Of a stretch of 64,000 nucleotides of DNA, positions 1 to 64,000 are shown in pieces. Origin of the DNA: Candidatus Poribacteria bacterium (lineage in GTDB: Bacteria > Poribacteria > WGA-4E > WGA-3G); NCBI GenBank assembly GCA_965242965.1, contig OZ251518.1, positions 371,680-435,679 on the forward strand, read 5' to 3'. How positions within the stretch are numbered: position 1 is the first letter of the stretch; each line of letters begins with the position of its first letter. A model generated the notes under the pieces. It was given only the letters and a program-made list of their open reading frames with translations. It was not told where the DNA came from and did not search any database. The translations under genes and the position numbers were made by a program.

Positions 1-257
1 TTGATGACAGGGTAGAGAATCGGTGTTTCCAATTTTCGGTTTGCCGTGCGAAATTGCAATTCGCCGATGCGTCCGTGTTCCGTGGCGGTGACGGTGCGGA
101 AGATAGTGGGCGTGCTGTCGGTTTTTGTATCGCGGGCGTTTTCGTGTGTGTGCATAAGTTGTTTTTGGTTCCTGTCTGTCGAGGGTTATAGATTATTAAT
201 ATGATACCACAAACGCGAATTTCGTGCAAAGAAAAAAACGCCTCGCTTTCATCGTAG

Positions 258-800
258 GCGGCGAAAATCCCCCTTTCACCGTAGGGCGAGGGCCTGTCCC
301 TCGCCATGCCTCGGTCTACCGAACGTTCGCGGGGGACAGGCCCCCGCGCTACGGAAAAAAACGCCTCCCTGTCACCGTAGGGCGAGGGCCTGTCCCTCGC
401 CATGCCTCGGTCTACCGAACGATCGCGGGGGCCTGTCCCCCGCGCTACGGTAAAAAACGGTCCTTGAGGCTCTGTAGGTCAGGATCGCCTGATCCTGACC
501 TGTTTGTGATCAGGCGATCACAAACTACAGATGGGGAAACACACATCGGGACGATGAGATCGCGGGGGACAGGCCCCCGCACTACGATAAAAAAACGCCT
601 TCCCTTCACGTAGGGCGAGGGCCTGTCCCTCGCCATGCCTCGGTCTACCGAACGATCGCGGGGGACAGGCCCCCGCACTACGATAAAAAAACGGGGCTTG
701 AGCCATCGCGGGGGACAGGCCCCCGCGCTACGGGAACATCGAGACCGGGAGGTCTCGCCTACCGGAAATTGAGCCCCGAGGTCTCGCCTACCGGACACAT
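258..800. repeat. Cluster of small palindromic repeats (REP/MITE-like): family 1 (GCGrGGG-ACAGG-CCCyCGC hairpins flanked by CCGTAG/CTACGG), family 2 (about 60-bp CTGTAG...CTACAG double hairpin at 470-535), family 3 (GAGACCGGGAGGTCTC(G/T)CCTAC at 735-800)
   Basis: Direct reading: repeated stem-loops with a conserved ACAGG/CCTGT loop. ORFs 224..613, 445..798 and 518..706 are translations of these repeats. Confidence 0.85.
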
Positions 801-848
801 CGGAATTATGAAAACCCTCAGATTAATATGATACCACAAACGCAAATT

Positions 849-3800
849 TCATGCAAATTTGATAAACGCCGCGCTGCAAATGACCTTGGGAGGGACACGG
901 ACGGACTGAATAGGTGGCACCTCGTCGCTTGCCAACGCCGACATATTGTAGCGGTGATAGAGGGTTTTCAACGCCGTTAACAACTCTTCGCCCGTGAGTT
1001 CGGCGCGATAGAGGCGGCTGATTTCGCGTTTGAGACGTTCTGTTAAGCGGCCGCGGAACGCTCGTTCAAGCGTCCCTATCGCGCGCTCTTCCGAGGTGCT
1101 GGCCAGCATCCTTAACTCCCGCAAAATGTATCGTTGCGCGCGGGACAACGTCTGTTTTGGAAAGGCGTTTCGCGTCCGACAGACTTCCGCTGCAGACGCT
1201 TTTTGGACTTGGGTGACGCGGGCGTTGTGATGGGCCGGAAGCGGTTTGCCTTGCAATTCGGCATCGCACTGGAGCAAGCGAAGGATTTCGGCAACATCGG
1301 TAGTCCGTTCAACGCCGTTTTCATCAAGCAGGACAAGCCGTCTTTGCTGTTCCTGTTCCCCGCGACAGCAGACGTAAGTGCCTTCTACTTCGGCGGGGAT
1401 GCCGGTGCGAATGCCATCTCTTAACTCGGCGATGCGCTGATATTCCGCTGGGTTTTGCCGTCTCAATTGCCGCAGCAACTCTTCCGCCTCACTTAATCCG
1501 AAGCCCGGTTCTTCGGTTTCTTCTTCCAAGAGGCTGAGTTGTTCGCCGTTCTGTTCATAAATGGCATACATCGCTTTTTCGTTGAGTTGCTCGGTGTTGT
1601 CAAGGATTGCCGCGTCTTCACCGATGGTATCGTGGATTTCCTGAATGCGGCATTGGAGTTTCTCGCGTAGCCCGAGGTTGCGTTCAATTCCCAATTCCGG
1701 CAGGAAATTGAACCCGTGGATTTCGTCAAATTGACTGCCAATCCTATCAATGCGGCCGAAGCGTTGGATTAAGCGCACCGGATTCCAGTGTAAATCGTAG
1801 TTGATGAGCATGCCGCAATCTTGCAGGTTCAATCCCTCGGCGAGGACATCTGTGGCGATGAGCGTCTCTATCTCGGTTTCATCCGACTTCAAGCGATGTT
1901 GATTGGCGTTCGGTGCGAACCGCTCGACGACGCGCCGCTTCCTATCGCTGCCGTGGCTATGGATAACCTCCGTATTCGCTGTGTGCAGGTTTCGGTAGAG
2001 ATAGTTTGCAGTATCAATATATTGTGTGAAGATGAGCCGTTTTTTGCCCTGCAGCGATGGCGATGCCAGCAACGCTTTCAACTTCTGAAGTTTCGCATCC
2101 TGCGCAGGCGTGATATGCTGAACCTTCTCGAAGATCTGGTTTAGAATACCGATGTCGTTCTGAATCGCCGCGCGAAGTTCAGGGACGTTGAAGTCACGGA
2201 TGTCGTATTGCGCGGAGGCTTCGCGGCGTGCTTCCAGAAACTGTGCAATGTCCCGTTCTTCCGGGCTGATGTCGGTTTCATCAGAAGTGCTCGCTTCATA
2301 GAGGATTTTCTGGGCATCGTCACCGGCTGGCACGATCCCATTTTCAAGCGCGCGGAGGAAATCGACGTGGACGTTATAGAACCGGGAGATAGTTGTCTTG
2401 AAGGCGTAAACACTGGATTCAAACCGTTTGAAGAGCAGAATACGCATGAGGCCCCGCAGGTTTCTACCCGCGCTCTGCAAATCCTGATACGGCGGGACAT
2501 TCTGACTCTCCTCCTTCACATAGTGCCAGAGGCCATACCGTGCATAAGTCAACTGCGCAGCGGTATCCGATTTACCGAGGTAATCGCGAATCTGTGCATA
2601 GAGCCCCTGATAGGTATCTTCAATGCTGTATTCAACCGTCTTGAGGGTGCGCTTCGGAAAGAACTGCTTGGTATCGCCGACGCGGACATAGGCGCGGCGT
2701 TCGCGGTTCAGGTAATCGGTGAATTGCGTTGCATCTACGGGTTCATCTGTCTCGGCATCGTAACCGTACCAACGCAAGATGTGGTTTCGCGTTCGGCGGA
2801 TGAGAATGTGTTGTAAAAGCGTCGGGAGGCTCCGTTCCCCGTTCTCAATCAAGCGGAAGTATTCGCGAAGATTTGGCGCGTCCACCGGCAACTGCGTTTC
2901 GTCGTTGAGATGGAAAAGTTTGAGTTGGTGGTAGATATCCCACGCGCTTTTATTGCGCGGTGTCGCTGTGAGGAAGCAGCACTTCTTATCGCCTGTTGTG
3001 AGGAATTCCTGCAAGACGCGGTAGCGTTGCGTAGTGGCATTTCGGAAGTTGTGGCTTTCGTCAACGAGGACAAAATCGCAGTGTCGATAGCGAATATCTT
3101 CAAAGAGCAATTCCCGCGCGTTTTCTTCCCCGCTACTTAAAAGCCCGGTGGAGAGGATTTGCGCGCCGAGGCGGTAGAGGACGTTATAGGATTCCCACAT
3201 GGACATAAGCGCGGGGGGACAGAGGATGAGCGGACGCGCCTGTTCAACTTGTTCAAAGTGCTTGACAATCGCCGAACCGATGTAACTTTTGCCGAGCCCG
3301 ACGACATCGGAGATGAAGACACCGCCGTATGCGTCAATAATCCGAATGGCTTGGGAAACGGCTACCTGCTGAAAATCCGCGAGTTGCGCTGTCAATTCGT
3401 CTGCCGGTGCGATGCGGCTCTCATCCGTTTCTACCCTATCTTTTACCAATTCGTAGAGCGTCTTCATGTAGATGTCATAAGGACGAACAAGCGCGAGGGC
3501 CCAGGAGGTTTGCATCTCGTCCATCAACGCCTTGTCAAAATCCTCTGCTTCGTCCCATAACGCGTCAAACCAGTCGCGGAGTTGCACCTGATTGGCGTTG
3601 CCGTGCACGACGACGTTCAATTCGGTGTTGCTGGTTAACCCTGCCAAGGTAAGATTCGATGAGCCGACGATGGAGATGCCGGATTCATATCCCGCGTTTT
3701 TGCCATAATCGAAAATATACGCCTTGGCGTGGAAACGCTCCTTCGTGTAAACCCTGACTTTCAGTTGTCCGCTAGCAATCATCTCCACGAGAGTTTTGAT

Positions 3801-4160
3801 GAGTTGCGCCGAGTCATCTGTCTGCGGCATGAATTCCATGCAGGCGCGGAGGTTTTGCGCTGTGTCACCGACGCGTGCCTTGCGTTCAACGCCGCGTGAA
3901 TAGCGGCGCGCCGACTGAATCTCGCCTACAGATGCCAATTGTCGATATCCTTCGGCGAGCTGCTCAATCGTCTCGCGTGTACTCGTATTCCCGATGAGGA
4001 GACGGAGCTCGGTGACGTTTTGCAGTGCTTCCGCGATGCCGGTAAAGCCGGTGAGGAAAAAATATCCGACAGCGAAGCGGGCGCGCTCTGTCTCCTCTAA
4101 CATGAGAGTGACGTTGTCGATGAGTTTTTCGGTGCGATTGTCGATAATGTCTTGTGGCAT
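849..4160 (-). CDS. PLD-family nuclease domain fused to an SNF2/SF2 helicase (1103 aa)
   Basis: N-terminal PLD HxK(x4)D(x6)GSxN motif (FHAKAYIFDYG...GSSNLT). Helicase motifs I VGLGKSY, II LVDESHNF, III LTATPRN, V/VI LIATDVLAEGLNL and QRFGRIDRIGS. The ATG lies 10 nt after the stop of the upstream repeat-protein gene, suggesting translational coupling. Confidence 0.8.
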   Translation of the reverse strand: MPQDIIDNRTEKLIDNVTLMLEETERARFAVGYFFLTGFTGIAEALQNVTELRLLIGNTSTRETIEQLAEGYRQLASVGEIQSARRYSRGVERKARVGDTAQNLRACMEFMPQTDDSAQLIKTLVEMIASGQLKVRVYTKERFHAKAYIFDYGKNAGYESGISIVGSSNLTLAGLTSNTELNVVVHGNANQVQLRDWFDALWDEAEDFDKALMDEMQTSWALALVRPYDIYMKTLYELVKDRVETDESRIAPADELTAQLADFQQVAVSQAIRIIDAYGGVFISDVVGLGKSYIGSAIVKHFEQVEQARPLILCPPALMSMWESYNVLYRLGAQILSTGLLSSGEENARELLFEDIRYRHCDFVLVDESHNFRNATTQRYRVLQEFLTTGDKKCCFLTATPRNKSAWDIYHQLKLFHLNDETQLPVDAPNLREYFRLIENGERSLPTLLQHILIRRTRNHILRWYGYDAETDEPVDATQFTDYLNRERRAYVRVGDTKQFFPKRTLKTVEYSIEDTYQGLYAQIRDYLGKSDTAAQLTYARYGLWHYVKEESQNVPPYQDLQSAGRNLRGLMRILLFKRFESSVYAFKTTISRFYNVHVDFLRALENGIVPAGDDAQKILYEASTSDETDISPEERDIAQFLEARREASAQYDIRDFNVPELRAAIQNDIGILNQIFEKVQHITPAQDAKLQKLKALLASPSLQGKKRLIFTQYIDTANYLYRNLHTANTEVIHSHGSDRKRRVVERFAPNANQHRLKSDETEIETLIATDVLAEGLNLQDCGMLINYDLHWNPVRLIQRFGRIDRIGSQFDEIHGFNFLPELGIERNLGLREKLQCRIQEIHDTIGEDAAILDNTEQLNEKAMYAIYEQNGEQLSLLEEETEEPGFGLSEAEELLRQLRRQNPAEYQRIAELRDGIRTGIPAEVEGTYVCCRGEQEQQRRLVLLDENGVERTTDVAEILRLLQCDAELQGKPLPAHHNARVTQVQKASAAEVCRTRNAFPKQTLSRAQRYILRELRMLASTSEERAIGTLERAFRGRLTERLKREISRLYRAELTGEELLTALKTLYHRYNMSALASDEVPPIQSVRVPPKVICSAAFIKFA

Positions 4161-4170
4161 AGAACCTGCC

Positions 4171-6299
4171 TTATTTCAGGAGCTCTAATAGTGCATTTAT
4201 ACCTTTTACGCCGAGCACAGACAAAACTGTTGCAAAAGCGATGCTGACAATTCCGCCAAGGACGATCTTCCAGGGAGTCAGCGCGCCCTTCAATGCCTCA
4301 ACGGATTTTTCAGTGTTCACCAACTTTTCGTTCATATTGTCTAGTTGCACATCCCGTTTTGCGTCGCGTTCGGCACTAGCGGCGAGATGAGCTTCTGTCT
4401 TGGCTTGGAATTTCCCAATCTGCCGGAGGGACTCGTCAATGCTGCCTAAGCGTGCATCGCGTGCAGTGTCGCGTTCCGCACTGGCGGCGAGGAGTGCTTC
4501 TGTCTTGGCTTGGAATTCGCCAATCTGCCGGAGGGATTCGTCAATGCTGCCTAAGCGTGCATCGCGTGCAGTGTCGCGTTCCGCACCGGCGTTGAGGAGT
4601 GCTTCTGTCTTGGCTTGGAATTTCCCAATCTGCCGGAGGGATTCGTCAATGTTGCCTAAGCGTGCATCGCGTGCAGTGTCGCGTTCCGCACCGGCGTTGA
4701 GGAGTGCCTCTGTTTTCGCCTGGAATTTCGCGATGTCATCTAAGCGCGCGTCCCGTTCGGCATCGCGCGCTGCACTGGCATTGAGGAGTGCCTCTGTTTT
4801 CGCTTGGAATTCCCCAATCTGTTGGAATAACTCCCCGAGGTGTTCCAAGCGTGCATCGTGTGCAGCGTCGCGTTCCGCACCGGCGTTGAGGAGTGCCTCT
4901 GTTTTCGCTTGGAATTTCGCGATGTCGTCTAAGCGTGCATCCCATTCCGCGCCGCGTTCTGCACTAGCGGTGAGGAGTGCCTCTGTCTTCGTTTGGAATT
5001 CGCCAATCTGTTGGAACAACCCCTCAAGGTGTTTCAAACGTGCATCGCGCTCGGTATCGCGTTCGGCACTGGCGGTGAGGAGTGCTTCTGTCTTGGCTTG
5101 GAATTCGCCAATCTGCCGGAGGGACTCGTCAATGCGGACGAAGTGTGCATCGCGTTCGGCATCGCGTTCGGCACTGGCGGCGAGATGGGCCTCTGTCTTG
5201 GCTTGGAATTTCGCGATGTCCTCTAAGCGTGCATCCCATTCCGCGCCGCGTGCTGCACTAGCGTTGAGGAGTGCCTCGGTCTTGGTTTGGAATTCGCCAA
5301 TCTGTTGGAACAACCCCTCAAGGTGTTTCAAACGGGCATCGCGCTCGGTATCGCGTTCGGCACTGGCGTGAGGAGTGCTTCTGTCTTTGCTTGGAATTCC
5401 CCAATCTGCCGGAGGGACTCGTCAATGCGACCGAAGTGTGCATCGCGTGCAGCCTCGCGTTCTGCACTCGCGGCGAGATGGGCCTCTGTTTTCGCTTGGA
5501 ATTTCGCGATGTCATCTAAGCGTGCATCCCATTCCGCGCCGCGTGCTGCACTAGCGTTGAGGAGTGCCTCTGTCTTGGCTTGGAATTTCGCGATGTCATC
5601 TAAGCGTGCATCCCGTGCAGCGTCGCGTTCGGCACTGGCGTTGAGGAGTGCCTCGGTCCTGGTTTGGAATTCCCCAATCTGTTGGAACAACCCCTCAAGG
5701 TGTTCCACTCGGGCATCGCGTTCGGTGTCGCGCGCTGCACTGGCGGCGAGATGGGCCTCTGTCTTCACTTGGAATTCTCCGATTTGGCGGAGGGACTCGT
5801 CAATGCGACCGAAGTGTGCATCGCGTTCGGTGTCGCGCGCTGCACTGGCGTTGAGGAGTGCCTCAGTCTTGGTTTGAAATTCGCCAATCTGTTGGAACAA
5901 CCCCTCAAGGTGTTCCACTCGGGCATCGCGTTCGGTGTCGCGCGCTGCACTAGCGGTGAGATGAGCCTCTGTCTGCTCTTGAAACGCCGCTATCCGCTTG
6001 AACAATTCCTCAAGACTATCTAACCGCGTATCGCGTTTGGCATCTAATGCCTCAACTGCAGTCAATCGTGCATGCGTTTGGGTCTGGAGTTCTACAACGC
6101 GTTGGAGCAATTCCTCAGTGCCGTCCAGTCGTGCGTCGCGCGCTGCGTCGCGCTCAGCACTGGCAACGAGATACGCATCTCTTTTGACATCCAGTTCAGC
6201 ACTACGTTCTTGTATCTTCTCGATCCTCTCCAACCGAGGAATGCTTTCGTGACGTGCCGGCTCCGAAGCATTTTTAGGTTGATTATCGGTAGTTTTCAT
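4171..6299 (-). CDS. Tail-anchored coiled-coil protein made of about 17 tandem 35-aa (105-bp) repeats (unit ~RDARLGSIDESLRQIGEFQAKTEALLNASAERDTA). The frame is broken once near 5330-5375 (ORFs 5328..6299 and 4171..5331).
   Basis: 105-bp periodicity is visible in the DNA (e.g. 4441 vs 4546). C-terminal hydrophobic helix WKIVLGGIVSIAFATVLSVLGV. RBS AAGGAGAAACC before the ATG at 6299. One G is missing in the unit at about 5371-5376 relative to other units (cactggcgtgagg vs cactggcggtgagg). Confidence 0.6.
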
Positions 6300-6351
6300 C
6301 GGTTTCTCCTTGCAAATTTATTGTTAAGTATAAGTTTACCATACTTCAATA

Positions 6352-6388
6352 GGTTTGCGCAAGGATTTTTTTACAATCGATGCACCGC
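6352..6388. repeat. 37-bp direct repeat (ggtttgcgcaaggatttttttacaatcgatgcaccgc), left copy. The right copy at 6841..6877 overlaps the 3' end of the Uma2 remnant.
   Basis: Exact 37-bp identity read directly. The two copies bracket the 450-bp REP/MITE cluster. Confidence 0.8.
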
Positions 6389-6475
6389 ACGCGTGTTTCG
6401 CCTGTAATCAAATTAGGGTGTTTCATAAATCCGTGTAGGAGAAACCTCCAGGTCCTGATATCGGCCGCGCAAGCC

Positions 6476-6838
6476 AACGCTCGCGGGGGACAGGCCCCCG
6501 CGCTACGAAAAAAACTTCTCTTAGGTCCGTAGGACCTTAATGTCTATAGCACGCGCGTCTGTGAAGAACCCTAAGGTCCTTTAGGTCCTTAATAGATTTT
6601 GCCTTACCGCGTGGTTTTGATTAAGGACCTAAAGGACCTTGAAAAGGGACCTGCACGTTTTTCTATAGACATATAGGACCTAAAGGACCTAAAACGCGAT
6701 TCTTGATGATGGAGATCGCGGGGGACAGGCCCCCGCGCTACGGGAACATCGAGACCAGGAGGTCTCTCCTACCGGGGAGTCGAGACCGGGAGGGCGCGCC
6801 TACGGAGAGAAATCGAGACCGGGAGGTCTCTCCTACCG
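6476..6838. repeat. REP/MITE cluster: family 1, family 3 (x3), and copy 1 of a composite ~190-bp MITE-like element (6520..6700) with TAGGTCCTTAATGTCTATAG-type terminal inverted repeats and internal AAGGACCTAAAGGACCTT palindromes
   Basis: Direct reading. The same composite element recurs at 29090..29280 and 43105..43295. Confidence 0.8.
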
Positions 6839-6859
6839 GCGGTTTGCGCAAGGATTTTT

Positions 6860-7168
6860 TTACAATCGATGCACCGCGACGAACTCCGGCGTGGCTCCCT
6901 CTTCCCAAACGGCAGACGTCCGCCGGTCTTTTTTGCCAACACCGAAAATAACGAATACGTCAGGGGCAACCGAACGCCTGTTTTCGGGGGTGCCGTAATA
7001 GATGAGCAAATTTCCGGACACATACACATCGGGCGCGTGCCGGAAGTGGTGCTCCAACGTCTGAATAAGGGACATCATTACTCTTCGGTGTTTATCGGTT
7101 TCTGCCATAGGTTTTCCATCTGATTCGGGTAGGGTGAGTGTCGGCGCAGAGCGTATTTGTTGCAACAT
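6860..7168 (-). pseudogene. Uma2-family (DUF820) putative endonuclease, truncated remnant (102 aa; ends where the conserved E-V-L-SP segment should begin)
   Basis: Motifs DGKPMAE...H, LLIYY, APDVFVIFGV, DRRTSAVWEEG, PEFVAV are typical of Uma2/DUF820. The stop lies inside the 37-bp direct repeat. Confidence 0.55.
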
Positions 7169-7276
7169 CGTTCCATCTCCTTAGGTGAAGAAATGCGCGC
7201 ATCCCGCGCAGCATCATTACGATTCATCAGATAGTATACCACATTTTCCTGAAAAATCAAACCTTTTCTTTCGGTT

Positions 7277-7465
7277 TCAACTCCGCGCCTTCTTAAGCCT
7301 AGTTTCAACGAGATTGATAACCGCCTCGTAAACGCCATCACGCTCGCCTTGCGTCAATTCCAAGATGTCAAAGATGACGTTGTCAATCGCGATGCGCGCC
7401 GGTGAAGGCGATAAAACGTCCCATTCTTCGGATGCGAGGAGGGATGCATTTACCCCCCCCCTCAA
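7277..7465 (-). CDS. Probable displaced C-terminal segment of the adjacent methyltransferase (62-aa ORF in an alternate frame, beginning inside the G9 tract)
   Basis: Overlaps the MTase ORF by 83 nt in another frame. Its peptide (…DNVIFDILELTQGERDGVYEAVINLVETRLKKA) looks protein-like, whereas the MTase tail after the tract (KCIPPRIRRMGRFIAFTGAHRD) does not. Confidence 0.4.
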   Translation of the reverse strand: MRGGVNASLLASEEWDVLSPSPARIAIDNVIFDILELTQGERDGVYEAVINLVETRLKKARS

Positions 7466-10400
7466 AATTCATGTCTGTTAAGTTAGGGTTAACACATCGT
7501 AGCTCTCCCAAATCCGAGGTTTGGAGTTCTAACTCCCCATATCCTAGGTTTGAGCGACCGTTCACGTTCACCATCAACTGGAAGAAAGTAGAATTGAGGG
7601 AGAAACAGAGAGGTATCCTCAACTCAAGTGCGCATTGGAGTTCCATAAACTTGCCAGTCACATAACACCCCTCACTGGCATACAATGTTTTTGCCGTTGA
7701 ACGCATCCGGTGCGCAAAACTCATATACGGAGGCGGGCGTTTGCCCACATCATACCATCGCCGTCTAGATCGGATGCTCGGCCGCTGAGGCAGTTTCTGG
7801 CTTTCACCCGATTCAATGTATGCCAACGCAGCGGTGCCTCTTAAGGCTTCTCTCTCCTTTTGACACAGAAAGAGTTGATGTGGTGATTGTTCGGGGCGAA
7901 TCAACAGGCTCTCAGTGACTCTCCTGTCGTTGACAATCGGGTGTAAAAACTCTGGCTCAATATGCCACGCCGAAATCGTCTCCGCATCAAGGATGAAAAA
8001 CTGGTTTGCCCCGCTCATGATTCCTCGCCGAATCTGAGCGATGTCGCCGACACGGACGAGTTTATCCGAGCCTTTTTCTAGTAATGTCCAATAGATGTCG
8101 GGAGCGCGCAGATACTTCGCGCCCCATTTGTTTCCGGTATACTTCGTCTTTGCATCCATTCCGGCGGCTAAAAGTGCATCCTGCGAGAGAAGGTGAATTC
8201 GATATTCAGGCAGAGCATTCCGCTGGATTTCGGTTTCGATTTCGTAAAAGATGACAGGATCCAAAATAGCCTCAAACGGTTCGGTAAAGTTAACAAACCG
8301 CACAATGTCTTGCAAACCTGATGCGCTATCTCTAACCGGGGCGGAGATGAGACAAATAGCAGTGTTGATATTTACGGCTTTGAAGGAACGTCGTGCCGCG
8401 TTGTCCAAAACCAGTTTGAGATGACACCGCTTAAGGAGGAATTCCTGCAAATCTTTGCCGAAGTCCGCATCTAACCACGATCTGGATGTGATAGTGCAGA
8501 AGGTTCCTTTGGGATTTAGCAACGAGAGTCCGTGAAAGTAGAAGTAGACGTAGAGATCGCTGTTGCCATCTAGTTTATGCTTCACGGCAGACGCGGGGTT
8601 TTCCTTCGTATCCTTCTCCGGTTGATACCCGAAGAATGCAGGGAACGCCTGATAAACGGAACGCGCCAACTTGGCTTTATACGCCTTCGTGTTAGCGGGT
8701 GTAACCGCGTCTCGGGCTAGCGTCGGGTCTGTGAGTTTTTTCGTTGAAACGTAAGGCGGGTTTTCTATCACGATGTCAAAACCACCATACTGTTTGAAAA
8801 TCTCAACGAAGGCAATGTCCCACACGAAAGGTGGAACTGCATCTGACGTAAGGGCATGCTGGGCACGTTGGAGGTTGTTGAGATTCGCCTGTTGAAGTGC
8901 CAACTCCTGTTGCTTTTGCCGAGTTGCAAGATCTAATTGCGCTGCCTGGGGTTTCTCAATCCCGTCAAGCGTCAGTTGTTCAGCCGGATCTTCAAGCCAT
9001 TCCTGTAAACCTGCAATGCCTTCCAAAATTTGGCTTTCCTGCGACTGCAGTGTCTCCCGAAAGAGCAAGTTCTCGGCGCGTTGCACATCCGCTTTCTCAC
9101 GATATTTCCGCTCACGTTCGTTGTGATAAAACTTCAGTTTCTCTGTCTGGTGGAATACGATTTTGCGCGAGATGTCAGTCGGCACGCCGCTGCCCAACGC
9201 GCGCGTCTGCGCGAGGTTCATCCCACCGATGTCCTGCACCAGACTATCGCCGTGACGAATGTTAAACGAAAAATCAGGCAGCAAGGGCTCCTCGCGAATC
9301 TGCAGTTCCGCGGTGGAAATCTCTGCCTCAATGATGAGCGCGAGCCAGAGGCGTAACTCGGCAACTTTGCATGCCCACGGCATCACGTCTACGCCGTAGA
9401 GATTCTTGCCGATAATCGCCTTGCGGCGTTCAAACCTTGAGGTAACAGATGCACCGAGGTGCCGTGCGGCGCGTTCCCCCAGGTCATCGAGAATATGGAG
9501 CATGCCGACGAGAAACGAACCGCTGCCACACGCCGGATCCAACACCGTGAGACGGTTCAGATGCGTCGCGATATCACCCCACTGCGCGGCGAGGTGGGCA
9601 TCGGCATCTTCCTTCTCTGTTTCATCGAACGTAAAGAGTGCGGCGTAAAATTGATGCTTATGCGCCTCACCGATGTGATTTGCGAGGTTATCTACGAGCG
9701 CGAGACGGCACATCATATCTATCTCGATGCGCGGCGTGTAGAAGATGCCGGCATCGCCGCGTTCATCGGTTTCAGCGGAGACACTGACGAGACTCTCGTA
9801 GACTTTGCCGATCATCTCGGGGTCTACGGCGACTTCCTGTTCCAGCGGGGTATCCTCGGCGATGGTGAAGTTATATCCCTCGAAGAACTGGAAGATGTCG
9901 CGCCATAAATCATCGGGAATCGTGGTGGCATACTCGGTATCCCATTCGTTTTCTCGGAATAAGCCGCCGTTGAGATAGGGCGCGTGCTGAAGCGTTTCGC
10001 GGATGTTGTCAGGAAAGTAACGATATCCGCCGTGAAACTTCTGATTGAAAGCGGCGAAGAAGAGGACGTTGAGCCACTTTGCCACGAAGGTATCCGCTGG
10101 TTGCGTTGCGTTTTGATACGCCTGCCAAAACGTGTGCAGGAAATCGGTGTCGTTTCCGAGCCACCGTTTTCGCTGGATGAAATAGAGGAAGAGGCAGCGG
10201 CTGAGGAATTGTTGGGCTGCATCGTGCGCCCACTTTTTATCAGCGGTTTGCGTTTCCAACTCGGTTTGGAGGTTTCTGAAGACGCGCTGATAGTCGGCGA
10301 AAAACTGCGCTGTCACGGCATCGACATCGAAGGCGGCATCGTGCTGTTTGGTAATTTGCAGAGGTGTCAGCAGCTCTGGATTTGGGAAGAGGCTCTCCTG

Positions 10401-10886
10401 TTGGCCGTCAATGGCTATCGTCGCCAGATCGAGCATTGCGATACGTTCGGCGGCGGTGCGGAGTTTTTCATCGGGCGCGACAGTGATGCGCCGGAATCGG
10501 TGGCGTGCCTTGTGTTTCTTGCTTGCCTCGCGGACGAGTGTGACGTTGACGAAGTGCCAGTGGTCTTGCGCAATATTGCTAAAGATGTAGAGCGCGTGCG
10601 GGAAGCGCGTCTGCAAGTGCGCGATGACGCGGCGTTCGGCGGTCTTGCGGGGTGTTTCGGTATTGAGGCGCGCGTATATGATGTGAAAGTCGTTATCCCT
10701 ACCCCCGGCGGCAAAGCGTCGCGGTGCCTCGGCGAGGCAGTCGGCGATGGCTTCCGGGATGTTCTCAATCGGTTCATCGATGCGGTGATAATTGAGTTCT
10801 ACCCAAAAGAGTTCGCGCAGGGGTTCGATGCCGCGGAGGTTTTGTAGCAGAGTTAAGATGCGTTCGGTGTTTTCGGGTGTTGGCAT
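7383..10886 (-). CDS. Large gamma-class N6-adenine DNA methyltransferase, 1167 aa (Type IIG / BREX PglX / DISARM DrmMI-like). The true C-terminus is probably in the 7277..7465 frame.
   Basis: Motif X AGIFYTPR, motif I VLDPACGSGSFLV, motif IV IENPPY. A long N-terminal region precedes the MTase core. The C(9) run at 7453..7461 sits at the frame junction. Confidence 0.75.
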   Translation of the reverse strand: MPTPENTERILTLLQNLRGIEPLRELFWVELNYHRIDEPIENIPEAIADCLAEAPRRFAAGGRDNDFHIIYARLNTETPRKTAERRVIAHLQTRFPHALYIFSNIAQDHWHFVNVTLVREASKKHKARHRFRRITVAPDEKLRTAAERIAMLDLATIAIDGQQESLFPNPELLTPLQITKQHDAAFDVDAVTAQFFADYQRVFRNLQTELETQTADKKWAHDAAQQFLSRCLFLYFIQRKRWLGNDTDFLHTFWQAYQNATQPADTFVAKWLNVLFFAAFNQKFHGGYRYFPDNIRETLQHAPYLNGGLFRENEWDTEYATTIPDDLWRDIFQFFEGYNFTIAEDTPLEQEVAVDPEMIGKVYESLVSVSAETDERGDAGIFYTPRIEIDMMCRLALVDNLANHIGEAHKHQFYAALFTFDETEKEDADAHLAAQWGDIATHLNRLTVLDPACGSGSFLVGMLHILDDLGERAARHLGASVTSRFERRKAIIGKNLYGVDVMPWACKVAELRLWLALIIEAEISTAELQIREEPLLPDFSFNIRHGDSLVQDIGGMNLAQTRALGSGVPTDISRKIVFHQTEKLKFYHNERERKYREKADVQRAENLLFRETLQSQESQILEGIAGLQEWLEDPAEQLTLDGIEKPQAAQLDLATRQKQQELALQQANLNNLQRAQHALTSDAVPPFVWDIAFVEIFKQYGGFDIVIENPPYVSTKKLTDPTLARDAVTPANTKAYKAKLARSVYQAFPAFFGYQPEKDTKENPASAVKHKLDGNSDLYVYFYFHGLSLLNPKGTFCTITSRSWLDADFGKDLQEFLLKRCHLKLVLDNAARRSFKAVNINTAICLISAPVRDSASGLQDIVRFVNFTEPFEAILDPVIFYEIETEIQRNALPEYRIHLLSQDALLAAGMDAKTKYTGNKWGAKYLRAPDIYWTLLEKGSDKLVRVGDIAQIRRGIMSGANQFFILDAETISAWHIEPEFLHPIVNDRRVTESLLIRPEQSPHQLFLCQKEREALRGTAALAYIESGESQKLPQRPSIRSRRRWYDVGKRPPPYMSFAHRMRSTAKTLYASEGCYVTGKFMELQCALELRIPLCFSLNSTFFQLMVNVNGRSNLGYGELELQTSDLGELRCVNPNLTDMNFEGGGKCIPPRIRRMGRFIAFTGAHRD

Positions 10887-10961
10887 GCCGTTGTCTCCGA
10901 TTCTTAAGGTTTACGATATTATAGGAGAAAAGCGGATTTTAAGTCAAGGAATTTCATGATC

Positions 10962-11140
10962 GGCATGGCGAGGGACAGGCCCTCGCCCTACGGGAAAACG
11001 GACCGTTCCGGATACCGTAGCGCGGGGGCCTGTCCCCCGCGAGCGTTCAGTAGACCGGAGCCTGGCGAGGGACAGGCCCTCGCCCTACGGTGTTCGATGC
11101 GGTTTCAGCATGGCGAGGGACAGGCCCTCGCCCTACGGGG
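10962..11140. repeat. REP cluster (family 1, four or more hairpins)
   Basis: GGCGAGGGACAGGCCCTCGCCCTACGG units read directly. Confidence 0.85.
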
Positions 11141-11142
11141 AA

Positions 11143-12333
11143 TTAGAAGACCTCGCCCATCGATTTTTCGACGATGTTCACCGCTTCTTCAACATGCCCT
11201 GTGTTGATATTGAGCGGTGGCAGGAACCGAAGGACATAATCGTTGGTGCAGATGGTGACGAGCCCGTTTTCGATGCACTTGGCGGCGAGAGGTTTCGCGT
11301 CCACTTCCATCACCATGCCGCGCAGCAACCCTTTCCCGCGCACTTCCTTGACAGGATATTTCCCCTTGAGTTCCAGCAACCCGCCGGCGAGGTAATTCCC
11401 CATTTTCACGGCGTTGCTGGCGAGATTCTCGTCCAAGATGGTCTGCACGGTTGCGCGAGCCGCTGCTGTGACAAGCGGGTTTCCGCCGAACGTCGCTGCG
11501 TGTGTGCCGGGGACGAAGCTGGCGGCTATCTCACGTTTCGCGAGCATTGCGCCGATAGGGACACCGCTGCCGAGTGCCTTCGCCATCGTGATGACATCGG
11601 GGACAACGCCGTAACTCTGGTAGCCGAAGAAGGTGCCGAGTCGCCCCATCGCCGTTTGCACCTCGTCGAAAATGAGGAGCAGGTTATGTTTATCGCACAG
11701 TTCGCGGAGCCCCTGCAGGTAACCGTCGCTAGGGATGTTGACTCCACCTTCGGACTGAATCGGCTCTACCAATATCGCGCAGGTTTTCTCGTTGATAGCG
11801 GATTCGGTTGCGGGCAAATCATCAAACGGCACGTAGGTGAAGCCTTCCAGCATCGGTTCAAACCCGACGTGGTATTTCGTCTGCGCCGTGGCGGTGATGG
11901 TTGCCATCGTTCGCCCGTGGAACGAATTCTCCATCGTGATGATTTCGTAGGCATCCGGTCTGCCGCTGTCTTTGGCGAATTTGCGCGCCAGTTTAATGGC
12001 TGCTTCGTTCGCCTCCGCGCCGCTGTTGCAGAAGAACACCTGGTCCATGTCGGAATTCTCCACTAACATCTTCGCCAATTCTGCCTGCGGTTGGATGTAG
12101 TAGAGGTTGGAGGTGTGCAGCAGTTTGCCTGCCTGCTCCTGAATAGCGGCGACGACGTTCGGATGGCAGTGCCCGAGTCCGTTGACGGCGAGTCCGCCGA
12201 GGAAATCGAGATACTGCTTGCCTTCGGCATCCCAGAGATAGGGTCCTTCGCCTTTGACGAAAGCGAGGTTTCTGTCGCCGTAGGTATTAATGATGTATTC
12301 TGTCGCCATCGTTTTGATTTCAGCGGTTGTCAT
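11143..12333 (-). CDS. argD: Class III (acetylornithine/ArgD-like) PLP aminotransferase, 397 aa. The ORF-caller extension to 12741 is not coding.
   Basis: MTTAEIK start with RBS AGGAGA. LGHCHP, VFFCNSGAEANEAAIKLARK and DEVQTAMGRLG motifs typical of ArgD-type aminotransferases. Confidence 0.7.
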   Translation of the reverse strand: MTTAEIKTMATEYIINTYGDRNLAFVKGEGPYLWDAEGKQYLDFLGGLAVNGLGHCHPNVVAAIQEQAGKLLHTSNLYYIQPQAELAKMLVENSDMDQVFFCNSGAEANEAAIKLARKFAKDSGRPDAYEIITMENSFHGRTMATITATAQTKYHVGFEPMLEGFTYVPFDDLPATESAINEKTCAILVEPIQSEGGVNIPSDGYLQGLRELCDKHNLLLIFDEVQTAMGRLGTFFGYQSYGVVPDVITMAKALGSGVPIGAMLAKREIAASFVPGTHAATFGGNPLVTAAARATVQTILDENLASNAVKMGNYLAGGLLELKGKYPVKEVRGKGLLRGMVMEVDAKPLAAKCIENGLVTICTNDYVLRFLPPLNINTGHVEEAVNIVEKSMGEVF

Positions 12334-12375
12334 GAAAATTTCTCCTTCGGGACCTGCAGGTCCCGTTGATAAAAA

Positions 12376-12410
12376 ATGTGCGGGTAGGCGCGCGTGGAAA
12401 GCGCGCCCAC
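12376..12410. terminator. GC-rich hairpin CGGGTAGGCGCGC-GTGGAAA-GCGCGCCCAC. It belongs to a small hairpin family also seen at 17720..17745 and 37515..37545.
   Basis: Read directly. Lies between the argD-like start and the dehydratase stop. No T-run, so its terminator role is uncertain. Confidence 0.3.
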
Positions 12411-12424
12411 GGGCTGAATCAGTT

Positions 12425-13561
12425 CTACCAGTTGGTATAGGCACCGTCGTCACGGTGATAGCCAGTCGGCGGGCCATATTCTTGGGTTGAGACGTTCGTG
12501 ATCGCGTCTTCGTTGAATTCAATGCCGAGCCCCGGTGCTTCGGGCGGCAAGAGATGTCCCGATTCAAACGGCACTTGCACCGGAAATACATCGGTGAGAT
12601 CGGACATCGGTGCGCGCGGCAATTCTTGCACGCCGACGAGTGAAGAGGACAGACAGAGATGCAGACACGCCGCTGCGGATACTGGCCCCAACGGGTTGTG
12701 CGGTGCGAGGTGGATGTAGTGCGTTTCACACCAGCCTGCAACTTTCTTCGCTTCTGTTAACCCGCCGACGATGCACACGTCAACGCGGCAGTAATCGAGC
12801 AGTTCTTCCTCGATTACCTCTCGGAATGCCCACTTGCTGTCGAATTGTTCACCGATGGCGAGTGGCACCGAGGTTTGCTGTCGTATGCGCCGGAGACTAG
12901 CGGGGTTTTCGCTGCGAAGCGGGTCCTCGATGAAAAACGGGTGGTAAGTTTCCACCTTATTGCAGAATTCGAGACTATCCACCGGATCGAGGCGGGTATG
13001 CACATCGATAAGGATTTCCACATCGTCTCCGAGTGCTTGCCGCACGGCTTGCGCCTGCGCGAGTCCGTGTTGCACGGCGCGTCGCGGTTCAAAGTTGCCG
13101 GCGGCACCGGTATCATCGGCGAGTCCCCATCGGACGAATTTCCAGCCGGCGGCGTGGGTTTGGCGGCAGTTTTCGACGAGTGCGTCAATTGAGCCGCCGC
13201 CGTTGTGCGGATAGCAGGCGACTTTATCGCGTGTGCGCCCGCCGAGAAGTTCATAGACAGGGACGTTCAGGGCTTTGCCTTTGATGTCCCAAAGGGCAAT
13301 ATCGACGGCACTGACAGCGGCGGATTGAACGACACCGCCGGGGAAGAAGCCGCCTCGGAACATCACCTGCCACAGGTGCTCAATCCGAAACGGATCTGCG
13401 CCGATGAGGAACGGTTCAAACGAGCGGACAACTTCTGCGAGGGCGAGTGAGCGTCGTCTTAAGCCGCCTTCGCCGACTCCGTAAATGCCGGCATCCGTTT
13501 CGACTTTGACGAAGAAATGTCCGGATGCCGAGACAAAGGATTTGACGTTGGTAATTTTCAT
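12425..13561 (-). CDS. Enolase-superfamily dehydratase (D-galactonate/D-mannonate dehydratase-like)
   Basis: N-terminus MKITNVKSF...FVKVETDAGIYGVGEG resembles DgoD/ManD. Enolase-superfamily metal-ligand region IDVHTRL...FIEDP. Confidence 0.65.
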   Translation of the reverse strand: MKITNVKSFVSASGHFFVKVETDAGIYGVGEGGLRRRSLALAEVVRSFEPFLIGADPFRIEHLWQVMFRGGFFPGGVVQSAAVSAVDIALWDIKGKALNVPVYELLGGRTRDKVACYPHNGGGSIDALVENCRQTHAAGWKFVRWGLADDTGAAGNFEPRRAVQHGLAQAQAVRQALGDDVEILIDVHTRLDPVDSLEFCNKVETYHPFFIEDPLRSENPASLRRIRQQTSVPLAIGEQFDSKWAFREVIEEELLDYCRVDVCIVGGLTEAKKVAGWCETHYIHLAPHNPLGPVSAAACLHLCLSSSLVGVQELPRAPMSDLTDVFPVQVPFESGHLLPPEAPGLGIEFNEDAITNVSTQEYGPPTGYHRDDGAYTNW

Positions 13562-13603
13562 CAATTTTCCTCCTTAGTTAATCAGTGTGTTTCATAAATC
13601 GTT

Positions 13604-13790
13604 CAACGGCGCGGGGATAGGCTCCCGCGCTACGATAAAAAACGCCATCCCTCACCGTAGGGCGAGGGCCTGTCCCTCGCCATGCGTTTTGCTGTCAGAC
13701 CGCCTCACCCCTGTAGGTCAGGATCGCCTGATCCTGACCTGTTTGTGATTAGGCGATCACAAACTACAGAGGTGGGCCCGATGCGCGCCT
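13604..13790. repeat. REP cluster (family 1 plus family 2 double hairpin 13706..13767)
   Basis: Direct reading. Confidence 0.85.
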
Positions 13791-13834
13791 CCAAGGGAGA
13801 TAACTACCGAAACGGAGTTAGGAAACACCCCCAG

Positions 13835-14563
13835 TTAATCAGTATGTGCGAATTGCGGTGCCGTTTCCAATTCCGATGCTTTGGTTTGCGTGTTGACATC
13901 TTCACATCCCGGTGGTTGTGCGCCGCGTATCCAGGGTTTCGGGCGTTTTTCCCATGGCAGTTTCGTGAAGCCGAGCCATCGGCAGAGGCGCGGGATATGT
14001 CCAGGGCGCGCAATACGGAGATGCTCAATCTCCGGCACGATGATAGGCACTACTTCCCAGCGTCCATCGGGATAGGCGGCATTTTCCCGGTGTCGCGCGA
14101 TGGGGTTAGGTTTCGGTATGTCGGTGTTTTTGAGCACCAAGGTTTCTATGTGTCGTTCGATGGCGAGTGCTGCTTTTGCATGGACTTCCATTGCGGTTTT
14201 GCCGTGTGCGGTGCAGCCGGGCAAATCTGGAACGCTGAGCCGGTAATGCCTCCGCCGTTTGCGGGTTATCAAGACCGGATAGTGGCGTAGTTCGGGCATC
14301 GTTATCGTCACGGTGTCCCACTGCAGTGCATCGGCATATCCCGGGTCGTTCTGATGGTAGGCGATGTCCTGGGGTTCAGGAATCGGATCATCTTCAAGCA
14401 TCATGCTTTCAAGATGTCCTTCGATTGCTTCCACGGCGCGCGTCAGCACCTGCTCTACGGTGTCTGCTGCAGTAATGCACCCTGGCAAATCGGGGACGAC
14501 GATGCCGTAGATGCTGCCCGGGTCTTTGAAAATCGCAACAGGATATTGCATAAAAGTTTTCAT
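13835..14563 (-). CDS. hicB: HicB-family antitoxin with two tandem HicB/UPF0150 domains (copy 1)
   Basis: YPVAIFKDPGSIYGIVVPDLPGC..A.TVEQVLTRAVEAIEGHLE repeated twice within the protein. Three paralogous copies in tandem. Confidence 0.75.
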   Translation of the reverse strand: MKTFMQYPVAIFKDPGSIYGIVVPDLPGCITAADTVEQVLTRAVEAIEGHLESMMLEDDPIPEPQDIAYHQNDPGYADALQWDTVTITMPELRHYPVLITRKRRRHYRLSVPDLPGCTAHGKTAMEVHAKAALAIERHIETLVLKNTDIPKPNPIARHRENAAYPDGRWEVVPIIVPEIEHLRIARPGHIPRLCRWLGFTKLPWEKRPKPWIRGAQPPGCEDVNTQTKASELETAPQFAHTD

Positions 14564-14632
14564 ATCTCCAACTCCGAGTTTCTAATTTCTTGTCTTAAGG
14601 TAGACAGTTTGGTAGAGACCTCATCAGTTGTT

Positions 14633-14863
14633 TTAGTTCCACTTCCATCCGGCTTGTTCATAGATACTTCGCACCGTCCCGATCGGTATGTCTTTGTTTG
14701 GATGTGGAACAGATACCGTGCCTGACTTGTCGGTGTGCCTGAATTGATGGTGAGATCCTTTGATGCGATGTAGGAACCATCCTTCGCTTTCAAGCTGCTT
14801 TATCATGCGTCGCGAGTCTCGGAGACGTTTCCAACTGGGCCGCTTCGATTTGCGATGTTTCAT
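14633..14863 (-). CDS. hicA: HicA-family mRNA interferase toxin (copy 1)
   Basis: LESEGWFLHRIKGSHHQFRHTDKSGTVSVPHPNKDIPIGTVRSI matches the HicA/YcfA signature. Confidence 0.8.
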   Translation of the reverse strand: MKHRKSKRPSWKRLRDSRRMIKQLESEGWFLHRIKGSHHQFRHTDKSGTVSVPHPNKDIPIGTVRSIYEQAGWKWN

Positions 14864-14875
14864 CTGTCCCCGGCG

Positions 14876-15589
14876 TTAAGCCTTGGCGTGTTCCGGTAGC
14901 ATCCCTTCGTTTTCGGCGGTGCTGTCGGTTTCCGGTGGTTGTGCGCCGCGTATCCAGGGTTTCGGGCGTTTCTCCCATGGCAGTTTCGTGAACCCGAGCC
15001 ATCGACAGAGGCGCGGGATACGGCCAGGGCGCGCAATACGGAGATGCTCGATCTCCGGCACGATGATAGGCACCACTTCCCAATGTCCATCGGGACATGC
15101 AGCATTTCCTCGGTGTTGCGCGATGGGGTTGGGTTTCGGTATGTCCCTATTTTTGAGTATTCGTGCTTCCATGTGTCGTTCAATGGCGAGTGCTGCTTTT
15201 GCATGGACTTCCATTGCGGTTTTGCCACGCGCGGTACAGTCGGGCAAATCTGGGACGCTGAGCCGATAGTGCTTCCGCCGTTTGCGGGTTATCAAGACAG
15301 GATAGTGGCGCAGTTCTGGAAACGCTACCGTTACCTCCTCCCACTGCCCCCCAGCATATTCTGGATATGCCGGATTGTTCTGATGGTAGGCGATGTCCTT
15401 AGGTTCGGGAATCGCATCTCCATCAATTAACATGCCGCCGAGATGACATTTAATCGCTTCCACGGCCTGGGTCAGAACGTCCTCGACTGTATCGCCCCAG
15501 GTATAACACCCAGGTAAGTCTGGAACAATTACGCCGTAGTCGCTATCCGGGTCTTTGTGGATGACAATCGGATACCTAAAGATTTTCAT
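14876..15589 (-). CDS. hicB: HicB-family antitoxin, tandem-domain (copy 2)
   Basis: Paralog of 13835..14563. Confidence 0.75.
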   Translation of the reverse strand: MKIFRYPIVIHKDPDSDYGVIVPDLPGCYTWGDTVEDVLTQAVEAIKCHLGGMLIDGDAIPEPKDIAYHQNNPAYPEYAGGQWEEVTVAFPELRHYPVLITRKRRKHYRLSVPDLPDCTARGKTAMEVHAKAALAIERHMEARILKNRDIPKPNPIAQHRGNAACPDGHWEVVPIIVPEIEHLRIARPGRIPRLCRWLGFTKLPWEKRPKPWIRGAQPPETDSTAENEGMLPEHAKA

Positions 15590-15626
15590 AATTCTAACTC
15601 CTGTTCCTACTTGGCATTTAATGGCT

Positions 15627-15857
15627 TTAGTTCCACTCCCAGCCGGTCTGCCGATAGATATTCCGCAATGTGCTTATTGGGATATCTTTGTTTGGATGCG
15701 GCACCGAAGCTTTGCCCGGTTTGTCGGGATGTCTGAATTGATAGTGATCTCCGTTGGTTTGGACCCAGAACCATCCTTCGCTTTTAAGTTGTTTTATCAT
15801 GCGCCTTGAGTCGCGGAGGCGTTTCCAACTGGGCCGCTTCGATTTGCGATGTTTCAT
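15627..15857 (-). CDS. hicA: HicA-family toxin (copy 2; motif NGDHYQF instead of KGSHHQF)
   Basis: First 25 aa identical to copy 1, the rest divergent. Confidence 0.7.
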   Translation of the reverse strand: MKHRKSKRPSWKRLRDSRRMIKQLKSEGWFWVQTNGDHYQFRHPDKPGKASVPHPNKDIPISTLRNIYRQTGWEWN

Positions 15858-15869
15858 CTGTCCCCGGCG

Positions 15870-16568
15870 TTAAGCCTTGACGTGTTCCGGTAGCATCGCT
15901 TCGTTTTCGGCGGTGCTGTCGGTTTCCGGTGGTTGTGCGCCGCGTATCCAGGGTTTTGGGCGTTTTTCCCATGGCAGTTTCGTGAACCCGAGCCATCGGC
16001 AGAGGCGCGGGATACGCCCGGGACGCGCGATACGGAGATGCTCAATCTCCGGCACGATGATAGGCACCACTTCCCAATGTCCATCGGAATAGGCGGGATT
16101 TCCCCGGTGTTGCGCGATGGGTTTGGGTTTCGGTATGTCGGTGTTTTTGAGCACCAAGGCTTCCATGTGTCGTTCAATGGCGAGTGCTGCTTTTGCATGG
16201 ACTTCCGTTGCGGTTTTGCCGTGCGCGGTGCAGCCGGGCAAGTCCGGGACGCTGAGTTGATAGTGCTTCCGCCGTTTGCGGGTTATCAAGACCGGATAGT
16301 GGCGCAGTTCGGGTAAGGTTATGGTAACCCAATCCCACCGTTGGAAGTCGGCATAGTGCGGATTGTTTTGATGAGCGGCGATGTCCTGGGGTTCAGGAAT
16401 CAGGTCTCCATCAATCAACATGCCGCCGAGATGACATTTGATGGCTTCCACGGCTTGGATAAGCACTTCCTCAACGGTATCCGCTGCGGTAATGCATCCG
16501 GGTAAGTCCGGAACGAGGATGCAGTAATCACTATCCGGGTCTTTGTCAATCACGACAGGGTAACGCAT
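15870..16568 (-). CDS. hicB: HicB-family antitoxin, tandem-domain (copy 3)
   Basis: Paralog. RBS GGGAGGA upstream. Confidence 0.75.
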   Translation of the reverse strand: MRYPVVIDKDPDSDYCILVPDLPGCITAADTVEEVLIQAVEAIKCHLGGMLIDGDLIPEPQDIAAHQNNPHYADFQRWDWVTITLPELRHYPVLITRKRRKHYQLSVPDLPGCTAHGKTATEVHAKAALAIERHMEALVLKNTDIPKPKPIAQHRGNPAYSDGHWEVVPIIVPEIEHLRIARPGRIPRLCRWLGFTKLPWEKRPKPWIRGAQPPETDSTAENEAMLPEHVKA

Positions 16569-16638
16569 GAAACTTTCCTCCCTCTAATCATCTGTCTTGG
16601 TGTGGCCAACTTGGCATAAAGATGCCATCAATTGTGAT

Positions 16639-16869
16639 TCAATTCCACTCCCAGCCGGCCTGTCTATAGATGCTCCGCACCGCCGTTATTGACAAGTCTT
16701 TTTTAGGGTGCTGAACAGAGACTTTGCCCGGTTTGTCGGGGTGTTTGAATTGGTAGTGATCTCCGTTGGTTTGGGCCCAGAGCCATCCTTCGCTTTTGAG
16801 TTGCTTTATCATGCGCCTTGAGTCGCGGAGGCGTTTCCAACTGGGCCGCTTCGATTTGCGATGTTTCAT
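16639..16869 (-). CDS. hicA: HicA-family toxin (copy 3)
   Basis: Paralog. Its N-terminal 25 aa are identical to the other two copies. Confidence 0.7.
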   Translation of the reverse strand: MKHRKSKRPSWKRLRDSRRMIKQLKSEGWLWAQTNGDHYQFKHPDKPGKVSVQHPKKDLSITAVRSIYRQAGWEWN

Positions 16870-16887
16870 CTGTCAAAATGTTCGCGC

Positions 16888-17703
16888 CTACCCCGTCTCC
16901 AGCGTTGGAACGTTGTCCTGACAGTAAACCGGTCGGAAAAGCGTCTGGCGTTTGAACGGCATCTCAGCGAGGTGCTGCGGGTGCGGTTCCCACTTGTGCC
17001 ACTTGTTACCGACGGTATTGTAGCAGTGGAAAATCGCGACGCGGTCTGCCATCTCATCTGTCCATCTCGCGCCAGTGTGCGTAATGGCTTCCGTGAAGAC
17101 TAGCATGGAGCCTGCTGGGCACGTGTAGTCCTCCCACAGCGGCGAATCGCGGTTTTCTGTCGATTTGGGTGCGGGGAACGCGCCTTTGTGGCTGCCCGTA
17201 AGGAACATCGTGCCGCCGCGGCCTTTTTCGACAGGGTTCAGTTCCCAAACGACCCGAGTTAAGCCGCTGTGCGCCTTGTCATGGTGCAGATGATACGTAT
17301 GCGAATTGCCGGGAAAGTTGAGCATCCCGCGGCCGCCGTGCGGCCGGAAGTTATCATGTCCGTTTTCCCGAATCGTGAGAAACGTTCCTTCCAACCGAAA
17401 CCCGTAGCAATTTTCATTGGCATACCCGGATGTCAAAAACTCATTCATGAACCCGAGGACAACGGGATGATCGATGAGCGTTTCCAAAGGCCCGCCGATT
17501 GGAGAACGATGGTGTTCTGGAATCGCTTGTGGTTCTCGCTTGAGTTGATAACAGAATTCGCGCATTTCCTCGATTTCTGTTTCGCTCAGCACCGCCGGCA
17601 TCAGGAGCCAGCCGCGGGTATCAAAGAGATACCGTTGCTCCTCTGAAAGCGGCATCGGAGGTAGATTGTCTGCGTTCGTCGTCGGATGTGGCATCAGTTT
17701 CAC
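16888..17703 (-). CDS. Phytanoyl-CoA dioxygenase (PhyH) family Fe(II)/2-oxoglutarate oxygenase
   Basis: PhyH-like sequence with the HxD...H facial-triad context (HLHHDKAH, TGSHKG). Confidence 0.65.
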   Translation of the reverse strand: MKLMPHPTTNADNLPPMPLSEEQRYLFDTRGWLLMPAVLSETEIEEMREFCYQLKREPQAIPEHHRSPIGGPLETLIDHPVVLGFMNEFLTSGYANENCYGFRLEGTFLTIRENGHDNFRPHGGRGMLNFPGNSHTYHLHHDKAHSGLTRVVWELNPVEKGRGGTMFLTGSHKGAFPAPKSTENRDSPLWEDYTCPAGSMLVFTEAITHTGARWTDEMADRVAIFHCYNTVGNKWHKWEPHPQHLAEMPFKRQTLFRPVYCQDNVPTLETG

Positions 17704-17743
17704 CTTCTATTTTTTCTCAAAGATGCGCGTTCTGAAAGCGCGC

Positions 17744-18907
17744 CTACCCGGCATTGTCCAACCGTTCCGTTTCTTTCGCTAACCATGTGCCATAATCGCG
17801 GGGCATTTCTGGCATGTCGCCCAATCCAACTTCGGCGCGCCACTGCAATAAGGGATGCTCCCGATTTTTCTGGGGCAACTCCACACGGGTGCCACGGACA
17901 GCGGACTCGAAAATGCCCATGAGCACCTCAAGCACGTGTCGTCCTTCTTCCCCGCTGCATTCATGTTCGCGGTTTTCGTCAAGGGAGTTGACGTATTCCT
18001 CAACGATGCCATAGTCGTCGGCATCCGCGCCTTTGCTAGCATCAAAGTGCGGGGGATAGATAGGTGCGAGTTTTTCCCATCTGTCATGCGTTCCGTCCGG
18101 CACAAAATGCGGCGTTGGCAGCCACCACGCGCCTCGCAATTCTGACCAGAAGAGTCGCCCCTCGGTGCCGTAGAGTTCCATCGCATAGGCATCGCTATCC
18201 ACCTTTGGGCACCGGTGTTGGAGCAGCGTACCGGTAACATGTCCATCGAATTGAAGTGTGGCGGTGACGTATTCGCCCGCGATGATGCCCATCCCACTCG
18301 GCGAAGGGAGAACATCGTTTGGCGTGATGGCACGTCCCCCGGTAGTCGCCTGCGTCACGACGCTCCGGCAATGCCCGCCGAAACGGAGCATGTTGTTGAT
18401 GACATGCGTCCCGATGTTCATGAGTCCATAGCCTGCGTAATACCCCTTGCCGCTGGCGTAAATGTATCGGAGTTCGCCGATTTTGCCTTCGTTGAGGACT
18501 TTGGCGACAGCCTGCATCGTCGGGCTAACACGCCGCTGATGATGCACGACGACGCGCGCGTTTTTCTCCTTCGCTTTCGCCAGCACTGCATCGGCTTGAA
18601 CCAGATCGATGCAGATGGGTTTTTCTACCTCAATGTTCACGCCGTGTTCCAGCACGCGCATGGCGAGCGGGTAGTGCGCGTCTGTTGCTGTCGGAATAGC
18701 GACGATGTCGGGTGAAGTCTGCCGGATCATCTCATCTAAATCGGTGAACTGCGCGGAGACGTTTACGATGTCGCCGAGTGCGTCTAACCGTTCTTGCACC
18801 AGATCACAGAGTGCGACGATTTCTGTGCGTGGGTGCGCGTGGTATGCTTTCGCGGCTGATGTGCCGCGGCTGCGGCAGCCTAAAATGGCAACGCGATAGG
18901 TTTTCAT
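17744..18907 (-). CDS. Gfo/Idh/MocA family NAD(P)-dependent oxidoreductase
   Basis: N-terminal Rossmann RVAILGCRSRG...EKP motif. Confidence 0.8.
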   Translation of the reverse strand: MKTYRVAILGCRSRGTSAAKAYHAHPRTEIVALCDLVQERLDALGDIVNVSAQFTDLDEMIRQTSPDIVAIPTATDAHYPLAMRVLEHGVNIEVEKPICIDLVQADAVLAKAKEKNARVVVHHQRRVSPTMQAVAKVLNEGKIGELRYIYASGKGYYAGYGLMNIGTHVINNMLRFGGHCRSVVTQATTGGRAITPNDVLPSPSGMGIIAGEYVTATLQFDGHVTGTLLQHRCPKVDSDAYAMELYGTEGRLFWSELRGAWWLPTPHFVPDGTHDRWEKLAPIYPPHFDASKGADADDYGIVEEYVNSLDENREHECSGEEGRHVLEVLMGIFESAVRGTRVELPQKNREHPLLQWRAEVGLGDMPEMPRDYGTWLAKETERLDNAG

Positions 18908-19039
18908 GATTTTTCTCCTCTGTTTTGTGTTATTTTAACGTCTTTTGGATTTTAATGTCAAGTTTTTTTGGTGATAAGGCCATTTTTGGGGAGGCGGCGG
19001 TTTTGCAGGGTTCCGATGTTTCAGGAGTGTCAAGGACGG

Positions 19040-19320
19040 GAGGTATTGCATTGAGACCAGGAGGTCTCTTCCCTACCGGAAGGCATCGGGCCCATCTCTG
19101 TAGTTCGGGATCGCCTGATCCCGAACGGTTCAGGATCGGGCGATCCTGACCTACAGAGGTGAGGCGGTCTGACTCCAAAACGCATGGCGAGGGACAGGCC
19201 CTCGCCCTACGGTGAAGGGGGGGGCTTTCTGCCGCCGCGGCCCCGGTAGGCGCGCCGCCCTATTGCATCGAGACCGGAAGGTCTCGCCTACTGAGGCGGA
19301 TATAAGCGCGAATTCGTTTC
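19040..19320. repeat. REP cluster (families 1, 2, 3)
   Basis: Direct reading. Confidence 0.85.
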
Positions 19321-19325
19321 ATGGT

Positions 19326-20063
19326 TTACCGCCTTTGTAAACCTAAGAATTCGTAGGGGTCGATGCCCCCTTCTTCAAAAGGAACAATTTTTATGTCCGA
19401 GGGAATATCAGCCTCGGTAAAATCGTCTCCTTTTGCTTCTTGAATGGCTTCGATACGATTGCAAGCCGCCGGATCGCCTATCATTGTACCGATATATCTA
19501 ACGATGCCAGGCGGTCCGAGATATTCCTCCCATTTGATATGGACGGTGCCTGGGATCATCGGATATACCAAACCGTTATCCATCACGGAGCCCCTGACAT
19601 CTATTCCTTGATGTGCGAGTTTTATCTCGACGCGCATCATTAATTCATGCGTCGCAGATTGGCGCGGCCAGATATCGGCTGGCCACCCTGCCGGCAACGG
19701 CGGATAGGGCCCGAAGCCGTAAGGCGACACAGGAACAGCCTCTGACTCCGCCAAGGGAAGTTCGGCATCCGAGTTAGGAGTGCCCTCTGTCTCTTCGGCT
19801 TGTTCCGTGGCCGCCGGTGCCACGTTGAGGGTGTCGGCGGGTTGCGAGAGGCGTTCAACAAGCTGTGGGTTTTTGATGACCTGAGGGGTGACAATAGGTG
19901 CGCTGGGATGCGTTAGATTCCGTTCTTCTTGTAACTGCTTGAAGGCTTTGTCTTCCGCAGCGAGTTTTTTCATCTCGTGGTGGTACCAGAGCGTGAAGCC
20001 GCCAGCAATCACGCAGAAGAGGAGGAGCGCGCCGAGGAGCACCCGGACATCATGGGTTCTCAT
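19326..20063 (-). CDS. Hypothetical single-pass membrane-anchored protein (245 aa)
   Basis: N-terminal TM LLGALLLFCVIAGGFTLW. No recognisable catalytic motif. Confidence 0.5.
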   Translation of the reverse strand: MRTHDVRVLLGALLLFCVIAGGFTLWYHHEMKKLAAEDKAFKQLQEERNLTHPSAPIVTPQVIKNPQLVERLSQPADTLNVAPAATEQAEETEGTPNSDAELPLAESEAVPVSPYGFGPYPPLPAGWPADIWPRQSATHELMMRVEIKLAHQGIDVRGSVMDNGLVYPMIPGTVHIKWEEYLGPPGIVRYIGTMIGDPAACNRIEAIQEAKGDDFTEADIPSDIKIVPFEEGGIDPYEFLGLQRR

Positions 20064-20149
20064 GTTGAGGGCCTCGTCGGTTGTGAGGTTACCTTTTTAA
20101 AAGGAGAACCTCAGGCTGAATTTAAATGAGGGGGTTTCATAAATCGATG

Positions 20150-20620
20150 CACACCCGTAGGAGAGACCTCCTGGTCTTGATGTTCCCGTAGCGCGGGGGC
20201 CTGTCCCCCGCGAGCGTTGGATTGCACCGACGATGGCGAGGGACAGGCCCTCGCCCTACGGTGAGGGAGGGGCGTTTTTTTCGTAGCGCGGGGGCCTGTC
20301 CCCCGCGATCTCCATCGTCACGATGTGTGTTTCCCCCTCTGTAGTTCGGGATCGCCTGATCCCGAACGGGTCAGGATCAGGCGATCCTGACCTACAGAGG
20401 GGATGCGGTCTGACTCCAAAACGCATGGCGAGGGACAAGTTTTCCCACCGCCCCACGGCGAAAGGGACCGTTTTTTACCGTAGCGCGGGGGCCTGTCCCC
20501 CGCGATCGTTGCATGGCGAGGGACAGGCCCTCGCCCTACGGTGAGGGGAGGGTTTTTGTCGTAGCGCGGGGGCCGGAGGCAATCGAGACCAGGAGGTCTC
20601 TCCTACCGGGGAGTGCCGCT
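20150..20620. repeat. REP cluster (families 1, 2, 3)
   Basis: Direct reading. Confidence 0.85.
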
Positions 20621-20674
20621 GCGTTCAAATTCATCGTTTATTTATCACGCGTCCGCCGCGGGTAATCGCGGCAT

Positions 20675-22597
20675 CTACGGATAAAATTGATACATCGTCG
20701 TATTCAAGAGGACATTCAGTAAACTCCACATGCTGCCCATAAGATAATCGCCGAGGACGAGCCCGAGGAAAAAGGGAATCACGCGCCGATAACTTTGGAT
20801 GCCGCCGTGGCGCAGAATCAACCATTTTAAGAACAAGGCAATGACGAGCGGTATCCAGAGATCAGACATTTCTTGGTTGCTTGCCATGACGTAGCCGAGC
20901 GGATGCAATGGCAGCCAGAAGAATTTGACGCGCAGATAGGACAATGCCATCATCACCGTAAATCCGATGCCGATGAAAATAACGCCTATCCAGTCCGTGT
21001 CAAGTGGATAGGTTATCCAATTCGTCAACCGCCCGAAATACTCGCGGCCGTAGCCGAGCGACCAGGGCCCGAAGTAGCCGGAATCCGAGCCGAATTGGTA
21101 ATAGAGGTGCAGTTGCACCCAGAAGGCGACGAGGGCACCGAATACGGTTGCGATGAGAATTGTCCAGAGCATTCGCCGTTGCGATATGCGTGCGACTTCG
21201 GCAATTTTAAACGCTTCTAGTTGATGCGGCATCTGTTGCGGACGATAGTCTCGGTTGAAAAAGCACACCGAGAGTGCGGTGAGATTCCGTGCGCCGAGTC
21301 GGTGCGTGCCTAGCACGGTGTTTAAGATGTATCGCGGTGCTTGCCAGTGGTAAGCATGCACAAAAATGCCGGATTCTGCGCGGATGCGCGTCGTCACTAT
21401 CGGCGTGATGAGGAACAGCACGGCGAATACGAACGCCAGCCACACTGCCATCCCTGCCTTGTAAAGCAGAAACGCGAACAACAAGATACCGAGCACAAAT
21501 CCCCAGACTGCCATCCGATAGGACATCGGTTCGTCGCGGGCTTGCGTTTGAGCCTCGCGTCCAAGAGAAGTCGCGCTTTTCAACACCGAGCGGAAGTGCC
21601 GTTTGCCTGTCCACGCGAAGAAAAAGCATAACCCGATGAACGCGCCGATAGTCTGCTCGTTGAGATAGGGGAAGTTCGGGATGCTGTGCCATCCTACCGC
21701 TCTTGCCAATGCGACTTCGTTCCGATAGAGGAAATAGAAAAAGGTGGTTGAGAACAGCACGTCTAACGGCATGAGGAACATGATGCCGATGGCGAACGGA
21801 TAGAAGGCGGTGATAATCGTCCCATAGAGACTAAACGGCGGCTCGTGAAACGTGAAAAATCGGCGCGTGACAGGGATGTGCGGAATGACCGGGTAGAGAT
21901 GACTTAATCCGTTAAAGAGACTGATACCGGCGGCAATGCTAAACCCTATCCACATCCGTTTATTCCGAAAGAAGCGGGAAGTAGGGTTTGTCATCGCAAG
22001 CGGCAGTTGGATGATGGGGAACGTGAGGCGTTCGCGTTCTGCCCACTGTCGGCGCAGGATAGTATTGAGGCAGAGAAAGATGAACGCCGTGACGAGGAAT
22101 AGCAATATCCACGCTGCGACAACAGGAACCCACACTCGCAGGTGTTGCGATAGATACAGGCTAGATTCGCCGAGGTAGTAACCGCGCAACGCGTCTCTAT
22201 CTGAAACGGTGAGCCATTGCGGGAGGTGATGCCAAAATAGCGTCCGCCATTCGTTTTCTTCCGTGGCGAACCAAGTGCTGTGTCCAAGCACCGACAAGAT
22301 GGCTTGCAAGACATCGCATCCGGCTAGAGTTGTGGCGAGGCTGAGCGTGACATAGAGGAATAGCAGTTCGCCTTGTCCGAATGCGAGACTGCTTTTCAGT
22401 AGGCGGATAACCCCGTTAATCAACATCACGGCGGTGAGGATGAAAATCACGTTGGAGAGCGGCACCACCCATGTCGGAAAGGTGTATCGCACCAATTCCA
22501 TTTGAATGAGGAAATAGCAGTTGATAGGCGCGGTGATAGCGAAAAGTAGCACGACGCGCCAAGTGAGGGTTCTCTGTTGTGGGGATTTCAATTCCAT
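20675..22597 (-). CDS. Polytopic integral membrane protein (641 aa, 12 or more predicted TM helices), function unknown
   Basis: Hydrophobic segments throughout. Start MELKSPQQ at 22597, preceded by a sigma70-like promoter TTGCAT-N17-TATCAT (about 22620..22668, minus strand). The caller's extension to 22711 is rejected. Confidence 0.6.
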   Translation of the reverse strand: MELKSPQQRTLTWRVVLLFAITAPINCYFLIQMELVRYTFPTWVVPLSNVIFILTAVMLINGVIRLLKSSLAFGQGELLFLYVTLSLATTLAGCDVLQAILSVLGHSTWFATEENEWRTLFWHHLPQWLTVSDRDALRGYYLGESSLYLSQHLRVWVPVVAAWILLFLVTAFIFLCLNTILRRQWAERERLTFPIIQLPLAMTNPTSRFFRNKRMWIGFSIAAGISLFNGLSHLYPVIPHIPVTRRFFTFHEPPFSLYGTIITAFYPFAIGIMFLMPLDVLFSTTFFYFLYRNEVALARAVGWHSIPNFPYLNEQTIGAFIGLCFFFAWTGKRHFRSVLKSATSLGREAQTQARDEPMSYRMAVWGFVLGILLFAFLLYKAGMAVWLAFVFAVLFLITPIVTTRIRAESGIFVHAYHWQAPRYILNTVLGTHRLGARNLTALSVCFFNRDYRPQQMPHQLEAFKIAEVARISQRRMLWTILIATVFGALVAFWVQLHLYYQFGSDSGYFGPWSLGYGREYFGRLTNWITYPLDTDWIGVIFIGIGFTVMMALSYLRVKFFWLPLHPLGYVMASNQEMSDLWIPLVIALFLKWLILRHGGIQSYRRVIPFFLGLVLGDYLMGSMWSLLNVLLNTTMYQFYP

Positions 22598-22804
22598 CTG
22601 TCGCTCGATTTTCGTTGGAGTGGTTTTCTGAAAACGCAATGTTTTTGATGATAACAGAATTCCATTTGCAATGCAAGTGAAAATGTGGTATGCTATAAAT
22701 ATGAACAGCAATTTTCGGAATGGTATCAGCGAACTCGCGCGGGCGAGTCGGCATCGTTTAACGGAGGATTTATTGATGAGGGTGTTTCATAAATACCGAA
22801 AGGC

Positions 22805-22990
22805 ATCGAACCCGCCTCTGTAGTTCGGGAGCGCCCGCTCCCGAACGGGTCAGGATCAGGCGATCCTGACCTACAGGAGGGATGCGGTCTGATAGCCAAA
22901 CGCATGGCGAGGGCCTGTCCCTCGTCCTACGTGAAGGGGCGGCGTTTTTTTCATCGTAGCGCGGGGGGCTCGGATGCCACACGCGCCTCC
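22805..22990. repeat. REP cluster (families 2 and 1)
   Basis: Direct reading. Confidence 0.85.
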
Positions 22991-23043
22991 AATCGGGTTT
23001 CCCCCGCGACATTGAACGACTTATGAAACACCCTTGATTTATT

Positions 23044-23307
23044 ATGGATTCTGAAACGGTTAAGCGTCGCATCTACGAGACGCTCAAAGCGGGATATTTC
23101 AACGATGATGACGATTACGTTGATGTCTCCAACGGTTCTGGCGATGATATCGAAATTGTCGTCGTCAGCCGAAAATTTGAAGGCCACAATCGATGGAGGC
23201 GGGTAGATATTATCCTTGATGAACTCGTCAAGCACCTGTCGCCGGCGGAATGGGGACATGTGTTCTTCTCTATCGGCGTGCTTCCGGAAGAGGTCCGCTT
23301 TTTGTAG
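23044..23307 (+). CDS. Small BolA-like protein (87 aa)
   Basis: IEIVVVSRKFEG...RWRRVDIILDEL...SPAEWG loosely matches the BolA family signature. Confidence 0.35.
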   Translation: MDSETVKRRIYETLKAGYFNDDDDYVDVSNGSGDDIEIVVVSRKFEGHNRWRRVDIILDELVKHLSPAEWGHVFFSIGVLPEEVRFL

Positions 23308-23355
23308 TGGATACGGCGGATAATCGAGCCCGGGAGGGCGCGACGAAAGGACAAA

Positions 23356-25059
23356 ATGCACGGCTCAATGATGAACTATCCATTGAATATCGCGCGGATT
23401 TTGGAACATGCACGCCGCATCCACGGCGATAAACGGGTGACGACATACAGTTCCGATGTTCTGCAGAGTTACACTTACGCTGAGTTTTATCGCCGCGTTC
23501 AACGGCTGGCGAACGTCCTCATCCGGCGCGGTATACGGCCGGGGGATAGGGTGGCGACCTATGCCTTGAATACATATCAGCACTTGGAGCTCTATTATGC
23601 GATTCCGTGCATCGGCGCGGTGCTTCACCCGCTCAACGTCCGCCTCACTGCCGCCCAACTCGCCGAAATCGTGCGAGAGGCAGAGGATAAACTTGTCTTT
23701 GTCGATGACAGGTTTGCCTCGCAGTTTGAAGAACTGCAGGAAGAAATCGGATGCCTACCGAGAATCTTTTGCTCCTCTGAGTCGGACGATTATGAGCCAC
23801 TTATCGCCGCCGCAGAAGAAACGGAAACGTGGGATATTCAGGACGAAAACTGGGCGATGGGACTTTGCTATACGAGTGGAACGAGTGGTGAACCACGCGG
23901 TGTCCTCTACACGCACCGCTCCATGTTCCTTCACACGATGGCGGTGAATCAGGCAGATGTGTTCGGCTTAACGGAGGCGGATGTCGTGCTCCCGCTCGTG
24001 CCGATGTTTCACGCGATGGCGTGGGGATTGCCGTATGCTTCGCTGTTTGTAGGCGCGGATTTGGTGCTACCCGGCGATGCTAAACCTGCGCAGATTGCTG
24101 CACTCATCGCTGAAACGGGGGTAACCGTCGCCGCTGGTGTTCCCACGGTCTGGGGAAAAGTGTATCCCGAATTACAGAAGCGCGCGCGAGATATTGCTTC
24201 ACTGCGGCTCATCATCGTCGGTGGGGAAGCGATGCCGATGACGCTCATCAAGGCTTATGAAAAGGAGCTCGGTGTTGAGGTGCGCCACGCCTGGGGGATG
24301 ACGGAGATGTCGCCGACCGGCACGTTATCGACACTCCGCCGCGCACATCAGAACCTGTCTGATACTGAAAAATGGCAGGTGAAGGCACTGCAAGGCAGCC
24401 CGGTGCCGGGGGTTGAGATTCGGCTGGTAGAAGAGAAACGGAGTTCGGATGAACTTACGGGAATGCATCGAGACCGGGAGGTCTCGCCTACTGGGCTGGA
24501 GCATTATGATGACGACGCACAGATCAAAATGCATCGAGACCAGGAGGTCTCGCCTACGGTAGAAGAGAAATGTAGTTCGGATGCACTGCCTTGGGACGGA
24601 GAAACGGTAGGCGAGCTGCAGGTGAGGAGTCCTTGGACAGCGAATAGTTATTACAAAACGGAGCCGATGCCAGAACATTTCACGGCGGACGGATGGTTGC
24701 GCACCGGCGATATCGCGACTATCAACCCGGAAGGCTATGTGCAGATTGTGGATAGGGCGAAGGCACTCATTCGGAGCGGCGGCGAGTCTATCTCAAGCAT
24801 CGCATTGGAGACGGCGTTGATGGCGCACCCACAGGTGCTTGATGCCGCTGTCATCGGTATCCCTGACGAGCAGTGGGGTGAACGTCCGGTCGCCGTTGTC
24901 GTCTGTGAATCTGCGACGGCTGCGCAACTCAAGGTATGCCTCGCAACCCAATTCCCGAAGTTTTGGATACCAGACCGGTTTATCTTTGTTGATGAGCTCC
25001 CGAAAACCAGCGTTGGAAAATCTGATAAGCGAGAGATTCGGAGACGAGTTTTATCCTAA
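23356..25059 (+). CDS. AMP-dependent synthetase/ligase (long-chain fatty-acid--CoA ligase-like). Carries an in-frame 132-bp palindromic-repeat insertion at 24457..24588.
   Basis: AMP-binding motifs (YTSGTSGEPRGV, GEL.VR.PW, TGD.....EGY, final K). The insertion encodes MHRDREVSPTG twice. Confidence 0.75.
   Translation: MHGSMMNYPLNIARILEHARRIHGDKRVTTYSSDVLQSYTYAEFYRRVQRLANVLIRRGIRPGDRVATYALNTYQHLELYYAIPCIGAVLHPLNVRLTAAQLAEIVREAEDKLVFVDDRFASQFEELQEEIGCLPRIFCSSESDDYEPLIAAAEETETWDIQDENWAMGLCYTSGTSGEPRGVLYTHRSMFLHTMAVNQADVFGLTEADVVLPLVPMFHAMAWGLPYASLFVGADLVLPGDAKPAQIAALIAETGVTVAAGVPTVWGKVYPELQKRARDIASLRLIIVGGEAMPMTLIKAYEKELGVEVRHAWGMTEMSPTGTLSTLRRAHQNLSDTEKWQVKALQGSPVPGVEIRLVEEKRSSDELTGMHRDREVSPTGLEHYDDDAQIKMHRDQEVSPTVEEKCSSDALPWDGETVGELQVRSPWTANSYYKTEPMPEHFTADGWLRTGDIATINPEGYVQIVDRAKALIRSGGESISSIALETALMAHPQVLDAAVIGIPDEQWGERPVAVVVCESATAAQLKVCLATQFPKFWIPDRFIFVDELPKTSVGKSDKREIRRRVLS
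24466..24560. repeat. Two family-3 palindromes (ATGCATCGAGACCrGGAGGTCTCGCCTAC) inside the CoA-ligase ORF, flanked by a 30-bp direct duplication (24425..24455 and 24558..24588)
   Basis: Direct reading. The reading frame is preserved (132 bp). Confidence 0.8.
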
Positions 25060-25085
25060 CCAGAAAGCAAACGGAGGAACCGCTC

Positions 25086-26120
25086 ATGAAAATGAAAGCC
25101 GCTATTTACACGGGCATTGAGCAGATTGCGATTCGGGAGGTGGAACGGAACGAACCCCCACCCGGCTATGTGCTTGTGGATACCAAGCAGACCGGGATTT
25201 GTGGCAGTGACTTGCACAGTTATTTCGGGCATTGGGGGCAATCGCATGAACACGCCGCTGGCCACGAAACTTGTGGCACAGTCGTCGCACTCGGCGATGA
25301 CGTTACCGATTTTGAAATCGGGGACAAGGTCGCGGTGGAATGTTTCTCGCACTGCAGCGCGTGCAAGTATTGCGAGACCGGGCAGTATAACCTCTGCCGG
25401 CATCGCGCTTGGATCTCGCCGAAGATGCACGGTGGTTTCGCCGAATACACGGCAACGCACCACTCTGGGCTGTTTCAACTGCCGGCGACGATGACGTTTG
25501 AGGAGGGCGCGCTCGTTGAGCCGCTTGCTGTATCGCACCGGGCTGTCGCGCGCACCGGTGCGAATTCCCGTGATAGCATCGCCATTATCGGCGGCGGCAC
25601 CATCGGACAATTCTGTTTGGCGGATGCCGTTGCCGCGGGGATAAAGGAGACGTTGATTACCGTCAAATATGAACAGCAGGCGGAATTGGCGAGGGCTCTT
25701 GGGGCAAACCACGTCGTGAACATCGGTGACACCGATGTGCGCGAGTATGTGAAGGACATCACGGATGGCATCGGTTTTGACGCGGTGGTAGAGACGGTGG
25801 GCGGCGCGGAGAATTTCAATATCGCTACCACTATCGTGCGGAAACAGGGGGCTGTCGTCCTTGTCGCGGGGTATTACAAACCGCTTGAGGTGAACCTTTC
25901 CACTATCGTCTGGTCGGAGGCGTTTATCACCGGCTCGAACTGTTATGGCTATAGTGGGATGGAAACCGATTTTGAGGCGGCAATCGAACTTATCGCCTCT
26001 GGGAAGGTGGATGCGACGAAGTTGGTAACGCATCGCTATCCGTTTGATGAGATTGAGGAGGCGTTCCGCGTCTCTGCCGATAAAACCTCTGGCGCGATTA
26101 AGGTGCATGTGTGTCAGTAG
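25086..26120 (+). CDS. Zinc-dependent alcohol dehydrogenase (MDR family, sorbitol/threonine-DH-like)
   Basis: GICGSDLH, GHE..G, catalytic and structural Zn cysteines C..C..C, Rossmann GGGTIG. Confidence 0.8.
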   Translation: MKMKAAIYTGIEQIAIREVERNEPPPGYVLVDTKQTGICGSDLHSYFGHWGQSHEHAAGHETCGTVVALGDDVTDFEIGDKVAVECFSHCSACKYCETGQYNLCRHRAWISPKMHGGFAEYTATHHSGLFQLPATMTFEEGALVEPLAVSHRAVARTGANSRDSIAIIGGGTIGQFCLADAVAAGIKETLITVKYEQQAELARALGANHVVNIGDTDVREYVKDITDGIGFDAVVETVGGAENFNIATTIVRKQGAVVLVAGYYKPLEVNLSTIVWSEAFITGSNCYGYSGMETDFEAAIELIASGKVDATKLVTHRYPFDEIEEAFRVSADKTSGAIKVHVCQ

Positions 26121-26134
26121 AAACGTCATGGTTC

Positions 26135-26530
26135 GTAGGGTGAGGGGGGCGTTTTGTTTCGTAGCGCGGGGGCCCTCGGATGCCATACGCGCATGCGAGC
26201 GGGTTTCCCCCGCGATCCCCATCGTCATGATGTGTGTTCCCCCTTCTGTAGTTTGTGATCGCCTGATCACAAACAGGTCAGGATCAGGCGATCCTGACCT
26301 ACAGAGGGGAGGAGGTCTGCTGGCCAAACGCATGGCGAGGGACAGGCCCTCGCCCTACGATGAAGGGGGACCTTCTGCCGCCGCGGCCCCGGTAGGCGCG
26401 CCGCCCTATTGCATCGAGACCGGGAGGTCTCTCCTACAAGAAGGAATCGGGCTCACTCTGTAGTTCGGGAGCGCCCGCTCCCGAACAGGTTAGGATCAGG
26501 CGATCCTGACCTACAGAGGTGATGACGTTG
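26135..26530. repeat. REP cluster (families 1, 2, 3)
   Basis: Direct reading. Confidence 0.85.
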
Positions 26531-26650
26531 AGCAATTTATGAAACACCCTGGACTAAGTCAAAAACTGAAACGTGCCTCCCCATGCCGCGTCAAATTTGA
26601 CACTGAATTATGCTGATGCTATACTATAAACGCGCAGGAGGAAGCAACAG

Positions 26651-26893
26651 ATGAAATTTAGTGAACGGACAAAGGGAGGCGCGTTCAGTGTCGGCGAACT
26701 CATTACATGTGATGTCGAAATTATGAGCGGCACACCGGTGTTCAAAAACACGCGTGTCCCTATAAAAAACTTAATCGATTATTTGGGGACAGGGGAGAGC
26801 CTTGACGAGTTTTTGGAGGATTTTCCTTCTGTCACCCGTGAACAAGCTATCCAAACTTTGGAGTTAGCGAAGACTTTTTCCATTGATTTCTAG
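26651..26893 (+). CDS. DUF433-domain small protein (antitoxin-like)
   Basis: SGTPVFKNTRVPIKNLIDYLGTGESLDEFLEDFPSVTREQ matches the DUF433 pattern. Confidence 0.6.
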   Translation: MKFSERTKGGAFSVGELITCDVEIMSGTPVFKNTRVPIKNLIDYLGTGESLDEFLEDFPSVTREQAIQTLELAKTFSIDF

Positions 26894-26919
26894 TTATTCG
26901 TAATGAGGAGAATACGCTT

Positions 26920-27642
26920 ATGCCACAGAAGAACCATCAACTCAGTGCGGTGGAGATGGAGCAGTTCAGGAAACAGGGATACCTCGGTCCTTACACCCTC
27001 TGCAGTCCTGACGAGATGCGAGGTATGCAACCCGAAATTGTGAAGGTGCTGGAAACGGACGCGCCAGATCACAGCGCGCGGGAACATAATCGCCATCTCG
27101 ACTGCGCACTGATTCACGAACTCGCCACGCATCCCGCTATTGTCAAACGGATGGCGGCACTCTACGGGCCAGATCTCCTGCTCTGGCGCACCAACTTCTT
27201 TGTCAAGGAACCGGGCGCGAAGGAGATTCCGTGGCACCAAGACTTTAACTATTGGCCCCTTGAGCCGCCTATTATCATCTCGGCGTGGATTGCCGTTGAT
27301 GCGGCGACGCTGGAAAATAGTTGCCTCCAGATTATTCCCGGTTCACACCGCAAGGTGGTGCCGCACGTGAAGGCGACATCCGACATGGCATTCGGCCAGA
27401 TGGGCGACTTGGGGTTTATTGATACGGACAGTTGCGTCAATCTGGAGATGCAACCCGGCGAGTTCGTGCTTTTCAACGAGCGGACGCTGCATCATTCCGA
27501 TGCGAATCGTTCCGATAAACGGCGCATCGGCTTGGCGGTGCGCGTCATTGTCCCGATTGTCAAAGTGCTGGATTGGGACGCGCCGAAGCACGAACTGATT
27601 GTTATCCACGGCGAAGATCCGGTTCAATTCAATGTCCGATAA
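26920..27642 (+). CDS. Phytanoyl-CoA dioxygenase (PhyH) family oxygenase
   Basis: WHQDFNYWP...IIPGSHRK motifs. Confidence 0.7.
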   Translation: MPQKNHQLSAVEMEQFRKQGYLGPYTLCSPDEMRGMQPEIVKVLETDAPDHSAREHNRHLDCALIHELATHPAIVKRMAALYGPDLLLWRTNFFVKEPGAKEIPWHQDFNYWPLEPPIIISAWIAVDAATLENSCLQIIPGSHRKVVPHVKATSDMAFGQMGDLGFIDTDSCVNLEMQPGEFVLFNERTLHHSDANRSDKRRIGLAVRVIVPIVKVLDWDAPKHELIVIHGEDPVQFNVR

Positions 27643-27683
27643 GCGCGATGTCCCATCGTGCAAACTTTCATAAGGAGAGAAAT

Positions 27684-28694
27684 ATGAATCGTCAAATTAC
27701 CTTAGCCGCACGTCCTGTCGGCTATCCGAAAACATCTGATTTCAACTTGGTAGAAACCGCGATGCCTACCCCCGGCGAGGGACAGGTATTAGTGAAAAGC
27801 CTCTACCTCTCCGTCGATCCTTATATGCGTGGACGGATTAACCAAGCGAAGTCTTACGCCGCCAATGTCCAAATCGGCGAGGTTATGGTAGGTGGTGTTA
27901 TCGCCGAGGTCGCGGCATCGAAGCATGCCGATTTTGAGGTTGGCGATATTGTGAACGCGCACATCGGCTGGCAAGAATACGGTGTCGCGGGAGGCGATGA
28001 ACTCCGGAAGATCGACCCGGGCCTCGCGCCTATCTCCACCGGTGCCGGCATCCTCGGTATGCCGGGGTTGACAGCCTACTTCGGTTTGCTGGAAGTCGGC
28101 AAGTTGCAAGAAGGCGAGACGGTGTTCGTCTCTGGCGCGGCAGGCGCAGTCGGATCTGTCGTCGGACAGATTGCGAAGATTAAAGGCTGCCGCGTCATCG
28201 GCACCGCGGGGACAGATGAGAAGGTGGCATATATCCTTGACGAACTCGGTTTTGATGCCGCTTTCAACTACAAAAACGTCGGCGATTACACTGCGAAACT
28301 GGCGGAACTTTGTCCCGATGGCATTGATGTCTATTTTGACAACGTCGGTGGCCGCATTACAGATGCAGTCTTCCCGAATCTGCGTATCAAGGGCCGCGTG
28401 GTGATCTGCGGACAGATTTCGCAGTATAATTTGGAGAATCCGGAGGTGGGTCCGCGTTTCCTGTGGAATCTTATCACGAAGCGTGCGCGGATTGAAGGCT
28501 TCCTCGTCTTTGAATTCGCCGAGCAGCATGCCGAGGCACTCGTCCAGATGGGTGAATGGGTGCAGCAAGGCAAACTGAAATACCGCGAGACGATTGCGGA
28601 AGGCGGGATTGCGGCGGCACCGGCGGCGTTTATTAGCATGCTGAAGGGCGGCAATATCGGCAAACAGTTGGTGAAAATCGCCGAACCGAGTTAA
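27684..28694 (+). CDS. NADP-dependent oxidoreductase (zinc-independent MDR; YncB/CurA/prostaglandin-reductase-like)
   Basis: RBS AAGGAGAGA plus ATG at 27684. GAAGAVGSVVGQIAK Rossmann motif. Confidence 0.8.
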   Translation: MNRQITLAARPVGYPKTSDFNLVETAMPTPGEGQVLVKSLYLSVDPYMRGRINQAKSYAANVQIGEVMVGGVIAEVAASKHADFEVGDIVNAHIGWQEYGVAGGDELRKIDPGLAPISTGAGILGMPGLTAYFGLLEVGKLQEGETVFVSGAAGAVGSVVGQIAKIKGCRVIGTAGTDEKVAYILDELGFDAAFNYKNVGDYTAKLAELCPDGIDVYFDNVGGRITDAVFPNLRIKGRVVICGQISQYNLENPEVGPRFLWNLITKRARIEGFLVFEFAEQHAEALVQMGEWVQQGKLKYRETIAEGGIAAAPAAFISMLKGGNIGKQLVKIAEPS

Positions 28695-28704
28695 CATCGC
28701 GCGT

Positions 28705-29570
28705 TAATTCCGTAGGGCGAGGGCCTGTCCGAGTTAAATCGCGTCTTAGTCCGTAGGGCGAGGGCCTGTCCCTCGCCAGGCCGGGGGATATGAATACGTG
28801 CCTTAGTCCGTAGGGCGAGGGCCTGTCCCTCGCCATGCCGGAATATGAATGTTCCTCGCCGTGCGGGAGCGTTAAGCGGCGGTTTTCATGATGCGAGAGA
28901 TCGCGAGGGACAGGCCCTCGCGCTACGGGAACATCGAGCCGTTGGTGGAACGCGAGGGACAGGCCCTCGCGCTACGGGCCGGGAGGCGGTTATTTGAGGG
29001 TGTTTCATATTTCGATGCGTTCGGTAGGAGAGACCTCCCGGTCTCGATTTCTTCCGGTAGGAGAGACCTCCTGGTCTCAATGTTCCCTCTTTAGGTCCTT
29101 TAGGTCCTTAATGTCTATAGAAATACGTGTCATTACGTTGTCAAGGTCCTTTAGGTCCTTAATAGAGAAACAACGCAGCGTGTCAAAATTTATTAAGGAC
29201 CTAAAGGACCTTAAATCTTTTCGTATCGCGGCTGCTATAGACATGCAGGACCTAAAGGACCTGAAGAGGCGTTATTTTCATCGTAGCGCGAGGGCCTGTC
29301 CCTCGAGATCTGTCCCGGTAGGAGAGACCTCCTGGTCTCGATGTTCTTCTGTAGTTTGTGATCGCCTGATCACAAACAGGTCAGGATCAGGCGATCTTGA
29401 CTTACAGGGCCTGACGCGAGAGCGATCGCGAGGGACAGGCCCTCGCCCTACGGTAACATCGGGCTGTTTGCAGATCGCGAGGGACAGGCCCTCGCGCTAC
29501 GGTGAAAGCGCGCCGTTGGTGGAACGCGAGGGACAGGCCCTCGCGCTACGGGCCGGGAGGAGGTTGTTTC
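28705..29570. repeat. Large REP/MITE cluster including copy 2 of the ~190-bp composite MITE-like element (29090..29280)
   Basis: Direct reading. Confidence 0.85.
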
Positions 29571-29573
29571 GTA

Positions 29574-30518
29574 TCAATACCCCTTCTCCTTATCAATAAC
29601 GCTGAGCAGGGGTTTGCCGACTAGGAGGCGTTCTAGATTATCGCAGAAAAGCCCCACCGTCCGGTCCAGCCGAATTGGAGAGCCACCGGCGACATGCGGC
29701 GTGATAATCACGTTCGGCATATCCCACAGCGGGCTATCCATTGACAGCGGTTCTTCTGGCGTGACATCTAACCCCGCGCCGCCGATGCTCCCGTTATTAA
29801 GCGCGCGGAGAAGTGATGGACCGTCGACAATCTTGCCTCGCGTGACGTTAACGAGCAGTGCATGCGATTGCATCGCTTGGAACGCCGCGTCGTCAAACAT
29901 CCCGTGTGTTTCTGGTGTCAACGGCGCGCAAATGGCGACGACATCCGATTGCGCGAGCAGTTCATGGAACCGCTCCATCTGCCACACTTCATGGACGAAG
30001 GAAGGGGCATCGACTGTTTCCGGATCTACGGCGATGACGCGCATATCAAACCCTTGTGCGCGGCGTGCCACGTCAATCCCTGTGCCGCCGAGTCCGACGA
30101 TGCCGAGGGTGCGTTCGCTCAGTTCCCATGTTGCGAGTCTGATGGACATGCGGTTGTCCCATGTCCGTTCGCGCACGGAACGTCCGATGCCGCGGAGTAA
30201 GCCGAGGATGAGTGCCCACGCCTGGTCTGCCAGATGCGGTCCGACGAACCCTTTCGCGCTTGTTAAGATGACATGGCTCTGGACAAATTCGGGAAACAGG
30301 AGTCCGTCAACGCCTGCGGAAAGCACTTGCACCCACTTAAGTTGCTCGGCATTCTCAAACAGTGTGCGGTTGAAGCCGCCGAAGACTACCTCGGTATCGC
30401 CGATTTCGCGAAGTGCCGCTGCAGCATTCTCTGCCTCAATGACATGCAATTGTTCGGATACCGCCTCTATCTGCTGTCGGTGTTCCGAGGTTATCTCGGT
30501 GTTAATCAAAATCTTCAT
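29574..30518 (-). CDS. D-isomer-specific 2-hydroxyacid dehydrogenase
   Basis: GIVGLGGTG NAD-binding motif followed by acidic D, catalytic R/E/H region. Confidence 0.8.
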   Translation of the reverse strand: MKILINTEITSEHRQQIEAVSEQLHVIEAENAAAALREIGDTEVVFGGFNRTLFENAEQLKWVQVLSAGVDGLLFPEFVQSHVILTSAKGFVGPHLADQAWALILGLLRGIGRSVRERTWDNRMSIRLATWELSERTLGIVGLGGTGIDVARRAQGFDMRVIAVDPETVDAPSFVHEVWQMERFHELLAQSDVVAICAPLTPETHGMFDDAAFQAMQSHALLVNVTRGKIVDGPSLLRALNNGSIGGAGLDVTPEEPLSMDSPLWDMPNVIITPHVAGGSPIRLDRTVGLFCDNLERLLVGKPLLSVIDKEKGY

Positions 30519-30639
30519 TTGAATTTTCCTCTGTTTGGTGGTATACTATCTAAAATTCAATGGACAACACGTTTTATCGGATGGACCCGAATCGAAATGA
30601 GGGTGTTTCATAAATCGCCATGCGTTTTGGTGTCAGACC

Positions 30640-30720
30640 GCATTCCCCTGTAGTTCAGGATCGCCTGATCCTGATCCGTTCGAGATCGGGCGATCTCGAA
30701 CTACAGAGGTGGGCCCAATG
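30640..30720. repeat. Family 2 double-hairpin element (single copy)
   Basis: CTGTAGTTCAGGATCGCCTGATCCTGATCCGTTCGAGATCGGGCGATCTCGAACTACAG. Confidence 0.85.
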
Positions 30721-30802
30721 CCTTTTTCTATCGGTTTTCGCCCATCCCCCAAGGGGGAATAAATACCGAAAAGTCCATTGTAAAAAAAGGAGAACACTAT
30801 TT

Positions 30803-31327
30803 GTGATTTACTCACGTTCAACCCATAAATTTCATTCCGTTTGGCTAGTCCTCCTCTGCATGGGACTCGCCGTTTTCATGCTCAGCTGCGGTGACGAAGG
30901 CGATCTGGTTGAGGACGAACCGAGCGGTATGACAGATATCGTCCAACCTGTTGCAACACCACCGCCGCCGCCAACACCTGAGCCGCCTGTCCAACCAGTT
31001 GTTGAGGAGCCGGTCGTTGAGGAGCCGGTTGTTGTGGAACCGAAGGTTTCGTTTGAGGCGGACATATCACCGATTCTTGAGGCGCGCTGTGCAATTCCGG
31101 GGTGCCACGCCGCCGCAGGTGCTGCAGCAAGGCTAAACCTCAGTCAATACGACACCTTTAAAAATGGCGGCAATAACGGTCCCGCCTTTGTTGCCGGTGA
31201 TGGTGATGGCAGCCTCGTCGTCAAGCGCATTGATGGCGGCGGCATGCCTCCCATCCCACCGCCTCTCAATGACGAGGAGATTCAACTCTTCATTGATTGG
31301 ATTGATGAAGGTGCCGAGGACAATTAG
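30803..31327 (+). CDS. Lipoprotein with a Planctomycete-type cytochrome c (PSCyt1-like) domain and a Pro-rich linker
   Basis: GTG start after RBS AAGGAGA. Signal peptide with ...FMLSCG lipobox. ISPILEARCAIPGCH...GG.NGPAFVAG...MPPIPPPL..EEI.LFIDWIDEGA fits the PSCyt1 pattern (unusual C-x4-CH spacing). Confidence 0.55.
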   Translation: MIYSRSTHKFHSVWLVLLCMGLAVFMLSCGDEGDLVEDEPSGMTDIVQPVATPPPPPTPEPPVQPVVEEPVVEEPVVVEPKVSFEADISPILEARCAIPGCHAAAGAAARLNLSQYDTFKNGGNNGPAFVAGDGDGSLVVKRIDGGGMPPIPPPLNDEEIQLFIDWIDEGAEDN

Positions 31328-31372
31328 CCATATCCTAGCATTTTTCCGCTTTTGTGTCAAGGGCGGCAGAAA

Positions 31373-31398
31373 AAACGCCCCGCGGGGCGTTTTTTTAA
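31373..31398 (+). terminator. Rho-independent terminator AAAAAACGCCCCGC-GGGGCGTTTTTTT (bidirectional)
   Basis: Perfect GC stem flanked by A-run and T-run, 45 nt after the lipoprotein stop. Confidence 0.75.
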
Positions 31399-31444
31399 TC
31401 AGGGTGTTTCATAATTCCGTTTCGGTATTTATCCCACCGTGGAG

Positions 31445-31805
31445 GGCAGGCGAATATCGCAAGGCATCGGGCCCACCTCTGTAGTTCGAGATCGGGCGAT
31501 CTCGAACGGGTCAAGATCAGGCGATCTTGACCTACAGGGGTGAGGCAGTCTGACACCAACACGCATGGCGAGGGACAGGCCCTCGCCCTACGATGACGTG
31601 CCGTTTTTTCGCCGTAGCGCGGGGGCCTGTCCCCCGCGATCGTTGGATTGCGCATGCGCGGACGATGGCGAGGGAAACCCGCTCGGATGCGCGTGTGGCA
31701 TCCGAGGGCCCTCGCGCTACGATGAGGGGGGGCTTTCTGCCGCCGCTGCCCCGATAGGCGCGCCGCCCTACCGCATCGAGACCGGGAGGTCTCTCCTACC
31801 CGGAG
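31445..31805. repeat. REP cluster (families 2, 1, 3)
   Basis: Direct reading. Confidence 0.85.
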
Positions 31806-31836
31806 GGCATCGATTTATGAAACACCCTCAAAAAAA

Positions 31837-31884
31837 TTGCATTTTATGCAACCTTTCCCTCTTCAATTCGCGTCACTATATAAT
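31837..31884 (+). promoter_or_regulatory. Conserved promoter module: inverted repeat TTGCATTTTATGCAA, then GCAACC-N17-CGTCA and a strong TATATAAT box. An almost identical module recurs at 34895..34945.
   Basis: Two about 50-bp near-identical segments, each roughly 30 nt upstream of a start codon (31914 and 35019). Confidence 0.55.
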
Positions 31885-31913
31885 GAGGCAAACTTTTTTT
31901 GGAGGAACCAGCA

Positions 31914-34814
31914 ATGAAAAACGTAGATGCTGAACTCATTGAAGCCTTTTTAGATGGCGACGAAGGTGCTTTCACCAAGTTGGTGAGGAAGCATGAAAAG
32001 GCTGTCCATGCGCTTGCGTGGCGGAAGGTAGGCGATTTTCAGGCCGCTGAGGAGATTACGCAAGATGCGTTCGTTAAGGTGTATCACAAGTTGTCCACGC
32101 TCAAAAACCGGAACCAGTTCGCGGGCTGGCTATATGTGATTACAGACCGGCTCTGTATCGAGTGGCATCGCAAGAAACGCGTTCCGATGGGGTCCTTGGA
32201 GGCGATGGCACCCGGTGAGCTTGAGGAGCACTATTACTCCGGGCATCTGGCGGCGGAACGGGAAGCGGCGGTTGCCGAGCGTAAGCGCGAGGCAGTCAAG
32301 CAAATTCTCCGGAGACTCCCGGAGAGTGAACGCACGGTTGTCTCGTTGCACTATCTCGGCGAGAAGACTTGCGAGGAAATCGGCGAGTCCCTCGGCGTGT
32401 CAACGAACACCGTCAAGAGTCGGCTGCATCGCGCGCGGAAGCGATTGAAAGCCGAGGCAGAGTCGCTCCGCGAGATGTTGGGCGATGTCCCCCTTCCAGC
32501 GATGTTCACGGGTAATATCCTACGTGCTGTTGCGCGTGCAACACCGCCTGCGCCGAGCGGCGGTAACCCGTTAGTGCCGTGGGCGGTGTCGCTTTCAACG
32601 GCGGTATTGCTTTTCTTGCTGGCCGGTTTGGGTGCGCAGCACCTGCTCCGTTTCCAGCAACCGTATAGTTTTGTGGCAGACTCGGCAATGACGGTGGAGA
32701 TTGTGGATGCGCCGGTGAGTCTTCCGCAGCAGGCGAAGCCGGCGTTGCGGACGCGGTTCGGCAACACGGCTGAGTCGGGTAAGCACCGCGGTGCTGGTTC
32801 GCGGACGGATGCGTTACTTGTAACCGCTGCTGCGGATGATGCACAGGTCTTGGATGCCGCACAGCGGTGGCATCAAACTAATGGGCCTTCAGGCGGCGCG
32901 GTCACGTCCCTTTTTGTCACCTCTGAAAATGAACTCTATGCCGTTGGAGAGGGGAGCCTTTTCAAGTTGGCTGCCGATAGAGAGACTTGGACTTTCGTCA
33001 CCGGCGATTTGCCTGTTGACAATTTCGGTTCGCCGATGGCAGAGCGGGGTGACACGCTCTATATTGCCTGCGAATCAGAATTGTTTGCGTCAACCGATGG
33101 CGGTGAAACGTGGGATTCTGTCGCGCCATGTCCGCCGGGCAATCGCGCGCTTGCCTTGCTCATTACCGACGATGCGTTTTATCTCGCGCTTGAGGCAGAG
33201 GGGATGTTTCGTTCCACCGATGAAGGTAAAACGTGGCACCCGTTTAATGCGGGGTTAGCGCAGCCGTTGGCAGTGCGTCATCCGTCGACAGCCAACGCGA
33301 TTTTGTCAGCCGCTGTTCTTGGAAACACAGTGTTTGCCGGAACAAGCCAAGGGCTCTATCGCCTTCATTCCAATAGAGAAGTGTGGGAGAAAATGCCGGT
33401 TGCAGGCAACCGCAAGATCTCTTCCATCGCTGTTGTTGAAAACCGCGTCTATTTCTGCGCCGATAAACAGCATGACGAACGTTCGTCGATGCTCTTCGTT
33501 TCAATCGACTACGGGGATTCGTGGGCAGAAATTACGCCTGAACTCCGGCAGAGGATGACACCGCTCACCGTCGGAGGTGTCAAATTAGTAGGCGCAGGGA
33601 AAACGGTCTTGGGACTCGGTGCCGGTGTGATACGTTCTACCGATAATGGCAACACGTGGGCCTATCTCGGTTTCCACCGGGATGCGTTTACCCTCCCGAT
33701 GTTCCCCGCTGTGGCGTTGGACGAAAAGACGTTCTTCTTAACGGGGCCGATGGGAGTCAGGCGTTCAACCGACGGCGGCCACACATGGCATGAATTGATG
33801 AATGGCATTGTGCAGACCCGAGTTTTGGATTTGGCACGGGTTAATAACGTTCTCTACGCCGCAACCTACGGAGGTATCTTCCAATCTGCGGACAGCGGTG
33901 AACGGTGGACAGAAGTGACTATCGTTGGGTTACCGCCGCATTTTGAGGGCCGTTTAGGACATCCGAAAATTATAGTAGCGAACGGCACGCTTTACGTTAA
34001 AGCCTACCACTTGACCGAATGCTTTCTATTAGAGTTAGTTTCGGATGGGAATGTGTTGGTGCCGGTTGAAGGCATTCCACCGTTTGGAGAAGAGTATGGC
34101 GAGTGGTTAAGGAAAAATGCGGAGATTTTCTCCAAGACGAGCCTTGGTGAAGAAGCGGTGAACGAACTCGTGGGACAGAACCGGCGGGCATTTCAGAAAC
34201 ATGCGCGAGCCGGCGCATTCGCTGTCAGTGGGGAGACATTCTACTTTGGAGACGAACAGCGGCGGCTCTTCCGATGGAGGTTTGGCGGCAGTGAATGGCA
34301 CGACACAGGCCTGGAAAATGCCCGCAGTCTTTCTCCCGACACTGACGATGGTTTCCGGTTAGCCGCTTCCAATGACGTTGTCTATGTTGGAAAAGGTGAT
34401 GGACACCTCTTCCAATCGCGGGATAGCGGTGACACGTGGCAGGACATCACCGCGAACCTCCCCGCGTTCGGCAGTATTCAGGAGATAATGTTCGCGGGTT
34501 CAGCCGTATGCGTCGCCACAGATACGGGAGTCGTCACGTCAAGCGATGGCGAAAATTGGTATCCTATCACCGATGCATCGGAAGTCCCGATTGTGATGCG
34601 CGAGTTGGCGATAGACGGCTCTCGTGTTTACGGTGCAGCTGGTGAGGCTGTCTATCGGCTAAAACACGAGACCTTGACGTGGGTGCAGATTGCATCAGAG
34701 CTGCCGGAGGGAGTGACTTCTCTCGTTGCTGATGGGGATGTGTTGTATATAGGCACAGAGGGACGCGGCGTGCTTCGGTTGCAGGTTAACCGCGACGAGG
34801 AGATAGACAAGTAG
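31914..34814 (+). CDS. ECF sigma factor (sigma-70 regions 2 and 4) fused by one TM helix to a large extracytoplasmic BNR/Asp-box beta-propeller domain. A one-component sigma/anti-sigma-like regulator, 966 aa.
   Basis: Sigma region 2 (QDAFVKVY...WLYVITDRLCIEWHR) and region 4 HTH (LPESERTVVSLHYLGEKTCEEIGESLGVSTNTVKSRLHRARKRLK). TM PWAVSLSTAVLLFLLAGLG. Eight or more S-x-D-x-G-x-T-W repeats. Confidence 0.75.
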   Translation: MKNVDAELIEAFLDGDEGAFTKLVRKHEKAVHALAWRKVGDFQAAEEITQDAFVKVYHKLSTLKNRNQFAGWLYVITDRLCIEWHRKKRVPMGSLEAMAPGELEEHYYSGHLAAEREAAVAERKREAVKQILRRLPESERTVVSLHYLGEKTCEEIGESLGVSTNTVKSRLHRARKRLKAEAESLREMLGDVPLPAMFTGNILRAVARATPPAPSGGNPLVPWAVSLSTAVLLFLLAGLGAQHLLRFQQPYSFVADSAMTVEIVDAPVSLPQQAKPALRTRFGNTAESGKHRGAGSRTDALLVTAAADDAQVLDAAQRWHQTNGPSGGAVTSLFVTSENELYAVGEGSLFKLAADRETWTFVTGDLPVDNFGSPMAERGDTLYIACESELFASTDGGETWDSVAPCPPGNRALALLITDDAFYLALEAEGMFRSTDEGKTWHPFNAGLAQPLAVRHPSTANAILSAAVLGNTVFAGTSQGLYRLHSNREVWEKMPVAGNRKISSIAVVENRVYFCADKQHDERSSMLFVSIDYGDSWAEITPELRQRMTPLTVGGVKLVGAGKTVLGLGAGVIRSTDNGNTWAYLGFHRDAFTLPMFPAVALDEKTFFLTGPMGVRRSTDGGHTWHELMNGIVQTRVLDLARVNNVLYAATYGGIFQSADSGERWTEVTIVGLPPHFEGRLGHPKIIVANGTLYVKAYHLTECFLLELVSDGNVLVPVEGIPPFGEEYGEWLRKNAEIFSKTSLGEEAVNELVGQNRRAFQKHARAGAFAVSGETFYFGDEQRRLFRWRFGGSEWHDTGLENARSLSPDTDDGFRLAASNDVVYVGKGDGHLFQSRDSGDTWQDITANLPAFGSIQEIMFAGSAVCVATDTGVVTSSDGENWYPITDASEVPIVMRELAIDGSRVYGAAGEAVYRLKHETLTWVQIASELPEGVTSLVADGDVLYIGTEGRGVLRLQVNRDEEIDK

Positions 34815-34894
34815 TTCTCCGCGTATATTGGGAGGAGTTGTGCACTTGTTTATACTGCGATTTTGATCTAATCCGGTCGATTGTGACTGAATTT

Positions 34895-34945
34895 TTCAAA
34901 AAATCGCATTTTATGCAACCTCTACTCCCTGAATACGCGTCATTA
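34895..34945 (+). promoter_or_regulatory. Second copy of the conserved promoter module (TCGCATTTTATGCAACC-N17-CGTCATTATATAGTGA)
   Basis: Alignment with 31837..31884 gives the same spacing. Confidence 0.5.
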
Positions 34946-35018
34946 TATAGTGACAGCTGAGAAGTGCTCAGCATGTTCGGATATGGAAAAACCAAATGCG
35001 AAAATAAGGAATCCCCCA

Positions 35019-35807
35019 ATGAAACTATTTCAGATATTAACTGTGTGGACGCTCGTTTGCCTCTTGTTTAACTCGGGATGTCTGGACCGGCCCAATGACA
35101 TAGTTGATATAACAACTGAGGCAGCCGACTCGGCGGTTGAGACGGCGGAATCCGAAGATGCCGCAACTCCGCCAACGGCCGAGCAAACATTTGCCAAACT
35201 GCAAACCGCGTTTCCAACCGTTTTCGATGCCGAGTTCAAAACGCTCAGGAAAATCGTCAATTCAAAAACCTATCTCGATTTTCTACGGCGGGAGAACTCA
35301 ATTGATAAAACGGTTCAGGATTTTGATGAACTGTTAGAAGTCGTTCCTCCACCGACGGAGCGTTACTTGCCGTTTTTGGAGGAACATTTTAAGAACCCCG
35401 GTGACATAGACGTAGTCGGCATGCATCGCATGACGATATACACGCGCAACATGTTAGCGCGGCTGTGCGAAAACCCGCAGAACATATTTCTTATCATGAA
35501 CGATCTTGCGCAGGCCTCTGGGAACGATGAGCATATTGACAAATGGATGTCCTTCCGCTTTGGAAATCAGGCTCCTGATGTCATTGAGCTCTTCAGCGCG
35601 ACCGTGGCTGATTTCGTCAAGAAAGTTGAAAGCGAAGATCAGGCACGTATCCAGGAGCACTTTGAACAATATGGTAGGAATGCGGGGCTGTTATGGCTTG
35701 CACTCCGCGAACCTGTTTTAATCGGCCACATCTTGAACGATTTTCCGAATACGGACATTTTCCTGCGTTGGGTTGATGGAAAATGTAATCAACTTGATGT
35801 GCACTAA
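35019..35807 (+). CDS. Hypothetical secreted protein or lipoprotein (262 aa)
   Basis: Signal peptide MKLFQILTVWTLVCLLFNSGC. Same promoter module as the sigma-fusion gene. Confidence 0.55.
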   Translation: MKLFQILTVWTLVCLLFNSGCLDRPNDIVDITTEAADSAVETAESEDAATPPTAEQTFAKLQTAFPTVFDAEFKTLRKIVNSKTYLDFLRRENSIDKTVQDFDELLEVVPPPTERYLPFLEEHFKNPGDIDVVGMHRMTIYTRNMLARLCENPQNIFLIMNDLAQASGNDEHIDKWMSFRFGNQAPDVIELFSATVADFVKKVESEDQARIQEHFEQYGRNAGLLWLALREPVLIGHILNDFPNTDIFLRWVDGKCNQLDVH

Positions 35808-35859
35808 CCTGAGGGTGTTTCATAACTCCGTTTCGGTATTTATCCCTCTTGGGGAGCAG

Positions 35860-36370
35860 GCGACTCCCGCGCCTTCTTGGTAGGAGAGACCTCCCGGTCT
35901 CGATGCAATAGGGCGGCGCGCCTACCGGAGCCGCGGCGGCAGAAGGTCCCCCTTCATCGTAGGGCGAGGGCCTGTCCCTCGCCATCGCTCGCGCAACCCA
36001 ACGATCGCGGGGGACAGGCCCCCGCGCTACGGTATCCGGAACGGCTCCATTTACCGTAGGGCGAGGGCCTGTCCCTCGCCATGCTGCGATCGCGGAGAAA
36101 CCCGCTCGCCTGCGCATATGGAAATTTCCGAGGGCCCCCGCGCGACAGAGCCTGAAACGCTCGCGGGGGACAGGCCCCCGCGCTACGGTAGCCGGAACGG
36201 CTCCATTTACCGTAGGACGAGGGCCCTCGCATGCCACACGCGCATGCGAGAGGGTTTCCCTCGCCATGCGTTTGGCTGTCAAACCTCATCACCTCTGTAG
36301 GTCAGGATCGCCTGATCCTGACCCGTTCGGGTGCAGGCGCACCCGAACTACAGAGGTGGGCCCGATGTTT
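35860..36370. repeat. REP cluster (families 3, 1, 2)
   Basis: Direct reading. Confidence 0.85.
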
Positions 36371-36473
36371 TCCGAATCGTTCGAGGTCTCACGAAATCAT
36401 TTTGACAACAACGACTTATGAAACACCCTCGTTTAATTATAATTCGCACGGTAACTATCACCGCTCGTTTTTC

Positions 36474-36508
36474 GCCGCTATTGTGTTTTCACAATAGCGG
36501 CTTTTTTT
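36474..36508 (+). terminator. Hairpin GCCGCTATTGTG-TTTTC-ACAATAGCGGC followed by a T7 run
   Basis: Canonical intrinsic-terminator geometry. Confidence 0.6.
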
Positions 36509-36510
36509 GT

Positions 36511-36539
36511 TTGACAAAAAAGTGCATTTTTGCTAAATT
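36511..36539 (+). promoter_or_regulatory. Sigma70-like promoter TTGACA-N17-TAAATT upstream of 36648
   Basis: Consensus -35, 17-bp spacer. Confidence 0.45.
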
Positions 36540-36647
36540 GAAAAGAGGATGATTCCGCTGGATAATGACGCTAGCAGAATCCCTTTTCTGGCGCGGGTTA
36601 CCTCAACTCGCGCACGACTTAAACGACTAACCTAAAGGAGAAATACA

Positions 36648-37484
36648 ATGATGAAACGAACCTACCTGATGACGCTCATCGCGTTGTTTTCGATGATTTT
36701 TCTCAGCTACGCGAGCGCGCAAGTTATCTTTTTCGCTGACTTTGAAGCCGATTCTTCCGAGGCTATCCCGGATGCCAGCGTCAATGACCCGGGCAGTTAC
36801 GAACCGGAGAACCCCGGCATGGCATGGGAGGCAGCGTCTGATTTCCCCGAAGGCGGAGAGGGCGCGCTCCACCAGACCGTGGAAGGCTGCGGCAACTCCG
36901 GCAACACGCCGTTACCCGGCGTTGAGGATTTCACCGACGGTATCATTCAGGGTGTTTTCTCGTGGCAAGATGACGATGGCGTTGGATTCCAATTCCGCCG
37001 CGTCGGCGAAGACCAGGGCTATCTCGTCGCTTTCGGCTATAACGAGACACCGCAGATTGTCATCGGCAGCCTCGCCGATGGATGCTGCCCCTCCGGGCAA
37101 TGTCTCGACCAGTGCAGCTGCGAAAACGGCGGCAATGAGCTCCTCGGCGTAGACCACGGTTTAGGCCCAGAGCTCTCGCAAGACAATTCTGTCGCCTACT
37201 TTGGGCGGGTTGAAGTGACTGGCACGCTCATCCAGGTCTGGTATATGCCGCTTGCGGATGTGCCGGATCTGTTTGTCGATTCCGGTGAACTCGGCGATCC
37301 GGTCGCGGAGTTCGATGGGGCAGACCACGGCGGACCCGGCAGTGTCGGCATTTGGCACGAGAGTTGGGGCAACGGCCGCGTCGGCAGTTTGCTTGTCACC
37401 GGTCCGGATGGCTTCTCCACGACAGATGTCGATCCGCGCGCCAAACTCTCCACGACATGGGGCGATGTGAAAAACAGTTATTAA
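36648..37484 (+). CDS. Secreted Cys-rich protein, paralog 1 (concanavalin/LamG-like fold suspected). C-terminal tail AKLSTTWGDVKNSY.
   Basis: RBS AAAGGAGAAA. Signal peptide. ADGCCPSGQCLDQCSCENGG motif. 60% identical to 37658..38485. Confidence 0.65.
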   Translation: MMKRTYLMTLIALFSMIFLSYASAQVIFFADFEADSSEAIPDASVNDPGSYEPENPGMAWEAASDFPEGGEGALHQTVEGCGNSGNTPLPGVEDFTDGIIQGVFSWQDDDGVGFQFRRVGEDQGYLVAFGYNETPQIVIGSLADGCCPSGQCLDQCSCENGGNELLGVDHGLGPELSQDNSVAYFGRVEVTGTLIQVWYMPLADVPDLFVDSGELGDPVAEFDGADHGGPGSVGIWHESWGNGRVGSLLVTGPDGFSTTDVDPRAKLSTTWGDVKNSY

Positions 37485-37657
37485 GACGTGGACAGACGTA
37501 AATCTATCGTTTCCGGTAGGCGCGGTTTGAAATCGCGCCTACTGGTGACGTTCTGCGTCCGTCCTGAAAGTTCAGGCTGCGCGCTTTGCAAGTGCTTCTG
37601 AGCCTGAGCACGGCACGTTTTCGTGCCATCCTTCCTGACATACAAAGGAGCGATTTC

Positions 37658-38485
37658 ATGAAGACGCAACTCATCTTTTCGATTCTGATTTTAGTGCTAT
37701 TTGTTTCTTTTCACGCCGGTGCCCAGGTCGCCTTCTATGCGGATTTTGAGCCCGGCTCAAACGAGGCGAAACCGAACGCCGCTGTGAACGACATCAAGCG
37801 GTATAAACCGGAGAACGCGGGAACCATCTGGGGCGAAGCAGATTTCAAAGGCGGTAAACTCGGCGGGAAAACTGCGATGGCGCAAACCGCCGAGGGCTGC
37901 GGTATCTCTGGCAATACGCCGCTTCCCGGCGTTACAGACTTCTCCGATGGCATCATCCAAGTGATTTTCTCCTTCGGCGATGACGATAGTTTCGGTGTGC
38001 AATTCCGCAGAAAGGGCGATGATAAAGGGTATCTCGTCGTTTTCGGCTATAACGAAACGTCGCAAGTCATTTTCGCCGACCTCGCCGATGGATGTTGTCC
38101 CTCCGGGCAATGTCTCGACCAGTGCGGCTGCGAGAACGGCGGCAAGGAATTGGAAGGTGTTCCCCACGGGTTAGGCGGTGGGTTGGACCAGACGAATGCC
38201 GTCCCCTACTTGGGCCGCGTGGAGGTAAAGGGCAACAACGTCAAAGTCTGGTATATGAAACTTGAGGAAGTCAAGGACCTCCATGCTTCTTCCGAAGACC
38301 TCGGGGCTCCTATCCTTGAGTCGGACAAGGCGACGAACAAGTCGGCTGGGAGTGTCGGTATCTGGCACGAAAGTTGGGGCATGGGACGCGTGGATAGCAT
38401 CCTCGTCACAACCGCCAGCGGCTTTGATGTTCATGTCAAAGACAAATTGACGACGACGTGGGGCGATGTGAAGAGCGGGTATTAG
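37658..38485 (+). CDS. Secreted Cys-rich protein, paralog 2. C-terminal tail DKLTTTWGDVKSGY.
   Basis: RBS AAGGAG. Signal peptide MKTQLIFSILILVLFVSFHAGAQ. Same cysteine motif. Confidence 0.65.
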   Translation: MKTQLIFSILILVLFVSFHAGAQVAFYADFEPGSNEAKPNAAVNDIKRYKPENAGTIWGEADFKGGKLGGKTAMAQTAEGCGISGNTPLPGVTDFSDGIIQVIFSFGDDDSFGVQFRRKGDDKGYLVVFGYNETSQVIFADLADGCCPSGQCLDQCGCENGGKELEGVPHGLGGGLDQTNAVPYLGRVEVKGNNVKVWYMKLEEVKDLHASSEDLGAPILESDKATNKSAGSVGIWHESWGMGRVDSILVTTASGFDVHVKDKLTTTWGDVKSGY

Positions 38486-38494
38486 GCCGTGCCT

Positions 38495-39005
38495 ATGCTC
38501 GGCGCGCGAGGGATAGGCCCTCGCGCGCGCCCCAGTTTGGCGAGGGAAACCCTCTCGGATGCGCGTATGGCATCCGAGGGCCCAAGCCCTACGAACCAGG
38601 AAACGGTTTTTGTCCCGTTCGTAGGTTGGCGAGGGGAACCCTCTCGCCTGCGCGTATGGCATGCGAGGGCCCTCGCCCTCCGGTGCGATGGAGCGTTTTT
38701 TTCACCGTAGCGCGGGGGCCTGTCCCCCGCGATCGCAGCATGGCAAGGGGAACCAGCTCGGATGCGCGTATGGCATCCGAGGGCCCCCGCCCTCCGGTGA
38801 GAAGGAGCATTTTTATCGTAGCGCGGGGGCCTGTCCCCCGCGATCGCAGCATGGCGAGGGACAGGCCCTCGCCCTACGGTGCAAGAGATGGTTATTTTGT
38901 TGCATTCGTAGGCTGGCGAGGGACAGGCCCTCGCCCTACGGTATATTGGCTTGGCGAGGGAAACCCGCTCGGATGCGCGTATGGCATGCGAGGGCCCTCG
39001 CCCTA
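38495..39005. repeat. REP cluster (family 1 variants, about 12 hairpins)
   Basis: Direct reading. The caller ORF 38458..40323 is wrongly extended across it. Confidence 0.85.
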
Positions 39006-39051
39006 CGATTCAGGAGACGGTTTTCAGAAGACGGTTTTTAGGAGGCCCACC

Positions 39052-40323
39052 ATGAAAGTTACAAACGTTGAACGTATTCTCGTAGATGTCCCCTTCACCC
39101 CGCGCCAACAGCAAATTACCACGCAAAGCGTTTCCACTGTCTACAACTGGTCCCTCCTTGAATTGTGCAAGGTGACGACAGATAGCGGGCATGTAGGTTG
39201 GGGTGAGACGGTTATCCACTATACTTATCGCCGTGTGAGCGATGAGAGCGTGGCGCGCGTGCTTGGAGAAAGTCCCGCCGCCCTCATGAACGATGATTCC
39301 CTCGGTGCCGGCTTGCAGATGGCACTTTTCGATGTGGTAGGTAAGATTTTAGAGGTGCCGGTGTATCAACTGCTCGGCATGCAGTGTCGCGAGGCTGTGC
39401 CTATTTCGTGGTGGAGCATTGATGCTTCGCCTGAGAGCTGGGCGGCGGAAGCGGCAGATGCCGTTGCGCACGGCTACACCAGCTTTAAGAATAAACCGCG
39501 CCCGTGGTGGGATATTATTGCGCAGGTGGAGGCAGTCGCGGCGGTTGTGCCGGACAATTTCAAGTTGGATCTGGATCCGAACGCTTCCTTGCGCGATGCC
39601 GATACAGCCATCCCGATTTTGCAGAAATTGGCGGCCTATCCAAACGTGGCGATGTTTGAGACACCGATTCCACAGAGTGATGTAGCGGGAAATAAGCAGA
39701 TTCGGCAGGCTGTTGACAGGCCGATTGCGATGCACTTTGGTTCGCCGCCCTATACCACTTGCGTTCGTGAGGATGTGTGCAGTGGTTTCGTCATCGGCGG
39801 TGGGAAATCGCAGGTAATGCGCGAGGGGCAACTCAGTGCAGCAGCGGACATGCCGTTCTGGCTCCAGATCGTCGGTAACGGCTTGACGACGACGTGGGCA
39901 GGGCATTTGGGGAGTGTGCTGACGCATGCCACCTGGCCGGCGATTACCTGCATCAATCTTTATAGTGAGCACCTCATTACGCAACCGGTTCAGGTTTCGG
40001 AAGGCGTTCACAAGATTCCCGATGCGCCGGGGTTAGGCGTTGAGGTGGACGAAGACGCTGTTGAACGCTTCCGCGTCCCCGCCGAAAAGTTGGATGCTGA
40101 GGGTTACACGATTCATCCCGTGCCGGAGATAATCAAAACCGCTGTTTATCCTGATGGCAGTTGTATCCATATGGCGGGTGATGGGTTGGGTTATTTCAAC
40201 GCTGGCAACGGCGAGGCGCAGGTAGAAGGCGCGCGTTTGGCGTTGACATTCAACGACGGTTCTGATGCGTGGGCAAAATTGTTTGCGCAGGCGGGCGAGG
40301 CACCGGTGCATGGGGAGTGGTAA
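39052..40323 (+). CDS. Enolase-superfamily enzyme (mandelate racemase / muconate lactonizing enzyme-like), 423 aa
   Basis: RBS AGGAGG plus ATG at 39052. KLDLDPN...D...MFETP...D metal-ligand pattern. Confidence 0.65.
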   Translation: MKVTNVERILVDVPFTPRQQQITTQSVSTVYNWSLLELCKVTTDSGHVGWGETVIHYTYRRVSDESVARVLGESPAALMNDDSLGAGLQMALFDVVGKILEVPVYQLLGMQCREAVPISWWSIDASPESWAAEAADAVAHGYTSFKNKPRPWWDIIAQVEAVAAVVPDNFKLDLDPNASLRDADTAIPILQKLAAYPNVAMFETPIPQSDVAGNKQIRQAVDRPIAMHFGSPPYTTCVREDVCSGFVIGGGKSQVMREGQLSAAADMPFWLQIVGNGLTTTWAGHLGSVLTHATWPAITCINLYSEHLITQPVQVSEGVHKIPDAPGLGVEVDEDAVERFRVPAEKLDAEGYTIHPVPEIIKTAVYPDGSCIHMAGDGLGYFNAGNGEAQVEGARLALTFNDGSDAWAKLFAQAGEAPVHGEW

Positions 40324-40384
40324 TGCCGCGAAGCGCGTCTCTTTCGTCAAGGAAGTCAATCCAAACGCCGTTTTTTTTATCCTA

Positions 40385-40990
40385 GCGTGATGGCCTGTCC
40401 CCCGCGAGCGTTGGAGCGCGCGGACGATGGCGAGGGACAGGCCCTCGCCCTACGATGAAGGGGCGTTTTTTTCCGTAGCGCGGGGGCCCTCGGATGCCAG
40501 ACGCGCATCCGAGCGGGTTTCCCCCGCGATGGCTCAAGCACCGTTTTTTTTTCGTAGCGCGGGGGCCTGTCCCCCGCGATCGTCCATCGTCAAGTTATGT
40601 TTTTAGGTCCTACGGACTGAAGAGAACAAGAAACGTTTTTTTTCATTCTGTAGTTTGTGATCGCCTGATCACAAACGGTTCAGGAGCAGGTGCTCCTGAA
40701 CTACAGGGCCTGGCGCGCGAAGGATGGCGAGGGACAGGCCCTCGCCCTACGGTAAGGCACGCCGTTTTTTCGCGTAGCGCGGGGGCCTGTCCCCCGCGAT
40801 CGTTGGAGCGCGCGGACGATGGCGAGGGGAACCCGGCAGGCGTTGGGCCCACCTCTGTAGTTCGGGAGCACCCGCTCCCGAACGGGTCAAGATCAGGCGA
40901 TCTTGACCTACAGGGGTGAGGCAGTCTGACACCAACACGCATGGCGAGGGACAGGCCCTCGCCCTACGGTGAAAGCGGCAATCAAGCCTG
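40385..40990. repeat. REP cluster (families 1, 2)
   Basis: Direct reading. Confidence 0.85.
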
Positions 40991-41166
40991 GCGAGGGAAA
41001 CCCGTGCCGTTGGATGATTTATGAAACACCCTCATCTAACAGAGGAACTAGACATGGCATGCAAAATGTTAAAACGCAAAATTTACAATGCTCTCATCTG
41101 ACAAAACTATTGCTTTTTTTTCAACGTATGCTATAATGATGTCAATTCACATGCTTAGGGAGAAAA

Positions 41167-41730
41167 ATGAATAAAAATAGACTCATCTTTGGCATCACGC
41201 TTCTTTTTGTCGGCGCGCTGATTGCGGTGAGCATCAACCGCGCACAGAGTCAAAACGATATGGTGGTGAAGGGAAAATACCTCGTGGATACCGTCGGTGC
41301 GTGCGGACAGTGCCACACGCCGCGCGCGGGCGCAGCATTTGATATGGAGATGTATCTCGCCGGACACCCGGCGAATGCCCCGGCACCGCGCTACGATTTT
41401 AGCATGATGCGACAGGGCATCTTTTTGTTAACGGCTCCGACGATGAGTGCCTTCTCTGGCCCCTTCGGGACGAGTTTCGCCTCGAATCTGACACCGGATA
41501 ATGAGACAGGACTCGGAGAATGGACAGAGGCGATGTTCATCGGCGCGATACGCACTGGGCATCATCAAGGCGAGGAGAGCAATCGGAAGATTCTGCCGCC
41601 GATGCCGACGAAGCATTACGCGGAAATGTCGGACACAGATCTGAAGGCGATTTGGGCGTATCTCCGCACGGTGAAACCTGTGAAAAACGAGGTGAGCCCC
41701 GCGCTCAATCAGCGAGGGCGGCCGTATTAA
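41167..41730 (+). CDS. Membrane-anchored or periplasmic mono-heme c-type cytochrome
   Basis: Single CGQCH heme-binding site. C-terminal PMP...Y..LSD.DL.AIWAYLRT pattern of class I cytochromes c. Confidence 0.7.
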   Translation: MNKNRLIFGITLLFVGALIAVSINRAQSQNDMVVKGKYLVDTVGACGQCHTPRAGAAFDMEMYLAGHPANAPAPRYDFSMMRQGIFLLTAPTMSAFSGPFGTSFASNLTPDNETGLGEWTEAMFIGAIRTGHHQGEESNRKILPPMPTKHYAEMSDTDLKAIWAYLRTVKPVKNEVSPALNQRGRPY

Positions 41731-41759
41731 ACCCGCGCTATTAAATTGGGAGAATCTTT

Positions 41760-42820
41760 ATGACATCAACAAACGGGACGGCGCGCATCGCCGTTGTCGG
41801 CATGGGTATCGGCCGGCCGAACGGTGCTGCGCTTGCACGAAACCCACGCGGACAGGTAGTTGCCCTCTGCGACTTGGTTGAAAACGGATGCAAGCCTTCG
41901 CCGCCGATTTGCCGGACGAAGTCACCTTTTATACCGATTACAAGCAGATGTGCAAGGCGGACGACATTGACGCTGTCTTCGTGGGCACGCCGAATCAGTG
42001 GCACGTGCCGATTGCGTTGGAGGCGGTGCGCAACGGCAAGCACGTCATGGTAACAAAACCGCTCGCGGATTCGGAAGAAGCGGCGCAACAGTTGGTAACC
42101 GCAGCGGAAGCGGCGGGGGTTGTCAACATGATGTCCCTCTCCACCCGCTTCGGTGACAGCTGCCAATATCTCGGTAACCTTGCGCGCGGTGACTACTTCG
42201 GCGAGCTCTACTATGCTCGTGCGCGCAGCGTCCGTCGGAACGGCATCCCGGCTTGGAACCTCGGTTTCATTCAGCAGGGAGGCGGTGCATTCCGCGATAT
42301 GGGTGTGCATGTGCTTGATGCAGTCTGGTGGCTCTTGGGATTGCCGAAGCCGGTTGCGGTGCTCGGTGCCGCTGGCGCGAAGTTTGGCCCGCGCGGACGC
42401 GGCTATTGGAACCGCACCCGGCCCCCGAAAGAGACTTACGAGCAATACGCGGCGGATGACTACGCCGGTGGGTTTATCACTTTTGAGAACGGACTCGGTT
42501 TGCAAGTCGAAAGTTTTTGGGCATCGCACCAACCGGACGAATTTCAGATAGAGTTGTTTGGCACGGAGGCGGGGGCGACGCTAAGTCCGCTACGCCTTTT
42601 CCGTACGGACGATGAGGGCATCTCCGAGGATATCAACGTGAATCTGCCGCCAGGGAAATATAAAGAGGCGTGGGATGCCATCGCTGCGCATTTCATTGAA
42701 TGCATCCTTGACGGTGTAACGTGCAAGGCTCCCCTCCGCCATGGGCTGATTGTCCAGCAGATGATGGAAGGTCTGCTTAAAAGTGCGGAGACTGGGCGCG
42801 AAGTTCAACTTGACGTTTGA
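41760..42820 (+). pseudogene. Gfo/Idh/MocA family oxidoreductase with a frameshift near 41885 (ORFs 41760..42053 and 41888..42820)
   Basis: The Rossmann N-terminus RIAVVGMGIGR is in one frame and the remaining 310 aa are in another. Could be a sequencing error. Confidence 0.6.
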
Positions 42821-42884
42821 TGCCCCTGCAATTCGCGAGCAGTCCGTTAAGACTGAGGGTGTTTCATATCGCGATGCACACCTG

Positions 42885-43300
42885 TAGGAGAGACCTCCCG
42901 GTCTCGATGCCGCCCAGTAGGAGAGCCCTCTGGTCTCGATGTTCCCGTAGCGCGGGAGCCCTCGGATGCCATCCGCGCATCCGAGCGGGTTTCCCCCGCG
43001 AGCACCATCGTCAAGATCTGGTCTCAATGTTCCCGTAGCGCGGGGGCCCTCGGATGCCATCCGCGCATCCGAGCGGGTTTCCCCCGCGAGCACCATCGTC
43101 AAGATGCTGTCTTAGGTCCTTTAGGTCCTACATGTCTATAGAAAAACGTGTCGGCCCTAGTCAAGGTCCTTTAGGTCCTTAATAACACACGCGCGGCCCT
43201 GGTAAAATCTATTAAGGACCTAAAGGACCTTAGCGTTCTTCGCGGGTGCGCGTGCTATAGACATTAAGGACCTAAAGGACCTAAAAGACGTTTTTTTCAT
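42885..43300. repeat. REP/MITE cluster including copy 3 of the ~190-bp composite MITE-like element (43105..43295)
   Basis: Direct reading. Confidence 0.85.
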
Positions 43301-43360
43301 CGTATTTGACAACAACGAGTTATGAAACACCCTCGTTAAGACTGCAATGTTTAGAGAGGC

Positions 43361-44080
43361 GTGACAATGCATCTGGATATACCAACGCTTTGCAATAGTT
43401 TTGCCGAGACAGGGTTCGCCATCGTGCCGAATCTGTTCACGCGAACCGAAGTCCAACGGCTGAAATCGGAGTGTGTTGACATTCTGGCGGCAGTCCAAGC
43501 AGATACGGGTGTGGAGAACGCTGCTGGACACGGCGTTTTCGTCGGTTTGGCTGCACGGAGTCCTGTCTTTCAAGAGGCAGTCGGCGATGCGCGATTGCTT
43601 GCTATTTTAGCGGAAATTCTCGCGCCGGATATTGAATTCTTGAGCGATAAATTCGTCTTCAAGAGCGCGTCCACGGACTTCGCGAGCCCGTGGCACCAAG
43701 ATTGGCCCTATTGGCACGGCGCGCATAAAGTTTCTATCTGGGTTGCCCTTGACGATGCCACCGTGGAGAACGGCTGCCTCAAATTGTTCCCAGGTTCTCA
43801 TAAATCCGCCATTATCCACGATGGTGATGCGAGTGATGGGCACGGGTTCGGCAATCGCCTTCGTTCCGATGCGGTGGATGAAACGCAAGCGGTGACAGCG
43901 GAATTGGAGGCTGGCGGTGCTGTTTTCTTCCACGATTTGACGCTTCACGCCAGCCATCCGAACCGTTCCGGCGCTGAACGCTGGGTATGGATTCCCACCT
44001 ATCGGGATGCAAACGCCGAGGATAACGATTATCCGTGGGCAGTCGCCGCGAAAGTTGTCCGCGGCGAAAAACGAATCTGA
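43361..44080 (+). CDS. Phytanoyl-CoA dioxygenase (PhyH) family oxygenase
   Basis: WHQDWPYW...LFPGSHK motifs. Confidence 0.7.
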   Translation: MTMHLDIPTLCNSFAETGFAIVPNLFTRTEVQRLKSECVDILAAVQADTGVENAAGHGVFVGLAARSPVFQEAVGDARLLAILAEILAPDIEFLSDKFVFKSASTDFASPWHQDWPYWHGAHKVSIWVALDDATVENGCLKLFPGSHKSAIIHDGDASDGHGFGNRLRSDAVDETQAVTAELEAGGAVFFHDLTLHASHPNRSGAERWVWIPTYRDANAEDNDYPWAVAAKVVRGEKRI

Positions 44081-44092
44081 AGAGAAGGAGAT

Positions 44093-44950
44093 ATGATGTT
44101 TAAAAATCTGAGTACCGGTGCTATTGGCATCCGGGCGAACATGCAAGAAGGCCTCGCATTAGCGAATGCCGCGGGGTTTGAAGGACTTGACCTGGGTATT
44201 GACGAGGCGAGCCAACTCGCGCAAGAACATTCTGTCCAATTTGTCAAAGAACTCTGGGCAGAAGCCGGCATCAAAATGGGCGGCTGGGGCTTCGGCGTGA
44301 ATTGGCGCGGTGCCGATGCTGACTATTACGCCGGGTTAGCGCAGTTGCCGGCGCGTGCAGAACTCGCCGCCAAACTAGGCTGCTACCGCACGACTACCGT
44401 CGTCGGGCCCGCCTCAAACGATATGACGTATCAGGAGAATTGGGATTTCTCTGTCAAGCGGCTCCGTCCTGTCGCCGAGATTCTCAAGGAATATGGGCAT
44501 TCGCTTGGACTTGAGTTCATCGGCCCGGCGACGAGTCGGAAGGCAGCCAAGCACCTGTTTGCTTATTCAATGGATGCGATGTTAGGGCTCGCCGCCGCAG
44601 TCGGCACGGGCAACGTCGGCTTGTTGTTTGATACATGGCACTGGTATACCTGCCGTTCCACGATTGACGATGTCCGGAAGTTGTCCCTCGCCGATGTTGT
44701 CTATGTGCATATCAACGACGCGCCTGCAGGCATTGACGCTGACGAGCAGATCGATAATATCCGGTGCCTCCCCGCTGAAACCGGTGTGATTCCACTCACT
44801 GAATTGATGCATGTCTTGACTGACATCGGTTATGAAGGACCGGTTACGCCGGAACCCTTCAGCAAAACGGTGAACGCGATGGAACCGGTAGACGCGGCGA
44901 AAGCCACGGGGGCATCGCTGGATAAGGTATGGGAAAACGCGGGGTTGTAG
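44093..44950 (+). CDS. Sugar phosphate isomerase/epimerase (xylose isomerase-like TIM barrel)
   Basis: LLFDTWHWY and HINDAP motifs typical of the family. Confidence 0.7.
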   Translation: MMFKNLSTGAIGIRANMQEGLALANAAGFEGLDLGIDEASQLAQEHSVQFVKELWAEAGIKMGGWGFGVNWRGADADYYAGLAQLPARAELAAKLGCYRTTTVVGPASNDMTYQENWDFSVKRLRPVAEILKEYGHSLGLEFIGPATSRKAAKHLFAYSMDAMLGLAAAVGTGNVGLLFDTWHWYTCRSTIDDVRKLSLADVVYVHINDAPAGIDADEQIDNIRCLPAETGVIPLTELMHVLTDIGYEGPVTPEPFSKTVNAMEPVDAAKATGASLDKVWENAGL

Positions 44951-45039
44951 GTGACGAAATAGGGGATCTTTGTAAGAGGGTGTTTCATAACTCCGTTTCG
45001 GTATTTATTCCATCTTGGGGGCGGGCGAAAACTGAGCCC

Positions 45040-45340
45040 TCTTGGTAGGCGAGACCGGAAGGGTTCTCCTACCGGAAGGTGTCGGACCCACCTCTGTAGT
45101 TCGGGAGCGCGATGCGCCTGCCTCAGCACAGATTGCGGAGGTTGATGTCGGGCCCACCTCTGTAGTTCGGGAGCGCCTGCTCCCGAACGGGTCAGGATCA
45201 GGCGATCCTGACCTACAGAGCCTGGCGATCGCAGCATGGCGAGGGACAGGCCCTCGCCCTACGTGAAGGGACGGCGTTTTTTATCGTAGCGCGGGAGCCC
45301 TCGGATGCCACACGCGCATGGCGAGAGGGTCCCCCCCCGA
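45040..45340. repeat. REP cluster (families 3, 2, 1)
   Basis: Direct reading. Confidence 0.85.
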
Positions 45341-45430
45341 CGTTGAGCGATTTATGAAACACTATCAACGTAGATATCGGATTACGGAGAGAGACGTTCT
45401 TGCACGAGAAACGCGTGCGAAATAACAAAA

Positions 45431-46234
45431 ATGCAACTTATCAACAAAGAAAACATCCTCGCGATGACAGACAAGTGGGAAGGCGAGAGATTTCCCGATG
45501 GCCGCCCGCGGGTTTCAGATGATATTCTCCAACGGATGAAGGCGATTAGTATTGAACAGGCGTGGGGTGTCCTCCACGGCAGCGGTTATCGGTTTCAGTT
45601 TGCTGGCGATTGGTGGAATCTTCACCCGGAGCGCGTTCTCGTCGGGAGAGCGGTGACGTGCGCCTTCGTGCCTGTCCGTCCTGATTTCAACGATGCCGTT
45701 TCGGCGCAGGGAGAAAAAGAGGGACGCGTCGGTGGACAAAATTCGTGGGTAATCGATACGCTGGTTCAAGACGATGTCATCGTCGTAGATCTGTTCGGCA
45801 AAGTCAAAGATGGCACGTTTGCCGGTGATAACCTCGGCAACTCCATCTACGCCAAAACCGGCACCGGGATGGTAATTGATGGCGGCATCCGTGATTTAGA
45901 CGGCATCTATGAATTGCCGGACTTCGCAACCTTCGTTCGGGGTGTAGATCCGACTGGAATTGCGGATGTCACGTTGACAGGGATTAACACGCCGATTCGC
46001 ATTGGGGAAGCGACTGTTTTGCCGGGCGATGTGGTGCTAGGCAGGCGTGGTGGTGTCATCTTTATTCCGCCGCACTTCGCGCAGCAGGTAGTTGAACGCG
46101 GCGAGGAGGTGCATCTCCGCGACCGGTTTGGGCATCAACGTCTGCGGGAAGGCAAATATACGCCCGGCGAGATAGATAGGAAATGGACAGAAGAGATTGA
46201 GGCGGACTTCGCGCAGTGGCAGGAAAACCAATGA
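45431..46234 (+). CDS. RraA-family protein (RNase E regulator / 4-hydroxy-4-methyl-2-oxoglutarate aldolase-like)
   Basis: GD..V.D..G......G.......A...G..G.VIDGGIRD pattern. Confidence 0.6.
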   Translation: MQLINKENILAMTDKWEGERFPDGRPRVSDDILQRMKAISIEQAWGVLHGSGYRFQFAGDWWNLHPERVLVGRAVTCAFVPVRPDFNDAVSAQGEKEGRVGGQNSWVIDTLVQDDVIVVDLFGKVKDGTFAGDNLGNSIYAKTGTGMVIDGGIRDLDGIYELPDFATFVRGVDPTGIADVTLTGINTPIRIGEATVLPGDVVLGRRGGVIFIPPHFAQQVVERGEEVHLRDRFGHQRLREGKYTPGEIDRKWTEEIEADFAQWQENQ

Positions 46235-47946
46235 CAGACACACTCCAATCCGAAATTCACGCTATTTTACAGGGCGCGATACGAGATGCTATTGCGGCGG
46301 GAGAACTCTCTATCGCTGAGGTGCCAGAAATCCTGTTTTCGCCGACGAAAACGCCGGAACACGGCGATTTTGCTACGCCGGTTGCGTTGGGGTTGGCGAA
46401 ACAGGCAAAAATGCCGCCTCGCAAGATTGCCGAGACGATTGTCGCGCGCGTTAACGTGGCGGCGCATCCGCATATCCGCGAGATTGACATCGCCGGGCCG
46501 GGGTTTATTAACATCCATCTTTCGGATGCGTGGCTTTATGAGACGCTTCGCACGATTGTCGCCGAAGGAGATACTTACGGCACCTGCAGCGAAGGTGCCG
46601 GGCAGCGCGTCCAAGTTGAGTTTGTCAGCGCGAATCCAACGGGACCGCTGAATATTGTGAGCGGGCGCGCTGCCGCTGTAGGCGATACCCTCGTCAATCT
46701 GCTCAACGCTGTCGGCTACGATGCCATCCGTGAGTTCTACGTCAACGATGCAGGTGGACAAGTGGAACGGCTCGGTGAATCGATAGACATCCGCTACCGG
46801 CAGGCGTTGGGGGAAACAGGACTGGAAATTCCCGAAGGCGGTTACGAGGGCGAATACCTGCGGGATTTCGCGCAGGATGTCGTCAAGGCGGCGGGTGACA
46901 CGCACCTGCAGCTTGAGACAACCGAACGGGTATCCCTCTTCCGCGACAGGGGCATTGCGCACATCCGCGCGCAACAAGAGGCATCCTTGGAACGCTTCGG
47001 CGTTCAGTTTGATGTCTGGACAAGCGAGAAGGCAATCCGCGCAAGTGGAAAACCGGCGGAGATTCTCCAACTCTTTCGCGACAAGCAGTATCTCTATGAA
47101 GCGGAAGACGCAACGTGGTTTCGGATGTCTGACTTCGGGGACGATAAGGATTGCGTTGTCATCCGTCGCGATGGGGAATGCACCTATTTCGTGCCGGACG
47201 CGGCTTATCATCGCGATAAGTTTGACCGGGGATTCAATAAAGTCATCAACTTTTTTGGGCCGGACCATCAGGGGCACGTCAGTCGTCTCTACAACTTCGT
47301 GAAGGCACTCGGTTTGCCGGATGACTGGCTGGAGATTGCTATTATCCAACAGGTGAATCTCGTTGATGACGAGGGACAGCGGTTGGATATGTCAAAACGG
47401 CGCGGGAAGTTCTACACGCTAGATGTGCTACTTGACGAGCTCGCGGCGGCGATTGGGGAACGGTTCGCGGTGGATGTCGCGCGCTATTTCTACCTGATGC
47501 GCGCCAATAACACGCACCTTGATTTCAATCTGGAGTTGGCGGTTAGAGAGGCGAATGAAAATCCTGTCTTCTACATTCAGTATGCCTTTGCGCGGTGCTG
47601 GAGTATTTTCCAAAAGACTGCCGAGCATGGGATTACGCCGCTGCCTATTGACAAGGTTTCTTTGGAGTTGCTGACAGAACCGATGGCGCATGCGTTAATT
47701 CGGAAGTTGTCGGAATTTCCGGCATTGGTGCTTTTCAGTGCGGAGTCGCGCGAGGTGCATCGCATCGCGCACTATTTGCATGAGTTGGCGGGGTTATTCC
47801 ATCCCTACTATAATCAGCATCGGGTGCTGGATGCCGAGCATCAGGAACGGACGCAGGCGCGGCTTGTCTTGACGCAGGCGGTGCAGACGGTGTTGAAAAA
47901 CGGGCTGGCATTGTTGGGGATTTCCGCGCTGGAAAAACGGATGTAA
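46231..47946 (+). CDS. argS: Arginine--tRNA ligase
   Basis: SANPTGPL..., DALK-type anticodon-binding C-terminus (ENPVFYIQYAFAR), DMSKRRG. Note that the HIGH signature reads NIVS. Confidence 0.8.
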   Translation: MTDTLQSEIHAILQGAIRDAIAAGELSIAEVPEILFSPTKTPEHGDFATPVALGLAKQAKMPPRKIAETIVARVNVAAHPHIREIDIAGPGFINIHLSDAWLYETLRTIVAEGDTYGTCSEGAGQRVQVEFVSANPTGPLNIVSGRAAAVGDTLVNLLNAVGYDAIREFYVNDAGGQVERLGESIDIRYRQALGETGLEIPEGGYEGEYLRDFAQDVVKAAGDTHLQLETTERVSLFRDRGIAHIRAQQEASLERFGVQFDVWTSEKAIRASGKPAEILQLFRDKQYLYEAEDATWFRMSDFGDDKDCVVIRRDGECTYFVPDAAYHRDKFDRGFNKVINFFGPDHQGHVSRLYNFVKALGLPDDWLEIAIIQQVNLVDDEGQRLDMSKRRGKFYTLDVLLDELAAAIGERFAVDVARYFYLMRANNTHLDFNLELAVREANENPVFYIQYAFARCWSIFQKTAEHGITPLPIDKVSLELLTEPMAHALIRKLSEFPALVLFSAESREVHRIAHYLHELAGLFHPYYNQHRVLDAEHQERTQARLVLTQAVQTVLKNGLALLGISALEKRM

Positions 47947-47964
47947 GCTGTGGGGGGGCATAAA

Positions 47965-48600
47965 TGGTTCAACGTCGCGGGGGACAGGCCCCCGCGCTAC
48001 GGTTAAAAAAACGCCGCCCCATCCCGTAGGGCTTGGGCCCTCGCATGCCATACGCGCATGCGAGAGGGTTTCCCTCGCCATGCGTTTTGGTGTCAGAGCG
48101 CCTCACCCCTGTAGTTCAGGAGCGCCTGCTCCTGACCCGTTCGGGAGCGGGCGCTCCCGAACTACAGAGGGGGAAACCCTCATCGTAACGATGGAGATCG
48201 CGGGGGACAGGCCCCCGCGCTACGGTAGGTGGGGCGTGCGCTCATCACGTCTGTAGGTCAGGAGCGCCTGCTCCTGACCCGTTCGGGAGCGGGTGCTCCC
48301 GAACTACAGAGGGGGAAACCCTCATCGTAACGATGGAGATCGCGGGGGACAGGCCCCCGCGCTACGGTAGGTGGGGCGTGCGCTCATCACGTCTGTAGGC
48401 AGGAGCACCTGCTCCTGACCCGTTCGGGAGCGGGTGCTCCCGAACTACAGAAGGGGAAACCCTCATCGTGACGATGGCGATCGCGGGGGACAGGCCCCCG
48501 CGCTACGGTAGGTGGGGCGTGCGCTCATCACGTCTGTAGTTCAGGAGCGCCTGCTCCTGACCCGTTCGGGAGCAGGCGCTCCCGAACTACAGAAGGGGAA
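47965..48600. repeat. REP cluster. From 48107, a tandem array of 3.4 copies of a 143-bp composite unit (family 2 double hairpin + linker + family 1 hairpin).
   Basis: Units start at 48107, 48250, 48392 and 48535 with near-identical sequence. Confidence 0.85.
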
Positions 48601-48624
48601 ACACTCATCATCCTGATTTTAAAC

Positions 48625-48654
48625 TTGCAATGCATTGCGAATTTAAGGTATAAT
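48625..48654 (+). promoter_or_regulatory. Sigma70 promoter TTGCAA-N18-TATAAT. The ATG at 48661 lies 7 nt downstream, so the mRNA is leaderless or near-leaderless.
   Basis: Consensus -10. No RBS before the ATG. Confidence 0.5.
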
Positions 48655-48660
48655 CACATT

Positions 48661-51600
48661 ATGACAACACTTAACCTGAAACCAACTCACAAAGCGATAA
48701 CCGCCTATTATGCCGCACTCAACAGGTATCAACAGCACGGGGTAACCCACGAAACCGCCGTGCGCGCCGCCTTTCAAGCACTCCTCGAAGCCTGCACGCG
48801 ACAACTTGACTGGACGCTGATTTGTGAACAGACACTACGCCTCCCCGATAGAAATCCTATCCGCCTCGATGGCGCGCTGCTCGACGAACATAGTTTGCCC
48901 CGCGGCACCTGGGAGGCAAAAGGCGTTAAAGGAGCTCTCCGCGCCGAAATCAATAAGAAATTCGACGCAGGCTATCCCCAGGACAACATCCTCTTCCAAA
49001 CACCGGAACGCGCCATTCTCTATCAAAACGGACGCGAAGTGATGGACGCAGACATCACCGCACCGGAAACGCTTGTCACGGTGTTGCAGACGTTCTTTGC
49101 CTACGAGCGCGCGAACGCCGCCGAATGGCGCGCCGCCGTCGCACGCTTCAAAGAACTTGTCCCCGAACTCGGGGCGGAGGCGGCGAACCTTATCCAAACG
49201 CAGCACGAAACAAACGCGCAATTCCGCGCCGATTTCACCGCGTTTCACGAACTCTGCAAAACCGCCATCAACCCGAATCTCTCGGCGGCGGCTGTCCAAG
49301 AGATGCTCGTCCAACATCTTCTCACCGAACGGATGTTCCGCACTGTCTTCGAGGATCCGGATTTCGCCCACCGCAATATCATCGCCCGCGAAATTGAAAA
49401 AGTCCTCAAGGGAACACTGGCGAACTTCCTCAACCGCGGCCAACTGCTCCAAAAACTCACGCCGTTCTATCGCGAAATCGAACGCGAGGCAGCTACACTC
49501 GTCGATTTCTCGCAGAAACAGCACTTCCTCAACACCGTTTACGAGCAGTTCTTCCAAGGCTTCTCCGTGAAGCAGGCGGATACGCACGGCATCGTTTACA
49601 CCCCGCAGCCTATCGTCGATTTTATGGCGAACAGCGTCCAGCATATCCTCCAAACCGAATTCGACCACGCGCTGGCAGATGAAGGCGTTCACATCATCGA
49701 TGCGTTCGTCGGCACCGGCAACTTCATCGTCCGACTCATGCGCGACATCCCCAAGACGAAACTGGAGGCGAAATACCGAAACGAACTCTGGTGCAACGAA
49801 GTGCTGTTATTGCCTTATTACATCGCCACGCTCAACATCGAGCACGAATTCTACGCCGCCACCGGCACCTATCTGCCGTTTGAAGGCATCTCCCTCGTGG
49901 ATACGTTCGAGTTAGCGGAAGACCGGCAGTTGTCGCTCTTAACCGCTGAAAACACGGCGCGTGTGGCGAAGCAGCAAGCCTCGCCGATGTTCGTCGTCAT
50001 CGGAAATCCGCCCTATAACGCCGGGCAAATCAACGAAAACGATAACAACAAAAATCGGAATTATCCGACGCTGGAGGCGCGCGTGCGAGAAACCTATGCG
50101 AAAGACTCCACCGCAACGCTCAAAAATTCGCTCTATGACACTTACGTCAAGGCACTTCGTTGGGCTTCCGATAGGATTGGCAAACAGGGGATCGTCGCGC
50201 TCGTCACGAATAACAGTTTTCTTAGCGGCACCTCGTTTGATGGCATGCGGAAACACCTCGCTGAAGACTTTGATGCCATCTATGTCGTCGATTTGGGCGG
50301 CAATGCGCGGCGTGATAAACTTGTCGCTGATGCAAGCGTTTTTGGTATCCGCGTCGGGGTGAGTATTAATTTTTTCGTGAAAAACCCTTCCCGGCGATCG
50401 CGGGGGACAGGCCCCCGCGCTACGGTGCCTTCCGGTCTCGATGGGATCGCGGGGGACAGGCCCCCGCGCTACGGTAACGGGGAAAATTCCGCGCGCATCT
50501 TCTATTACCGCACCGATGACGCGTGGAACAAACACCAGAAATTCGATTTCTTGACGCAAACTGAACACGTTGGGAATGTGGACTGGCAAACGCTAGAACC
50601 CGATGCACGAAATACCTGGCTCACCGAAGGACTCAACCCTGAATTTTTGACGTTCATGCCGATAGGGAGCAAAACGGCAAAACGGGAAAAAAAGGAGCCC
50701 GCCGGGGTGATATTCCACCAGTTCAGCAACGGTTTGAAAACAAACCGGGATGCATGGGCTTACAACTTCAACCGCGATGCGCTCGCTGAAAACATGCAGC
50801 GCATGATAGGTGCCTATAACGCGCAGGTCTCCCAGTGGCGCGATAGGGACGACAACGCGGAGATAAGTGTTGACGATTTTGTCGATGCCGACTTGCGGAA
50901 AATCAAATGGAGTGGCGATTTGAAAACCGCTCTCAAAAAAGGGGTTTTCGCGGCGTTTTCCAATGAAAAATTGCGAACGTCTCTCTACCGTCCTTTCACC
51001 CGTTCTTTTCTGTTCTTCGACCGGCTCATGAATAACGGCACCTTTCTTCAGCCCTATATCTTCCCTACGCCGGAGACAGAAAAGGAAAATCTCGTTCTCT
51101 CTGCCGCGGGAACTGGGCATCGGACGGGATTTGGCTGTCTCGTCTCAAACGTCATTCCCAATGTAGATCTTGCCTATGAAAAAGGGCAGTGCTTCCCGTT
51201 CTACTTTTACGATGAAGATGGCACTAACCGCCGAGAAAACATCACCGATTGGGCATTGGAAAACTTCCGCAAGCACTATGGCGACGATACCATCACGAAA
51301 TGGAACATTTTCCACTACACCTACGGTATCTTGCATCATCCTGCGTATCGCGAACGTTACGCCGCTGATCTCAAGCGCGATTTACCGCATATCCCCTACG
51401 CCGACGATTTCTGGGCATTTGCAAACGCCGGCGCACGGTTAGCGGAACTTCATGTCAACTACGAGGCGCAGCCGGAGTATCCGCTCACGTTTGTCGAAGA
51501 TGCGACGCGGCAGTTGGATTTCCGCGTGGAAAAAATGAGGTTGTCCAAGGACAAGACCTCGCTTATCTATAACGAGTTTCTGACGTTGGAGGGGATTCCT

Positions 51601-51813
51601 GCGGCGGTGTTTTCGTATCGCTTGGGTCAGTATTCGGCGTTGGAGTGGGTGGTGAAGCAGTATCGTGTGAAGGCGGATGCGCGGAGTGGTATTGTGAACG
51701 ATCCGAACGATGCGTCGAATCCGCGTTATATCGTGGAGCTCATCGGTTCGGTGGTTACGGTGAGTTTGGAGACGTGTAAGATTGTTGGGGGTTTGCCATC
51801 GTTTCGTTCGTGA
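48661..51813 (+). CDS. Type IIG/IIL (MmeI-like) restriction-modification enzyme: N-terminal PD-ExK nuclease motif + gamma-class N6-adenine MTase + C-terminal TRD. Has an in-frame repeat insertion at 50395..50470.
   Basis: D76...E85-A-K87 (LLDEH...TWEAKG), comparable to MmeI D70/E80/K82. Motif X VYTPQ, motif I IIDAFVGTGNF, motif IV GNPPYNAGQ. Confidence 0.65.
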   Translation: MTTLNLKPTHKAITAYYAALNRYQQHGVTHETAVRAAFQALLEACTRQLDWTLICEQTLRLPDRNPIRLDGALLDEHSLPRGTWEAKGVKGALRAEINKKFDAGYPQDNILFQTPERAILYQNGREVMDADITAPETLVTVLQTFFAYERANAAEWRAAVARFKELVPELGAEAANLIQTQHETNAQFRADFTAFHELCKTAINPNLSAAAVQEMLVQHLLTERMFRTVFEDPDFAHRNIIAREIEKVLKGTLANFLNRGQLLQKLTPFYREIEREAATLVDFSQKQHFLNTVYEQFFQGFSVKQADTHGIVYTPQPIVDFMANSVQHILQTEFDHALADEGVHIIDAFVGTGNFIVRLMRDIPKTKLEAKYRNELWCNEVLLLPYYIATLNIEHEFYAATGTYLPFEGISLVDTFELAEDRQLSLLTAENTARVAKQQASPMFVVIGNPPYNAGQINENDNNKNRNYPTLEARVRETYAKDSTATLKNSLYDTYVKALRWASDRIGKQGIVALVTNNSFLSGTSFDGMRKHLAEDFDAIYVVDLGGNARRDKLVADASVFGIRVGVSINFFVKNPSRRSRGTGPRATVPSGLDGIAGDRPPRYGNGENSARIFYYRTDDAWNKHQKFDFLTQTEHVGNVDWQTLEPDARNTWLTEGLNPEFLTFMPIGSKTAKREKKEPAGVIFHQFSNGLKTNRDAWAYNFNRDALAENMQRMIGAYNAQVSQWRDRDDNAEISVDDFVDADLRKIKWSGDLKTALKKGVFAAFSNEKLRTSLYRPFTRSFLFFDRLMNNGTFLQPYIFPTPETEKENLVLSAAGTGHRTGFGCLVSNVIPNVDLAYEKGQCFPFYFYDEDGTNRRENITDWALENFRKHYGDDTITKWNIFHYTYGILHHPAYRERYAADLKRDLPHIPYADDFWAFANAGARLAELHVNYEAQPEYPLTFVEDATRQLDFRVEKMRLSKDKTSLIYNEFLTLEGIPAAVFSYRLGQYSALEWVVKQYRVKADARSGIVNDPNDASNPRYIVELIGSVVTVSLETCKIVGGLPSFRS
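50395..50470. repeat. Two family-1 hairpins (CGATCGCGGGGGACAGGCCCCCGCGCTACGG) inserted in-frame in the RM gene
   Basis: They encode ...RSRGTGPRATVPSGLDGIAGDRPPRYG... Confidence 0.8.
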
Positions 51814-51824
51814 AAAAAACGCCG

Positions 51825-52270
51825 TCATGTTACGTAGGGCGGGGGCCTGTCCCCCGCCATGCTGCGGTCTACCGGAAACTCGCGAGGGACAGGCCCTCGC
51901 GCTACGGAAAAAAACGCTGCTACGTTACGTAGGGCGGGGGCCTGTCCCCCGCCATGCTGCGATCTCTAGGCTCTGTAGTTCGGGAGCAGGCGCTCCCGAA
52001 CTACAGTGGGCCCGATGCGCGCCCCCCCAACGGGGATAAAGCATCCGAGCGGGTTTCCCTCGCCATGCAACGATCGCGAGGGACAGGCCCTCGCGCTACG
52101 GTGAAAAAACGCATCCCCGCCATCGCGCGCGCCAGTTTCTGTAGTTCAGGAGCGCCTGATCCTGACCCGTTTGTGATCAGGCGATCACAAACTACAGAGT
52201 GGGCCCGATGCGCGCCAGGTTCTGTAGGTCAGGATCGCCTGATCCTGACCTATTCGGGAGCAGGTGCTCC
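51825..52270. repeat. REP cluster (families 1, 2)
   Basis: Direct reading. Confidence 0.85.
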
Positions 52271-52308
52271 CGAACTACAAACCGAGGAATTGACAATAGG
52301 ACTACGTT

Positions 52309-53673
52309 ATGCAAGAAAACAGACACAATCAAACGCCACGCGAAATCCGAAAAATTGATAAGGCGCATGTGTGGCATCCGCTTTTTCAACATCAACGGCT
52401 TGAAGAGACAGACCTGCTCGTCATCAAGTCGGCGCACGGGACGACGCTTGTGGACGAAGAAGGCAGGGAATATTTAGACGCATACTCGGCACTGTGGAAC
52501 GTCAACGTCGGCTATGGCAGGCAGGAGATTGCGGATGCAGTCTACGCGCAGATTCAGCAGTTGCCGTATTATCCGCACTCGCAGATTAACGCGCCGGCGA
52601 CGATGCTGGCGGAGCAGTTATCGGCGTGCTTGCCGGGCGATCTGAACCACGTCTATTTCTGCAACAGCGGTTCTGAGGCGAATGAGACGGCTATCAAGAT
52701 TGCGCGCCAATACGGGAGGCAAACCTACCCGGGTGAGAATCGCTATAAAATCATCAGTCGGTATCGCGGGTATCATGGATTCACTTACGGCGCGTTGTCG
52801 GCGACGGGACAGGCGCGTCGGCGGAAGGCGTTTGAGCCGCTCGTCCCTGGTTTTTACCACGCGCAGCCGCCTTACTGTTATCGGTGTCCGTTAGGCTTAG
52901 CATCTTCTACTTGCAACGTCGGTTGCGCCGAGGACATCGCGCGGATTATTCAGTCTGAGGGCCCCGAGACGGTGATTGCCGTTATCGCGGAACCTATCAT
53001 CGGTGGGGGCGGCGTGATTGTGCCGCCGGCTGAATATTTGCCGAAACTCCGCGAAATCTGCGATGCTTATGGGCTGCTGCTTATCCTTGACGAAGTGATT
53101 ACAGGGTTTGGAAGGACCGGGAAGATGTTCGCATGTGAGCATTGGGGGGTCCAACCAGACCTGATTACGCTTGCCAAGGGGTTGACGAGCGGCTATGTCC
53201 CCCTCGGTGCGTGTGTTGCATCGACGAAGGTGTTTGAGGCGTTCCTCGGTGGGCCCGATGATAATAACGAGTTCGCGCAGGTTTGCACCTATGGTGGACA
53301 TCCTGTCGCTTGCGCCGCCGGTGTGGCGAATCTGAACATTTTGCAGGAAGAACGTCTCTGGGAAAACGCCGATAAGGTGGGGAGTTATCTCCTTGAAAAA
53401 CTGACGACGTTGAAAACTTTGCCTATCGTTGGTGATGTGCGCGGCAAAGGTTTGATGTTGGCGGTGGAGTTAGTTCAGGCTGATGGCGCGCATCTGGAAA
53501 CGGCGCACACGAACCGTATCGTCGGTGCATTGCGCGAGAAAGGCGTTATCGTCGGTAAGATTGGACACGCCGTGGACGAACCGGAGAACATCATTTTCAT
53601 CGCGCCACCGCTCATTCTCACTGAGGTTGAGGCGGATAGAATTTTTGAGACGCTCCGTGCTGTTCTCCGGTAG
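52309..53673 (+). CDS. Class III PLP aminotransferase (omega-transaminase/BioA-like)
   Basis: [33 protein letters not shown] motifs. Confidence 0.8.
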
Positions 53674-53727
53674 CAGGACGCTTGCAAACGTCTGCAAACG
53701 TTCAGGGTTTTCCCGAAAATCGGGGTG

Positions 53728-54591
53728 TTACGCGAGGTATTTATCGAGCAGGAAGCTGAGCCGTTGTCGCGCGGCAGGCGAAATTTTATCGGGCTGCGTG
53801 GCAATCGCGCCTTCAAGCGCGTTTTCACAGCTGCACGTTCGCTGAGTCTCGGTAATCTTCGCCACGGCACTTCGCACTGTCTGTTTTGATACCTCAACGT
53901 TGGCGCGGACATTGCCGAGAACCATATCGTTGGTGACAGCATCGTGTTCGGGATGCCAGCAGTCGTAATCGGTGGTGCAGGCGAGGAGCGCGTAACACAT
54001 TTCCGCTTCGCGTGCGAGTTTCGCTTCCGGTGCCGCTGTCATCCCAATGATGTCAAATCCGAAGTGCCGGTAGACTTCGGATTCGGCGCGGGTTGAGAAG
54101 GCGGGGCCCTCCATACAGAGATAGGTGCCGCCCCAATGCACAGTCGCGCCTGCTTCCTCTGCGGCGGTATGTAAACACGTGCTCATAAGTGGACAGAAGG
54201 GGTGCGCGAGGCTCACATGCGCAGTGACACCCTCACCGAAAAAGGTGCTGTTGCGGTGTTTCGTGTTGTCATAGAGTTGCTCTGGCACGACGAAATGCCG
54301 CGGTTCGATCTCCAGTTTCAGACTGCCGACGGCACTGACGGAGATGAGATTTTCGACACCTAGGGTTTTCAAGGCGTAGATATTGGCACGGGCATTCACC
54401 TCTGAGGGGAGCGTCCGGTGCCCGGCACCGTGGCGCGGTAGAAAAACCACCGGAATTCCATCAAGGCTGCCGACGATGAGCGCGTCGCTCGGTTTCCCGA
54501 AGGGGGTTTCTACTTCGGTTCTTTCGATGTCGGTTAAGCCGTCCATTTGATAAAAGCCGCTGCCGCCGATAATTCCGATTTTAATAGACAT
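53728..54591 (-). CDS. mtnP: S-methyl-5'-thioadenosine phosphorylase
   Basis: KIGIIGGSGFY...VGSL..E..P..FV.P.Q.....H..TFF...V.HVS...PFC, PNP/MTAP family. Confidence 0.8.
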   Translation of the reverse strand: MSIKIGIIGGSGFYQMDGLTDIERTEVETPFGKPSDALIVGSLDGIPVVFLPRHGAGHRTLPSEVNARANIYALKTLGVENLISVSAVGSLKLEIEPRHFVVPEQLYDNTKHRNSTFFGEGVTAHVSLAHPFCPLMSTCLHTAAEEAGATVHWGGTYLCMEGPAFSTRAESEVYRHFGFDIIGMTAAPEAKLAREAEMCYALLACTTDYDCWHPEHDAVTNDMVLGNVRANVEVSKQTVRSAVAKITETQRTCSCENALEGAIATQPDKISPAARQRLSFLLDKYLA

Positions 54592-54639
54592 ACGTTCTCC
54601 TAAAAAGCGTTGGGATTGTGAGGTTCATCCTATTGTTTG

Positions 54640-54805
54640 TCGAGACCAGGAGGTCTCTCCTACTGTCTTTCAAGACTCCGGAATCCGTAGGGCGAGGGCC
54701 TGTCCCTCGCCACCTTGCAAGCCCCCGGGATCCGTAGGGCGAGGGCCTGTCCCTCGCCACCTTGCAAGCCCCCGGGATCCGTAGGGCGAGGGCCTGTCCC
54801 TCGCC
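54640..54805. repeat. REP cluster (family 3, then 3 tandem copies of GGGATCCGTAGGGCGAGGGCCTGTCCCTCGCCACCTTGCAAGCCCCC)
   Basis: Direct reading. Confidence 0.85.
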
Positions 54806-54834
54806 ACCTTGCAAGACTAATTGAGAAACGAAAC

Positions 54835-55656
54835 ATGGCACTTTTGCACTGTGGCAATTTAACACTTGAAGGCAAATCCAGCTCCGCTGTGGCCACCTAT
54901 ATCCGAGTGAAAGAGCTCGATCTGGTTTTCGATTTAGGCAGGTGTCCGATGCATTTTATCGGCACCAACAACGTCTTCATCTCGCATTTTCACTTGGACC
55001 ACTATTTCGGGCTGCCCATCTATATCAGCCAACGGTGGCTTTCTGATATACCGCCGGGGAACATCTATGTGCCTTCAAGTGGGTTTCGCCAGTTGACACA
55101 CATTTTGGATATGATTTCTGCACTGGATATGGGGCGACGCTGGGCATATAGCGTCACGCCGGTGCATGTGGGCGATGCGATTCCGTTTCGGCAGAATCTC
55201 ATGGCGCACATTCTACCGGGCAACCACAGTGTTCCCGCTGTCTCTTACCTCATTTGTGAGGTTCGCAAAAAACTCAAGCCTGAGTTCCATGCATTGCAGG
55301 GGCATGAGATTGCCGCCCTCAAGCATTCCGGCACCGAGGTGACGACAGAGGTGCAGTTGCCGCTCATCGCCTATCTTGGTGACACGCGCGGGATTCCGTT
55401 GGATGCGCATCCGTTGCTTAAACAGTGCCAGGTTCTGATTTGTGAATGCACGTTTGTCCTGCCGGAGCATCGCGCGCGTGCGAAAAAGACGATGCACCTG
55501 CATCTCGACATGCTGCTGCCGATGTTAGCCGAACTTGAGAGTGAACATGTCGTGTTGACGCACTTCTCCCGCCGCTATACACCGGAACTTATCCGGCAGA
55601 CAGTTTTCAACCGTTTGCCAGTGAAGGAACGTTCACGCGTTAAGTTATTCCTGTGA
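54835..55656 (+). CDS. MBL-fold metallo-hydrolase (RNase Z/ElaC-like)
   Basis: HFHLDH zinc-binding motif. ATG at 54835 after the repeat cluster. Confidence 0.65.
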   Translation: MALLHCGNLTLEGKSSSAVATYIRVKELDLVFDLGRCPMHFIGTNNVFISHFHLDHYFGLPIYISQRWLSDIPPGNIYVPSSGFRQLTHILDMISALDMGRRWAYSVTPVHVGDAIPFRQNLMAHILPGNHSVPAVSYLICEVRKKLKPEFHALQGHEIAALKHSGTEVTTEVQLPLIAYLGDTRGIPLDAHPLLKQCQVLICECTFVLPEHRARAKKTMHLHLDMLLPMLAELESEHVVLTHFSRRYTPELIRQTVFNRLPVKERSRVKLFL

Positions 55657-55700
55657 GGGAAGTTCTGGCAGGCGCGTTTTCCTTTCCCGTGAGGTTGTCT

Positions 55701-56450
55701 CTATTTCAAGGCACGTTTCATTTTCCCCCACGTCGTTGTCAATTTATGTGTCGCTTCGACGGCGAGTCCTTGCGTAGCGAGCTGCAAGAGTTCATCTTCA
55801 GACAACGCCCGGTCGAATATCATCACCTCATCAATAATTCCTTTGAAATAGCGATTTCCGCCGCAACAATCCACCCATGCGATATTCAGCGCGCCGATTT
55901 CTTGCTCAACGTGCGGAATATCGTTGACTCCCTTATCCAATCCGTTGGCATCGGTATAGATGTAAAGCGTCGCCTGCTTGGGTTCAATTGTCATCGCGGC
56001 GAGTGCCCATTCGTCTTGCGGAATTTCGGGTCCGCCGTCCCACCGCCATGTGTCAGCGGCGTTGTTATTCCAGACGTAGTGCAGGAAATCGTTATCGCCG
56101 AAGATGAGTTCGGTGGCAGTCGGTGTGCGCGAACCGACGATGCCTGCCCAGTCGTTGGCTTTCCAGCCGTTAATCCACGCGGCGTAAGTCGTTGTCGTGG
56201 TGATAAGGTTATAGTCGGGGATTTGGATTTTCTGTGAGCTGCCGTCAAACTTCGCGCCTTTCCCGACGCGTGCGTCTACCCAGGTCAGTTTTCCGACAGC
56301 TTCGCCATCGTCTTTACCGATGCTATCGGTTGCATCTCCATCGAGGGGCCAGTAGTTGACGAGGCCATCTTGCAGGTCCGCGGCGATAGCGATGTTGAGT
56401 GCCATGCAGAGGCAAATGATAACAAAGCCGGTGGTTTTAAGCGTTAACAT
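55701..56450 (-). CDS. Secreted LamG/concanavalin-like domain protein. C-terminal tail HKLTTTWGKMKRALK.
   Basis: Signal peptide. YWPLDGDATD...GKGAKFDGSSQKIQIP...DEVMIFDRALSEDEL LamG pattern. Confidence 0.6.
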   Translation of the reverse strand: MLTLKTTGFVIICLCMALNIAIAADLQDGLVNYWPLDGDATDSIGKDDGEAVGKLTWVDARVGKGAKFDGSSQKIQIPDYNLITTTTTYAAWINGWKANDWAGIVGSRTPTATELIFGDNDFLHYVWNNNAADTWRWDGGPEIPQDEWALAAMTIEPKQATLYIYTDANGLDKGVNDIPHVEQEIGALNIAWVDCCGGNRYFKGIIDEVMIFDRALSEDELLQLATQGLAVEATHKLTTTWGKMKRALK

Positions 56451-56499
56451 AAGCGTTCCTCTCTGTTGTTCTGAGTCAGAATTTGTGGTGGGCCCCTCC

Positions 56500-56800
56500 T
56501 ACAGTAAGATATCGGTTCCACCTCTGTAGTTCGGGAGCGCCCGATCTCGAACGGATCAGGATCTGGCGATCCTGATCTACAGAATCAGCGTGGCGATCGA
56601 ACGATGGCGAGGGACAGGCCCTCGCCCTACGTGAATGGGCGGCGTTTTTTTCATCGTAGCGCGGGGGCCCTCGCATGCCATACGCGCATGCGAGCGGGTT
56701 TCCCCCGCGATCGTTGCATGGCGAGGGACAGGCCCTCGCCCTACGGTAAGCAGCACGTTTTCCCTCATCCCGCGATCGTTGCACGGCGAGGGACAGGTTT
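56500..56800. repeat. REP cluster (families 2, 1)
   Basis: Direct reading. Confidence 0.85.
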
Positions 56801-56832
56801 TCACACCGCCCTACGTGCTGTCCGAACGAGGC

Positions 56833-58206
56833 TTAGCTGCCGCTGCTGCCGGGATATGAATTCGCGTCCTGGTCAGATGTTCCTTCTTCTTGTTCTTGGT
56901 AGAAGAGGTATCCATCCTGGTCCTGGTCGAGTTCAAACTGCCGGACGATTTGTTCTGCTTCGCGGAGGTAAGGCGTGTCGCCCTTGGTGATGCTCATATA
57001 TGCCTTGAACCCCTCGTAAGCGGAACCGAACTCCCGGATTGCGCGGTAGCAGATAGCCTGCTGGTAAACGGCTTCATTGCGCCATGTGGATTCAGGCGCG
57101 TTTTCAAAGAGGCTGTCGTATGCACGGATGGCGCGTTCGTATTCGCCGTTCTGCTGGTAGAGCGTGCCGGCGCGGTAGAGCGCGTCTGCGGCGGCGAACT
57201 TCTTATGCGATACCTCCGTGGCTAACGTTTCGTATGCCTCAATGGCCCTGGGATAGTTTCGGAGTTTCTCCCAGTTGCTCGCTACCTGTTGGAAACTCTG
57301 GACAACCAGGTCAGCCATGCCCATGCGCCATCTATCCGCCGGTGTAATCTTCCTGCCGGATTTTTCGTATTCCACCGCTTTCTTACTGCGATTCTGCTCA
57401 ATTTCGTCCATCAGCTGCTTAATATCTGTCAAGACATCGGCTGTCTGCTTCAGGAGTGTTGAGGCTTGCGATGCTTCGTAAGATTCGGGGAACTTTTCGG
57501 TGACAGCGACGAATGCGGGCCAGCCGCCGGTGTAGTCGTAGAGTTCGTAAAAATAGATGTTGCCGATCTGGAATTGCGCCTGCGGTGCTTTGGCGTGTTC
57601 CACGAATTCCTCGCCCATCCGTTCGTAATTTCGGATGGCTTCGGGATAGTTTTCCAACGCTTCGTATGCCCGCGCGACTTCGTAGAGTGCATCGGCAGCG
57701 ATGTTAAAGGTTTCGTCCTTCGGATCCGCGTCATAGAGTGCCTTGTAGTTCTGGTATTCGGCACGCTTATCCTTAATGATTTGGCGGTTCTTCCGGATGT
57801 TCGCCGTTCCGCTTTTCGCCTCGTTGGCGTAATAGCCGGTGGGTGCAAGCGCGACGATTGCCTGATAATGCTCGGTGGCTTTATCCCACTCATACTGCCG
57901 TTTATAGATTTCCGCAATCTGGTAGTGGGCGCGCTGGGCATATTTGCCCTTGGCATCACGTTCGATGACTTCGAGATAGAGTTGCATCGCGCGAGCGTAG
58001 CGTTTCTGCTGCTCGGCACGGTTTTTCTGCATTTTTCCCGGGTCTTCGTCCTGCACTTTCATCGATGCCGCTTCGTTAAAAGCGTTATCGGCGTTCTGCA
58101 GTTTCGCGCCGAGTGGGACGATGCTCACACCGCCTGGCCCACAACCGACGAACAGCGTCGCAGTCAGCAAGGCGATGATGAGGAACATGGGGGTAAACCG
58201 GTTCAT
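56833..58206 (-). CDS. TPR-repeat lipoprotein
   Basis: Signal plus LFVGCG lipobox. Multiple TPR-like A..Y..A......Y.EA units. Confidence 0.65.
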   Translation of the reverse strand: MNRFTPMFLIIALLTATLFVGCGPGGVSIVPLGAKLQNADNAFNEAASMKVQDEDPGKMQKNRAEQQKRYARAMQLYLEVIERDAKGKYAQRAHYQIAEIYKRQYEWDKATEHYQAIVALAPTGYYANEAKSGTANIRKNRQIIKDKRAEYQNYKALYDADPKDETFNIAADALYEVARAYEALENYPEAIRNYERMGEEFVEHAKAPQAQFQIGNIYFYELYDYTGGWPAFVAVTEKFPESYEASQASTLLKQTADVLTDIKQLMDEIEQNRSKKAVEYEKSGRKITPADRWRMGMADLVVQSFQQVASNWEKLRNYPRAIEAYETLATEVSHKKFAAADALYRAGTLYQQNGEYERAIRAYDSLFENAPESTWRNEAVYQQAICYRAIREFGSAYEGFKAYMSITKGDTPYLREAEQIVRQFELDQDQDGYLFYQEQEEGTSDQDANSYPGSSGS

Positions 58207-58364
58207 TGTTATCCTCCTTAAGGTTTGCGTGCCAGCATTTTTCAGCTGGCGTTTATCGAATTATATCAGCATTCCGTTCATTATTTTATTTATTATACCA
58301 AATGTGCAAAAATTGTCAAGAATTTTTTTGAGATTTTTTGTCTGCATCAGGATTTTAAAGTGCT

Positions 58365-58393
58365 TGACAATTTTTTGAAAATATGTCAAAATA
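58365..58393 (+). promoter_or_regulatory. Sigma70-like promoter TTGACA-N17-CAAAAT (weak -10)
   Basis: Consensus -35 upstream of 58423. Confidence 0.35.
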
Positions 58394-58422
58394 GAGATAT
58401 CTTGAATATAGGGAGGCGAATT

Positions 58423-59325
58423 ATGGAAAATAGTGCATACAATGTCGGCGTTGTCGGTGTTGGAAGGATGGGCGCGAATATTGCCCGGCATCTGAACGAT
58501 GATGGATTCAATGTCACCGTCGTTTACGATGTGGCCAGTGAACGCGCGCAGGAGCTCGCCGCGGAGCTCGGCGCAGTTGCGGCGGATACGTTAGCGCAGG
58601 TTACGGCGCGCGCCGACTATATCATCACCGTTGTTACGGACGATGCGGCGATGCGCCAGGTCTTCGCCGAAAATGCGGATGACAGCCTGCTCACCGGTTC
58701 GTGCTGCAAACTCTTCATTAACTGCGCCACGATTAGTCCGCATGTTCACGTTGAGGTGGAACAACTCGCGGAAAGGCACGGTGCGGAGAGCCTTGAAGGG
58801 TGCATGGCGAGTAGCATTACGCAGGCGCGGGAAGGCACACTCTATCTGATGTGCGGTGGAAAAAAAGAGACGTTTGAGAGGGCACGCGCCATTCTCGATT
58901 CGATGAGCATCTCCCTCCGTTATATCGGCTCGGCGGGACAGGCGGCGCAAGTCAAGGCACTTGTCAATATGGTGATGAACATCAACACGGCTGGGCTCGC
59001 TGAGGGCCTCGGCTTGGGTGCCGCGCTTGGGTTGGACCTGGGGATGTTACAGCAGGTCTTCGCGCAGACCGGGGCAAACTCTCGCGTGTTGGAGACAGAT
59101 GGCGAAGACATGGAGTCCCGGGACCACGAGTGCTATTTTTCGGCGGCGCATGCATCGAAAGATTCGGGCATCGCGCTGGATTTAGCGGACGCGGCTGGCA
59201 TTGCTCTCCCACTGGCGCAGGCGACGAAAGCGCAGTATGACAAGATGATTGAAATGGGATTAGGCGAATTGGATAAATCCGGTGTCGCTGAATTGACGTT
59301 CCCCGGTCGCGGAGGACAATCGTAA
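58423..59325 (+). CDS. NAD(P)-dependent oxidoreductase of the 3-hydroxyisobutyrate/6-phosphogluconate dehydrogenase family
   Basis: RBS GGGAGG. VGVVGVGRMGANIA Rossmann motif. Confidence 0.75.
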   Translation: MENSAYNVGVVGVGRMGANIARHLNDDGFNVTVVYDVASERAQELAAELGAVAADTLAQVTARADYIITVVTDDAAMRQVFAENADDSLLTGSCCKLFINCATISPHVHVEVEQLAERHGAESLEGCMASSITQAREGTLYLMCGGKKETFERARAILDSMSISLRYIGSAGQAAQVKALVNMVMNINTAGLAEGLGLGAALGLDLGMLQQVFAQTGANSRVLETDGEDMESRDHECYFSAAHASKDSGIALDLADAAGIALPLAQATKAQYDKMIEMGLGELDKSGVAELTFPGRGGQS

Positions 59326-59439
59326 GTGTGGATGTAGGCAATCGTGCCTCAAGCAAGAACGTAGTCAACGTAATCTGAGGGTGTTTCATAAGTCCGTTTC
59401 GGTATTTATTCCGCCTTGGAGGGCTGGCGAACACCAGAA

Positions 59440-59705
59440 GGCATCGGGTCCATCTCTGTAGTTCGGGCTCGCCTGATCCCGAATGGGGCATGGAGAGGAG
59501 AACCCCTCCCTGGCCCGTAGCGCGGGGGCCTGTCCCCCGCGATCGTTCGATCTGCGCGAAAAACGCACACTGGCCAAAGCCGTTTCCCCAATCGAGGCAC
59601 GGCGAGGGACAGGCCCTCGCCCTACGGGCCAGGGCGGCGTTTTTTCACCGTAGCGCGGGGCCCTCGGATGCCACACGCGCATCCGAGCGGGTTTCACCGC
59701 GACGT
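59440..59705. repeat. REP cluster (families 2, 1)
   Basis: Direct reading. Confidence 0.85.
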
Positions 59706-59770
59706 TGAGCGAGTTATGAAACACCCTCAACGTAATCTGGCAGTGTCAATAATGGCATCGGTGGAGAGAC

Positions 59771-60523
59771 ATGCAACGACAAGAAGTGTCCGCTGAACGC
59801 ATTGGGAAAGACGAAAAACTCAGAGGCGTAATCCTTGCCGGCGGTTTAGGCACGCGCCTGCATCCGCTTACCAAAGTGACGAGTAAGCATCTGCTGCCGG
59901 TGGGTAACGAACCGATGATTTTTCATTGCGTCAAGCAGTTCACCTCGGCAGGCGTTACGGATATCCTCATCGTGACGAATCCGGAGTATGTCGGCGATTT
60001 TGCGAGGGTTCTTGGTGGCGGTGCCGAGTTCGGGTGTGAGTTCACCTATCGCGTGCAGGAGGAGGCTAAGGGCATTGCGCACGCGCTTGCACTAGCGGAG
60101 GGATTCGCTGCCGGTGGCAGGATTGTCGTATTTCTGGGCGATAACGTTTTTGAATCGCCTATTCAGCCCGCGGTTGCGGATTTCCTTGCGCAACGAGAGG
60201 GTGCGCGCGTCATGCTCAAGCAGGTGCCAGATCCTCGGCGTTACGGCGTTGCGGTTCTGGACGACAATCGCATCGTTGCGATTGAGGAGAAACCGCCGCA
60301 TCCGAAAAGCGATTACGCGGTGGTAGGTGTCTATTTTTACGATGGGGCTGTTTTTGACATTATCCGCACGATTGAACCCTCGGCGCGCGGTGAATATGAG
60401 ATAACGGCTGTCAACAACGTTTATCTCCGCCGTGGGCTGCTTGAATACAGCGTCGTGCAGGGAAGGTGGGTTGACGCTGGCACGTTTGATTCGCTAAATG
60501 AGGCGCATCATATTTTGTTGTAG
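59771..60523 (+). CDS. Sugar-phosphate nucleotidyltransferase (RmlA/G1P-thymidylyltransferase-like short form)
   Basis: GVILAGGLGTRLHPLT...K motif. Confidence 0.7.
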   Translation: MQRQEVSAERIGKDEKLRGVILAGGLGTRLHPLTKVTSKHLLPVGNEPMIFHCVKQFTSAGVTDILIVTNPEYVGDFARVLGGGAEFGCEFTYRVQEEAKGIAHALALAEGFAAGGRIVVFLGDNVFESPIQPAVADFLAQREGARVMLKQVPDPRRYGVAVLDDNRIVAIEEKPPHPKSDYAVVGVYFYDGAVFDIIRTIEPSARGEYEITAVNNVYLRRGLLEYSVVQGRWVDAGTFDSLNEAHHILL

Positions 60524-60539
60524 GTGGGCATCGGGACCG

Positions 60540-60660
60540 GGAGGGGAAGTCGGGAGCGGGAGGTTTCGCCTACCCGTTCGGGAGCAGGTGCTCCCGAACT
60601 ACAGTCATATTGCATCGAGACCAGGAGGTCTCGCCTACGGGACCGGGAGGTCTCTCCTAC
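60540..60660. repeat. REP cluster (family 3 x3 plus family 2 half)
   Basis: Direct reading. Confidence 0.85.
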
Positions 60661-60690
60661 GGTAATTTTGATAATGGCATTGGTAAATAA

Positions 60691-62001
60691 ATGGTGAATC
60701 ACTCAGAAACTTTGTCCGAACACATTGCGAGAGAGGAAAACCCGTTTCTCTCGATTGTTGTGCCGGTTTACAACGAAGAGGAGAACGTTCGTCCGCTGTT
60801 TGAAAAAATTCGGGCGGTGTGCGAGGAAATCTACGTAACCTACGAGGTGTTGTTCGTAGACGACGGTAGCCGAGACGATACCTTCGCGGTGCTTTCTGCA
60901 TTGCACGAGGAGCTGTGCTCGCGCTTCCAGAGTGAGGCAGCGGGTGAATCTTATCCGGTAGGCGCGATTTCCAAGCGCGGCATCTTGCGAGTTCTGCAAT
61001 TTGAGAAGAATGCGGGACAGACGGCGGCGATGGCGGCAGGGTTTGAATATGCCCGCGGCGAATACATCGTCAGTATGGACGGTGATTTGCAGAATGATCC
61101 GGTTGATATTCCGCGCATGCTGCGGGAGCTTGACAAAGGCTATGACCTGGTTTGTGGCTGGCGGAAGGACCGGCAGGATAAGTTTTGGACTCGGCGCGTG
61201 CCTTCTGTCGCAGCCAATTGGCTTATCGCCAAAATAACGGGGATTCCGATTCATGACAATGGGTGCTCGCTGAAGGCATATCGGGCATCGATTATCAAAC
61301 AGGTGCCGCTTTACGGCGAGATGCACCGATTTATCCCGTTGATGTCGCGGTTCGCCTGCGCGATAATCACCGAAGTGGCAGTCACACACCATCCGCGTCG
61401 TTTCGGGGAAAGCAAGTATGGGCTCGGCAGAGTATGGCGTGTGATTTTGGATATTATGGCGTTCGTGTTTATCCTCATCAGTTTTCCGGTCCGTTCGGAA
61501 GACCCGAGGTTCAGCGCACTGCGGCGTAAAAACCCGAAAACAAATGTGTGGTTAGTCACGGGGTGCCTCAGTATCCCTTTTTTGATTTTCGGTGGTAGAA
61601 TCGCGCTGACAGATCCGTTTCTCCTTCCGATGGCGGTGACGCTTTTGGTCTACGGGTCCTGCATGATTCTCATCGGTTTGATGACGAGCCGGGCACTCAC
61701 GCGGGCGCAACGTTCGGCGGATTTGGGCATGCTTGCGCGGTTCTTTAAGTTTTTCTGTAAGCGGCGGCCAATCAGGGTTTTCGGTCCCATCGGTGTGCTA
61801 CTGTTCGTGTCAGGTTGCATTCTCCCGCTGCTGTCCGGGGGAACGCTGATCATCTATGTGATTAAGATGCTCGTCCTGCTGATAGCGTTGATAAAAGCGA
61901 GTATCGTGGTGTTCTGGTTCGGCTTGTTCGGTGAGCTCGTCTCGTTTGCGAATGCGGATAAGGTGAAGGATTACAAGGTGGCAACGTTGCTTGGTTCGTA
62001 A
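60691..62001 (+). CDS. GT2 polyprenol-phosphate glycosyltransferase (ArnC/GtrB/DPM1-like) with a C-terminal multi-TM extension
   Basis: LSIVVPVYNEEENV, FVDDGSRD, DGDLQNDP motifs. C-terminal hydrophobic helices. Confidence 0.8.
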   Translation: MVNHSETLSEHIAREENPFLSIVVPVYNEEENVRPLFEKIRAVCEEIYVTYEVLFVDDGSRDDTFAVLSALHEELCSRFQSEAAGESYPVGAISKRGILRVLQFEKNAGQTAAMAAGFEYARGEYIVSMDGDLQNDPVDIPRMLRELDKGYDLVCGWRKDRQDKFWTRRVPSVAANWLIAKITGIPIHDNGCSLKAYRASIIKQVPLYGEMHRFIPLMSRFACAIITEVAVTHHPRRFGESKYGLGRVWRVILDIMAFVFILISFPVRSEDPRFSALRRKNPKTNVWLVTGCLSIPFLIFGGRIALTDPFLLPMAVTLLVYGSCMILIGLMTSRALTRAQRSADLGMLARFFKFFCKRRPIRVFGPIGVLLFVSGCILPLLSGGTLIIYVIKMLVLLIALIKASIVVFWFGLFGELVSFANADKVKDYKVATLLGS

Positions 62002-62009
62002 ACGTTGAT

Positions 62010-62170
62010 TGCATCAAGACCAGGAGGTCTCTCCTACCGAGGGATGCATCGAAACTTCTGTAGTTTGTGATCGCCTGATCACAAACATGTCAGGTCTCTC
62101 CTACCGGGGGGAGAATCGAGATGCGGGAAGCTATTGCATCGAGACCGGGAGGTCTCTCCTACCGGGACGT
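62010..62170. repeat. REP cluster (family 3 x3, family 2)
   Basis: Direct reading. The caller ORF start at 62134 lies inside it. Confidence 0.85.
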
Positions 62171-62193
62171 TGAGACTGGACGGGAAGGAAAGG

Positions 62194-63339
62194 GTGGATG
62201 TTTTGGATACGCATGCCGATAATTGGCGCGCCGAATTTCCGGTAACCGAAAACTATATCTATATGAACCACGCCGGGGTCGCGCCGTTATCGCGGCGGGT
62301 GCGGGAGGCGATGACAGCGTTTGTGGAAGATGCCACCGTGAACGGTGCGGTTCATGCTGACATTTGGGCAGAAACGGCGGAAGAGTGCCGTGTTGCAGCG
62401 GCGCGCTTTCTTAATGCCGACGCGGCTGAGATTGCGTTCATGAAAAATACGACGCAAGGGATTCTCATCGCAGCGAACGGTATTGATTGGCGCGCCGGGG
62501 ACAACGTCGTCACAACGGCGGTTGAGTTTCCGGCTAATGTTTACCCTTGGTGGAGCTTGAAGGAACGCTACGGCGTTGAGACGCGCATGGTGCCGGAACG
62601 CAATGGATGCATCGACATTGCTGATATTGCCGATGCCGTGGATGCGCGCACCCGCGCCGTGACGATTAGCCACGTTGAATTCGCCTCCGGGTTCCGCAAT
62701 GACATTCGGGCCATCGGCGAGTTGTGCCGAGCGCGCGATGTCTGGTTCATCGTTGACGCGATTCAGAGCCTCGGTGCAATTGAGGTTGATGTCAAGGCGG
62801 CGCACGTCGATATCCTCGCCGCCGATGGACATAAGTGGCTACTTGCACCGGAAGGAGCGGCGATTTTCTATTGTGCCGCCGAGAAATTGGAACGGCTCAT
62901 TAACACCAACGTCGGATGGGCAAGCGTTGTGAATCCGCGCGATTTTCTTAACTATGAACTGACCCAAAAACCGGACGCGACTCGGTTTGAAGAGGGCTCT
63001 TACAACAGCGTTGGTTTGTATGGGCTCAAGGCGGCGATTGAATTGTTGCTGGAGGTGGGCATCGCTAATGTTGCGGCGCGCGTTTTGAGGCTGACAGCAC
63101 ATTTAATGGCGGGGTTAGAGGCGAAAGGGTATCGCGTTGTCACGCCGAAAGCAGATAGTTCGCGGGCGGGGATTGTGATTTTTGAAAGTCCGCGGCATGC
63201 GCCTGCTGAGATTGAGGAGCTGCTTCGCGATGAACGTATCATCACGGCGGCGCGCGGGAGCGGTGTCAGAGTCTCGCCGCATTTTTACAACACGGAATTG
63301 GAAATAGCTCGTTTGTTAGAGGTGCTCCCCGTTTTGTGA
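62194..63339 (+). CDS. Class V PLP aminotransferase / cysteine-desulfurase-like (start uncertain: GTG 62194, or later)
   Basis: IYMNHAGVAPLS N-terminus, HVEFASG, ILAADGHKWLLAPEG (PLP-lysine region). Confidence 0.7.
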   Translation: MDVLDTHADNWRAEFPVTENYIYMNHAGVAPLSRRVREAMTAFVEDATVNGAVHADIWAETAEECRVAAARFLNADAAEIAFMKNTTQGILIAANGIDWRAGDNVVTTAVEFPANVYPWWSLKERYGVETRMVPERNGCIDIADIADAVDARTRAVTISHVEFASGFRNDIRAIGELCRARDVWFIVDAIQSLGAIEVDVKAAHVDILAADGHKWLLAPEGAAIFYCAAEKLERLINTNVGWASVVNPRDFLNYELTQKPDATRFEEGSYNSVGLYGLKAAIELLLEVGIANVAARVLRLTAHLMAGLEAKGYRVVTPKADSSRAGIVIFESPRHAPAEIEELLRDERIITAARGSGVRVSPHFYNTELEIARLLEVLPVL

Positions 63340-63394
63340 AACAGGATGTATGCAAGATGCGAGTTGGAGAAAAACAAGCAAGGAAGGGTAAAAA

Positions 63395-64000
63395 TTGATT
63401 AGACAGAGACAAAATAACGTTCGCGGTTACGCGTGCTCCTCGTTCTGGGTGATGCTCGGTTTTCTGGTGATGCTTGGGAGTTGCACGGTGCCGGGTGGCA
63501 ACCAGAAGATTAGCAAGATCCGCCTCTCCGTCCAAAATCCGCTGCCTATCCATCGGCAGAATGTTCCGATCGTGCTAACGGGCGAGTATCTCCGGAAAGT
63601 CAATTCGGATTTTTCCTTTAAGGCGTATTCCGTGGTTGTTGGGAAAGCCCCTCAGGAACGGATGCTTTCGTCACAAGCCGATGACTTGGACTACGATGGT
63701 GAGCGCGATCAGCTCAGTTTCTTGCTGGATTTGGAACCGGAGGAGACAAAGGAGATTTCCATTCTTTATGACGCTACCGTGGAGGCGGCATTAACGTTGG
63801 AACTCAATAAACAGACGCGGGCGGGCATTTTTCCGGAACTTAACGCCGTGGCGGCGATGGAATCCAACCTCATTGCGTATGTTTTGAAACCAGACGGTGG
63901 TATCGTCGCGTATGGCAAAAAACGGGCGGAACTCTTCAGCATTGATTCGGTGTTTCAGTATGAGTTGGACTCGGGGCAGCCGCTTTCCCCCGACTTTCGT
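63395..64000 (+). CDS. Partial (3'-truncated by the window end) lipoprotein, function unknown
   Basis: RBS AAGGAAGGG. Signal FWVMLGFLVMLGSC lipobox. Open frame runs to the end of the window. Confidence 0.5.
   Translation, partial: MIRQRQNNVRGYACSSFWVMLGFLVMLGSCTVPGGNQKISKIRLSVQNPLPIHRQNVPIVLTGEYLRKVNSDFSFKAYSVVVGKAPQERMLSSQADDLDYDGERDQLSFLLDLEPEETKEISILYDATVEAALTLELNKQTRAGIFPELNAVAAMESNLIAYVLKPDGGIVAYGKKRAELFSIDSVFQYELDSGQPLSPDFR

Follow-up and report, generated by a model that had tools for sequence, protein, structure and literature searches.

GTAG-tagged REP hairpins occur at high density and as cargo of a MITE-like element in a Poribacteria chromosome

We found that the palindromic repeats crowding a 64-kb stretch of a Poribacteria chromosome (64,000 nt, hereafter the window) belong to a known class, the REP elements tied to a domesticated transposase, and that they are unusually dense here. 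We consider it likely that families 1, 2, 3, 5, and 6 are GTAG-tagged REPs, probably spread by a REP-associated tyrosine transposase (RAYT), which are also carried along by a MITE with terminal inverted repeats (TIRs) at its ends and which have been reshaped by duplication and recombination. The REP-laden MITE is the only less ordinary feature of the system, the rest being a very dense case of known REPs.

The repeats form 28 clusters totaling 8,611 bp, i.e., 13.5% of the window, and include 128 units composed of GTAG and a GC-rich hairpin (2.0 per kb). After exclusion of two coding repeat regions, 11-mers present at least three times covered 10.8% of the window, while the block-shuffled window contained just 19 distinct 11-mers at three or more copies. 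The cluster total and the shuffled control thus uphold the occupancy of about 13% estimated in an earlier note on this DNA, and all five families described there were recovered where it had seen them. The repeats also generate spurious open reading frames (ORFs), as that note had claimed: 41 of the 319 ORFs of at least 60 amino acids have more than 50% of their length within clusters, and the peptides GRGPVPRHA, AGACPPR, and SGSPDPDLF appeared 18, 25, and 4 times, respectively, in the six-frame translation. Rfam gave no match in the window at gathering thresholds, and a CRISPR array was ruled out by the irregular spacing and alternating orientation of the units.

Family 1 is defined by the core GGGCCTGTCCC / GGGACAGGCCC, found in 64 exact copies and in 4 copies with one mismatch, and exists in four stem types (GGCGAGGG, CGCGGGGG, CGCGAGGG, and GGCGGGGG), each with a matching 3' arm. 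Its units form regular 1a>-22-1b< dimers (arrowheads give orientation) that always combine two stem types (a+b or c+d) differing at two positions, so that the single hairpins are perfect and the long doublet hairpin is mismatched. The 45 monomers of family 2, which were gathered by requiring GTAG, make up about 22 regular 2>-3-2< doublets of the form CTGTAG-22 nt-3 nt-22 nt-CTACAG; the double hairpin of about 60 bp reported earlier is therefore genuine, at 59 bp, but its spacer measures 3 nt and not 2 nt. Family 3 comprises 22 copies (up to five mismatches allowed). Family 4 is represented by three palindromes, each about 185 bp long (6520-6695, 29090-29265, and 43110-43290), and family 5 by hairpins standing alone at 12384, 17725, and 37516 and by four copies within composite units. 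Family 6, absent from the earlier list, consists of a family-1 stem with the inner hairpin CTCGGATGCCAYACGCGCATCCGAG (15 copies). Most units are joined to an inverted partner in doublets resembling REPINs or BIMEs, and the order family 2 - 1a - 5 - 3 recurs in clusters.

Families 1, 2, 3, and 5 each open with GTAG followed by a hairpin, and this common tag, missed in the earlier note, is what unites four of its five families. Of 448 perfect hairpins (8 bp or longer), 96 have GTAG directly on their 5' side, more by a wide margin than any other tetranucleotide, and 24% of all GTAGs in the window precede such a hairpin. With the loop read as CCTGT, GTAG stands 5' of the stem in 62 of the 64 family-1 copies with an exact core and in 63 of all 68. 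All family-3 matches begin with it, and the orientation of the loop relative to GTAG is constant in families 1 and 2. The stems, in turn, covary. Both sides change at six of the nine family-2 stem pairs, and 96.9% of the stem cells are paired, a value inflated by the choice of monomers with at most two stem mismatches, compared to 27 to 50% with the partner slid; none of 500 shuffles reached the observed level of covariation. This confirms the compensatory variation claimed earlier for family 2, and the four stem types of family 1 show that it is not confined to that family.

As single-stranded DNA, the family-2 doublet is predicted to fold into two adjacent hairpins closed by a CTCTGTAG/CTACAGAG stem (-26.4 kcal/mol, z = -8.2), and the 76-nt family-1 doublet into one long hairpin (-31 kcal/mol, z = -7.0), as is typical of REPINs. 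Families 1, 2, 5, and 6 have the stems of palindromic units, 7 to 9 bp or more, with predicted folding energies of -10.5 to -26.4 kcal/mol (z from -3.9 to -8.2). Family 3 folds weakly (6- to 7-bp stem, -5.3 kcal/mol, z = -1.4). Overall, the 5' GTAG, the high copy number, the mainly intergenic location, the inverted dimers, and the mosaic clusters are those of REP/BIME elements.

The clusters combine these units in many ways. The first, at 231-800, reads 1a>1b<1a> 2>2< 1b<1a>1b<1b<3< (family-1 doublets, one family-2 doublet, and one family-3 unit) and contains a 96-bp tandem repeat in two copies (271-459). The cluster at 6400-6880 consists of a solo TIR (6416), family 3, 1b, the first family-4 element, 1b, and three family-3/5 units, and that at 10950-11145 of family 1 only (1a<1b>1a<1a<). 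Units 3, 2>2<, 1a<, 5>, and 3< occupy 19040-19300, where the recurrent order is seen, and 20125-20620 holds a solo TIR (20130) and 3>1b>1a<1b> 2>2< 1b>1a< 3<. At 26150-26555, units 6, 2>2<, 1a<, 5>, 3<, and 2>2< are closed by a TIR<, a solo right end (26537-26549). The largest cluster (28700-29560) lies between convergent genes and contains 1a/1c units, a TIR, two family-3 units, the second family-4 element, 1c, family 3, a family-2 unit, and further 1a/1c units in a 49-bp tandem repeat (2.6 copies). Family-6 and family-1 units at 38500-39015 are overlapped by a long ORF (38458-40323) whose 5' part reads through the cluster and whose Pfam domains begin only at residue 224. The cluster at 40385-41040 (1a< 6> 1b> 2>2< 1a<1b> 2>2< 1a<) ends with a solo TIR (41019-41031). 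Two clusters border an insertion, carrying a restriction-modification-like gene, that is absent from L050, a syntenic relative about 91% identical to the window: on the left (47970-48600), an array of a family-2 doublet and a family-1b unit (142-bp unit, 3.5 copies, 96% identity) and, on the right (51825-52285), 1d>1c<1d>, a family-2 unit, 1c<, 2>2<, and 2>2<. One family-3 unit precedes three tandem family-1a units (47 bp, 3.2 copies) at 54635-54820, and 56495-56800 reads 2>2< 1a< 6> 1a<. Two small clusters contain one family-2 monomer each, together with two family-3 units (60520-60665) or between two of them (62010-62170). Finally, family 5 is found as single REPs at 12381-12413 (plus strand, GTAG-GCGCGCG-TGGAAA-GCGCGCC), at 17722-17750 (minus strand, GTAG-GCGCGC-TTTCAGAA-CGCGC), and, in a symmetric form, at 37514-37544 (GGTAG-GCGCGG-TTTGAAAT-CGCGC-CTAC).

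The strong stem covariation, the frequent tandem duplication, and the location of most clusters between same-direction or convergent genes would also suit host regulatory elements (terminators, mRNA 3'-end stabilizers, or DNA gyrase/IHF sites) kept by selection and multiplied only by local duplication, without being mobile, and such roles have been ascribed to REPs and BIMEs of other bacteria (PMC8266576; PMC3733652). We consider this unlikely. The hairpins mostly lack the immediate T tract of intrinsic (Rho-independent) terminators, the T runs in clusters being about 20 nt away from them, and terminator-like sites were only weakly enriched, with 31 found in 20 kb versus 21.9 ± 4.9 expected, few of which are REPs. 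Canonical terminators (36474-36501 and around 31370) adjoin repeats but lie outside them, which speaks against the REP-like terminators proposed earlier. In addition, clusters occupy divergent promoter regions (22776-23034, 26157-26550, 30597-30788, and 54640-54815) and the coding sequence of two genes, and orthologous sites in close relatives are empty, with no visible substitute. A regulatory role would, moreover, be compatible with a mobile origin rather than opposed to it.

A layer of organization that was missed in the earlier note consists of TIR-bounded composites. The 14- to 16-nt ends, (G)AGGGTGTTTCATAA, occur 20 times in the window, 19 times at a cluster edge and facing inward and once, at 28998, inside the largest cluster. 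The ends, AGGGTGTTTCATAA...TTATGAAACACCCT, bound a composite in which a family-2 doublet is accompanied by family-1/6 units and, in some copies, by families 3, 4, and 5. There are seven complete TIR pairs, spanning 246 to 616 bp, and five composite copies are collinear over their whole length. Direct repeats of 13, 11, 9, and 8 nt flank four of the seven pairs, while just 0.3% of random pairs of 18-nt flanks share at least 8 nt. These four are located at 13584-13831 (minus strand; TIR, family 1b-like, 1a, family-2 doublet, TIR; 9 nt, AGTTAATCA), 22779-23034 (plus strand; TIR, family-2 doublet, 1a, family 6, TIR; 8 nt, GATTTATT), 42856-43333 (plus strand; TIR, family 3, two family-6 units in an 88-bp tandem repeat, the third family-4 element, TIR; 11 nt, CGTTAAGACTG), and 59378-59727 (plus strand; TIR with a type-A extension, half a family-2 doublet, 1b, 1a, 6, TIR; 12 to 13 nt, (T)CAACGTAATCTG). 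No target duplication was found at the other three, all on the plus strand: 31401-31828 (426 bp, 2>2< 1a< 1b> 6< 5> 3<), 35812-36429 (616 bp, 3> 5< 1a>1b<1a> 1b< 6> 2>2<), and 44977-45366 (TIR with a type-A extension, family 3-like, family-2 doublet, 1a, 6, TIR), at the position of which L050 has a different 68-bp sequence.

The insertion at 42856-43333 is polymorphic: the site is filled in L049, an independent assembly 95% identical to the window, and empty in L050, where one CGTTAGGATTG stands in place of the window's CGTTAAGACTG-[element]-CGTTAAGACTG. The TIRs, the 8- to 13-bp flanking repeats at four clusters, and the empty site thus indicate that these clusters are MITE-like composites with REP cargo, and their small size and lack of a transposase ORF are likewise those of MITEs. 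The adjacency of the families, earlier ascribed to nested insertion preferences, is better explained by one recurrent composite with TIRs and target-site duplications, combined with tandem duplication and recombination between copies. None of the window ORFs tested had a transposase domain, the extended MITE end had no match in JGI metagenomes, and of the fetched loci only L049 and L050 contained the end motif, at sites devoid of a transposase. Neither source yielded a parent or autonomous insertion sequence with these ends.

The window encodes no RAYT gene. In a closed Poribacteria genome, the gene L002:7098-7604 (minus strand) matches Pfam Y1_Tnp (E = 1.2e-6), and its best NCBIfam match is NF047646, REP-associated tyrosine transposase, with 57.7 bits for a curated cutoff of 80 (IS200, 25.5 bits). 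Its PDB match to TnpA_REP is weak, and several of its homologs are named "REP element-mobilizing transposase RayT" by JGI. The protein has an HxH motif and a conserved Tyr; across the RAYT and its homologs (29 sequences), H76, H78, Y146, N150, and W125 are invariant and H132 and R135 nearly so. The RAYT-type motifs WxEHxIR and YIxxNP, the HUH motif, and the catalytic Tyr are present in this protein and in homologs P0001-P0030. The gene is flanked by family-1 REPs, and homologs 82 to 85% identical on two sponge-metagenome contigs (L042 and L043) have family-1 doublet arrays on both sides, a GTAG supplying the stop codon of the neighboring ORF in L042. Family 1 thus shows the REPtron arrangement, a RAYT flanked by the same REPs, at these three loci of related Poribacteria. 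GTAG hairpins were also found beside the gene in all six more distant RAYT relatives examined and in 73 of 80 metagenomic relatives. Family 1 is the only family seen flanking a RAYT, as none of the 90 RAYT loci examined had family-2 or family-3 type REPs and family 5 is likewise without a cognate RAYT; by analogy with characterized REP systems, families 2, 3, and 5 would probably be served by a RAYT as well. The GTAG tag, the lack of a RAYT in the window, and the RAYTs flanked by family-1 REPs favor the earlier proposal of REP-like elements served by a transposase acting in trans, and, judging by its relatives, the source organism presumably encodes and uses such an enzyme.

Could a single DDE-type MITE account for everything, the families being its internal pieces or decayed fragments and the solo copies deletion remnants, without any RAYT/REP mechanism? 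The fixed order of many units inside TIR-bounded composites, the collinearity of five copies, and the insertion of a whole unit with target duplication would agree with this, as would truncated composites such as 30595-30800 (TIR at 30601, family-2 doublet, and an inverted type-A end without outer TIR), and truncated MITEs may look like REPs (review PMC10969869). We nevertheless judge it very improbable. The RAYT genes of related Poribacteria are flanked by family-1 doublets, and families 1, 2, 3, and 5 occur, often in tandem, in two other Poribacteria species, where the terminal motif was found in none of 41 fetched loci. Furthermore, a DDE MITE needs neither the GTAG tag nor the strand-specific loop seen in every family, and pure family-1 arrays and intragenic pairs exist without MITE ends nearby.

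Clusters grow and shrink through tandem duplication and recombination between copies. Tandem arrays of repeat units are frequent, and, relative to L049, cluster 40385-41040 differs by indels bounded by direct family-1b copies. GTAG hairpins number 0.23 per kb in L050 versus 2.3 across the corresponding part of the window. Assembly accounts for part of this difference, since the L050 scaffold, built from short reads, is interrupted by N gaps at two of the cluster positions and stops at a repeat. Such breaks and N gaps at repeats in relatives' short-read contigs would favor an artifact of assembly or chimerism in this metagenome-derived sequence, an explanation that can be practically dismissed, given that L049 has the same elements, architecture, and site, that a closed genome of 5.0 Mb and a further metagenome-assembled genome contain the elements as well, and that the flanking genes are intact and syntenic. 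Absence outside the window, or a lack of both mapped transcript ends and polymorphism among strains, had been named in the earlier note as counting against its reading; the repeats are present in other Poribacteria, and the comparison of orthologous loci that it called for revealed presence and absence in close relatives, so that neither objection holds.

To return to GTAG-tagged REPs that also serve as MITE cargo, we propose the following mechanism. In the chromosome of this sponge symbiont, each REP unit consists of GTAG and, 3' of it, a GC-rich hairpin whose loop is strand-specific. By analogy with characterized REP systems, it would probably be spread by an HUH/Y1 transposase (RAYT = TnpA_REP), the product of a single-copy gene located elsewhere in the genome, through recognition of the folded single-stranded hairpin together with GTAG. 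The composite inserts as a whole and duplicates some 8 to 13 bp of its target, which points to a second, putative DDE-type transposase and implies that REPs are also copied as MITE cargo. Tandem duplication and recombination between copies subsequently enlarge or shorten the clusters.

This picture is largely that of the GTAG-tagged superfamily. In the literature, a REP is a palindrome that has GTAG on its 5' side and is a substrate of TnpA_REP (PMC3733652), and several families in one genome, dimers, clusters, copies inside genes, and spurious ORFs have all been described (PMC3733652; PMC8266576). The window shares with E. coli REP/BIME, Pseudomonas REPs, and Stenotrophomonas SMAG, as covered by Di Nocera et al. 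2013 (PMC3733652), the 5' GTAG, the GC-rich stem of 6 to 13 bp and the short loop, subfamilies arising by complementary stem changes, several families per genome, head-head and tail-tail dimers, mosaic clusters, tandem units that include flanking DNA, stop codons supplied by GTAG (here at the L042 RAYT), in-frame intragenic copies, and spurious ORFs. In contrast to these systems, at least five co-resident families are interleaved here in recurrent order, and many units are embedded in a frame with TIRs and target duplications. With REPIN-RAYT systems (Bertels and Rainey 2011, PMC3116915; REPtrons, PMC8266576), the window shares inverted REP pairs forming a longer hairpin (the family-1 doublet), RAYTs flanked by cognate REPs in relatives, and persistence of families across Poribacteria species, but the two-position stem difference between family-1 partners and the lack of a known cognate RAYT for families 2, 3, and 5 set it apart. 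REP doublets within a longer inverted-repeat frame have been described for Anabaena variabilis GTAG-15 and H. neapolitanus CGTC-1 (PMC3733652), and small size, lack of an ORF, TIRs, and direct repeats of the target are shared with bacterial MITEs such as Chunjie (21-bp TIRs and 9-bp direct repeats; PMC3184786). Unlike in these cases, frame and REP cargo insert here as one unit, as shown by an empty orthologous site with an 11-nt duplication, and the cargo varies between copies, combining up to five repeat families; section 7 of PMC3733652 and the reviews' accounts of Chunjie make no mention of empty-site proof or of multi-family REP cargo. In the literature searched, Poribacteria were not found described as a REP host.

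E. coli K-12 carries about 600 REP copies and some Pseudomonas strains carry thousands (PMC8266576), which by our arithmetic amounts to about 0.1 to 0.5 per kb, compared to about 2 units per kb here. If the window is representative, more than 10% of the genome would be noncoding REP sequence, far more than those densities imply. The roughly 10-fold excess over L050 at the same loci, part of which stems from the assembly of L050, leads us to suggest, tentatively, that dual spread of Poribacteria REPs (by RAYT and as MITE cargo through another putative transposase) and tandem amplification may have produced a recent, lineage-specific burst.

In-frame intragenic copies, missed in the earlier note and both annotated on the minus strand, were found in two genes. 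Two family-3 REPs (24464-24557) within an acyl-CoA synthetase gene (23356-25059) form an in-frame insert of 41 amino acids, an insert that an ortholog lacks, and two family-1b REPs (50394-50477) lie in frame between the methylase and specificity domains of a Type ISP-like gene (48625-51813). Such in-frame palindromic inserts, here of 28 to 41 residues between domains, are shared with Rickettsia palindromic elements (RPE) and with other REPs found within genes (PMC3733652; PMC10969869). In contrast to RPE, the inserts, only two cases in 64 kb, are ordinary GTAG REPs and not members of a dedicated family.

All of the small palindromic repeat families described in the earlier note were recovered in the window. 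They comprised 64 exact copies of the family-1 core GGGCCTGTCCC and 4 with one mismatch, 45 family-2 monomers and about 22 family-2 doublets of 59 bp, 22 copies of family 3 (Hamming scan with at most five mismatches), 3 palindromic family-4 elements of about 185 bp and, for family 5, 3 single hairpins plus 4 embedded copies. A sixth family, not listed before, was represented by 15 copies of a family-1 stem with an inner hairpin. The repeats form 28 clusters totaling 8,611 bp, i.e., 13.5% of the window, in line with the occupancy of about 13% first estimated from the sequence alone. Repeated 11-mers (present at least three times) occupied 10.8% of the window once two coding repeat regions were excluded, and the shuffled control for them was essentially empty. 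Tandem arrays were common (142 bp x3.5, 47 bp x3.2, 96 bp x2, 88 bp x2, and 49 bp x2.6), and clusters filled intergenic regions of every gene orientation. The gene content is that of an ordinary chromosome (54 to 57% G+C) and includes arginyl-tRNA synthetase (ArgRS), aminotransferases, GFO/IDH/MocA oxidoreductases, PhyH dioxygenases, xylose-isomerase-like TIM barrels, restriction-modification-type methylases, and HicB paralogs; the window contained no tRNA genes, and Rfam at gathering thresholds gave no match over it.

The feature uniting the hairpin families, which the earlier note had missed, is a GTAG tag. After the hairpins were oriented by their asymmetric loop and the preceding tetranucleotide was read, GTAG was found 5' of the stem in 62/64 family-1 copies with the exact core (63/68 overall), and it preceded all family-2, family-3, and family-5 units. 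An unbiased census of perfect hairpins (8 bp or longer) found GTAG ahead of 96 out of 448; conversely, 24% of all GTAGs in the window had such a hairpin directly after them. Allowing one mismatch in a stem of at least 7 bp, we counted 128 GTAG-hairpin units, or 2.0 per kb. The orientation of the loop was constant relative to GTAG, a pattern to be expected if a folded single strand is recognized strand-specifically. The distribution of units between strands (72 minus versus 56 plus) is uninformative, since most of them stand in inverted pairs.

The stems themselves bore the marks of selection for pairing that had been proposed for family 2. Family 1 occurs in four stem types, each with an exactly matching 3' arm. 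In family 2, both sides changed in 6 of 9 stem pairs, and the covariation observed was reached by none of 500 shuffles. Paired cells amounted to 96.9%, versus 27 to 50% with the partner slid, a percentage that is inflated by the choice of monomers with at most two stem mismatches, while the two-sided changes are not. Predicted single-stranded DNA folds were strong for families 1, 2, and 6 and weak for family 3, and the family-1 doublet was predicted to fold into one long hairpin resembling a REPIN (an inverted REP pair).

REPs are defined as palindromes of 20 to 50 nt preceded by GTAG and processed by the HUH/Y1 enzyme TnpA_REP, or RAYT (PMC8266576; PMC3733652). One of these accounts further describes several families per genome, sub-families with complementary stem changes, head-head and tail-tail dimers, clusters with tandemly repeated units, in-frame intragenic copies, and many spurious ORFs (PMC3733652), and in all of these respects the window repeats are like the REPs described there. 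The repeats are best classed as REP/BIME-type elements that carry a GTAG tag and are served in trans by a RAYT; of the roles initially put forward, that of REP-like elements served by a REP-associated transposase in trans is favored by the GTAG tag and by the family-1-flanked RAYTs found in relatives. A terminator role, also proposed then, fared less well: terminator-like sites were enriched only weakly, and the hairpins are not canonical terminators. CRISPR arrays and integron attC sites were ruled out on anatomy, and an assembly artefact was ruled out by independent assemblies.

Within the window, no transposase was detected, either by Pfam on about 40 ORFs or by tblastn with 120 RAYT homologs. 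The genomes matched by the family-1 repeat pattern were mainly Poribacteria, and among the loci fetched with it was one from a closed 5.0-Mb Poribacteria genome (L002) encoding a 169-aa ORF (L002:7098-7604, minus strand). This ORF matched Pfam Y1_Tnp and contained the HxH motif, the Tyr, and the WxEHxIR motif. Its best NCBIfam match was "REP-associated tyrosine transposase" at 57.7 bits, where the curated cutoff is 80, with IS200 at 25.5, and its sole PDB match, a weak one, was E. coli TnpA_REP. Family-1 REPs flank this gene. Homologs from sponge metagenomes, 82 to 85% identical to it, had window-type doublet arrays on both sides, and in one of them GTAG supplied the stop codon. At least two GTAG hairpins, with family-1-like stems (GGGC...TGTG...GCCC), stood beside the RAYT gene in 6/6 more distant relatives examined and in 73/80 metagenomic relatives. 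Near these genes GTAG outnumbered all but one of six control tetranucleotides several-fold; the exception, TAGG, is GTAG offset by one base. The link between family 1 and a RAYT is therefore seen in relatives, and we infer it for the window's own genome, where the REPs would be served by a RAYT acting in trans.

No RAYT flanked by family 2, 3, or 5 was found among the 6 more distant relatives and 80 metagenomic loci. These three families were present in both other Poribacteria species sampled and are therefore old residents of the phylum. An exact 25-nt family-1 REP (GTAG, stem, and CCTGT loop) also occurred in Chloroflexi and Myxococcales MAG contigs of 61 to 69% G+C (L005:7870-7894, L013:3109-3133, and L025:4028-4052), in the last case as an inverted pair; at the 80 metagenomic loci, the RAYT clade's REPs resemble it in their stems and have TGTG loops. 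Either convergence within a widespread class of REPs or horizontal spread could account for these occurrences.

The earlier account of the repeats missed a second layer, in which many clusters with REPs inside are bounded by terminal inverted repeats, AGGGTGTTTCATAA...TTATGAAACACCCT. The motif (G)AGGGTGTTTCATAA occurs 20 times in the window, 19 times at a cluster edge pointing inward and once (28998) inside a cluster. The terminal motifs make 7 complete pairs of 246 to 616 bp, and 5 of these composites are collinear over their full length, in the order end, optional 40-nt extension, family-2 doublet, linker, family 1a, T-rich linker, family 1b or 6, end. Direct repeats of 13, 11, 9, and 8 nt flank four of the seven pairs; only 0.3% of random 18-nt flank pairs share at least 8 nt. 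At 42856-43333, the window reads CGTTAAGACTG-[478-bp element]-CGTTAAGACTG. In the syntenic relative L050, the same two genes enclose just one CGTTAGGATTG, i.e., an empty site, and the element is present in the other syntenic relative, L049; this is direct proof of insertion with target duplication and provides the presence/absence polymorphism that the earlier note had proposed to look for among relatives.

HUH/Y1 transposition, as in the IS200/IS605 family, leaves no duplication. Because one is present here, the composite is a MITE moved by a transposase other than HUH/Y1, probably one of the DDE type. Its ends may resemble those of IS903 (9-bp duplication), a similarity given no weight here. 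A metagenome scan for a parent insertion sequence with the 31-nt extended end gave no match, and among the fetched loci the terminal motif was confined to L049 and L050, where no transposase accompanied it. The REP-laden MITE is a concrete case of one mobile DNA class carried inside another. In Anabaena and Halothiobacillus, REP dimers enclosed by longer palindromes are on record (PMC3733652), but the available text of that account gives no empty-site proof of the kind obtained at 42856-43333. Chunjie, a MITE with 9-bp direct repeats (PMC3184786), was considered as a possible REP-containing precedent and set aside, as two reviews do not say that it carries REPs.

Comparison with relatives also bore on turnover. 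The nearest relatives of a window protein were named Candidatus Poribacteria or came from sponge and Tara metagenomes, and the window is accordingly assigned to a sponge symbiont of the Poribacteria. The one window protein looked up directly (aminotransferase, 52309-53673) had no record of its own, and no window protein had a relative more than 95% identical among those found; L049 (about 95% identical) and L050 (about 91%) are both syntenic with the window. The window and L049 differ by an indel that has direct family-1b copies at its borders, a sign that repeats have recombined with one another. Over the syntenic 17 kb, GTAG hairpins numbered 2.3 per kb in the window versus 0.23 in L050, a gapped short-read scaffold, so that part of this difference, which has the appearance of a lineage-specific REP burst, may stem from assembly. 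Assemblies of these symbionts made from short reads are broken by the repeats. A 4.4-kb segment of the window (47947-52356), missing from L050, holds a Type ISP-like methylase/specificity gene (48625-51813), in which no helicase or nuclease domains were detected, with REP arrays on both sides. In L050, only 85 to 112 bp separate ArgRS from the aminotransferase. The segment appears to reflect the gain or loss of a gene at a REP hot spot; the repeats mark sites of gene gain, here of a restriction-modification-like gene missing in a close relative. Loci with such presence/absence differences among 91 to 95% identical relatives would serve as strain markers and as a natural system for measuring REP turnover.

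REP/RAYT systems have, to our knowledge, been studied almost only in Proteobacteria, and our literature searches found no description of REPs in Poribacteria; the window places them in a phylum of uncultivated sponge symbionts, where their density (about 2 per kb, 13.5% of the sequence) is several-fold above classic REP examples.

REP units also reach into coding sequence. The acyl-CoA synthetase at 23356-25059 carries an in-frame insert of 41 residues that a 66%-identical ortholog lacks and that coincides exactly with two family-3 units (24464-24557), and the Type ISP-like protein carries two in-frame family-1b units (50394-50477; about 28 residues) between its methylase and specificity domains; both genes are apparently intact. 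The spurious ORF peptides quoted from the first inspection were present, and 41 of the 319 ORFs that are 60 aa or longer lay mostly within repeat clusters. ORFs 38458-40323, 25056-26333, and 28994-29599 owe their length partly or wholly to read-through of REP clusters: Pfam domains begin only at residue 224 in the first, and the last is 83% repeat. Gene calls are thus inflated by repeats, several real genes receive false N-terminal extensions, and automatic annotation of such genomes will yield over-called genes and misplaced start codons.

Family 4 (6520-6695, 29090-29265, and 43110-43290) is a separate element with nested inverted repeats, TTAGGTCCTTTAGGTCCTTAATGTCTATAG ... CTATAGACATTAAGGACCTAAAGGACCTAA, and without the GTAG tag. 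It is polymorphic between the window and L049, where it is commoner (about 606-811, 995-1216, 4252-4474, and 6223-6398), and its elements showed no clear target duplication.

Several other loci deserve mention. A gene of unknown function encoding 186/187 aa is present as two tandem copies in the relatives (L049:1594-2154 and L050:1474-2034); its first copy in the window is a 15-codon stub (41040-41100) right after the terminal repeat at 41019-41031. A long coding region of 105-bp (35-aa) tandem repeats on the minus strand (4171-6299), with super-periods of 84, 189, 210, and 294 bp and no Pfam match, is divided between two ORFs (4171-5331 and 5328-6299), suggesting that it contains a frameshift or a sequencing error. 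At 849-4160 and 7383-10886, a 1103-aa fusion of a PLD-like nuclease and an SNF2/Helicase_C helicase lies near a 1167-aa Eco57I/MmeI-type methylase, and the pair may constitute a defence island. At 13835-16568, three HicB-like antitoxin paralogs stand in tandem (242, 237, and 232 aa), each with two HicB_lk_antitox stretches, and are separated by repeated spacers of about 300 bp.

Follow-up and report, generated by a model that had tools for sequence, protein, structure and literature searches.

The locus analysed here probably represents an ATP-dependent restriction-modification (R-M) module of two genes that is widespread yet unnamed, with a putatively phase-variable methylase and a cargo slot. 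It resides on the chromosome of a sponge symbiont (Poribacteria), in a stretch of 64,000 nt referred to as the window. An earlier note on this DNA had described four components as a composite defence system. All four were recovered on the minus strand where that note had placed them, and two of them, the methylase and the repeat-protein genes, are broken by frameshifts. The features are as follows.

849–4160, minus strand: PLD-SNF2 gene, intact; its product (1103 aa) has an HKD (PLD) nuclease fused to an SNF2 ATPase
4161–4170, minus strand: 10-nt spacer (GGCAGGTTCT) from the repeat-protein stop (TAA) to the PLD-SNF2 start (ATG)
4171–6299, minus strand: gene of the tail-anchored coiled-coil repeat protein, 709 aa with 18 repeats if one base is restored
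6352–6877, no strand: pair of identical 37-nt direct repeats (6352–6388 and 6841–6877), spaced 489 nt, enclosing REP palindromes and a MITE-like element
6860–7168, minus strand: Uma2 remnant (PD-(D/E)XK, DUF820), the first 97 codons fused to the 37-nt element
7277–10886, minus strand: gene of a Type IIG-like N6-adenine DNA methylase of the gamma class, ~1196 codons when read in frame
7453–7461, minus strand: G9 homopolymer (C9 on the plus strand) within the methylase gene, a putative phase-variation (contingency) tract
10918–10947, minus strand: promoter-like site (TTGACT-18-TATAAT, 11/12 matches, consensus match only) just upstream of the methylase start

We compared about 60 related loci, with 47 PLD-SNF2 loci used for synteny and ORF clustering. 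In 38 of these 47, the PLD-SNF2 gene is preceded on its own strand by an Eco57I-type methylase gene, and the pairing spans four phyla, namely Poribacteria, cyanobacteria (Nostocales and others), Chloroflexota (Anaerolineae), and WOR-3. Several of the methylase-less loci end at contig ends and show C-terminal methylase fragments; L018, L035, and L044 lack the methylase despite enough upstream sequence. Besides the gap cargo, the methylase was the only other conserved gene family in the ORF clustering of the 47 loci. A distant pairing, at ~30% identity and in either gene order, occurs on Synechocystis pSYSX and on Thermococcus and Halorussus plasmids. Judged by synteny, the conserved unit consists of two genes, one for a Type IIG-like N6-adenine methylase followed by one for a predicted HKD(PLD)-nuclease/SNF2 ATPase. 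DrmA/B, DUF499, and DUF3780 were sought near the 47 PLD-SNF2 loci and none was conserved; thus, the pair is neither DISARM nor MANTIS. Our data support a functionally linked, defence-type pair outside canonical DISARM, in agreement with the earlier note, which had pointed to the PLD-SNF2 fusion and to the lack of a DrmA/B-like gene nearby. From the four-part system proposed there, the methylase/PLD-SNF2 pair remains, with Uma2 and the repeat protein as variable slot cargo. The window locus is flanked by aminotransferase, MR_MLE, and HicB-like genes, its syntenic relatives by TGT and Fe-ADH genes.

The PLD-SNF2 ORF is intact. Profile searches, which the earlier note had suggested, gave matches to PLDc_2, SNF2-rel_dom, and Helicase_C for this protein and to Eco57I and N6_Mtase for the methylase. 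The HKD motif (HxK...D...GSxN) is preserved as HAKAYIFD...GSSN at 3654–3731, and the helicase motifs GLGKS (Walker A, 3285–3299), DESH (3051–3062), and QRFGRIDR (1743–1766) are present. The C-terminal ~240 aa are more variable and carry no Pfam-assigned domain; a Pfam domain search detected no modified-base reader domain in the protein. All of the top 120 homologues approach full length and share 56–97% identity with the query over 64–100% of it. The best NCBIfam match was to the anti-phage PLD protein NF042964, which we tentatively take to be the Gao_RL/MANTIS effector model, at 153.7 bits against a cut-off of 1100. DrmD models matched only the helicase core, with 141.7 bits for NF038317 (cut-off 610) and 77.4 for NF038318 (cut-off 950). 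The PADLOC model PDLC01075 ('C3a139 HKD+Snf2') matched residues 4–860 at 1.8e-83; it was built from a four-member cluster beside type III CRISPR cassettes, to which no function or system was assigned (PMC6546367). The PLD-SNF2 protein is predicted to be the restriction (motor-nuclease) subunit.

The earlier note had identified the methylase as a gamma-class enzyme of 1167 aa. The class is borne out by Pfam matches to Eco57I (5e-28), MmeI_Mtase, N6_Mtase, and MmeI_hel, by a PADLOC REase_MTase_IIG match at 1e-50, and by the intact motifs DPACGSG (9519–9539) and NPPY (8751–8762). The length is not, for a frameshift at G9 had been missed: the 1167-aa ORF (7383–10886) is a truncated reading of a larger gene, whose true C-terminus (...WDVLSPSPARIAIDNVIFDILELTQGERDGVYEAVINLVETRLKKARS) is encoded in a different frame, up to 7277. 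Among the 20 closest matches (at least 71% identity), 11 are 1190–1204 aa and nine 1141–1189 aa long. In this protein, an N-terminal nuclease-fold domain and a helical spacer precede an Eco57I/MmeI core, which is followed by a target-recognition half that varies and a C-terminal tail that is conserved. It thereby unites a gamma-class N6A core (FxGxG, NPPY), spacer, and target-recognition domain in one chain, as Type IIG/IIL enzymes do. Its N-domain shares the nuclease fold of DrdV and BpuSI. In alignments of this domain we found no invariant Asp or Lys, and the D...(D/E)XK residues of a competent PD-(D/E)XK nuclease are not conserved. The domain appears to have lost its catalytic residues, which argues against the standard self-contained Type IIG enzyme that the earlier note had considered as an alternative. 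Relative to L001, residues 1–600 of the methylase are 82–99% identical and residues 601–1142 only 53–72%, in contrast to 97% identity of the PLD-SNF2 protein. A second methylase paralogue is an orphan without a nuclease, and its 5′ half is homogenised with that of the locus methylase. We propose that the variable half is exchanged between strains and with this paralogue.

The G9 tract at 7453–7461 shifts the methylase frame and cuts the ORF short; a full-length product would need G8 or G11. It is the sole G/C run of at least nine in the window, the other G8 and C8 runs being intergenic. Like the tracts of contingency genes, it is a simple-sequence stretch within an ORF whose length sets the reading frame. 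G9 occurs at the same methylase site in L001, L003, L008, L056, L061, and L063 (the L063 tract sequence is identical to that of L056), and inspection by hand placed it out of frame in the window, L001, L003, L008, and L056. The L009 methylase carries G10 and is in frame, and the tract is interrupted or absent in the full-length methylases of L054, L055, L064, and L050. In the assemblies, every out-of-frame allele with a poly-G tract has exactly G9. Within the 147-nt tail beyond the tract, third codon positions of the ON frame account for 248 of 382 pairwise differences (65%) and the other two positions combined for 134, the pairs being phylogenetically non-independent. The tail is under purifying selection, though mostly out of frame. 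Because the tract recurs at one site and the tail downstream is selected, a phase-variable switch is suggested; tract length that varies among related alleles, with the downstream frame under selection, is again what contingency genes display. This interpretation rests on genome assemblies, and the G9 readings may represent homopolymer errors or a stably truncated yet functional methylase.

The space between the methylase and PLD-SNF2 genes is a variable cargo slot. It contains Uma2 in 18 loci and PIN in 17, holds AbiEii and VapC in plasmid loci, and is empty, with a gap of 1–210 nt, in L007, L008, L022, L037, and L038. The window Uma2, rightly called truncated in the earlier note, corresponds to residues 1–97 of intact 248–258 aa orthologues (92–97% identity) and hence lacks a full PD-(D/E)XK Uma2 domain (PF05685); the intact orthologues were confirmed by Pfam, that of L054 at 4.1e-20. 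The upstream copy of the 37-nt element truncates Uma2, and the downstream copy precedes the repeat-protein gene. The same element comes after intact Uma2 in L001 and L064.

The repeat protein had been described as a single chain of about 17 repeats of 35 aa with a C-terminal membrane anchor. This is roughly right: with one base restored, its 709 aa comprise a head of 70 aa, 18 repeats (13 with 35 aa and five with 28 aa), and a C-terminal hydrophobic transmembrane helix encoded at 4207–4272. In the window, however, the gene consists of two ORFs in different frames, 5328–6299 (323 aa) and 4171–5331 (386 aa), because one nucleotide has been deleted near 5368 (ctcaCgcc, where the sister repeat reads ctcaCCgcc). 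An intact orthologue of 814 aa is present in L003. In an AF2 model, the C-terminal ORF forms two very long helices. Repeat number is hypervariable, ranging from a dead stub to ~21 repeats, and only 17 matches were obtained in 1.84 billion representative proteins. Among module loci, the protein was found only in the window, L003, L054, and L057, always directly upstream of the PLD-SNF2 gene.

In MANTIS / Gao_RL (Type-2 DUF499-centred BREX-related, MtsA-D), the effector MtsD consists of an N-terminal HKD/PLD nuclease and an SF2/SNF2-like ATPase, and a separate N6-adenine methylase is responsible for target recognition and for hemimethylating a short asymmetric site (bioRxiv 10.64898/2026.09.23.753747; PMC12839542). 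The locus shows the same fusion with a separate N6A methylase. MANTIS, however, has a DUF499 AAA+ ATPase (MtsA) and a DUF3780/3870 protein (MtsB), neither of which is in or near any of the 47 loci, and the methylase here differs in being of the Eco57I/MmeI type with a nuclease-fold N-domain. The MANTIS effector and the PLD-SNF2 protein share an architecture but represent different families. Class 1 DISARM (DrmA, DrmB, DrmC, DrmD, DrmMI) likewise combines a PLD nuclease and an SNF2 ATPase with an adenine methylase resembling Eco57I, and partial DrmD and DrmMI profile matches were obtained at the window locus. Unlike in DISARM, PLD and SNF2 form one polypeptide here, and DrmA and DrmB (DUF1998) are neither among the flanking genes nor conserved in the 47-locus ORF clustering.

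In Type III R-M systems (Mod/Res) and in Type ISP enzymes, LlaGI among them, specificity comes from a methylase that carries a target-recognition domain, and restriction is carried out by an SF2 motor together with a nuclease; Type III mod genes are the classic case of phase-variable repeat tracts in a methylase gene. The module has this two-part logic of specificity methylase and motor-nuclease in common with both, although its nuclease is an N-terminal HKD/PLD rather than a PD-(D/E)XK domain, its motor is SNF2-type, and its methylase is a 1200-aa Type IIG-like protein as opposed to the beta-class Mod of Type III. Type IIG/IIL enzymes (MmeI, BpuSI, DrdV, Eco57I) have the same order of N-domain, helical spacer, gamma-class methylase, target-recognition domain, and C-terminal helices, whereas the module methylase is without conserved catalytic residues and syntenic with a dedicated nuclease-helicase gene. 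SauUSI, a Type IV PLD-SF2-TRD enzyme, is like the PLD-SNF2 protein in joining a PLD nuclease to an SF2 ATPase, a likeness that has been noted for MtsD (bioRxiv 10.64898/2026.09.23.753747). It is autonomous and modification-dependent; the PLD-SNF2 protein has a conserved methylase partner and no detected modified-base reader domain. The likeness to Zorya comes down to a weak ZorD helicase-domain match (2.4e-9) and the notion of a long helical element anchored in the membrane. The repeat protein has one helix at its C-terminus and does not resemble ZorA, is dispensable across the family, and gave no PADLOC Zor matches, and the locus contains no ZorA/ZorB motor genes. Nothing supports the Zorya-like sensor role that the earlier note had contemplated. 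Most likely, the two-gene module works like DISARM, MANTIS, and Type III R-M.

The same pairing exists on Synechocystis PCC 6803 pSYSX, with a VapC module between slr6050 and the gene of a 'helicase-related protein'. In replicon and length (1100 aa), the pSYSX methylase that we found agrees with slr6050 (M.Ssp6803IV), which was tentatively assigned GAm6AGGC and whose knock-out never segregated; the link to the helicase was not drawn there (PMC6105098). We infer that such non-segregation is what an active cognate nuclease would cause. The helicase matches PDLC01075 at 2.9e-53, slr6050 falls under REase_MTase_IIG models, and its N-terminal half aligns to the window methylase at 25% identity. The pair is distant, with 29% identity of the helicase and a reversed gene order.

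From gene content, synteny, motifs, frameshifts, selection signature, and distribution, we would assign the enzymatic roles, the methylase-dependence of restriction, and the phase switching as follows. The methylase would recognise a short asymmetric site and methylate host DNA, and it would be needed to direct restriction, as is Mod in Type III. The HKD(PLD)-SNF2 protein would be recruited at unmethylated sites, translocate or remodel DNA with ATP, and cut by means of a PLD active site formed on dimerisation, as in MtsD and SauUSI. In Poribacteria, the conserved poly-G tract would toggle the methylase frame between ON and OFF, the window G9 being OFF or truncated, and the variable half would be swapped as proposed above. 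The slot here holds a decayed Uma2 nuclease gene, REP/MITE debris, and the tail-anchored coiled-coil protein, the last probably transcribed together with the nuclease gene but dispensable for the module.

The earlier note had instead made the repeat protein an integral, translationally coupled partner of PLD-SNF2, which as a membrane tether, ruler, or Zorya-like sensor would join all four genes into one composite system. We consider this unlikely. The PLD-SNF2 ATG indeed follows the repeat-protein TAA after exactly 10 nt, a junction kept in the window, L003, and L054, and no promoter-like site separates the two genes; in L057 and L058, which occupy another chromosomal site, a divergent 236-aa homologue (~37% identity by BLAST, 44% in the HMMER match) is flanked by remnants of the methylase and PLD-SNF2 genes. 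However, the AGGTTCTATG context at the PLD-SNF2 start is also kept in relatives without the repeat gene. Conservation of the two as neighbours, a check put forward earlier, extends to L003, L054, and L057, whereas over 40 loci with this nuclease family lack the repeat protein, among them the closest relatives L001 (97%-identical PLD-SNF2) and L006 (90%) and every locus from cyanobacteria, Chloroflexota, and WOR-3. In L064, a dead 41-aa stub of it stands beside intact methylase, Uma2, and PLD-SNF2 genes, and in the window it is frameshifted. Short homologues sit beside aroQ or NusB with no R-M gene nearby, and the best PADLOC match (DruC, E ~0.004) is a coiled-coil artefact. On this distribution, the repeat protein appears to be dispensable, lineage-specific cargo of a few Poribacteria and no core partner, although it may have a lineage-specific accessory role or nuclease link there. 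Its retention in intact form in L057, despite the decay of both R-M genes there, implies that it serves a function of its own.

That the genes are independent neighbours in a defence hot spot, a self-contained Type IIG/IIL methylase next to an autonomous SauUSI-like Type IV PLD-SNF2 enzyme, strikes us as very unlikely, given a synteny that is shared by four bacterial phyla and by archaeal plasmids, with either gene first, and an N-domain without an invariant catalytic Asp or Lys. Moreover, the methylase is OFF beside an intact nuclease in several genomes, which would be tolerable only if the nuclease needs the methylase. Independence would fit the placement of both the methylase and slr6050 under REase_MTase_IIG models, the DrdV/BpuSI fold, the orphan paralogue, the variable C-terminal ~240 aa of PLD-SNF2, and the Type IV nature of PLD-SF2 enzymes such as SauUSI (bioRxiv 10.64898/2026.09.23.753747). 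Equally improbable is a decaying, non-functional locus, in which the frameshifts and the truncated Uma2 would reflect pseudogenisation or assembly errors of no regulatory meaning. Three of the four genes are damaged in the window, L057 illustrates complete decay, and the repeat-gene frameshift borders a higher-order repeat of 94% identity, a setting prone to assembly errors; the gene is collapsed in short-read assemblies, for example that of L054. Yet the PLD-SNF2 gene is fully intact, the methylase is otherwise intact outside the tract, and purifying selection is clear in the post-tract tail among G9 alleles. The tract occupies one site in lineages whose methylases are only 55–75% identical there, and assuming that one base was undercalled does not bring the window, L001, L003, or L056 back into frame.

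The palindromic repeats, described earlier as densely flanking the cluster, are real but genome-wide. At ~1/kb, they are no marker of an island; 65 copies are spread over the 64 kb.

The four elements that an earlier note had combined into a composite defence island, on the minus strand between positions 849 and 10886, were all present and are arranged as follows.

849-4160, minus strand: PLD-SNF2 (HKD-SNF2) gene, 1103 aa, with PLDc_2, SNF2-related and Helicase_C domains
4171-5331 and 5328-6299, minus strand: two repeat-protein ORFs in different frames, with one C missing between them
6860-7168, minus strand: Uma2 remnant, corresponding to residues 1-97 of a Uma2 of 248-258 aa that relatives have intact
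7383-10886, minus strand: ORF of a gamma N6-adenine methylase of the Eco57I/MmeI type, with the motifs DPACGSG and NPPY

The motifs HxK..D..GSxN, GLGKS, DESH and QRxGRxxR of PLD-SNF2 are all intact in the window, and its ATG lies, as claimed, exactly 10 nt beyond the stop codon of the upstream repeat ORF. Looked up exactly, the protein matched no identical record, and sequence searches of the PDB gave generic SNF2/DEAD and methylase-core matches only. Thousands of homologues were listed in the homology search, the best 120 of which are all near full length. The nearest loci belong to Candidatus Poribacteria MAGs, with PLD-SNF2 identities of 97%, 93%, 90% and 83%. The best PADLOC match was PDLC01075, 'C3a139', which derives from a four-member cluster, 'HKD+Snf2', noticed beside type III CRISPR cassettes without an assigned function (PMC6546367).

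A scan of one genome per species yielded 46 loci with relatives (compared loci carry L numbers below), spanning Poribacteria, many Nostocales and other cyanobacteria, Anaerolineae/Chloroflexota and one WOR-3; ORFs from all loci (47) were extracted, compared and clustered. An Eco57I-type methylase was located upstream of PLD-SNF2 on the same strand in 38 of the 47 loci, and several methylase-less loci end at contig edges, with C-terminal methylase fragments visible. The only other recurrent families were Uma2 (18 loci) and PIN (17 loci). The pairing is still found on plasmids at ~30% identity, with the gene orders helicase, small ORF, VapC, 1100-aa methylase (Synechocystis pSYSX), methylase ... 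AbiEii, helicase (Thermococcus) and methylase, small ORF, helicase (Halorussus). These plasmid helicases and the window protein share one PADLOC model. Synteny, plasmid pairing and the shared model argue for a conserved unit of two genes, methylase and HKD-SNF2, and the non-canonical defence pair of these two proteins proposed earlier is thus borne out by synteny. At L007 (6618-10000), the methylase adjoining an intact PLD-SNF2 lacks a match to orthologue residues ~446-820, which are replaced by ~870 nt of unrelated sequence, and its stop codon abuts the nuclease start; internal replacement or decay is possible.

Of the characterised systems, MANTIS (Gao_RL, BR type 2) comes closest; in it, the HKD-SF2 fusion MtsD dimerises into one PLD site, the methylase MtsC hemimethylates 6-bp asymmetric sites, and a DUF499 ATPase and a DUF3780/3870 protein are required (bioRxiv 10.64898/2026.09.23.753747; PMC12839542). 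In contrast, neither the DUF499 ATPase nor the DUF3780/3870 protein was found in the module loci, and the equivalog scores are far below cut-off. DrmA and DrmB, whose absence had been noted correctly, are likewise missing from the module loci, and the DrmD score of 141.7 falls short of the cut-off, which is 610. Membership of canonical DISARM, BREX, MANTIS and Zorya was rejected because the defining genes are missing. We conclude that the module is related to MANTIS, DISARM and Type III systems as a minimal form with two genes, and that it is widespread, mis-annotated and not unique to the window. The pair is very common, yet its members are annotated separately as 'Type IIG enzyme' and 'helicase-related protein', and none of the defence catalogues searched lists it as a system; its recognition would correct many annotations. 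It would also explain why slr6050 of Synechocystis resists deletion. From the replicon and the 1100-aa length, we identify the methylase of the pSYSX pair, a distant relative of the window pair, as slr6050, to which GAm6AGGC methylation was tentatively assigned and whose knock-out never segregated (PMC6105098). In our interpretation, which is not that of PMC6105098, slr6050 is essential because its HKD-SNF2 neighbour would kill cells post-segregationally.

The space between the two genes serves as a cargo slot. It measures 1-210 nt in L007, L008, L022, L037 and L038, and cyanobacterial gaps carry a Uma2 and/or PIN gene. Uma2, PIN/VapC and AbiEii recur exactly in the gap in cyanobacteria and on plasmids (L011-L044; L051 10478-11111; L052 5953-6969), for example at L015 8743-9312 and 9554-9997. 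Uma2 is far denser in the gaps than in the 20-kb flanks, among loci that are related by descent. In the Poribacteria locus L001, only MITE and REP debris lies between Uma2 and PLD-SNF2 (1.8 kb). The gaps of L009 (8176-9590, opposite strand; three tandem copies) and L050 (9599-9949) encode small membrane proteins of 116-183 aa, all of which have a DxDKIRLIV motif, a single transmembrane helix and, at the C-terminus, a tail of IETLTQEIETLKQQRI heptads. They were rejected as relatives of the repeat protein, as no similarity was found.

The flanks of the Poribacteria locus are metabolic, with an aminotransferase, MR_MLE and three HicB-like genes on one side and TGT and Fe-ADH on the other. The class III aminotransferase ORF (11143-12741, minus strand) runs 136 codons upstream of a conserved 396-aa protein, across REP elements to a TTG start; the true start is probably the ATG at 12333. 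The three tandem genes (13835-14563, 14876-15589 and 15870-16568, minus strand) encode two HicB-like antitoxin domains each (E 1e-38 to 1e-41). No ORF for a HicA toxin was noticed, and the array is kept upstream of the methylase in L054-L056. The dense palindromes reported to flank the cluster are present but not specific to it. The palindromes are GC-rich, 19 nt long and of two families (GCGAGGGCCTGTCCCTCGC and GCGGGGGCCTGTCCCCCGC, in either orientation); there are 65 copies in 64 kb, with none expected by chance, mostly clustered between genes (271-760, 6470-6840, 10960-11150, 13600-13690, and on to 59620). They are REP-like and genome-wide, and with ~1 copy per kb across the whole window they were rejected as the mark of a mobile island. 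A MITE-like element of ~250 nt with inverted repeats AAGGTCCTTTAGGTCCTTAAT / ATTAAGGACCTAAAGGACCTT and the motif TATAGACAT is present once in the window (6500-6700) and in several tandem copies in the Uma2-to-PLD-SNF2 gap of L001 (8200-9900).

The gene described earlier as a 1167-aa methylase does encode a gamma adenine methylase, but its end is premature. A G9 tract at 7453-7461, which had been missed, shifts the frame, and the conserved C-terminal tail runs on in the other frame to 7277. A promoter and terminator scan was uninformative apart from a promoter-like site of the methylase. As in the window, the same site carries an out-of-frame G9 in L001, L003, L008 and L056; L063 has a G9 tract identical in sequence to that of L056 and is out of frame by that identity, and L009 has an in-frame G10. 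The methylases of L054 (GGG), L055 (GGGAGGG), L064 (GGGGGTGG) and L050 (tract absent) are full length. In L061 (1184 aa), the tract at this site is again G9 and was scored for length only. Reading in frame would take G8 or G11 in the window, L001, L003 and L056, and G10 in L008. As the required lengths differ, a uniform one-base miscall cannot explain the pattern. Among the 20 closest database matches (at least 71% identity), 11 methylases have 1190-1204 aa and nine have 1141-1189 aa.

The 147 nt after the tract were compared pairwise between six G9 alleles. Counted by codon position in the ON frame, i.e., that of the full-length reading, the differences numbered 248 at third, 77 at first and 57 at second positions (pairs not independent), with the third-position bias present in every pair. 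This excess indicates that the tail is translated often enough to remain under purifying selection. The G9 tract is the sole G/C run of at least nine in the 64-kb window; the next-longest, G8 at 19217-19224 and C8 at 45331-45338, are both intergenic and adjoin REP palindromes. Judged from sequence, poly-G is an apparent contingency tract that would decide whether the methylase is made at full length or truncated. Restriction by Type III systems requires the Mod subunit. By analogy, a methylase in the OFF state would silence restriction safely, which would explain the intact nuclease genes beside out-of-frame methylases.

Between the window and L001, whose PLD-SNF2 proteins are 97% identical, methylase identity is 82-99% over residues 1-600 and only 53-72% over residues 601-1142, the mosaic pattern expected if target-recognition halves are exchanged. 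Poribacteria genomes also contain an orphan methylase of the same family, without a nuclease gene, at another conserved site (in order: acetyltransferase, 189-aa ORF, methylase, TP_0789-like gene, GHMP kinase, L25). Orphan copies with a G9 tract (L061 8001-11555; L063 8001-11519) are in the same genome or scaffold as L003 and L054. The two methylase copies are inverted, ~62 kb apart on the L054 scaffold and 1.2 Mb apart in the L003 genome. Within a genome, they share 94-100% DNA identity across most of the initial 1.8 kb (89-100% in individual 300-nt blocks) and only 57-72% in most of the variable half, whereas orthologues from different genomes share only 85-92% in the 5' half. Thus, the 5' halves are being homogenised inside each genome. 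In L055 and L056 (methylase 8001-11594 and 8001-11519), the genes upstream of the methylase are those of the nuclease-linked locus (three HicB genes, MR_MLE, aminotransferase) and the genes downstream are those of the orphan locus (TP_0789-like gene, GHMP kinase, L25). These junctions are what a large inversion through the shared methylase segment would give; alternatively, they are chimeric assemblies at the shared 1.8-kb repeat. A poly-G tract that is conserved and mostly out of frame, and a paralogue pair that is being homogenised, point to phase-variable epigenetic switching in Poribacteria; we know of no report of such switching in these uncultivated sponge symbionts. Together with the fast-evolving repeat protein described below, the apparent phase switch and the paralogue pair are the most interesting results of this analysis.

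Beyond the observed gene content, synteny, intact catalytic motifs, frameshifts and selection signature, we propose the following mechanism. The methylase would bind and hemimethylate an asymmetric site and, where the site is unmethylated, recruit or license an HKD-SNF2 dimer. The dimer may then translocate or loop DNA with ATP and cleave it through a single composite PLD site. Slippage at poly-G would switch the whole system on or off, exchange of the variable half would alter specificity, and genes dropped into the inter-gene slot would ride on the operon, a parallel to the accessory genes that sit inside Type I hsd loci. Once recognised, the module would offer a simpler model for studying how, in the absence of the DUF499 ATPase, an unmethylated site passes from a methylase to a PLD-motor nuclease.

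The repeat protein, previously taken as a single ORF, is split by a frameshift (ctcaCgcc instead of ctcaCCgcc in a sister repeat). Restoring one base gives 709 aa, made up of a head of 70 aa, 18 repeats (13 are 35 aa long and five are 28 aa long, both multiples of seven) and a C-terminal hydrophobic helix. An AF2 model of the C-terminal ORF consists of two very long helices; if the helices are fully extended, forms with ~18 and ~21 repeats would measure an estimated 95-110 nm. Among the loci, it is found only in the window (frameshifted), L054 (collapsed through short-read assembly), L003/L005 (intact, 814 aa) and L057/L058, where a divergent 236-aa form lies between remnants of the methylase and nuclease genes. 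In L064, only a stub of 41 aa is left of the repeat gene, with REP elements behind it, although the in-frame methylase, Uma2 and PLD-SNF2 are intact. Neither the repeat protein nor Uma2 is the core part that it had been thought to be.

An HMMER pass over 1.84 billion representative proteins gave 17 matches to the repeat protein, only four of them below 1e-10, including a 117-aa minimal form and tail-anchored homologues of 209-236 aa; two homologues adjoin aroQ or NusB, with no R-M gene nearby. A word-index homology search with the intact 814-aa protein found nothing at E <= 1e-5, probably swamped by low-complexity candidates, and two metagenome scans with its peptide patterns found no relative. 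Pfam, NCBIfam and PADLOC matches (YqfI, Tropomyosin, DruC, darobactin and others) were discarded as sub-cut-off repeat or coiled-coil artefacts. Nothing was found that links the protein to Zorya, to whose sensors it had been likened. Its distribution, the stub and the homologues away from R-M genes indicate that it is a rare, Poribacteria-restricted tail-anchored coiled coil that the module can dispense with, and its repeat number is unstable (41-aa stub, 117-aa form, ~18 and ~21 repeats). We regard it as a rare, fast-evolving oddity. The repeat gene is always directly upstream of the nuclease gene in lineages having both, and a lineage-specific accessory role is possible but unsupported. It seems quite unlikely that, in one Poribacteria lineage, the module recruited the protein to anchor or place the nuclease-motor at the site of phage DNA entry on the inner membrane, or to serve as a sensor or decoy. 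In that case, the protein, the poly-G switch and the exchangeable specificity half would make up a variable defence locus with several layers.

A coiled-coil gene adjoins aroQ without R-M remnants in L059. In L057 (3899-6230; JGI 3300006541), the island is fully decayed: methylase residues ~101-137 and the last ~100 are left, PLD-SNF2 is cut to its first 78 codons, the intact 236-aa tail-anchored coiled-coil gene lies in between, and a second, frameshifted coiled-coil paralogue is located directly upstream of aroQ.

Follow-up and report, generated by a model that had tools for sequence, protein, structure and literature searches.

A repeat gene between a methyltransferase gene and a helicase gene

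The DNA analyzed here is a 64,000-nt stretch (hereafter the window) from Candidatus Poribacteria, a sponge symbiont. It carries on the minus strand a gene made largely of tandem repeats, which is flanked by a methyltransferase gene and a helicase gene. As sequenced, the repeat gene consists of two open reading frames (ORFs), 5328..6299(-) and 4171..5331(-), both present exactly as the first-pass annotation had listed them; the strand on which that annotation had read the gene was corrected to minus. The features of the locus are as follows.

849..4160, minus strand: PLD(HKD)-SNF2 helicase gene, downstream, intact (1103 aa), starting 10 nt past the repeat-gene stop
4171..6299, minus strand: whole repeat gene, stop codon included; a 709-aa frame after adding one base past 5368
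4174..4296, minus strand: C-terminal module ALKGALTPWK-IVLGGIVSIAFATVLSVLGV-KGINALLELLK, conserved across the family in the alignment
4207..4266, minus strand: predicted transmembrane helix (tail anchor)
4306..6089, minus strand: array of 18 units (W01 to W18), 13 of 105 bp (35 aa) and 5 of 84 bp (28 aa)
5328..5330, minus strand: premature stop codon, 12 codons past the frame break
5361..5373, minus strand: site of a 1-bp deletion within W08 (unit at 5293-5396); the base lacking after 5368 is a G (C on the coding strand)
6090..6299, minus strand: N-terminal 70 residues, hydrophilic and without a signal peptide, leading into a degenerate first helical segment
6306..6311, minus strand: Shine-Dalgarno-like AAGGAG, read from the sequence, 6 nt 5' of the ATG (6297-6299)
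6460..6860, no strand: mosaic of short dispersed REP/MITE-like repeats, which replaces the 3' half of the Uma2 gene
6860..7168, minus strand: Uma2-family gene, also in this slot, truncated to profile positions 24-99 of 172
7383..10886, minus strand: Eco57I/type IIG-like N6-adenine methyltransferase gene, upstream

The repeat gene has a strong ribosome-binding site, the region upstream of it is 96% identical to the related contig L001, and the N terminus MKTTDNQ... is common to the window protein and to the proteins of L001, L004, and L007. The minus-strand frame is preferred over the plus-strand ORFs 4400..5371 and 5287..5877 because of the ribosome-binding site, the conserved termini, and a pN/pS ratio below 1; the two plus-strand ORFs, which have neither start context nor homologs, were rejected as antisense shadows. 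Self-trained codon-usage scoring separated sense from antisense frames poorly, and no conclusion rests on it. Scans of positions 4000-7500 found three promoter-like sites (1.6 expected from shuffled sequence) and eight terminator-like sites (4.6 expected), both near chance; the terminator-like sites within the array are the repeat itself. Given the 10-nt gap, the repeat gene is probably co-transcribed with the helicase gene.

The two flanking genes form a pair that is conserved in Poribacteria, cyanobacteria, Chloroflexi, and WOR-3, and the same methyltransferase and helicase genes were found at the Poribacteria loci L007 to L011 and L052. The window helicase matches the PADLOC candidate model C3a139 'HKD+Snf2' (E value, 1.8e-83), and the methyltransferase matches the type IIG models (E value, 1e-50). 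Behind a G9 tract (C9 on the plus strand, 7453-7461), the last ∼57 codons of the latter (ORF 7277..7465) continue in another frame. Distant relatives of the pair are DISARM DrmD/DrmMI and BREX PglX, with scores far below the NCBIfam cut-offs (141.7 versus 610 bits for DrmD and 75 versus 900 bits for BREX-6 PglX); the conserved core at the related loci examined is a two-gene pair rather than a DISARM or BREX system. The repeat gene is not part of this pair, and in other lineages the slot between the two genes holds unrelated cargo.

The array is built of whole heptads

The first-pass annotation described about 17 near-identical repeats of strictly 105 bp. The tandem array stands, but it contains 18 units, includes units of 84 bp, and is more diverse than was claimed: nucleotide identity among the 35-aa units averages 79% (range, 68 to 98%) and among the 28-aa units 89%. 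The unit consensus is FQAKTEALLxASAERDxxRDARL(xxIDESLRQIGE / DDIAK). Tandem Repeats Finder reported arrays over 4363-6037 with periods of 105, 84, 189, 210, and 294 (top score, 1294). There is also a higher-order repeat of 294 bp, in which W07-W09 is one copy and W10-W12 the other, at 94% identity. The length of each unit is a multiple of 21 bp, or one heptad, so that 35 aa correspond to five heptads and 28 aa to four. When window units are compared with one another, pN/pS is 0.35 in the 35-aa class and 0.21 in the 28-aa class, which shows that the sequence of the repeat protein is constrained by purifying selection. Units group with their own array (16/17 in the window and 17/20 in L007), the expected outcome of recurrent unequal recombination, i.e., concerted evolution. 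As the units are multiples of 3 bp, a change in copy number alters the length of the product and never its frame.

Array length varies among related assemblies in the same slot, as had been suspected, from 2 units in L001 and 3 in L004 to 18 in the window and 21 in L007. The L007 ortholog is intact (814 aa) and lies on a 5-Mb contig, and the L001 allele is also intact (117 aa). In L004 the gene is interrupted by a nonsense codon and a MITE has removed its transmembrane end, while L008 is without a repeat gene and retains an intact, 248-aa form of the Uma2 gene. L001 and L004 are syntenic with the window, with flanks 94 to 96% identical.

It is very unlikely that the length of the window array is an assembly artefact, whether collapsed, expanded, or chimeric. 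Tandem arrays are often misassembled, and the short-read contigs L001 and L004 do have far fewer units. However, exact repeats within the window array reach at most 68 bp, so ordinary reads, or k-mers above that length, suffice to resolve it, and a similar array of 21 units stands on the 5-Mb contig. L001 and L004, which come from two independent samples, also agree in a unit type (KSQARIV) and an N-terminal junction of their own, and their units are only 72 to 77% identical to those of the window, well below the identity of the flanks. These two contigs are thus different alleles rather than collapsed copies. The concern about assembly collapse raised in the first-pass annotation is correspondingly weakened, since the exact repeats are short and the single-contig relative has a longer array that is intact.

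An apparent single-base deletion splits the window copy

The two ORFs of the window are one gene split by a single 1-bp deletion, and both frames meet at one point. The sequence CACTGGCGTGAGG occurs once, at 5361-5373, and the corresponding stretch is one base longer in all of the other units. When a G is added after 5368, a single 709-aa ORF results, and W08 with the base restored is 98.1% identical to W11. The absence of one base had thus been recognized correctly, but its place is 5368/5369 and not 5371-5376, and the other units are not uniform there: the exact 14-mer cactggcggtgagg is found in just one of them (5067, W11), and the remaining units carry variants of the same length.

Most likely, the window copy is an allele that one lesion has inactivated only recently, and the decay seen elsewhere in the locus favors reading it as a recent pseudogene. 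A competing account, to which we assign a substantial but smaller chance, is that the gene is intact in the organism, with a true product of 709 aa, and that the absent base is a base-calling, consensus, or polishing error. The lesion is single, with zero further stops over the 416 downstream codons; the near-identical twin of W08 invites misplaced reads during polishing; and the L007 ortholog is intact. The contig extends over at least 64 kb across dozens of dispersed repeats, which suggests a long-read assembly, where 1-bp indels would be the main error, and the other frame break of the locus lies in the G9 homopolymer, a classic error site. On the other hand, the lost base lies within a GG dinucleotide rather than a long homopolymer, and ∼25 other sampled window genes, several of them 570 to 1100 aa long, have full-length domain matches and no frame breaks. 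The same slot also shows decay that goes beyond base calling, namely, the Uma2 gene cut by MITEs in the window and the nonsense codon and 3' deletion in L004. No second lesion is present downstream of the break, which fits a very recent mutation and a sequence error alike. The frameshift needs a read check before the gene is annotated as a pseudogene; the array itself is resolvable and not collapsed.

A cellular use of the break, whether by programmed ribosomal frameshifting or by reversible phase variation, seems scarcely credible. A neighboring gene of the operon does have a homopolymer tract able to act as a switch, and the stop codon of the first ORF overlaps a TTG in the second frame. Nevertheless, positions 5361-5373 contain neither a slippery heptamer nor a homopolymer, changes in unit copy number are unable to toggle the frame, and the L007 ortholog and the L001 allele are plain single ORFs. 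Slippage as an on/off switch is likewise disfavored: both unit lengths (105 and 84 bp) preserve the frame, the deletion lies outside any simple-sequence tract, and the repeat gene therefore does not resemble a simple-sequence contingency locus.

Predicted structure of the repeat protein

The repaired 709-aa protein starts with a hydrophilic N terminus, continues as a helix predicted to run unbroken for ∼600 residues, and closes with a conserved transmembrane helix, the only one predicted. AlphaFold2 modeled the 386-aa C-terminal ORF as two long uninterrupted helices (residues 2-148 and 156-350; pLDDT, 74), the model being a single-sequence monomer with a pTM of 0.22. Between the coiled coil and the helical solenoid that had been considered beforehand, this monomer model points to long helices and not to a solenoid. 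Hydrophobic residues occupy register positions 0, 1, and 4 in 44%, 58%, and 40% of cases, and hydrophobicity is most strongly periodic at 3.16, followed by 3.5. As the heptad signal is not clean, the helical region is described here as at most a putative coiled coil. A Foldseek search of the model against the PDB gave zero matches, as expected for a bare helical hairpin.

A rare family defined by its C-terminal module

True relatives of the repeat protein number only ∼5 among 1.84 billion representative proteins. The family consists of P0001, P0002, P0004, P0005, and the L007 ortholog, with phmmer E values of 3e-31 to 3e-9, and the C-terminal module is common to all of its members; between the window C terminus and L007 the identity is 81% (tblastn). 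Members begin with a hydrophilic N terminus without a signal peptide, which is followed by a repeated helical region, and they carry at the very C-terminal end the motif L-x-G-x-L-x-P-W-K-x2-L-G-x3-S-x3-A-x-V-x-S-x2-G-x-K-x3-A-L. Alignment of P0001, P0002, P0004, and P0005 shows 17 invariant columns in this module. G53, S57, A61, S65, and G68 are among the residues that do not vary in the family; the first four are spaced four residues apart and so lie on one face of the helix.

As judged from sequence searches, the family is rare and unannotated. The two window ORFs had zero NCBIfam or PADLOC matches, and all of their Pfam matches fell under the curated cut-offs, as did all Pfam and PHROGs matches of the relatives and of the C-terminal 80 residues of the window protein. 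A word-indexed protein search with the repaired protein returned nothing, and the profile of the C-terminal module recovered only P0001. Zero relatives were found when the genome collection was scanned with the repeat protein or metagenomes with the C-terminal profile, and a metagenome scan with the N terminus of the helicase gave 45 loci, none with a family member. In addition, a tblastn search of P0002 against 50,697 phage records gave zero matches, an exact-sequence look-up found neither the 323-aa ORF of the window nor the helicase on record, and no paper naming this repeat family or the methyltransferase plus PLD-SNF2 pair was found in the literature.

Several candidate matches were rejected. 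Pfam hits such as Tropomyosin, Clusterin, and DUF6944 on the window ORFs and the L007 protein are compositional and arise from summed repeat scores; the DUF6944 and TRCF matches of L007 pass the cut-off only in this way, with no individually significant stretch. Proteins P0006 to P0017 lack the C-terminal module and share only repeat-level composition with the family. They include an ankyrin-repeat protein, 'AQARTE'-repeat proteins with unrelated C-terminal domains, other repeat proteins, and P0008, which is tail anchored and has 28-aa repeats with a DARLxxID motif but occurs in a different context.

Comparison with known membrane-associated helical proteins

XhlA (Pfam PF10779; PHROG 1193/937), the membrane-associated lysis protein of the Bacillus PBSX prophage, has the architecture of the repeat family, a helical N-terminal part and then one transmembrane helix at the C terminus, but it is ∼70 to 90 aa long and has no repeat array. 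Matches of family members in this part of the protein are weak (P0001 to PF10779, E value of 0.35; P0002 to phrog_1193, 7.8e-4; P0004 to phrog_937, 0.044); those of P0001 and P0004 to XhlA-like PHROGs have E values of 0.04 to 0.12, and the window C terminus has zero. The best PF10779 score, 11.5 bits for P0001, is far below the Pfam gathering threshold of 34.7, and the window ORFs and the C-terminal 80 residues gave no match to this model. The gene neighbors (methyltransferase, Uma2 remnant, and helicase) do not make up a phage lysis cassette, and neither a holin nor an endolysin is encoded nearby.

ElaB, YqjD, and YgaM (DUF883) of Escherichia coli are tail-anchored inner-membrane proteins with a cytoplasmic helical N-terminal part and no signal peptide, in which a Pro-Trp motif immediately precedes the small-residue-rich transmembrane helix at the C terminus. 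The repeat protein may resemble them in these features, but ElaB-type proteins are ∼100 aa long and have no tandem repeats. No Pfam match to DUF883 is listed for any family member (E value limit of 10, with the HMMER filters dropping most matches above ∼0.1).

Length-variable tandem-repeat helical rods are well known on bacterial surfaces. In the coiled-coil stalks of streptococcal M proteins and of trimeric autotransporter adhesins such as YadA/BadA, as here, tandem units keep the helical register, copy number varies among strains by recombination, and units are homogenized within each array. In contrast to the repeat protein, those are secreted surface proteins with signal peptides and with cell-wall or beta-barrel anchors. 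The ZorA tail of the Zorya system and Braun's lipoprotein Lpp are likewise long membrane-attached helices, whose length is proposed or shown to matter, and Zorya includes an SNF2-type helicase/nuclease (ZorD) alongside ZorA. However, the repeat protein is not a ZorA: it has no MotA-like multipass domain and gave zero PADLOC matches to Zorya. For the repeat protein, a role of length, including the molecular ruler suggested in the first-pass annotation, would be hypothetical.

Cargo gene or defense component

The repeat gene of L007 has the same 10-nt gap to the helicase gene as that of the window, and in L002/L003 P0002 is flanked by what remains of the methyltransferase and helicase genes. The position of the repeat gene beside the helicase, kept across diverged lineages, could mean a functional link and not mere cargo. 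One alternative, which we regard as unlikely, is that the rod contributes to the work of the methyltransferase/PLD-SNF2 defense operon, either as a membrane tether that keeps the complex at a fixed distance from the membrane or as an abortive-infection effector that disrupts the membrane once the helicase triggers it. It would account for the position, orientation, and gap being alike in the window and L007, and for P0002, which is only 36% identical, still being flanked by what is left of these two genes. In other Poribacteria the slot is occupied by unrelated genes for coiled-coil plus transmembrane proteins, the invariant small-residue face suggests more than a passive anchor, and the weak XhlA/hemolysin-like signals point the same way. 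However, most loci with the pair have no such gene, the genes are nearly without a spacer in L009, L010, and L053, and the slots of cyanobacteria and Chloroflexi hold toxin-antitoxin-like cargo. Moreover, P0005 (L006) and P0004 (L005) were not found beside methyltransferase or helicase genes, the relative in L002 is intact while both of its flanking genes are remnants, the gene is missing from L008 and damaged in L004 and the window, and no PADLOC model matches it. More doubtful still is a version in which the rod is a third component of the operon, a spacer or effector retuned in whole-heptad steps by recombination alongside the poly-G switch of the methyltransferase, so that the operon would have two independent hypermutable controls.

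We consider it moderately likely that the gene encodes a dispensable, oligomerizing, tail-anchored rod of heptad-quantized length, of which the window copy has recently been inactivated. The product would be a tail-anchored membrane protein with a short hydrophilic N terminus, a helix of ∼600 residues, and one transmembrane helix, whose small-residue face (G-x3-S-x3-A-x3-S) may pack several copies together. The rod would be expected in the cytoplasm, given the C-terminal transmembrane helix and the lack of a signal peptide. Unequal recombination between units may change its length stepwise, and frame and helical register would be kept since the units are whole heptads and whole codons. If it forms one continuous helix, the rod would measure ∼8 nm with 2 units, ∼90 nm in the window, and ∼100 nm with 21 units. 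On this best reading, the gene is accessory and dispensable, and fills the variable cargo slot of a two-gene defense-type operon in Poribacteria.

To our knowledge, a tail-anchored and probably cytoplasmic rod with anywhere from 2 to 21 units in close relatives, inside a defense operon, has not been described before. If the length of the rod is functional, these alleles would offer a natural length series for testing membrane distance in defense or membrane biology. If it is without function, the locus would still provide a clean case of defense-island cargo genes expanding, homogenizing, and decaying in an uncultivated symbiont.

Repeat array and reading frame

Six-frame translation resolved the repeat gene (4171..6299, minus strand) into one protein with a single change of frame, and both ORFs named in the first-pass annotation are present. 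The gene is flanked by a methyltransferase-helicase pair, and the gap between the pair is referred to here as the slot.

Features of the locus in the window
849..4160, PLD(HKD)-SNF2 helicase, intact, 1103 aa, flanking the repeat gene
4171..5331, minus strand, ORF of 386 aa (C-terminal part of the repeat protein)
5328..6299, minus strand, ORF of 323 aa
6860..7168, minus strand, Uma2-family gene (putative restriction endonuclease), cut after about 97 residues by dispersed repeats
7383..10886, Eco57I/type IIG-like N6-adenine methyltransferase, flanking the repeat gene

The sequence CACTGGCGTGAGG is found once (5361-5373), and the equivalent site is one base longer in all other units. Adding one G after 5368 joins the frames into a single ORF of 709 aa, confirming that a single-base break splits one gene. 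An AAGGAG motif precedes the ATG at 6297-6299 with a spacer of 6 nt. Tandem Repeats Finder identified overlapping arrays at 4363-6037 with periods of 105, 84, 189, 210, and 294 bp and scores of up to 1294. The array had been described as about 17 near-identical units in strict 105-bp periodicity; it comprises 18 units (W01 to W18), of which 13 encode 35 aa and 5 encode 28 aa. Units W07-W09 and W10-W12 make up the two copies, 94% identical, of a 294-bp higher-order repeat. The DNA identity among units is 68-98%, so they are not near-identical, and pN/pS values of 0.35 (35-aa units) and 0.21 (28-aa units) show that the amino-acid sequence has been constrained. With these corrections of unit number, period, and identity, the original observation is real, while its interpretation is supported in part.

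The concern that such an array could have collapsed during assembly does not hold up well. Collapse is unlikely because the longest exact internal repeat is 68 bp and because the related locus L007, on a 5.0-Mb contig, demonstrates that arrays of this kind occur. The 1-bp deletion is somewhat more likely real than not. It lies in a GG dinucleotide and not in a homopolymer, the roughly 25 further genes sampled in the window are unsplit with full-length domain matches, and decay in the slot goes beyond miscalled bases, as in the window Uma2 gene truncated by MITEs and the nonsense mutation and 3′ deletion in the metagenome contig L004. A sequencing or assembly error is the less probable explanation but deserves serious consideration, given that the deletion is the lone lesion in the gene, that the unit carrying it is 98% identical to another unit (W11), and that the assembly was probably made from long reads.

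Array length variation

The L007 contig encodes an intact ortholog of 814 aa with 21 units, in the same mix of 35 and 28 aa as in the window. The closest relative of a unit falls within its own array in 16 of 17 cases for the window and in 17 of 20 for L007, so the arrays have been expanded or homogenised independently of each other, in the manner expected of unequal recombination. Differences in repeat number among strains, anticipated by the first-pass annotation, were indeed found, with 2, 3, 18, or 21 units per slot. Since the units are multiples of 3 bp, changes in copy number alter the length and not the frame.

Protein anatomy and predicted structure

The N terminus of the repeat protein is hydrophilic and without a signal peptide. 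The protein ends in ...ALKGALTPWK IVLGGIVSIAFATVLSVLGV KGINALLELLK, with one transmembrane helix 11 residues before the C terminus. An AlphaFold2 model of the 386-aa C-terminal ORF, computed from the single sequence, has uninterrupted helices at residues 2-148 and 156-350 packed back on each other (mean pLDDT, 74; pTM, 0.22). Helices folded back in this manner are the usual monomer picture for a rod-forming protein. Between the two structures proposed earlier for the repeats, the model argues against a helical solenoid, and this ORF is predicted not to be one. Every unit length is a multiple of seven residues, and we infer that the repeat region is a coiled coil; this stays an inference because the hydrophobic pattern of the units departs from the textbook a/d heptad.

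Relatives of the repeat protein

A word-indexed protein search with the whole repeat protein returned zero matches. Searching 1.84 billion representative proteins exhaustively with phmmer gave 17 matches, five of which are true relatives. P0001 (117 aa) matches the window protein at the N terminus and is identical to it in the C-terminal module (the conserved end containing the transmembrane helix), but its array is short, at about two units. P0003 (94 aa) represents a truncated allele, and the three remaining relatives, P0002, P0004, and P0005 (209-236 aa), have the module in common. The module alignment contains 17 invariant positions, including P47, W48, and K49 before the helix and G53, S57, A61, S65, and G68 within it. 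Spaced four apart, G53, S57, A61, and S65 form one small-residue face, which we read as a putative helix-packing surface.

Significant matches to the two window ORFs were absent in Pfam, NCBIfam, and PADLOC, and the relatives together with the C-terminal 80 residues of the window protein had none in Pfam or PHROGs. Weak matches of three members to XhlA/'hemolysin' models were far under threshold, and no phage records matched. Another of the phmmer matches, P0008 (L098 8001..9521), is tail-anchored and contains about nine repeats of 28 aa, which carry a DARLxxID motif resembling that of the window units. Its gene adjoins a Mor-family regulator gene in a mostly unannotated block that also encodes Band_7-domain and WYL-domain products.

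The methyltransferase-helicase pair

The helicase matches the PADLOC model C3a139 (E 1.8e-83) and scores far under the NCBIfam cut-offs for DISARM DrmD, while the methyltransferase matches the type IIG models of PADLOC. A scan of species-representative genomes recovered 46 loci with the helicase, most of which keep the two genes together. The closest helicases are from Candidatus Poribacteria (90%, 83%, 73%, and 66-67% identity), followed by those of Cyanobacteria, Chloroflexi, and WOR-3 (34-58%).

Near its 3′ end, the methyltransferase gene contains a G9 tract (C9 on the plus strand, 7453-7461), the sole homopolymer of at least 7 bases inside a coding region window-wide, which shifts the final ~57 codons (ORF 7277..7465) out of frame. 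L007 (7238) and the Poribacteria locus L010 (9747) have the same G9 length and the same loss of frame, and the G10 tract of L011 (7895) reads in frame; the tract is kept across species with methyltransferases only 63-72% identical. It could be a conserved phase-variation switch; alternatively, it is a systematically under-called homopolymer. A similar poly-G switch appears in an account of a Campylobacter type IIG enzyme (PMC4889913).

Elsewhere in the window, a second large methyltransferase-type defence gene carries Type ISP coupler, N6_Mtase, and Type_ISP_C specificity domains (E 9e-103), with no helicase or nuclease domain detected in this ORF. The products of two adjoining genes each matched two stretches of HicB-like antitoxin domain. 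Short dispersed REP/MITE-like repeats fill many intergenic regions (6460-6860 and at least 30 further sites), and copies also terminate the short metagenome contigs L001 and L004.

Other features of the window
13835..14563, minus strand, HicB-like domain gene
14876..15589, minus strand, HicB-like domain gene
48625..51813, plus strand, methyltransferase-type defence gene
13578-13836, 20150-20620, 31397-31634, 43080-43298, and 48170-48600, examples of REP/MITE-like sites

Cargo of the slot across lineages

From methyltransferase stop to helicase start, the spacer ranges from 0 to >4000 nt (loci L012-L097) and holds cargo that differs between lineages. Cyanobacterial and Chloroflexi loci carry PIN/VapBC-like pairs, XisH/XisI-like pairs, Fic-like genes, and other small genes, and three Poribacteria loci (L009, L010, and L053) have essentially zero spacer. 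L008 has Uma2 intact and is without the repeat gene. L011 and L052 hold an unrelated family of small coiled-coil plus transmembrane genes, with three tandem paralogs in L011 that have their own short internal repeats, QKQFDRQNN and IKADIATIK.

Slot contents in related loci
L008 368..1114, Uma2 ortholog, intact, 248 aa, in the equivalent place
L011 8176..9590, minus strand, unrelated coiled-coil plus transmembrane genes
L052 9599..9949, plus strand, unrelated coiled-coil plus transmembrane gene
L002 4004..4300, 5152..5598, and 5617..6167, decayed locus

L001 and L004 have flanks 94-96% identical to the window and extend into the helicase start. The L001 allele (117 aa) is intact; that of L004 has an in-frame stop, and a MITE replaces its transmembrane end. 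P0002 is only 36% identical, yet it lies between methyltransferase and helicase remnants in L002/L003. L002 is a decayed whole locus, with a methyltransferase C-terminus remnant (98 aa) followed by intact P0002 (236 aa) and, further on, a helicase N-terminus remnant (148 aa) and a second family paralog with its transmembrane end out of frame. The P0005 gene adjoins NusB in L006, and no pair remnant was detected alongside P0004 in the short contig L005.

Proposed role of the repeat protein

The best-supported reading is that the repeat protein is a tail-anchored helical rod, probably oligomeric, with a length that changes in heptad-quantised steps, and that its gene is dispensable cargo in the defence operon, probably co-transcribed with the helicase. 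If the helix is one continuous rod, its length would be about 88 nm in the window, about 104 nm for the L007 protein, and about 8 nm for that of L001. A less likely alternative is that the rod functions in defence, either as a tether at the membrane or as an effector that disrupts it. Its conserved gene position, the 10-nt gap to the helicase ATG in both the window and L007, and the other transmembrane coiled-coil genes that occupy the slot support such a role; it is weakened in that most pair-carrying loci are without such a gene, relatives exist outside the pair context, and the repeat gene has been lost repeatedly. The family is rare and unannotated, and its general architecture is familiar; P0008 may be another member of a broader class of tail-anchored rods built from repeats.
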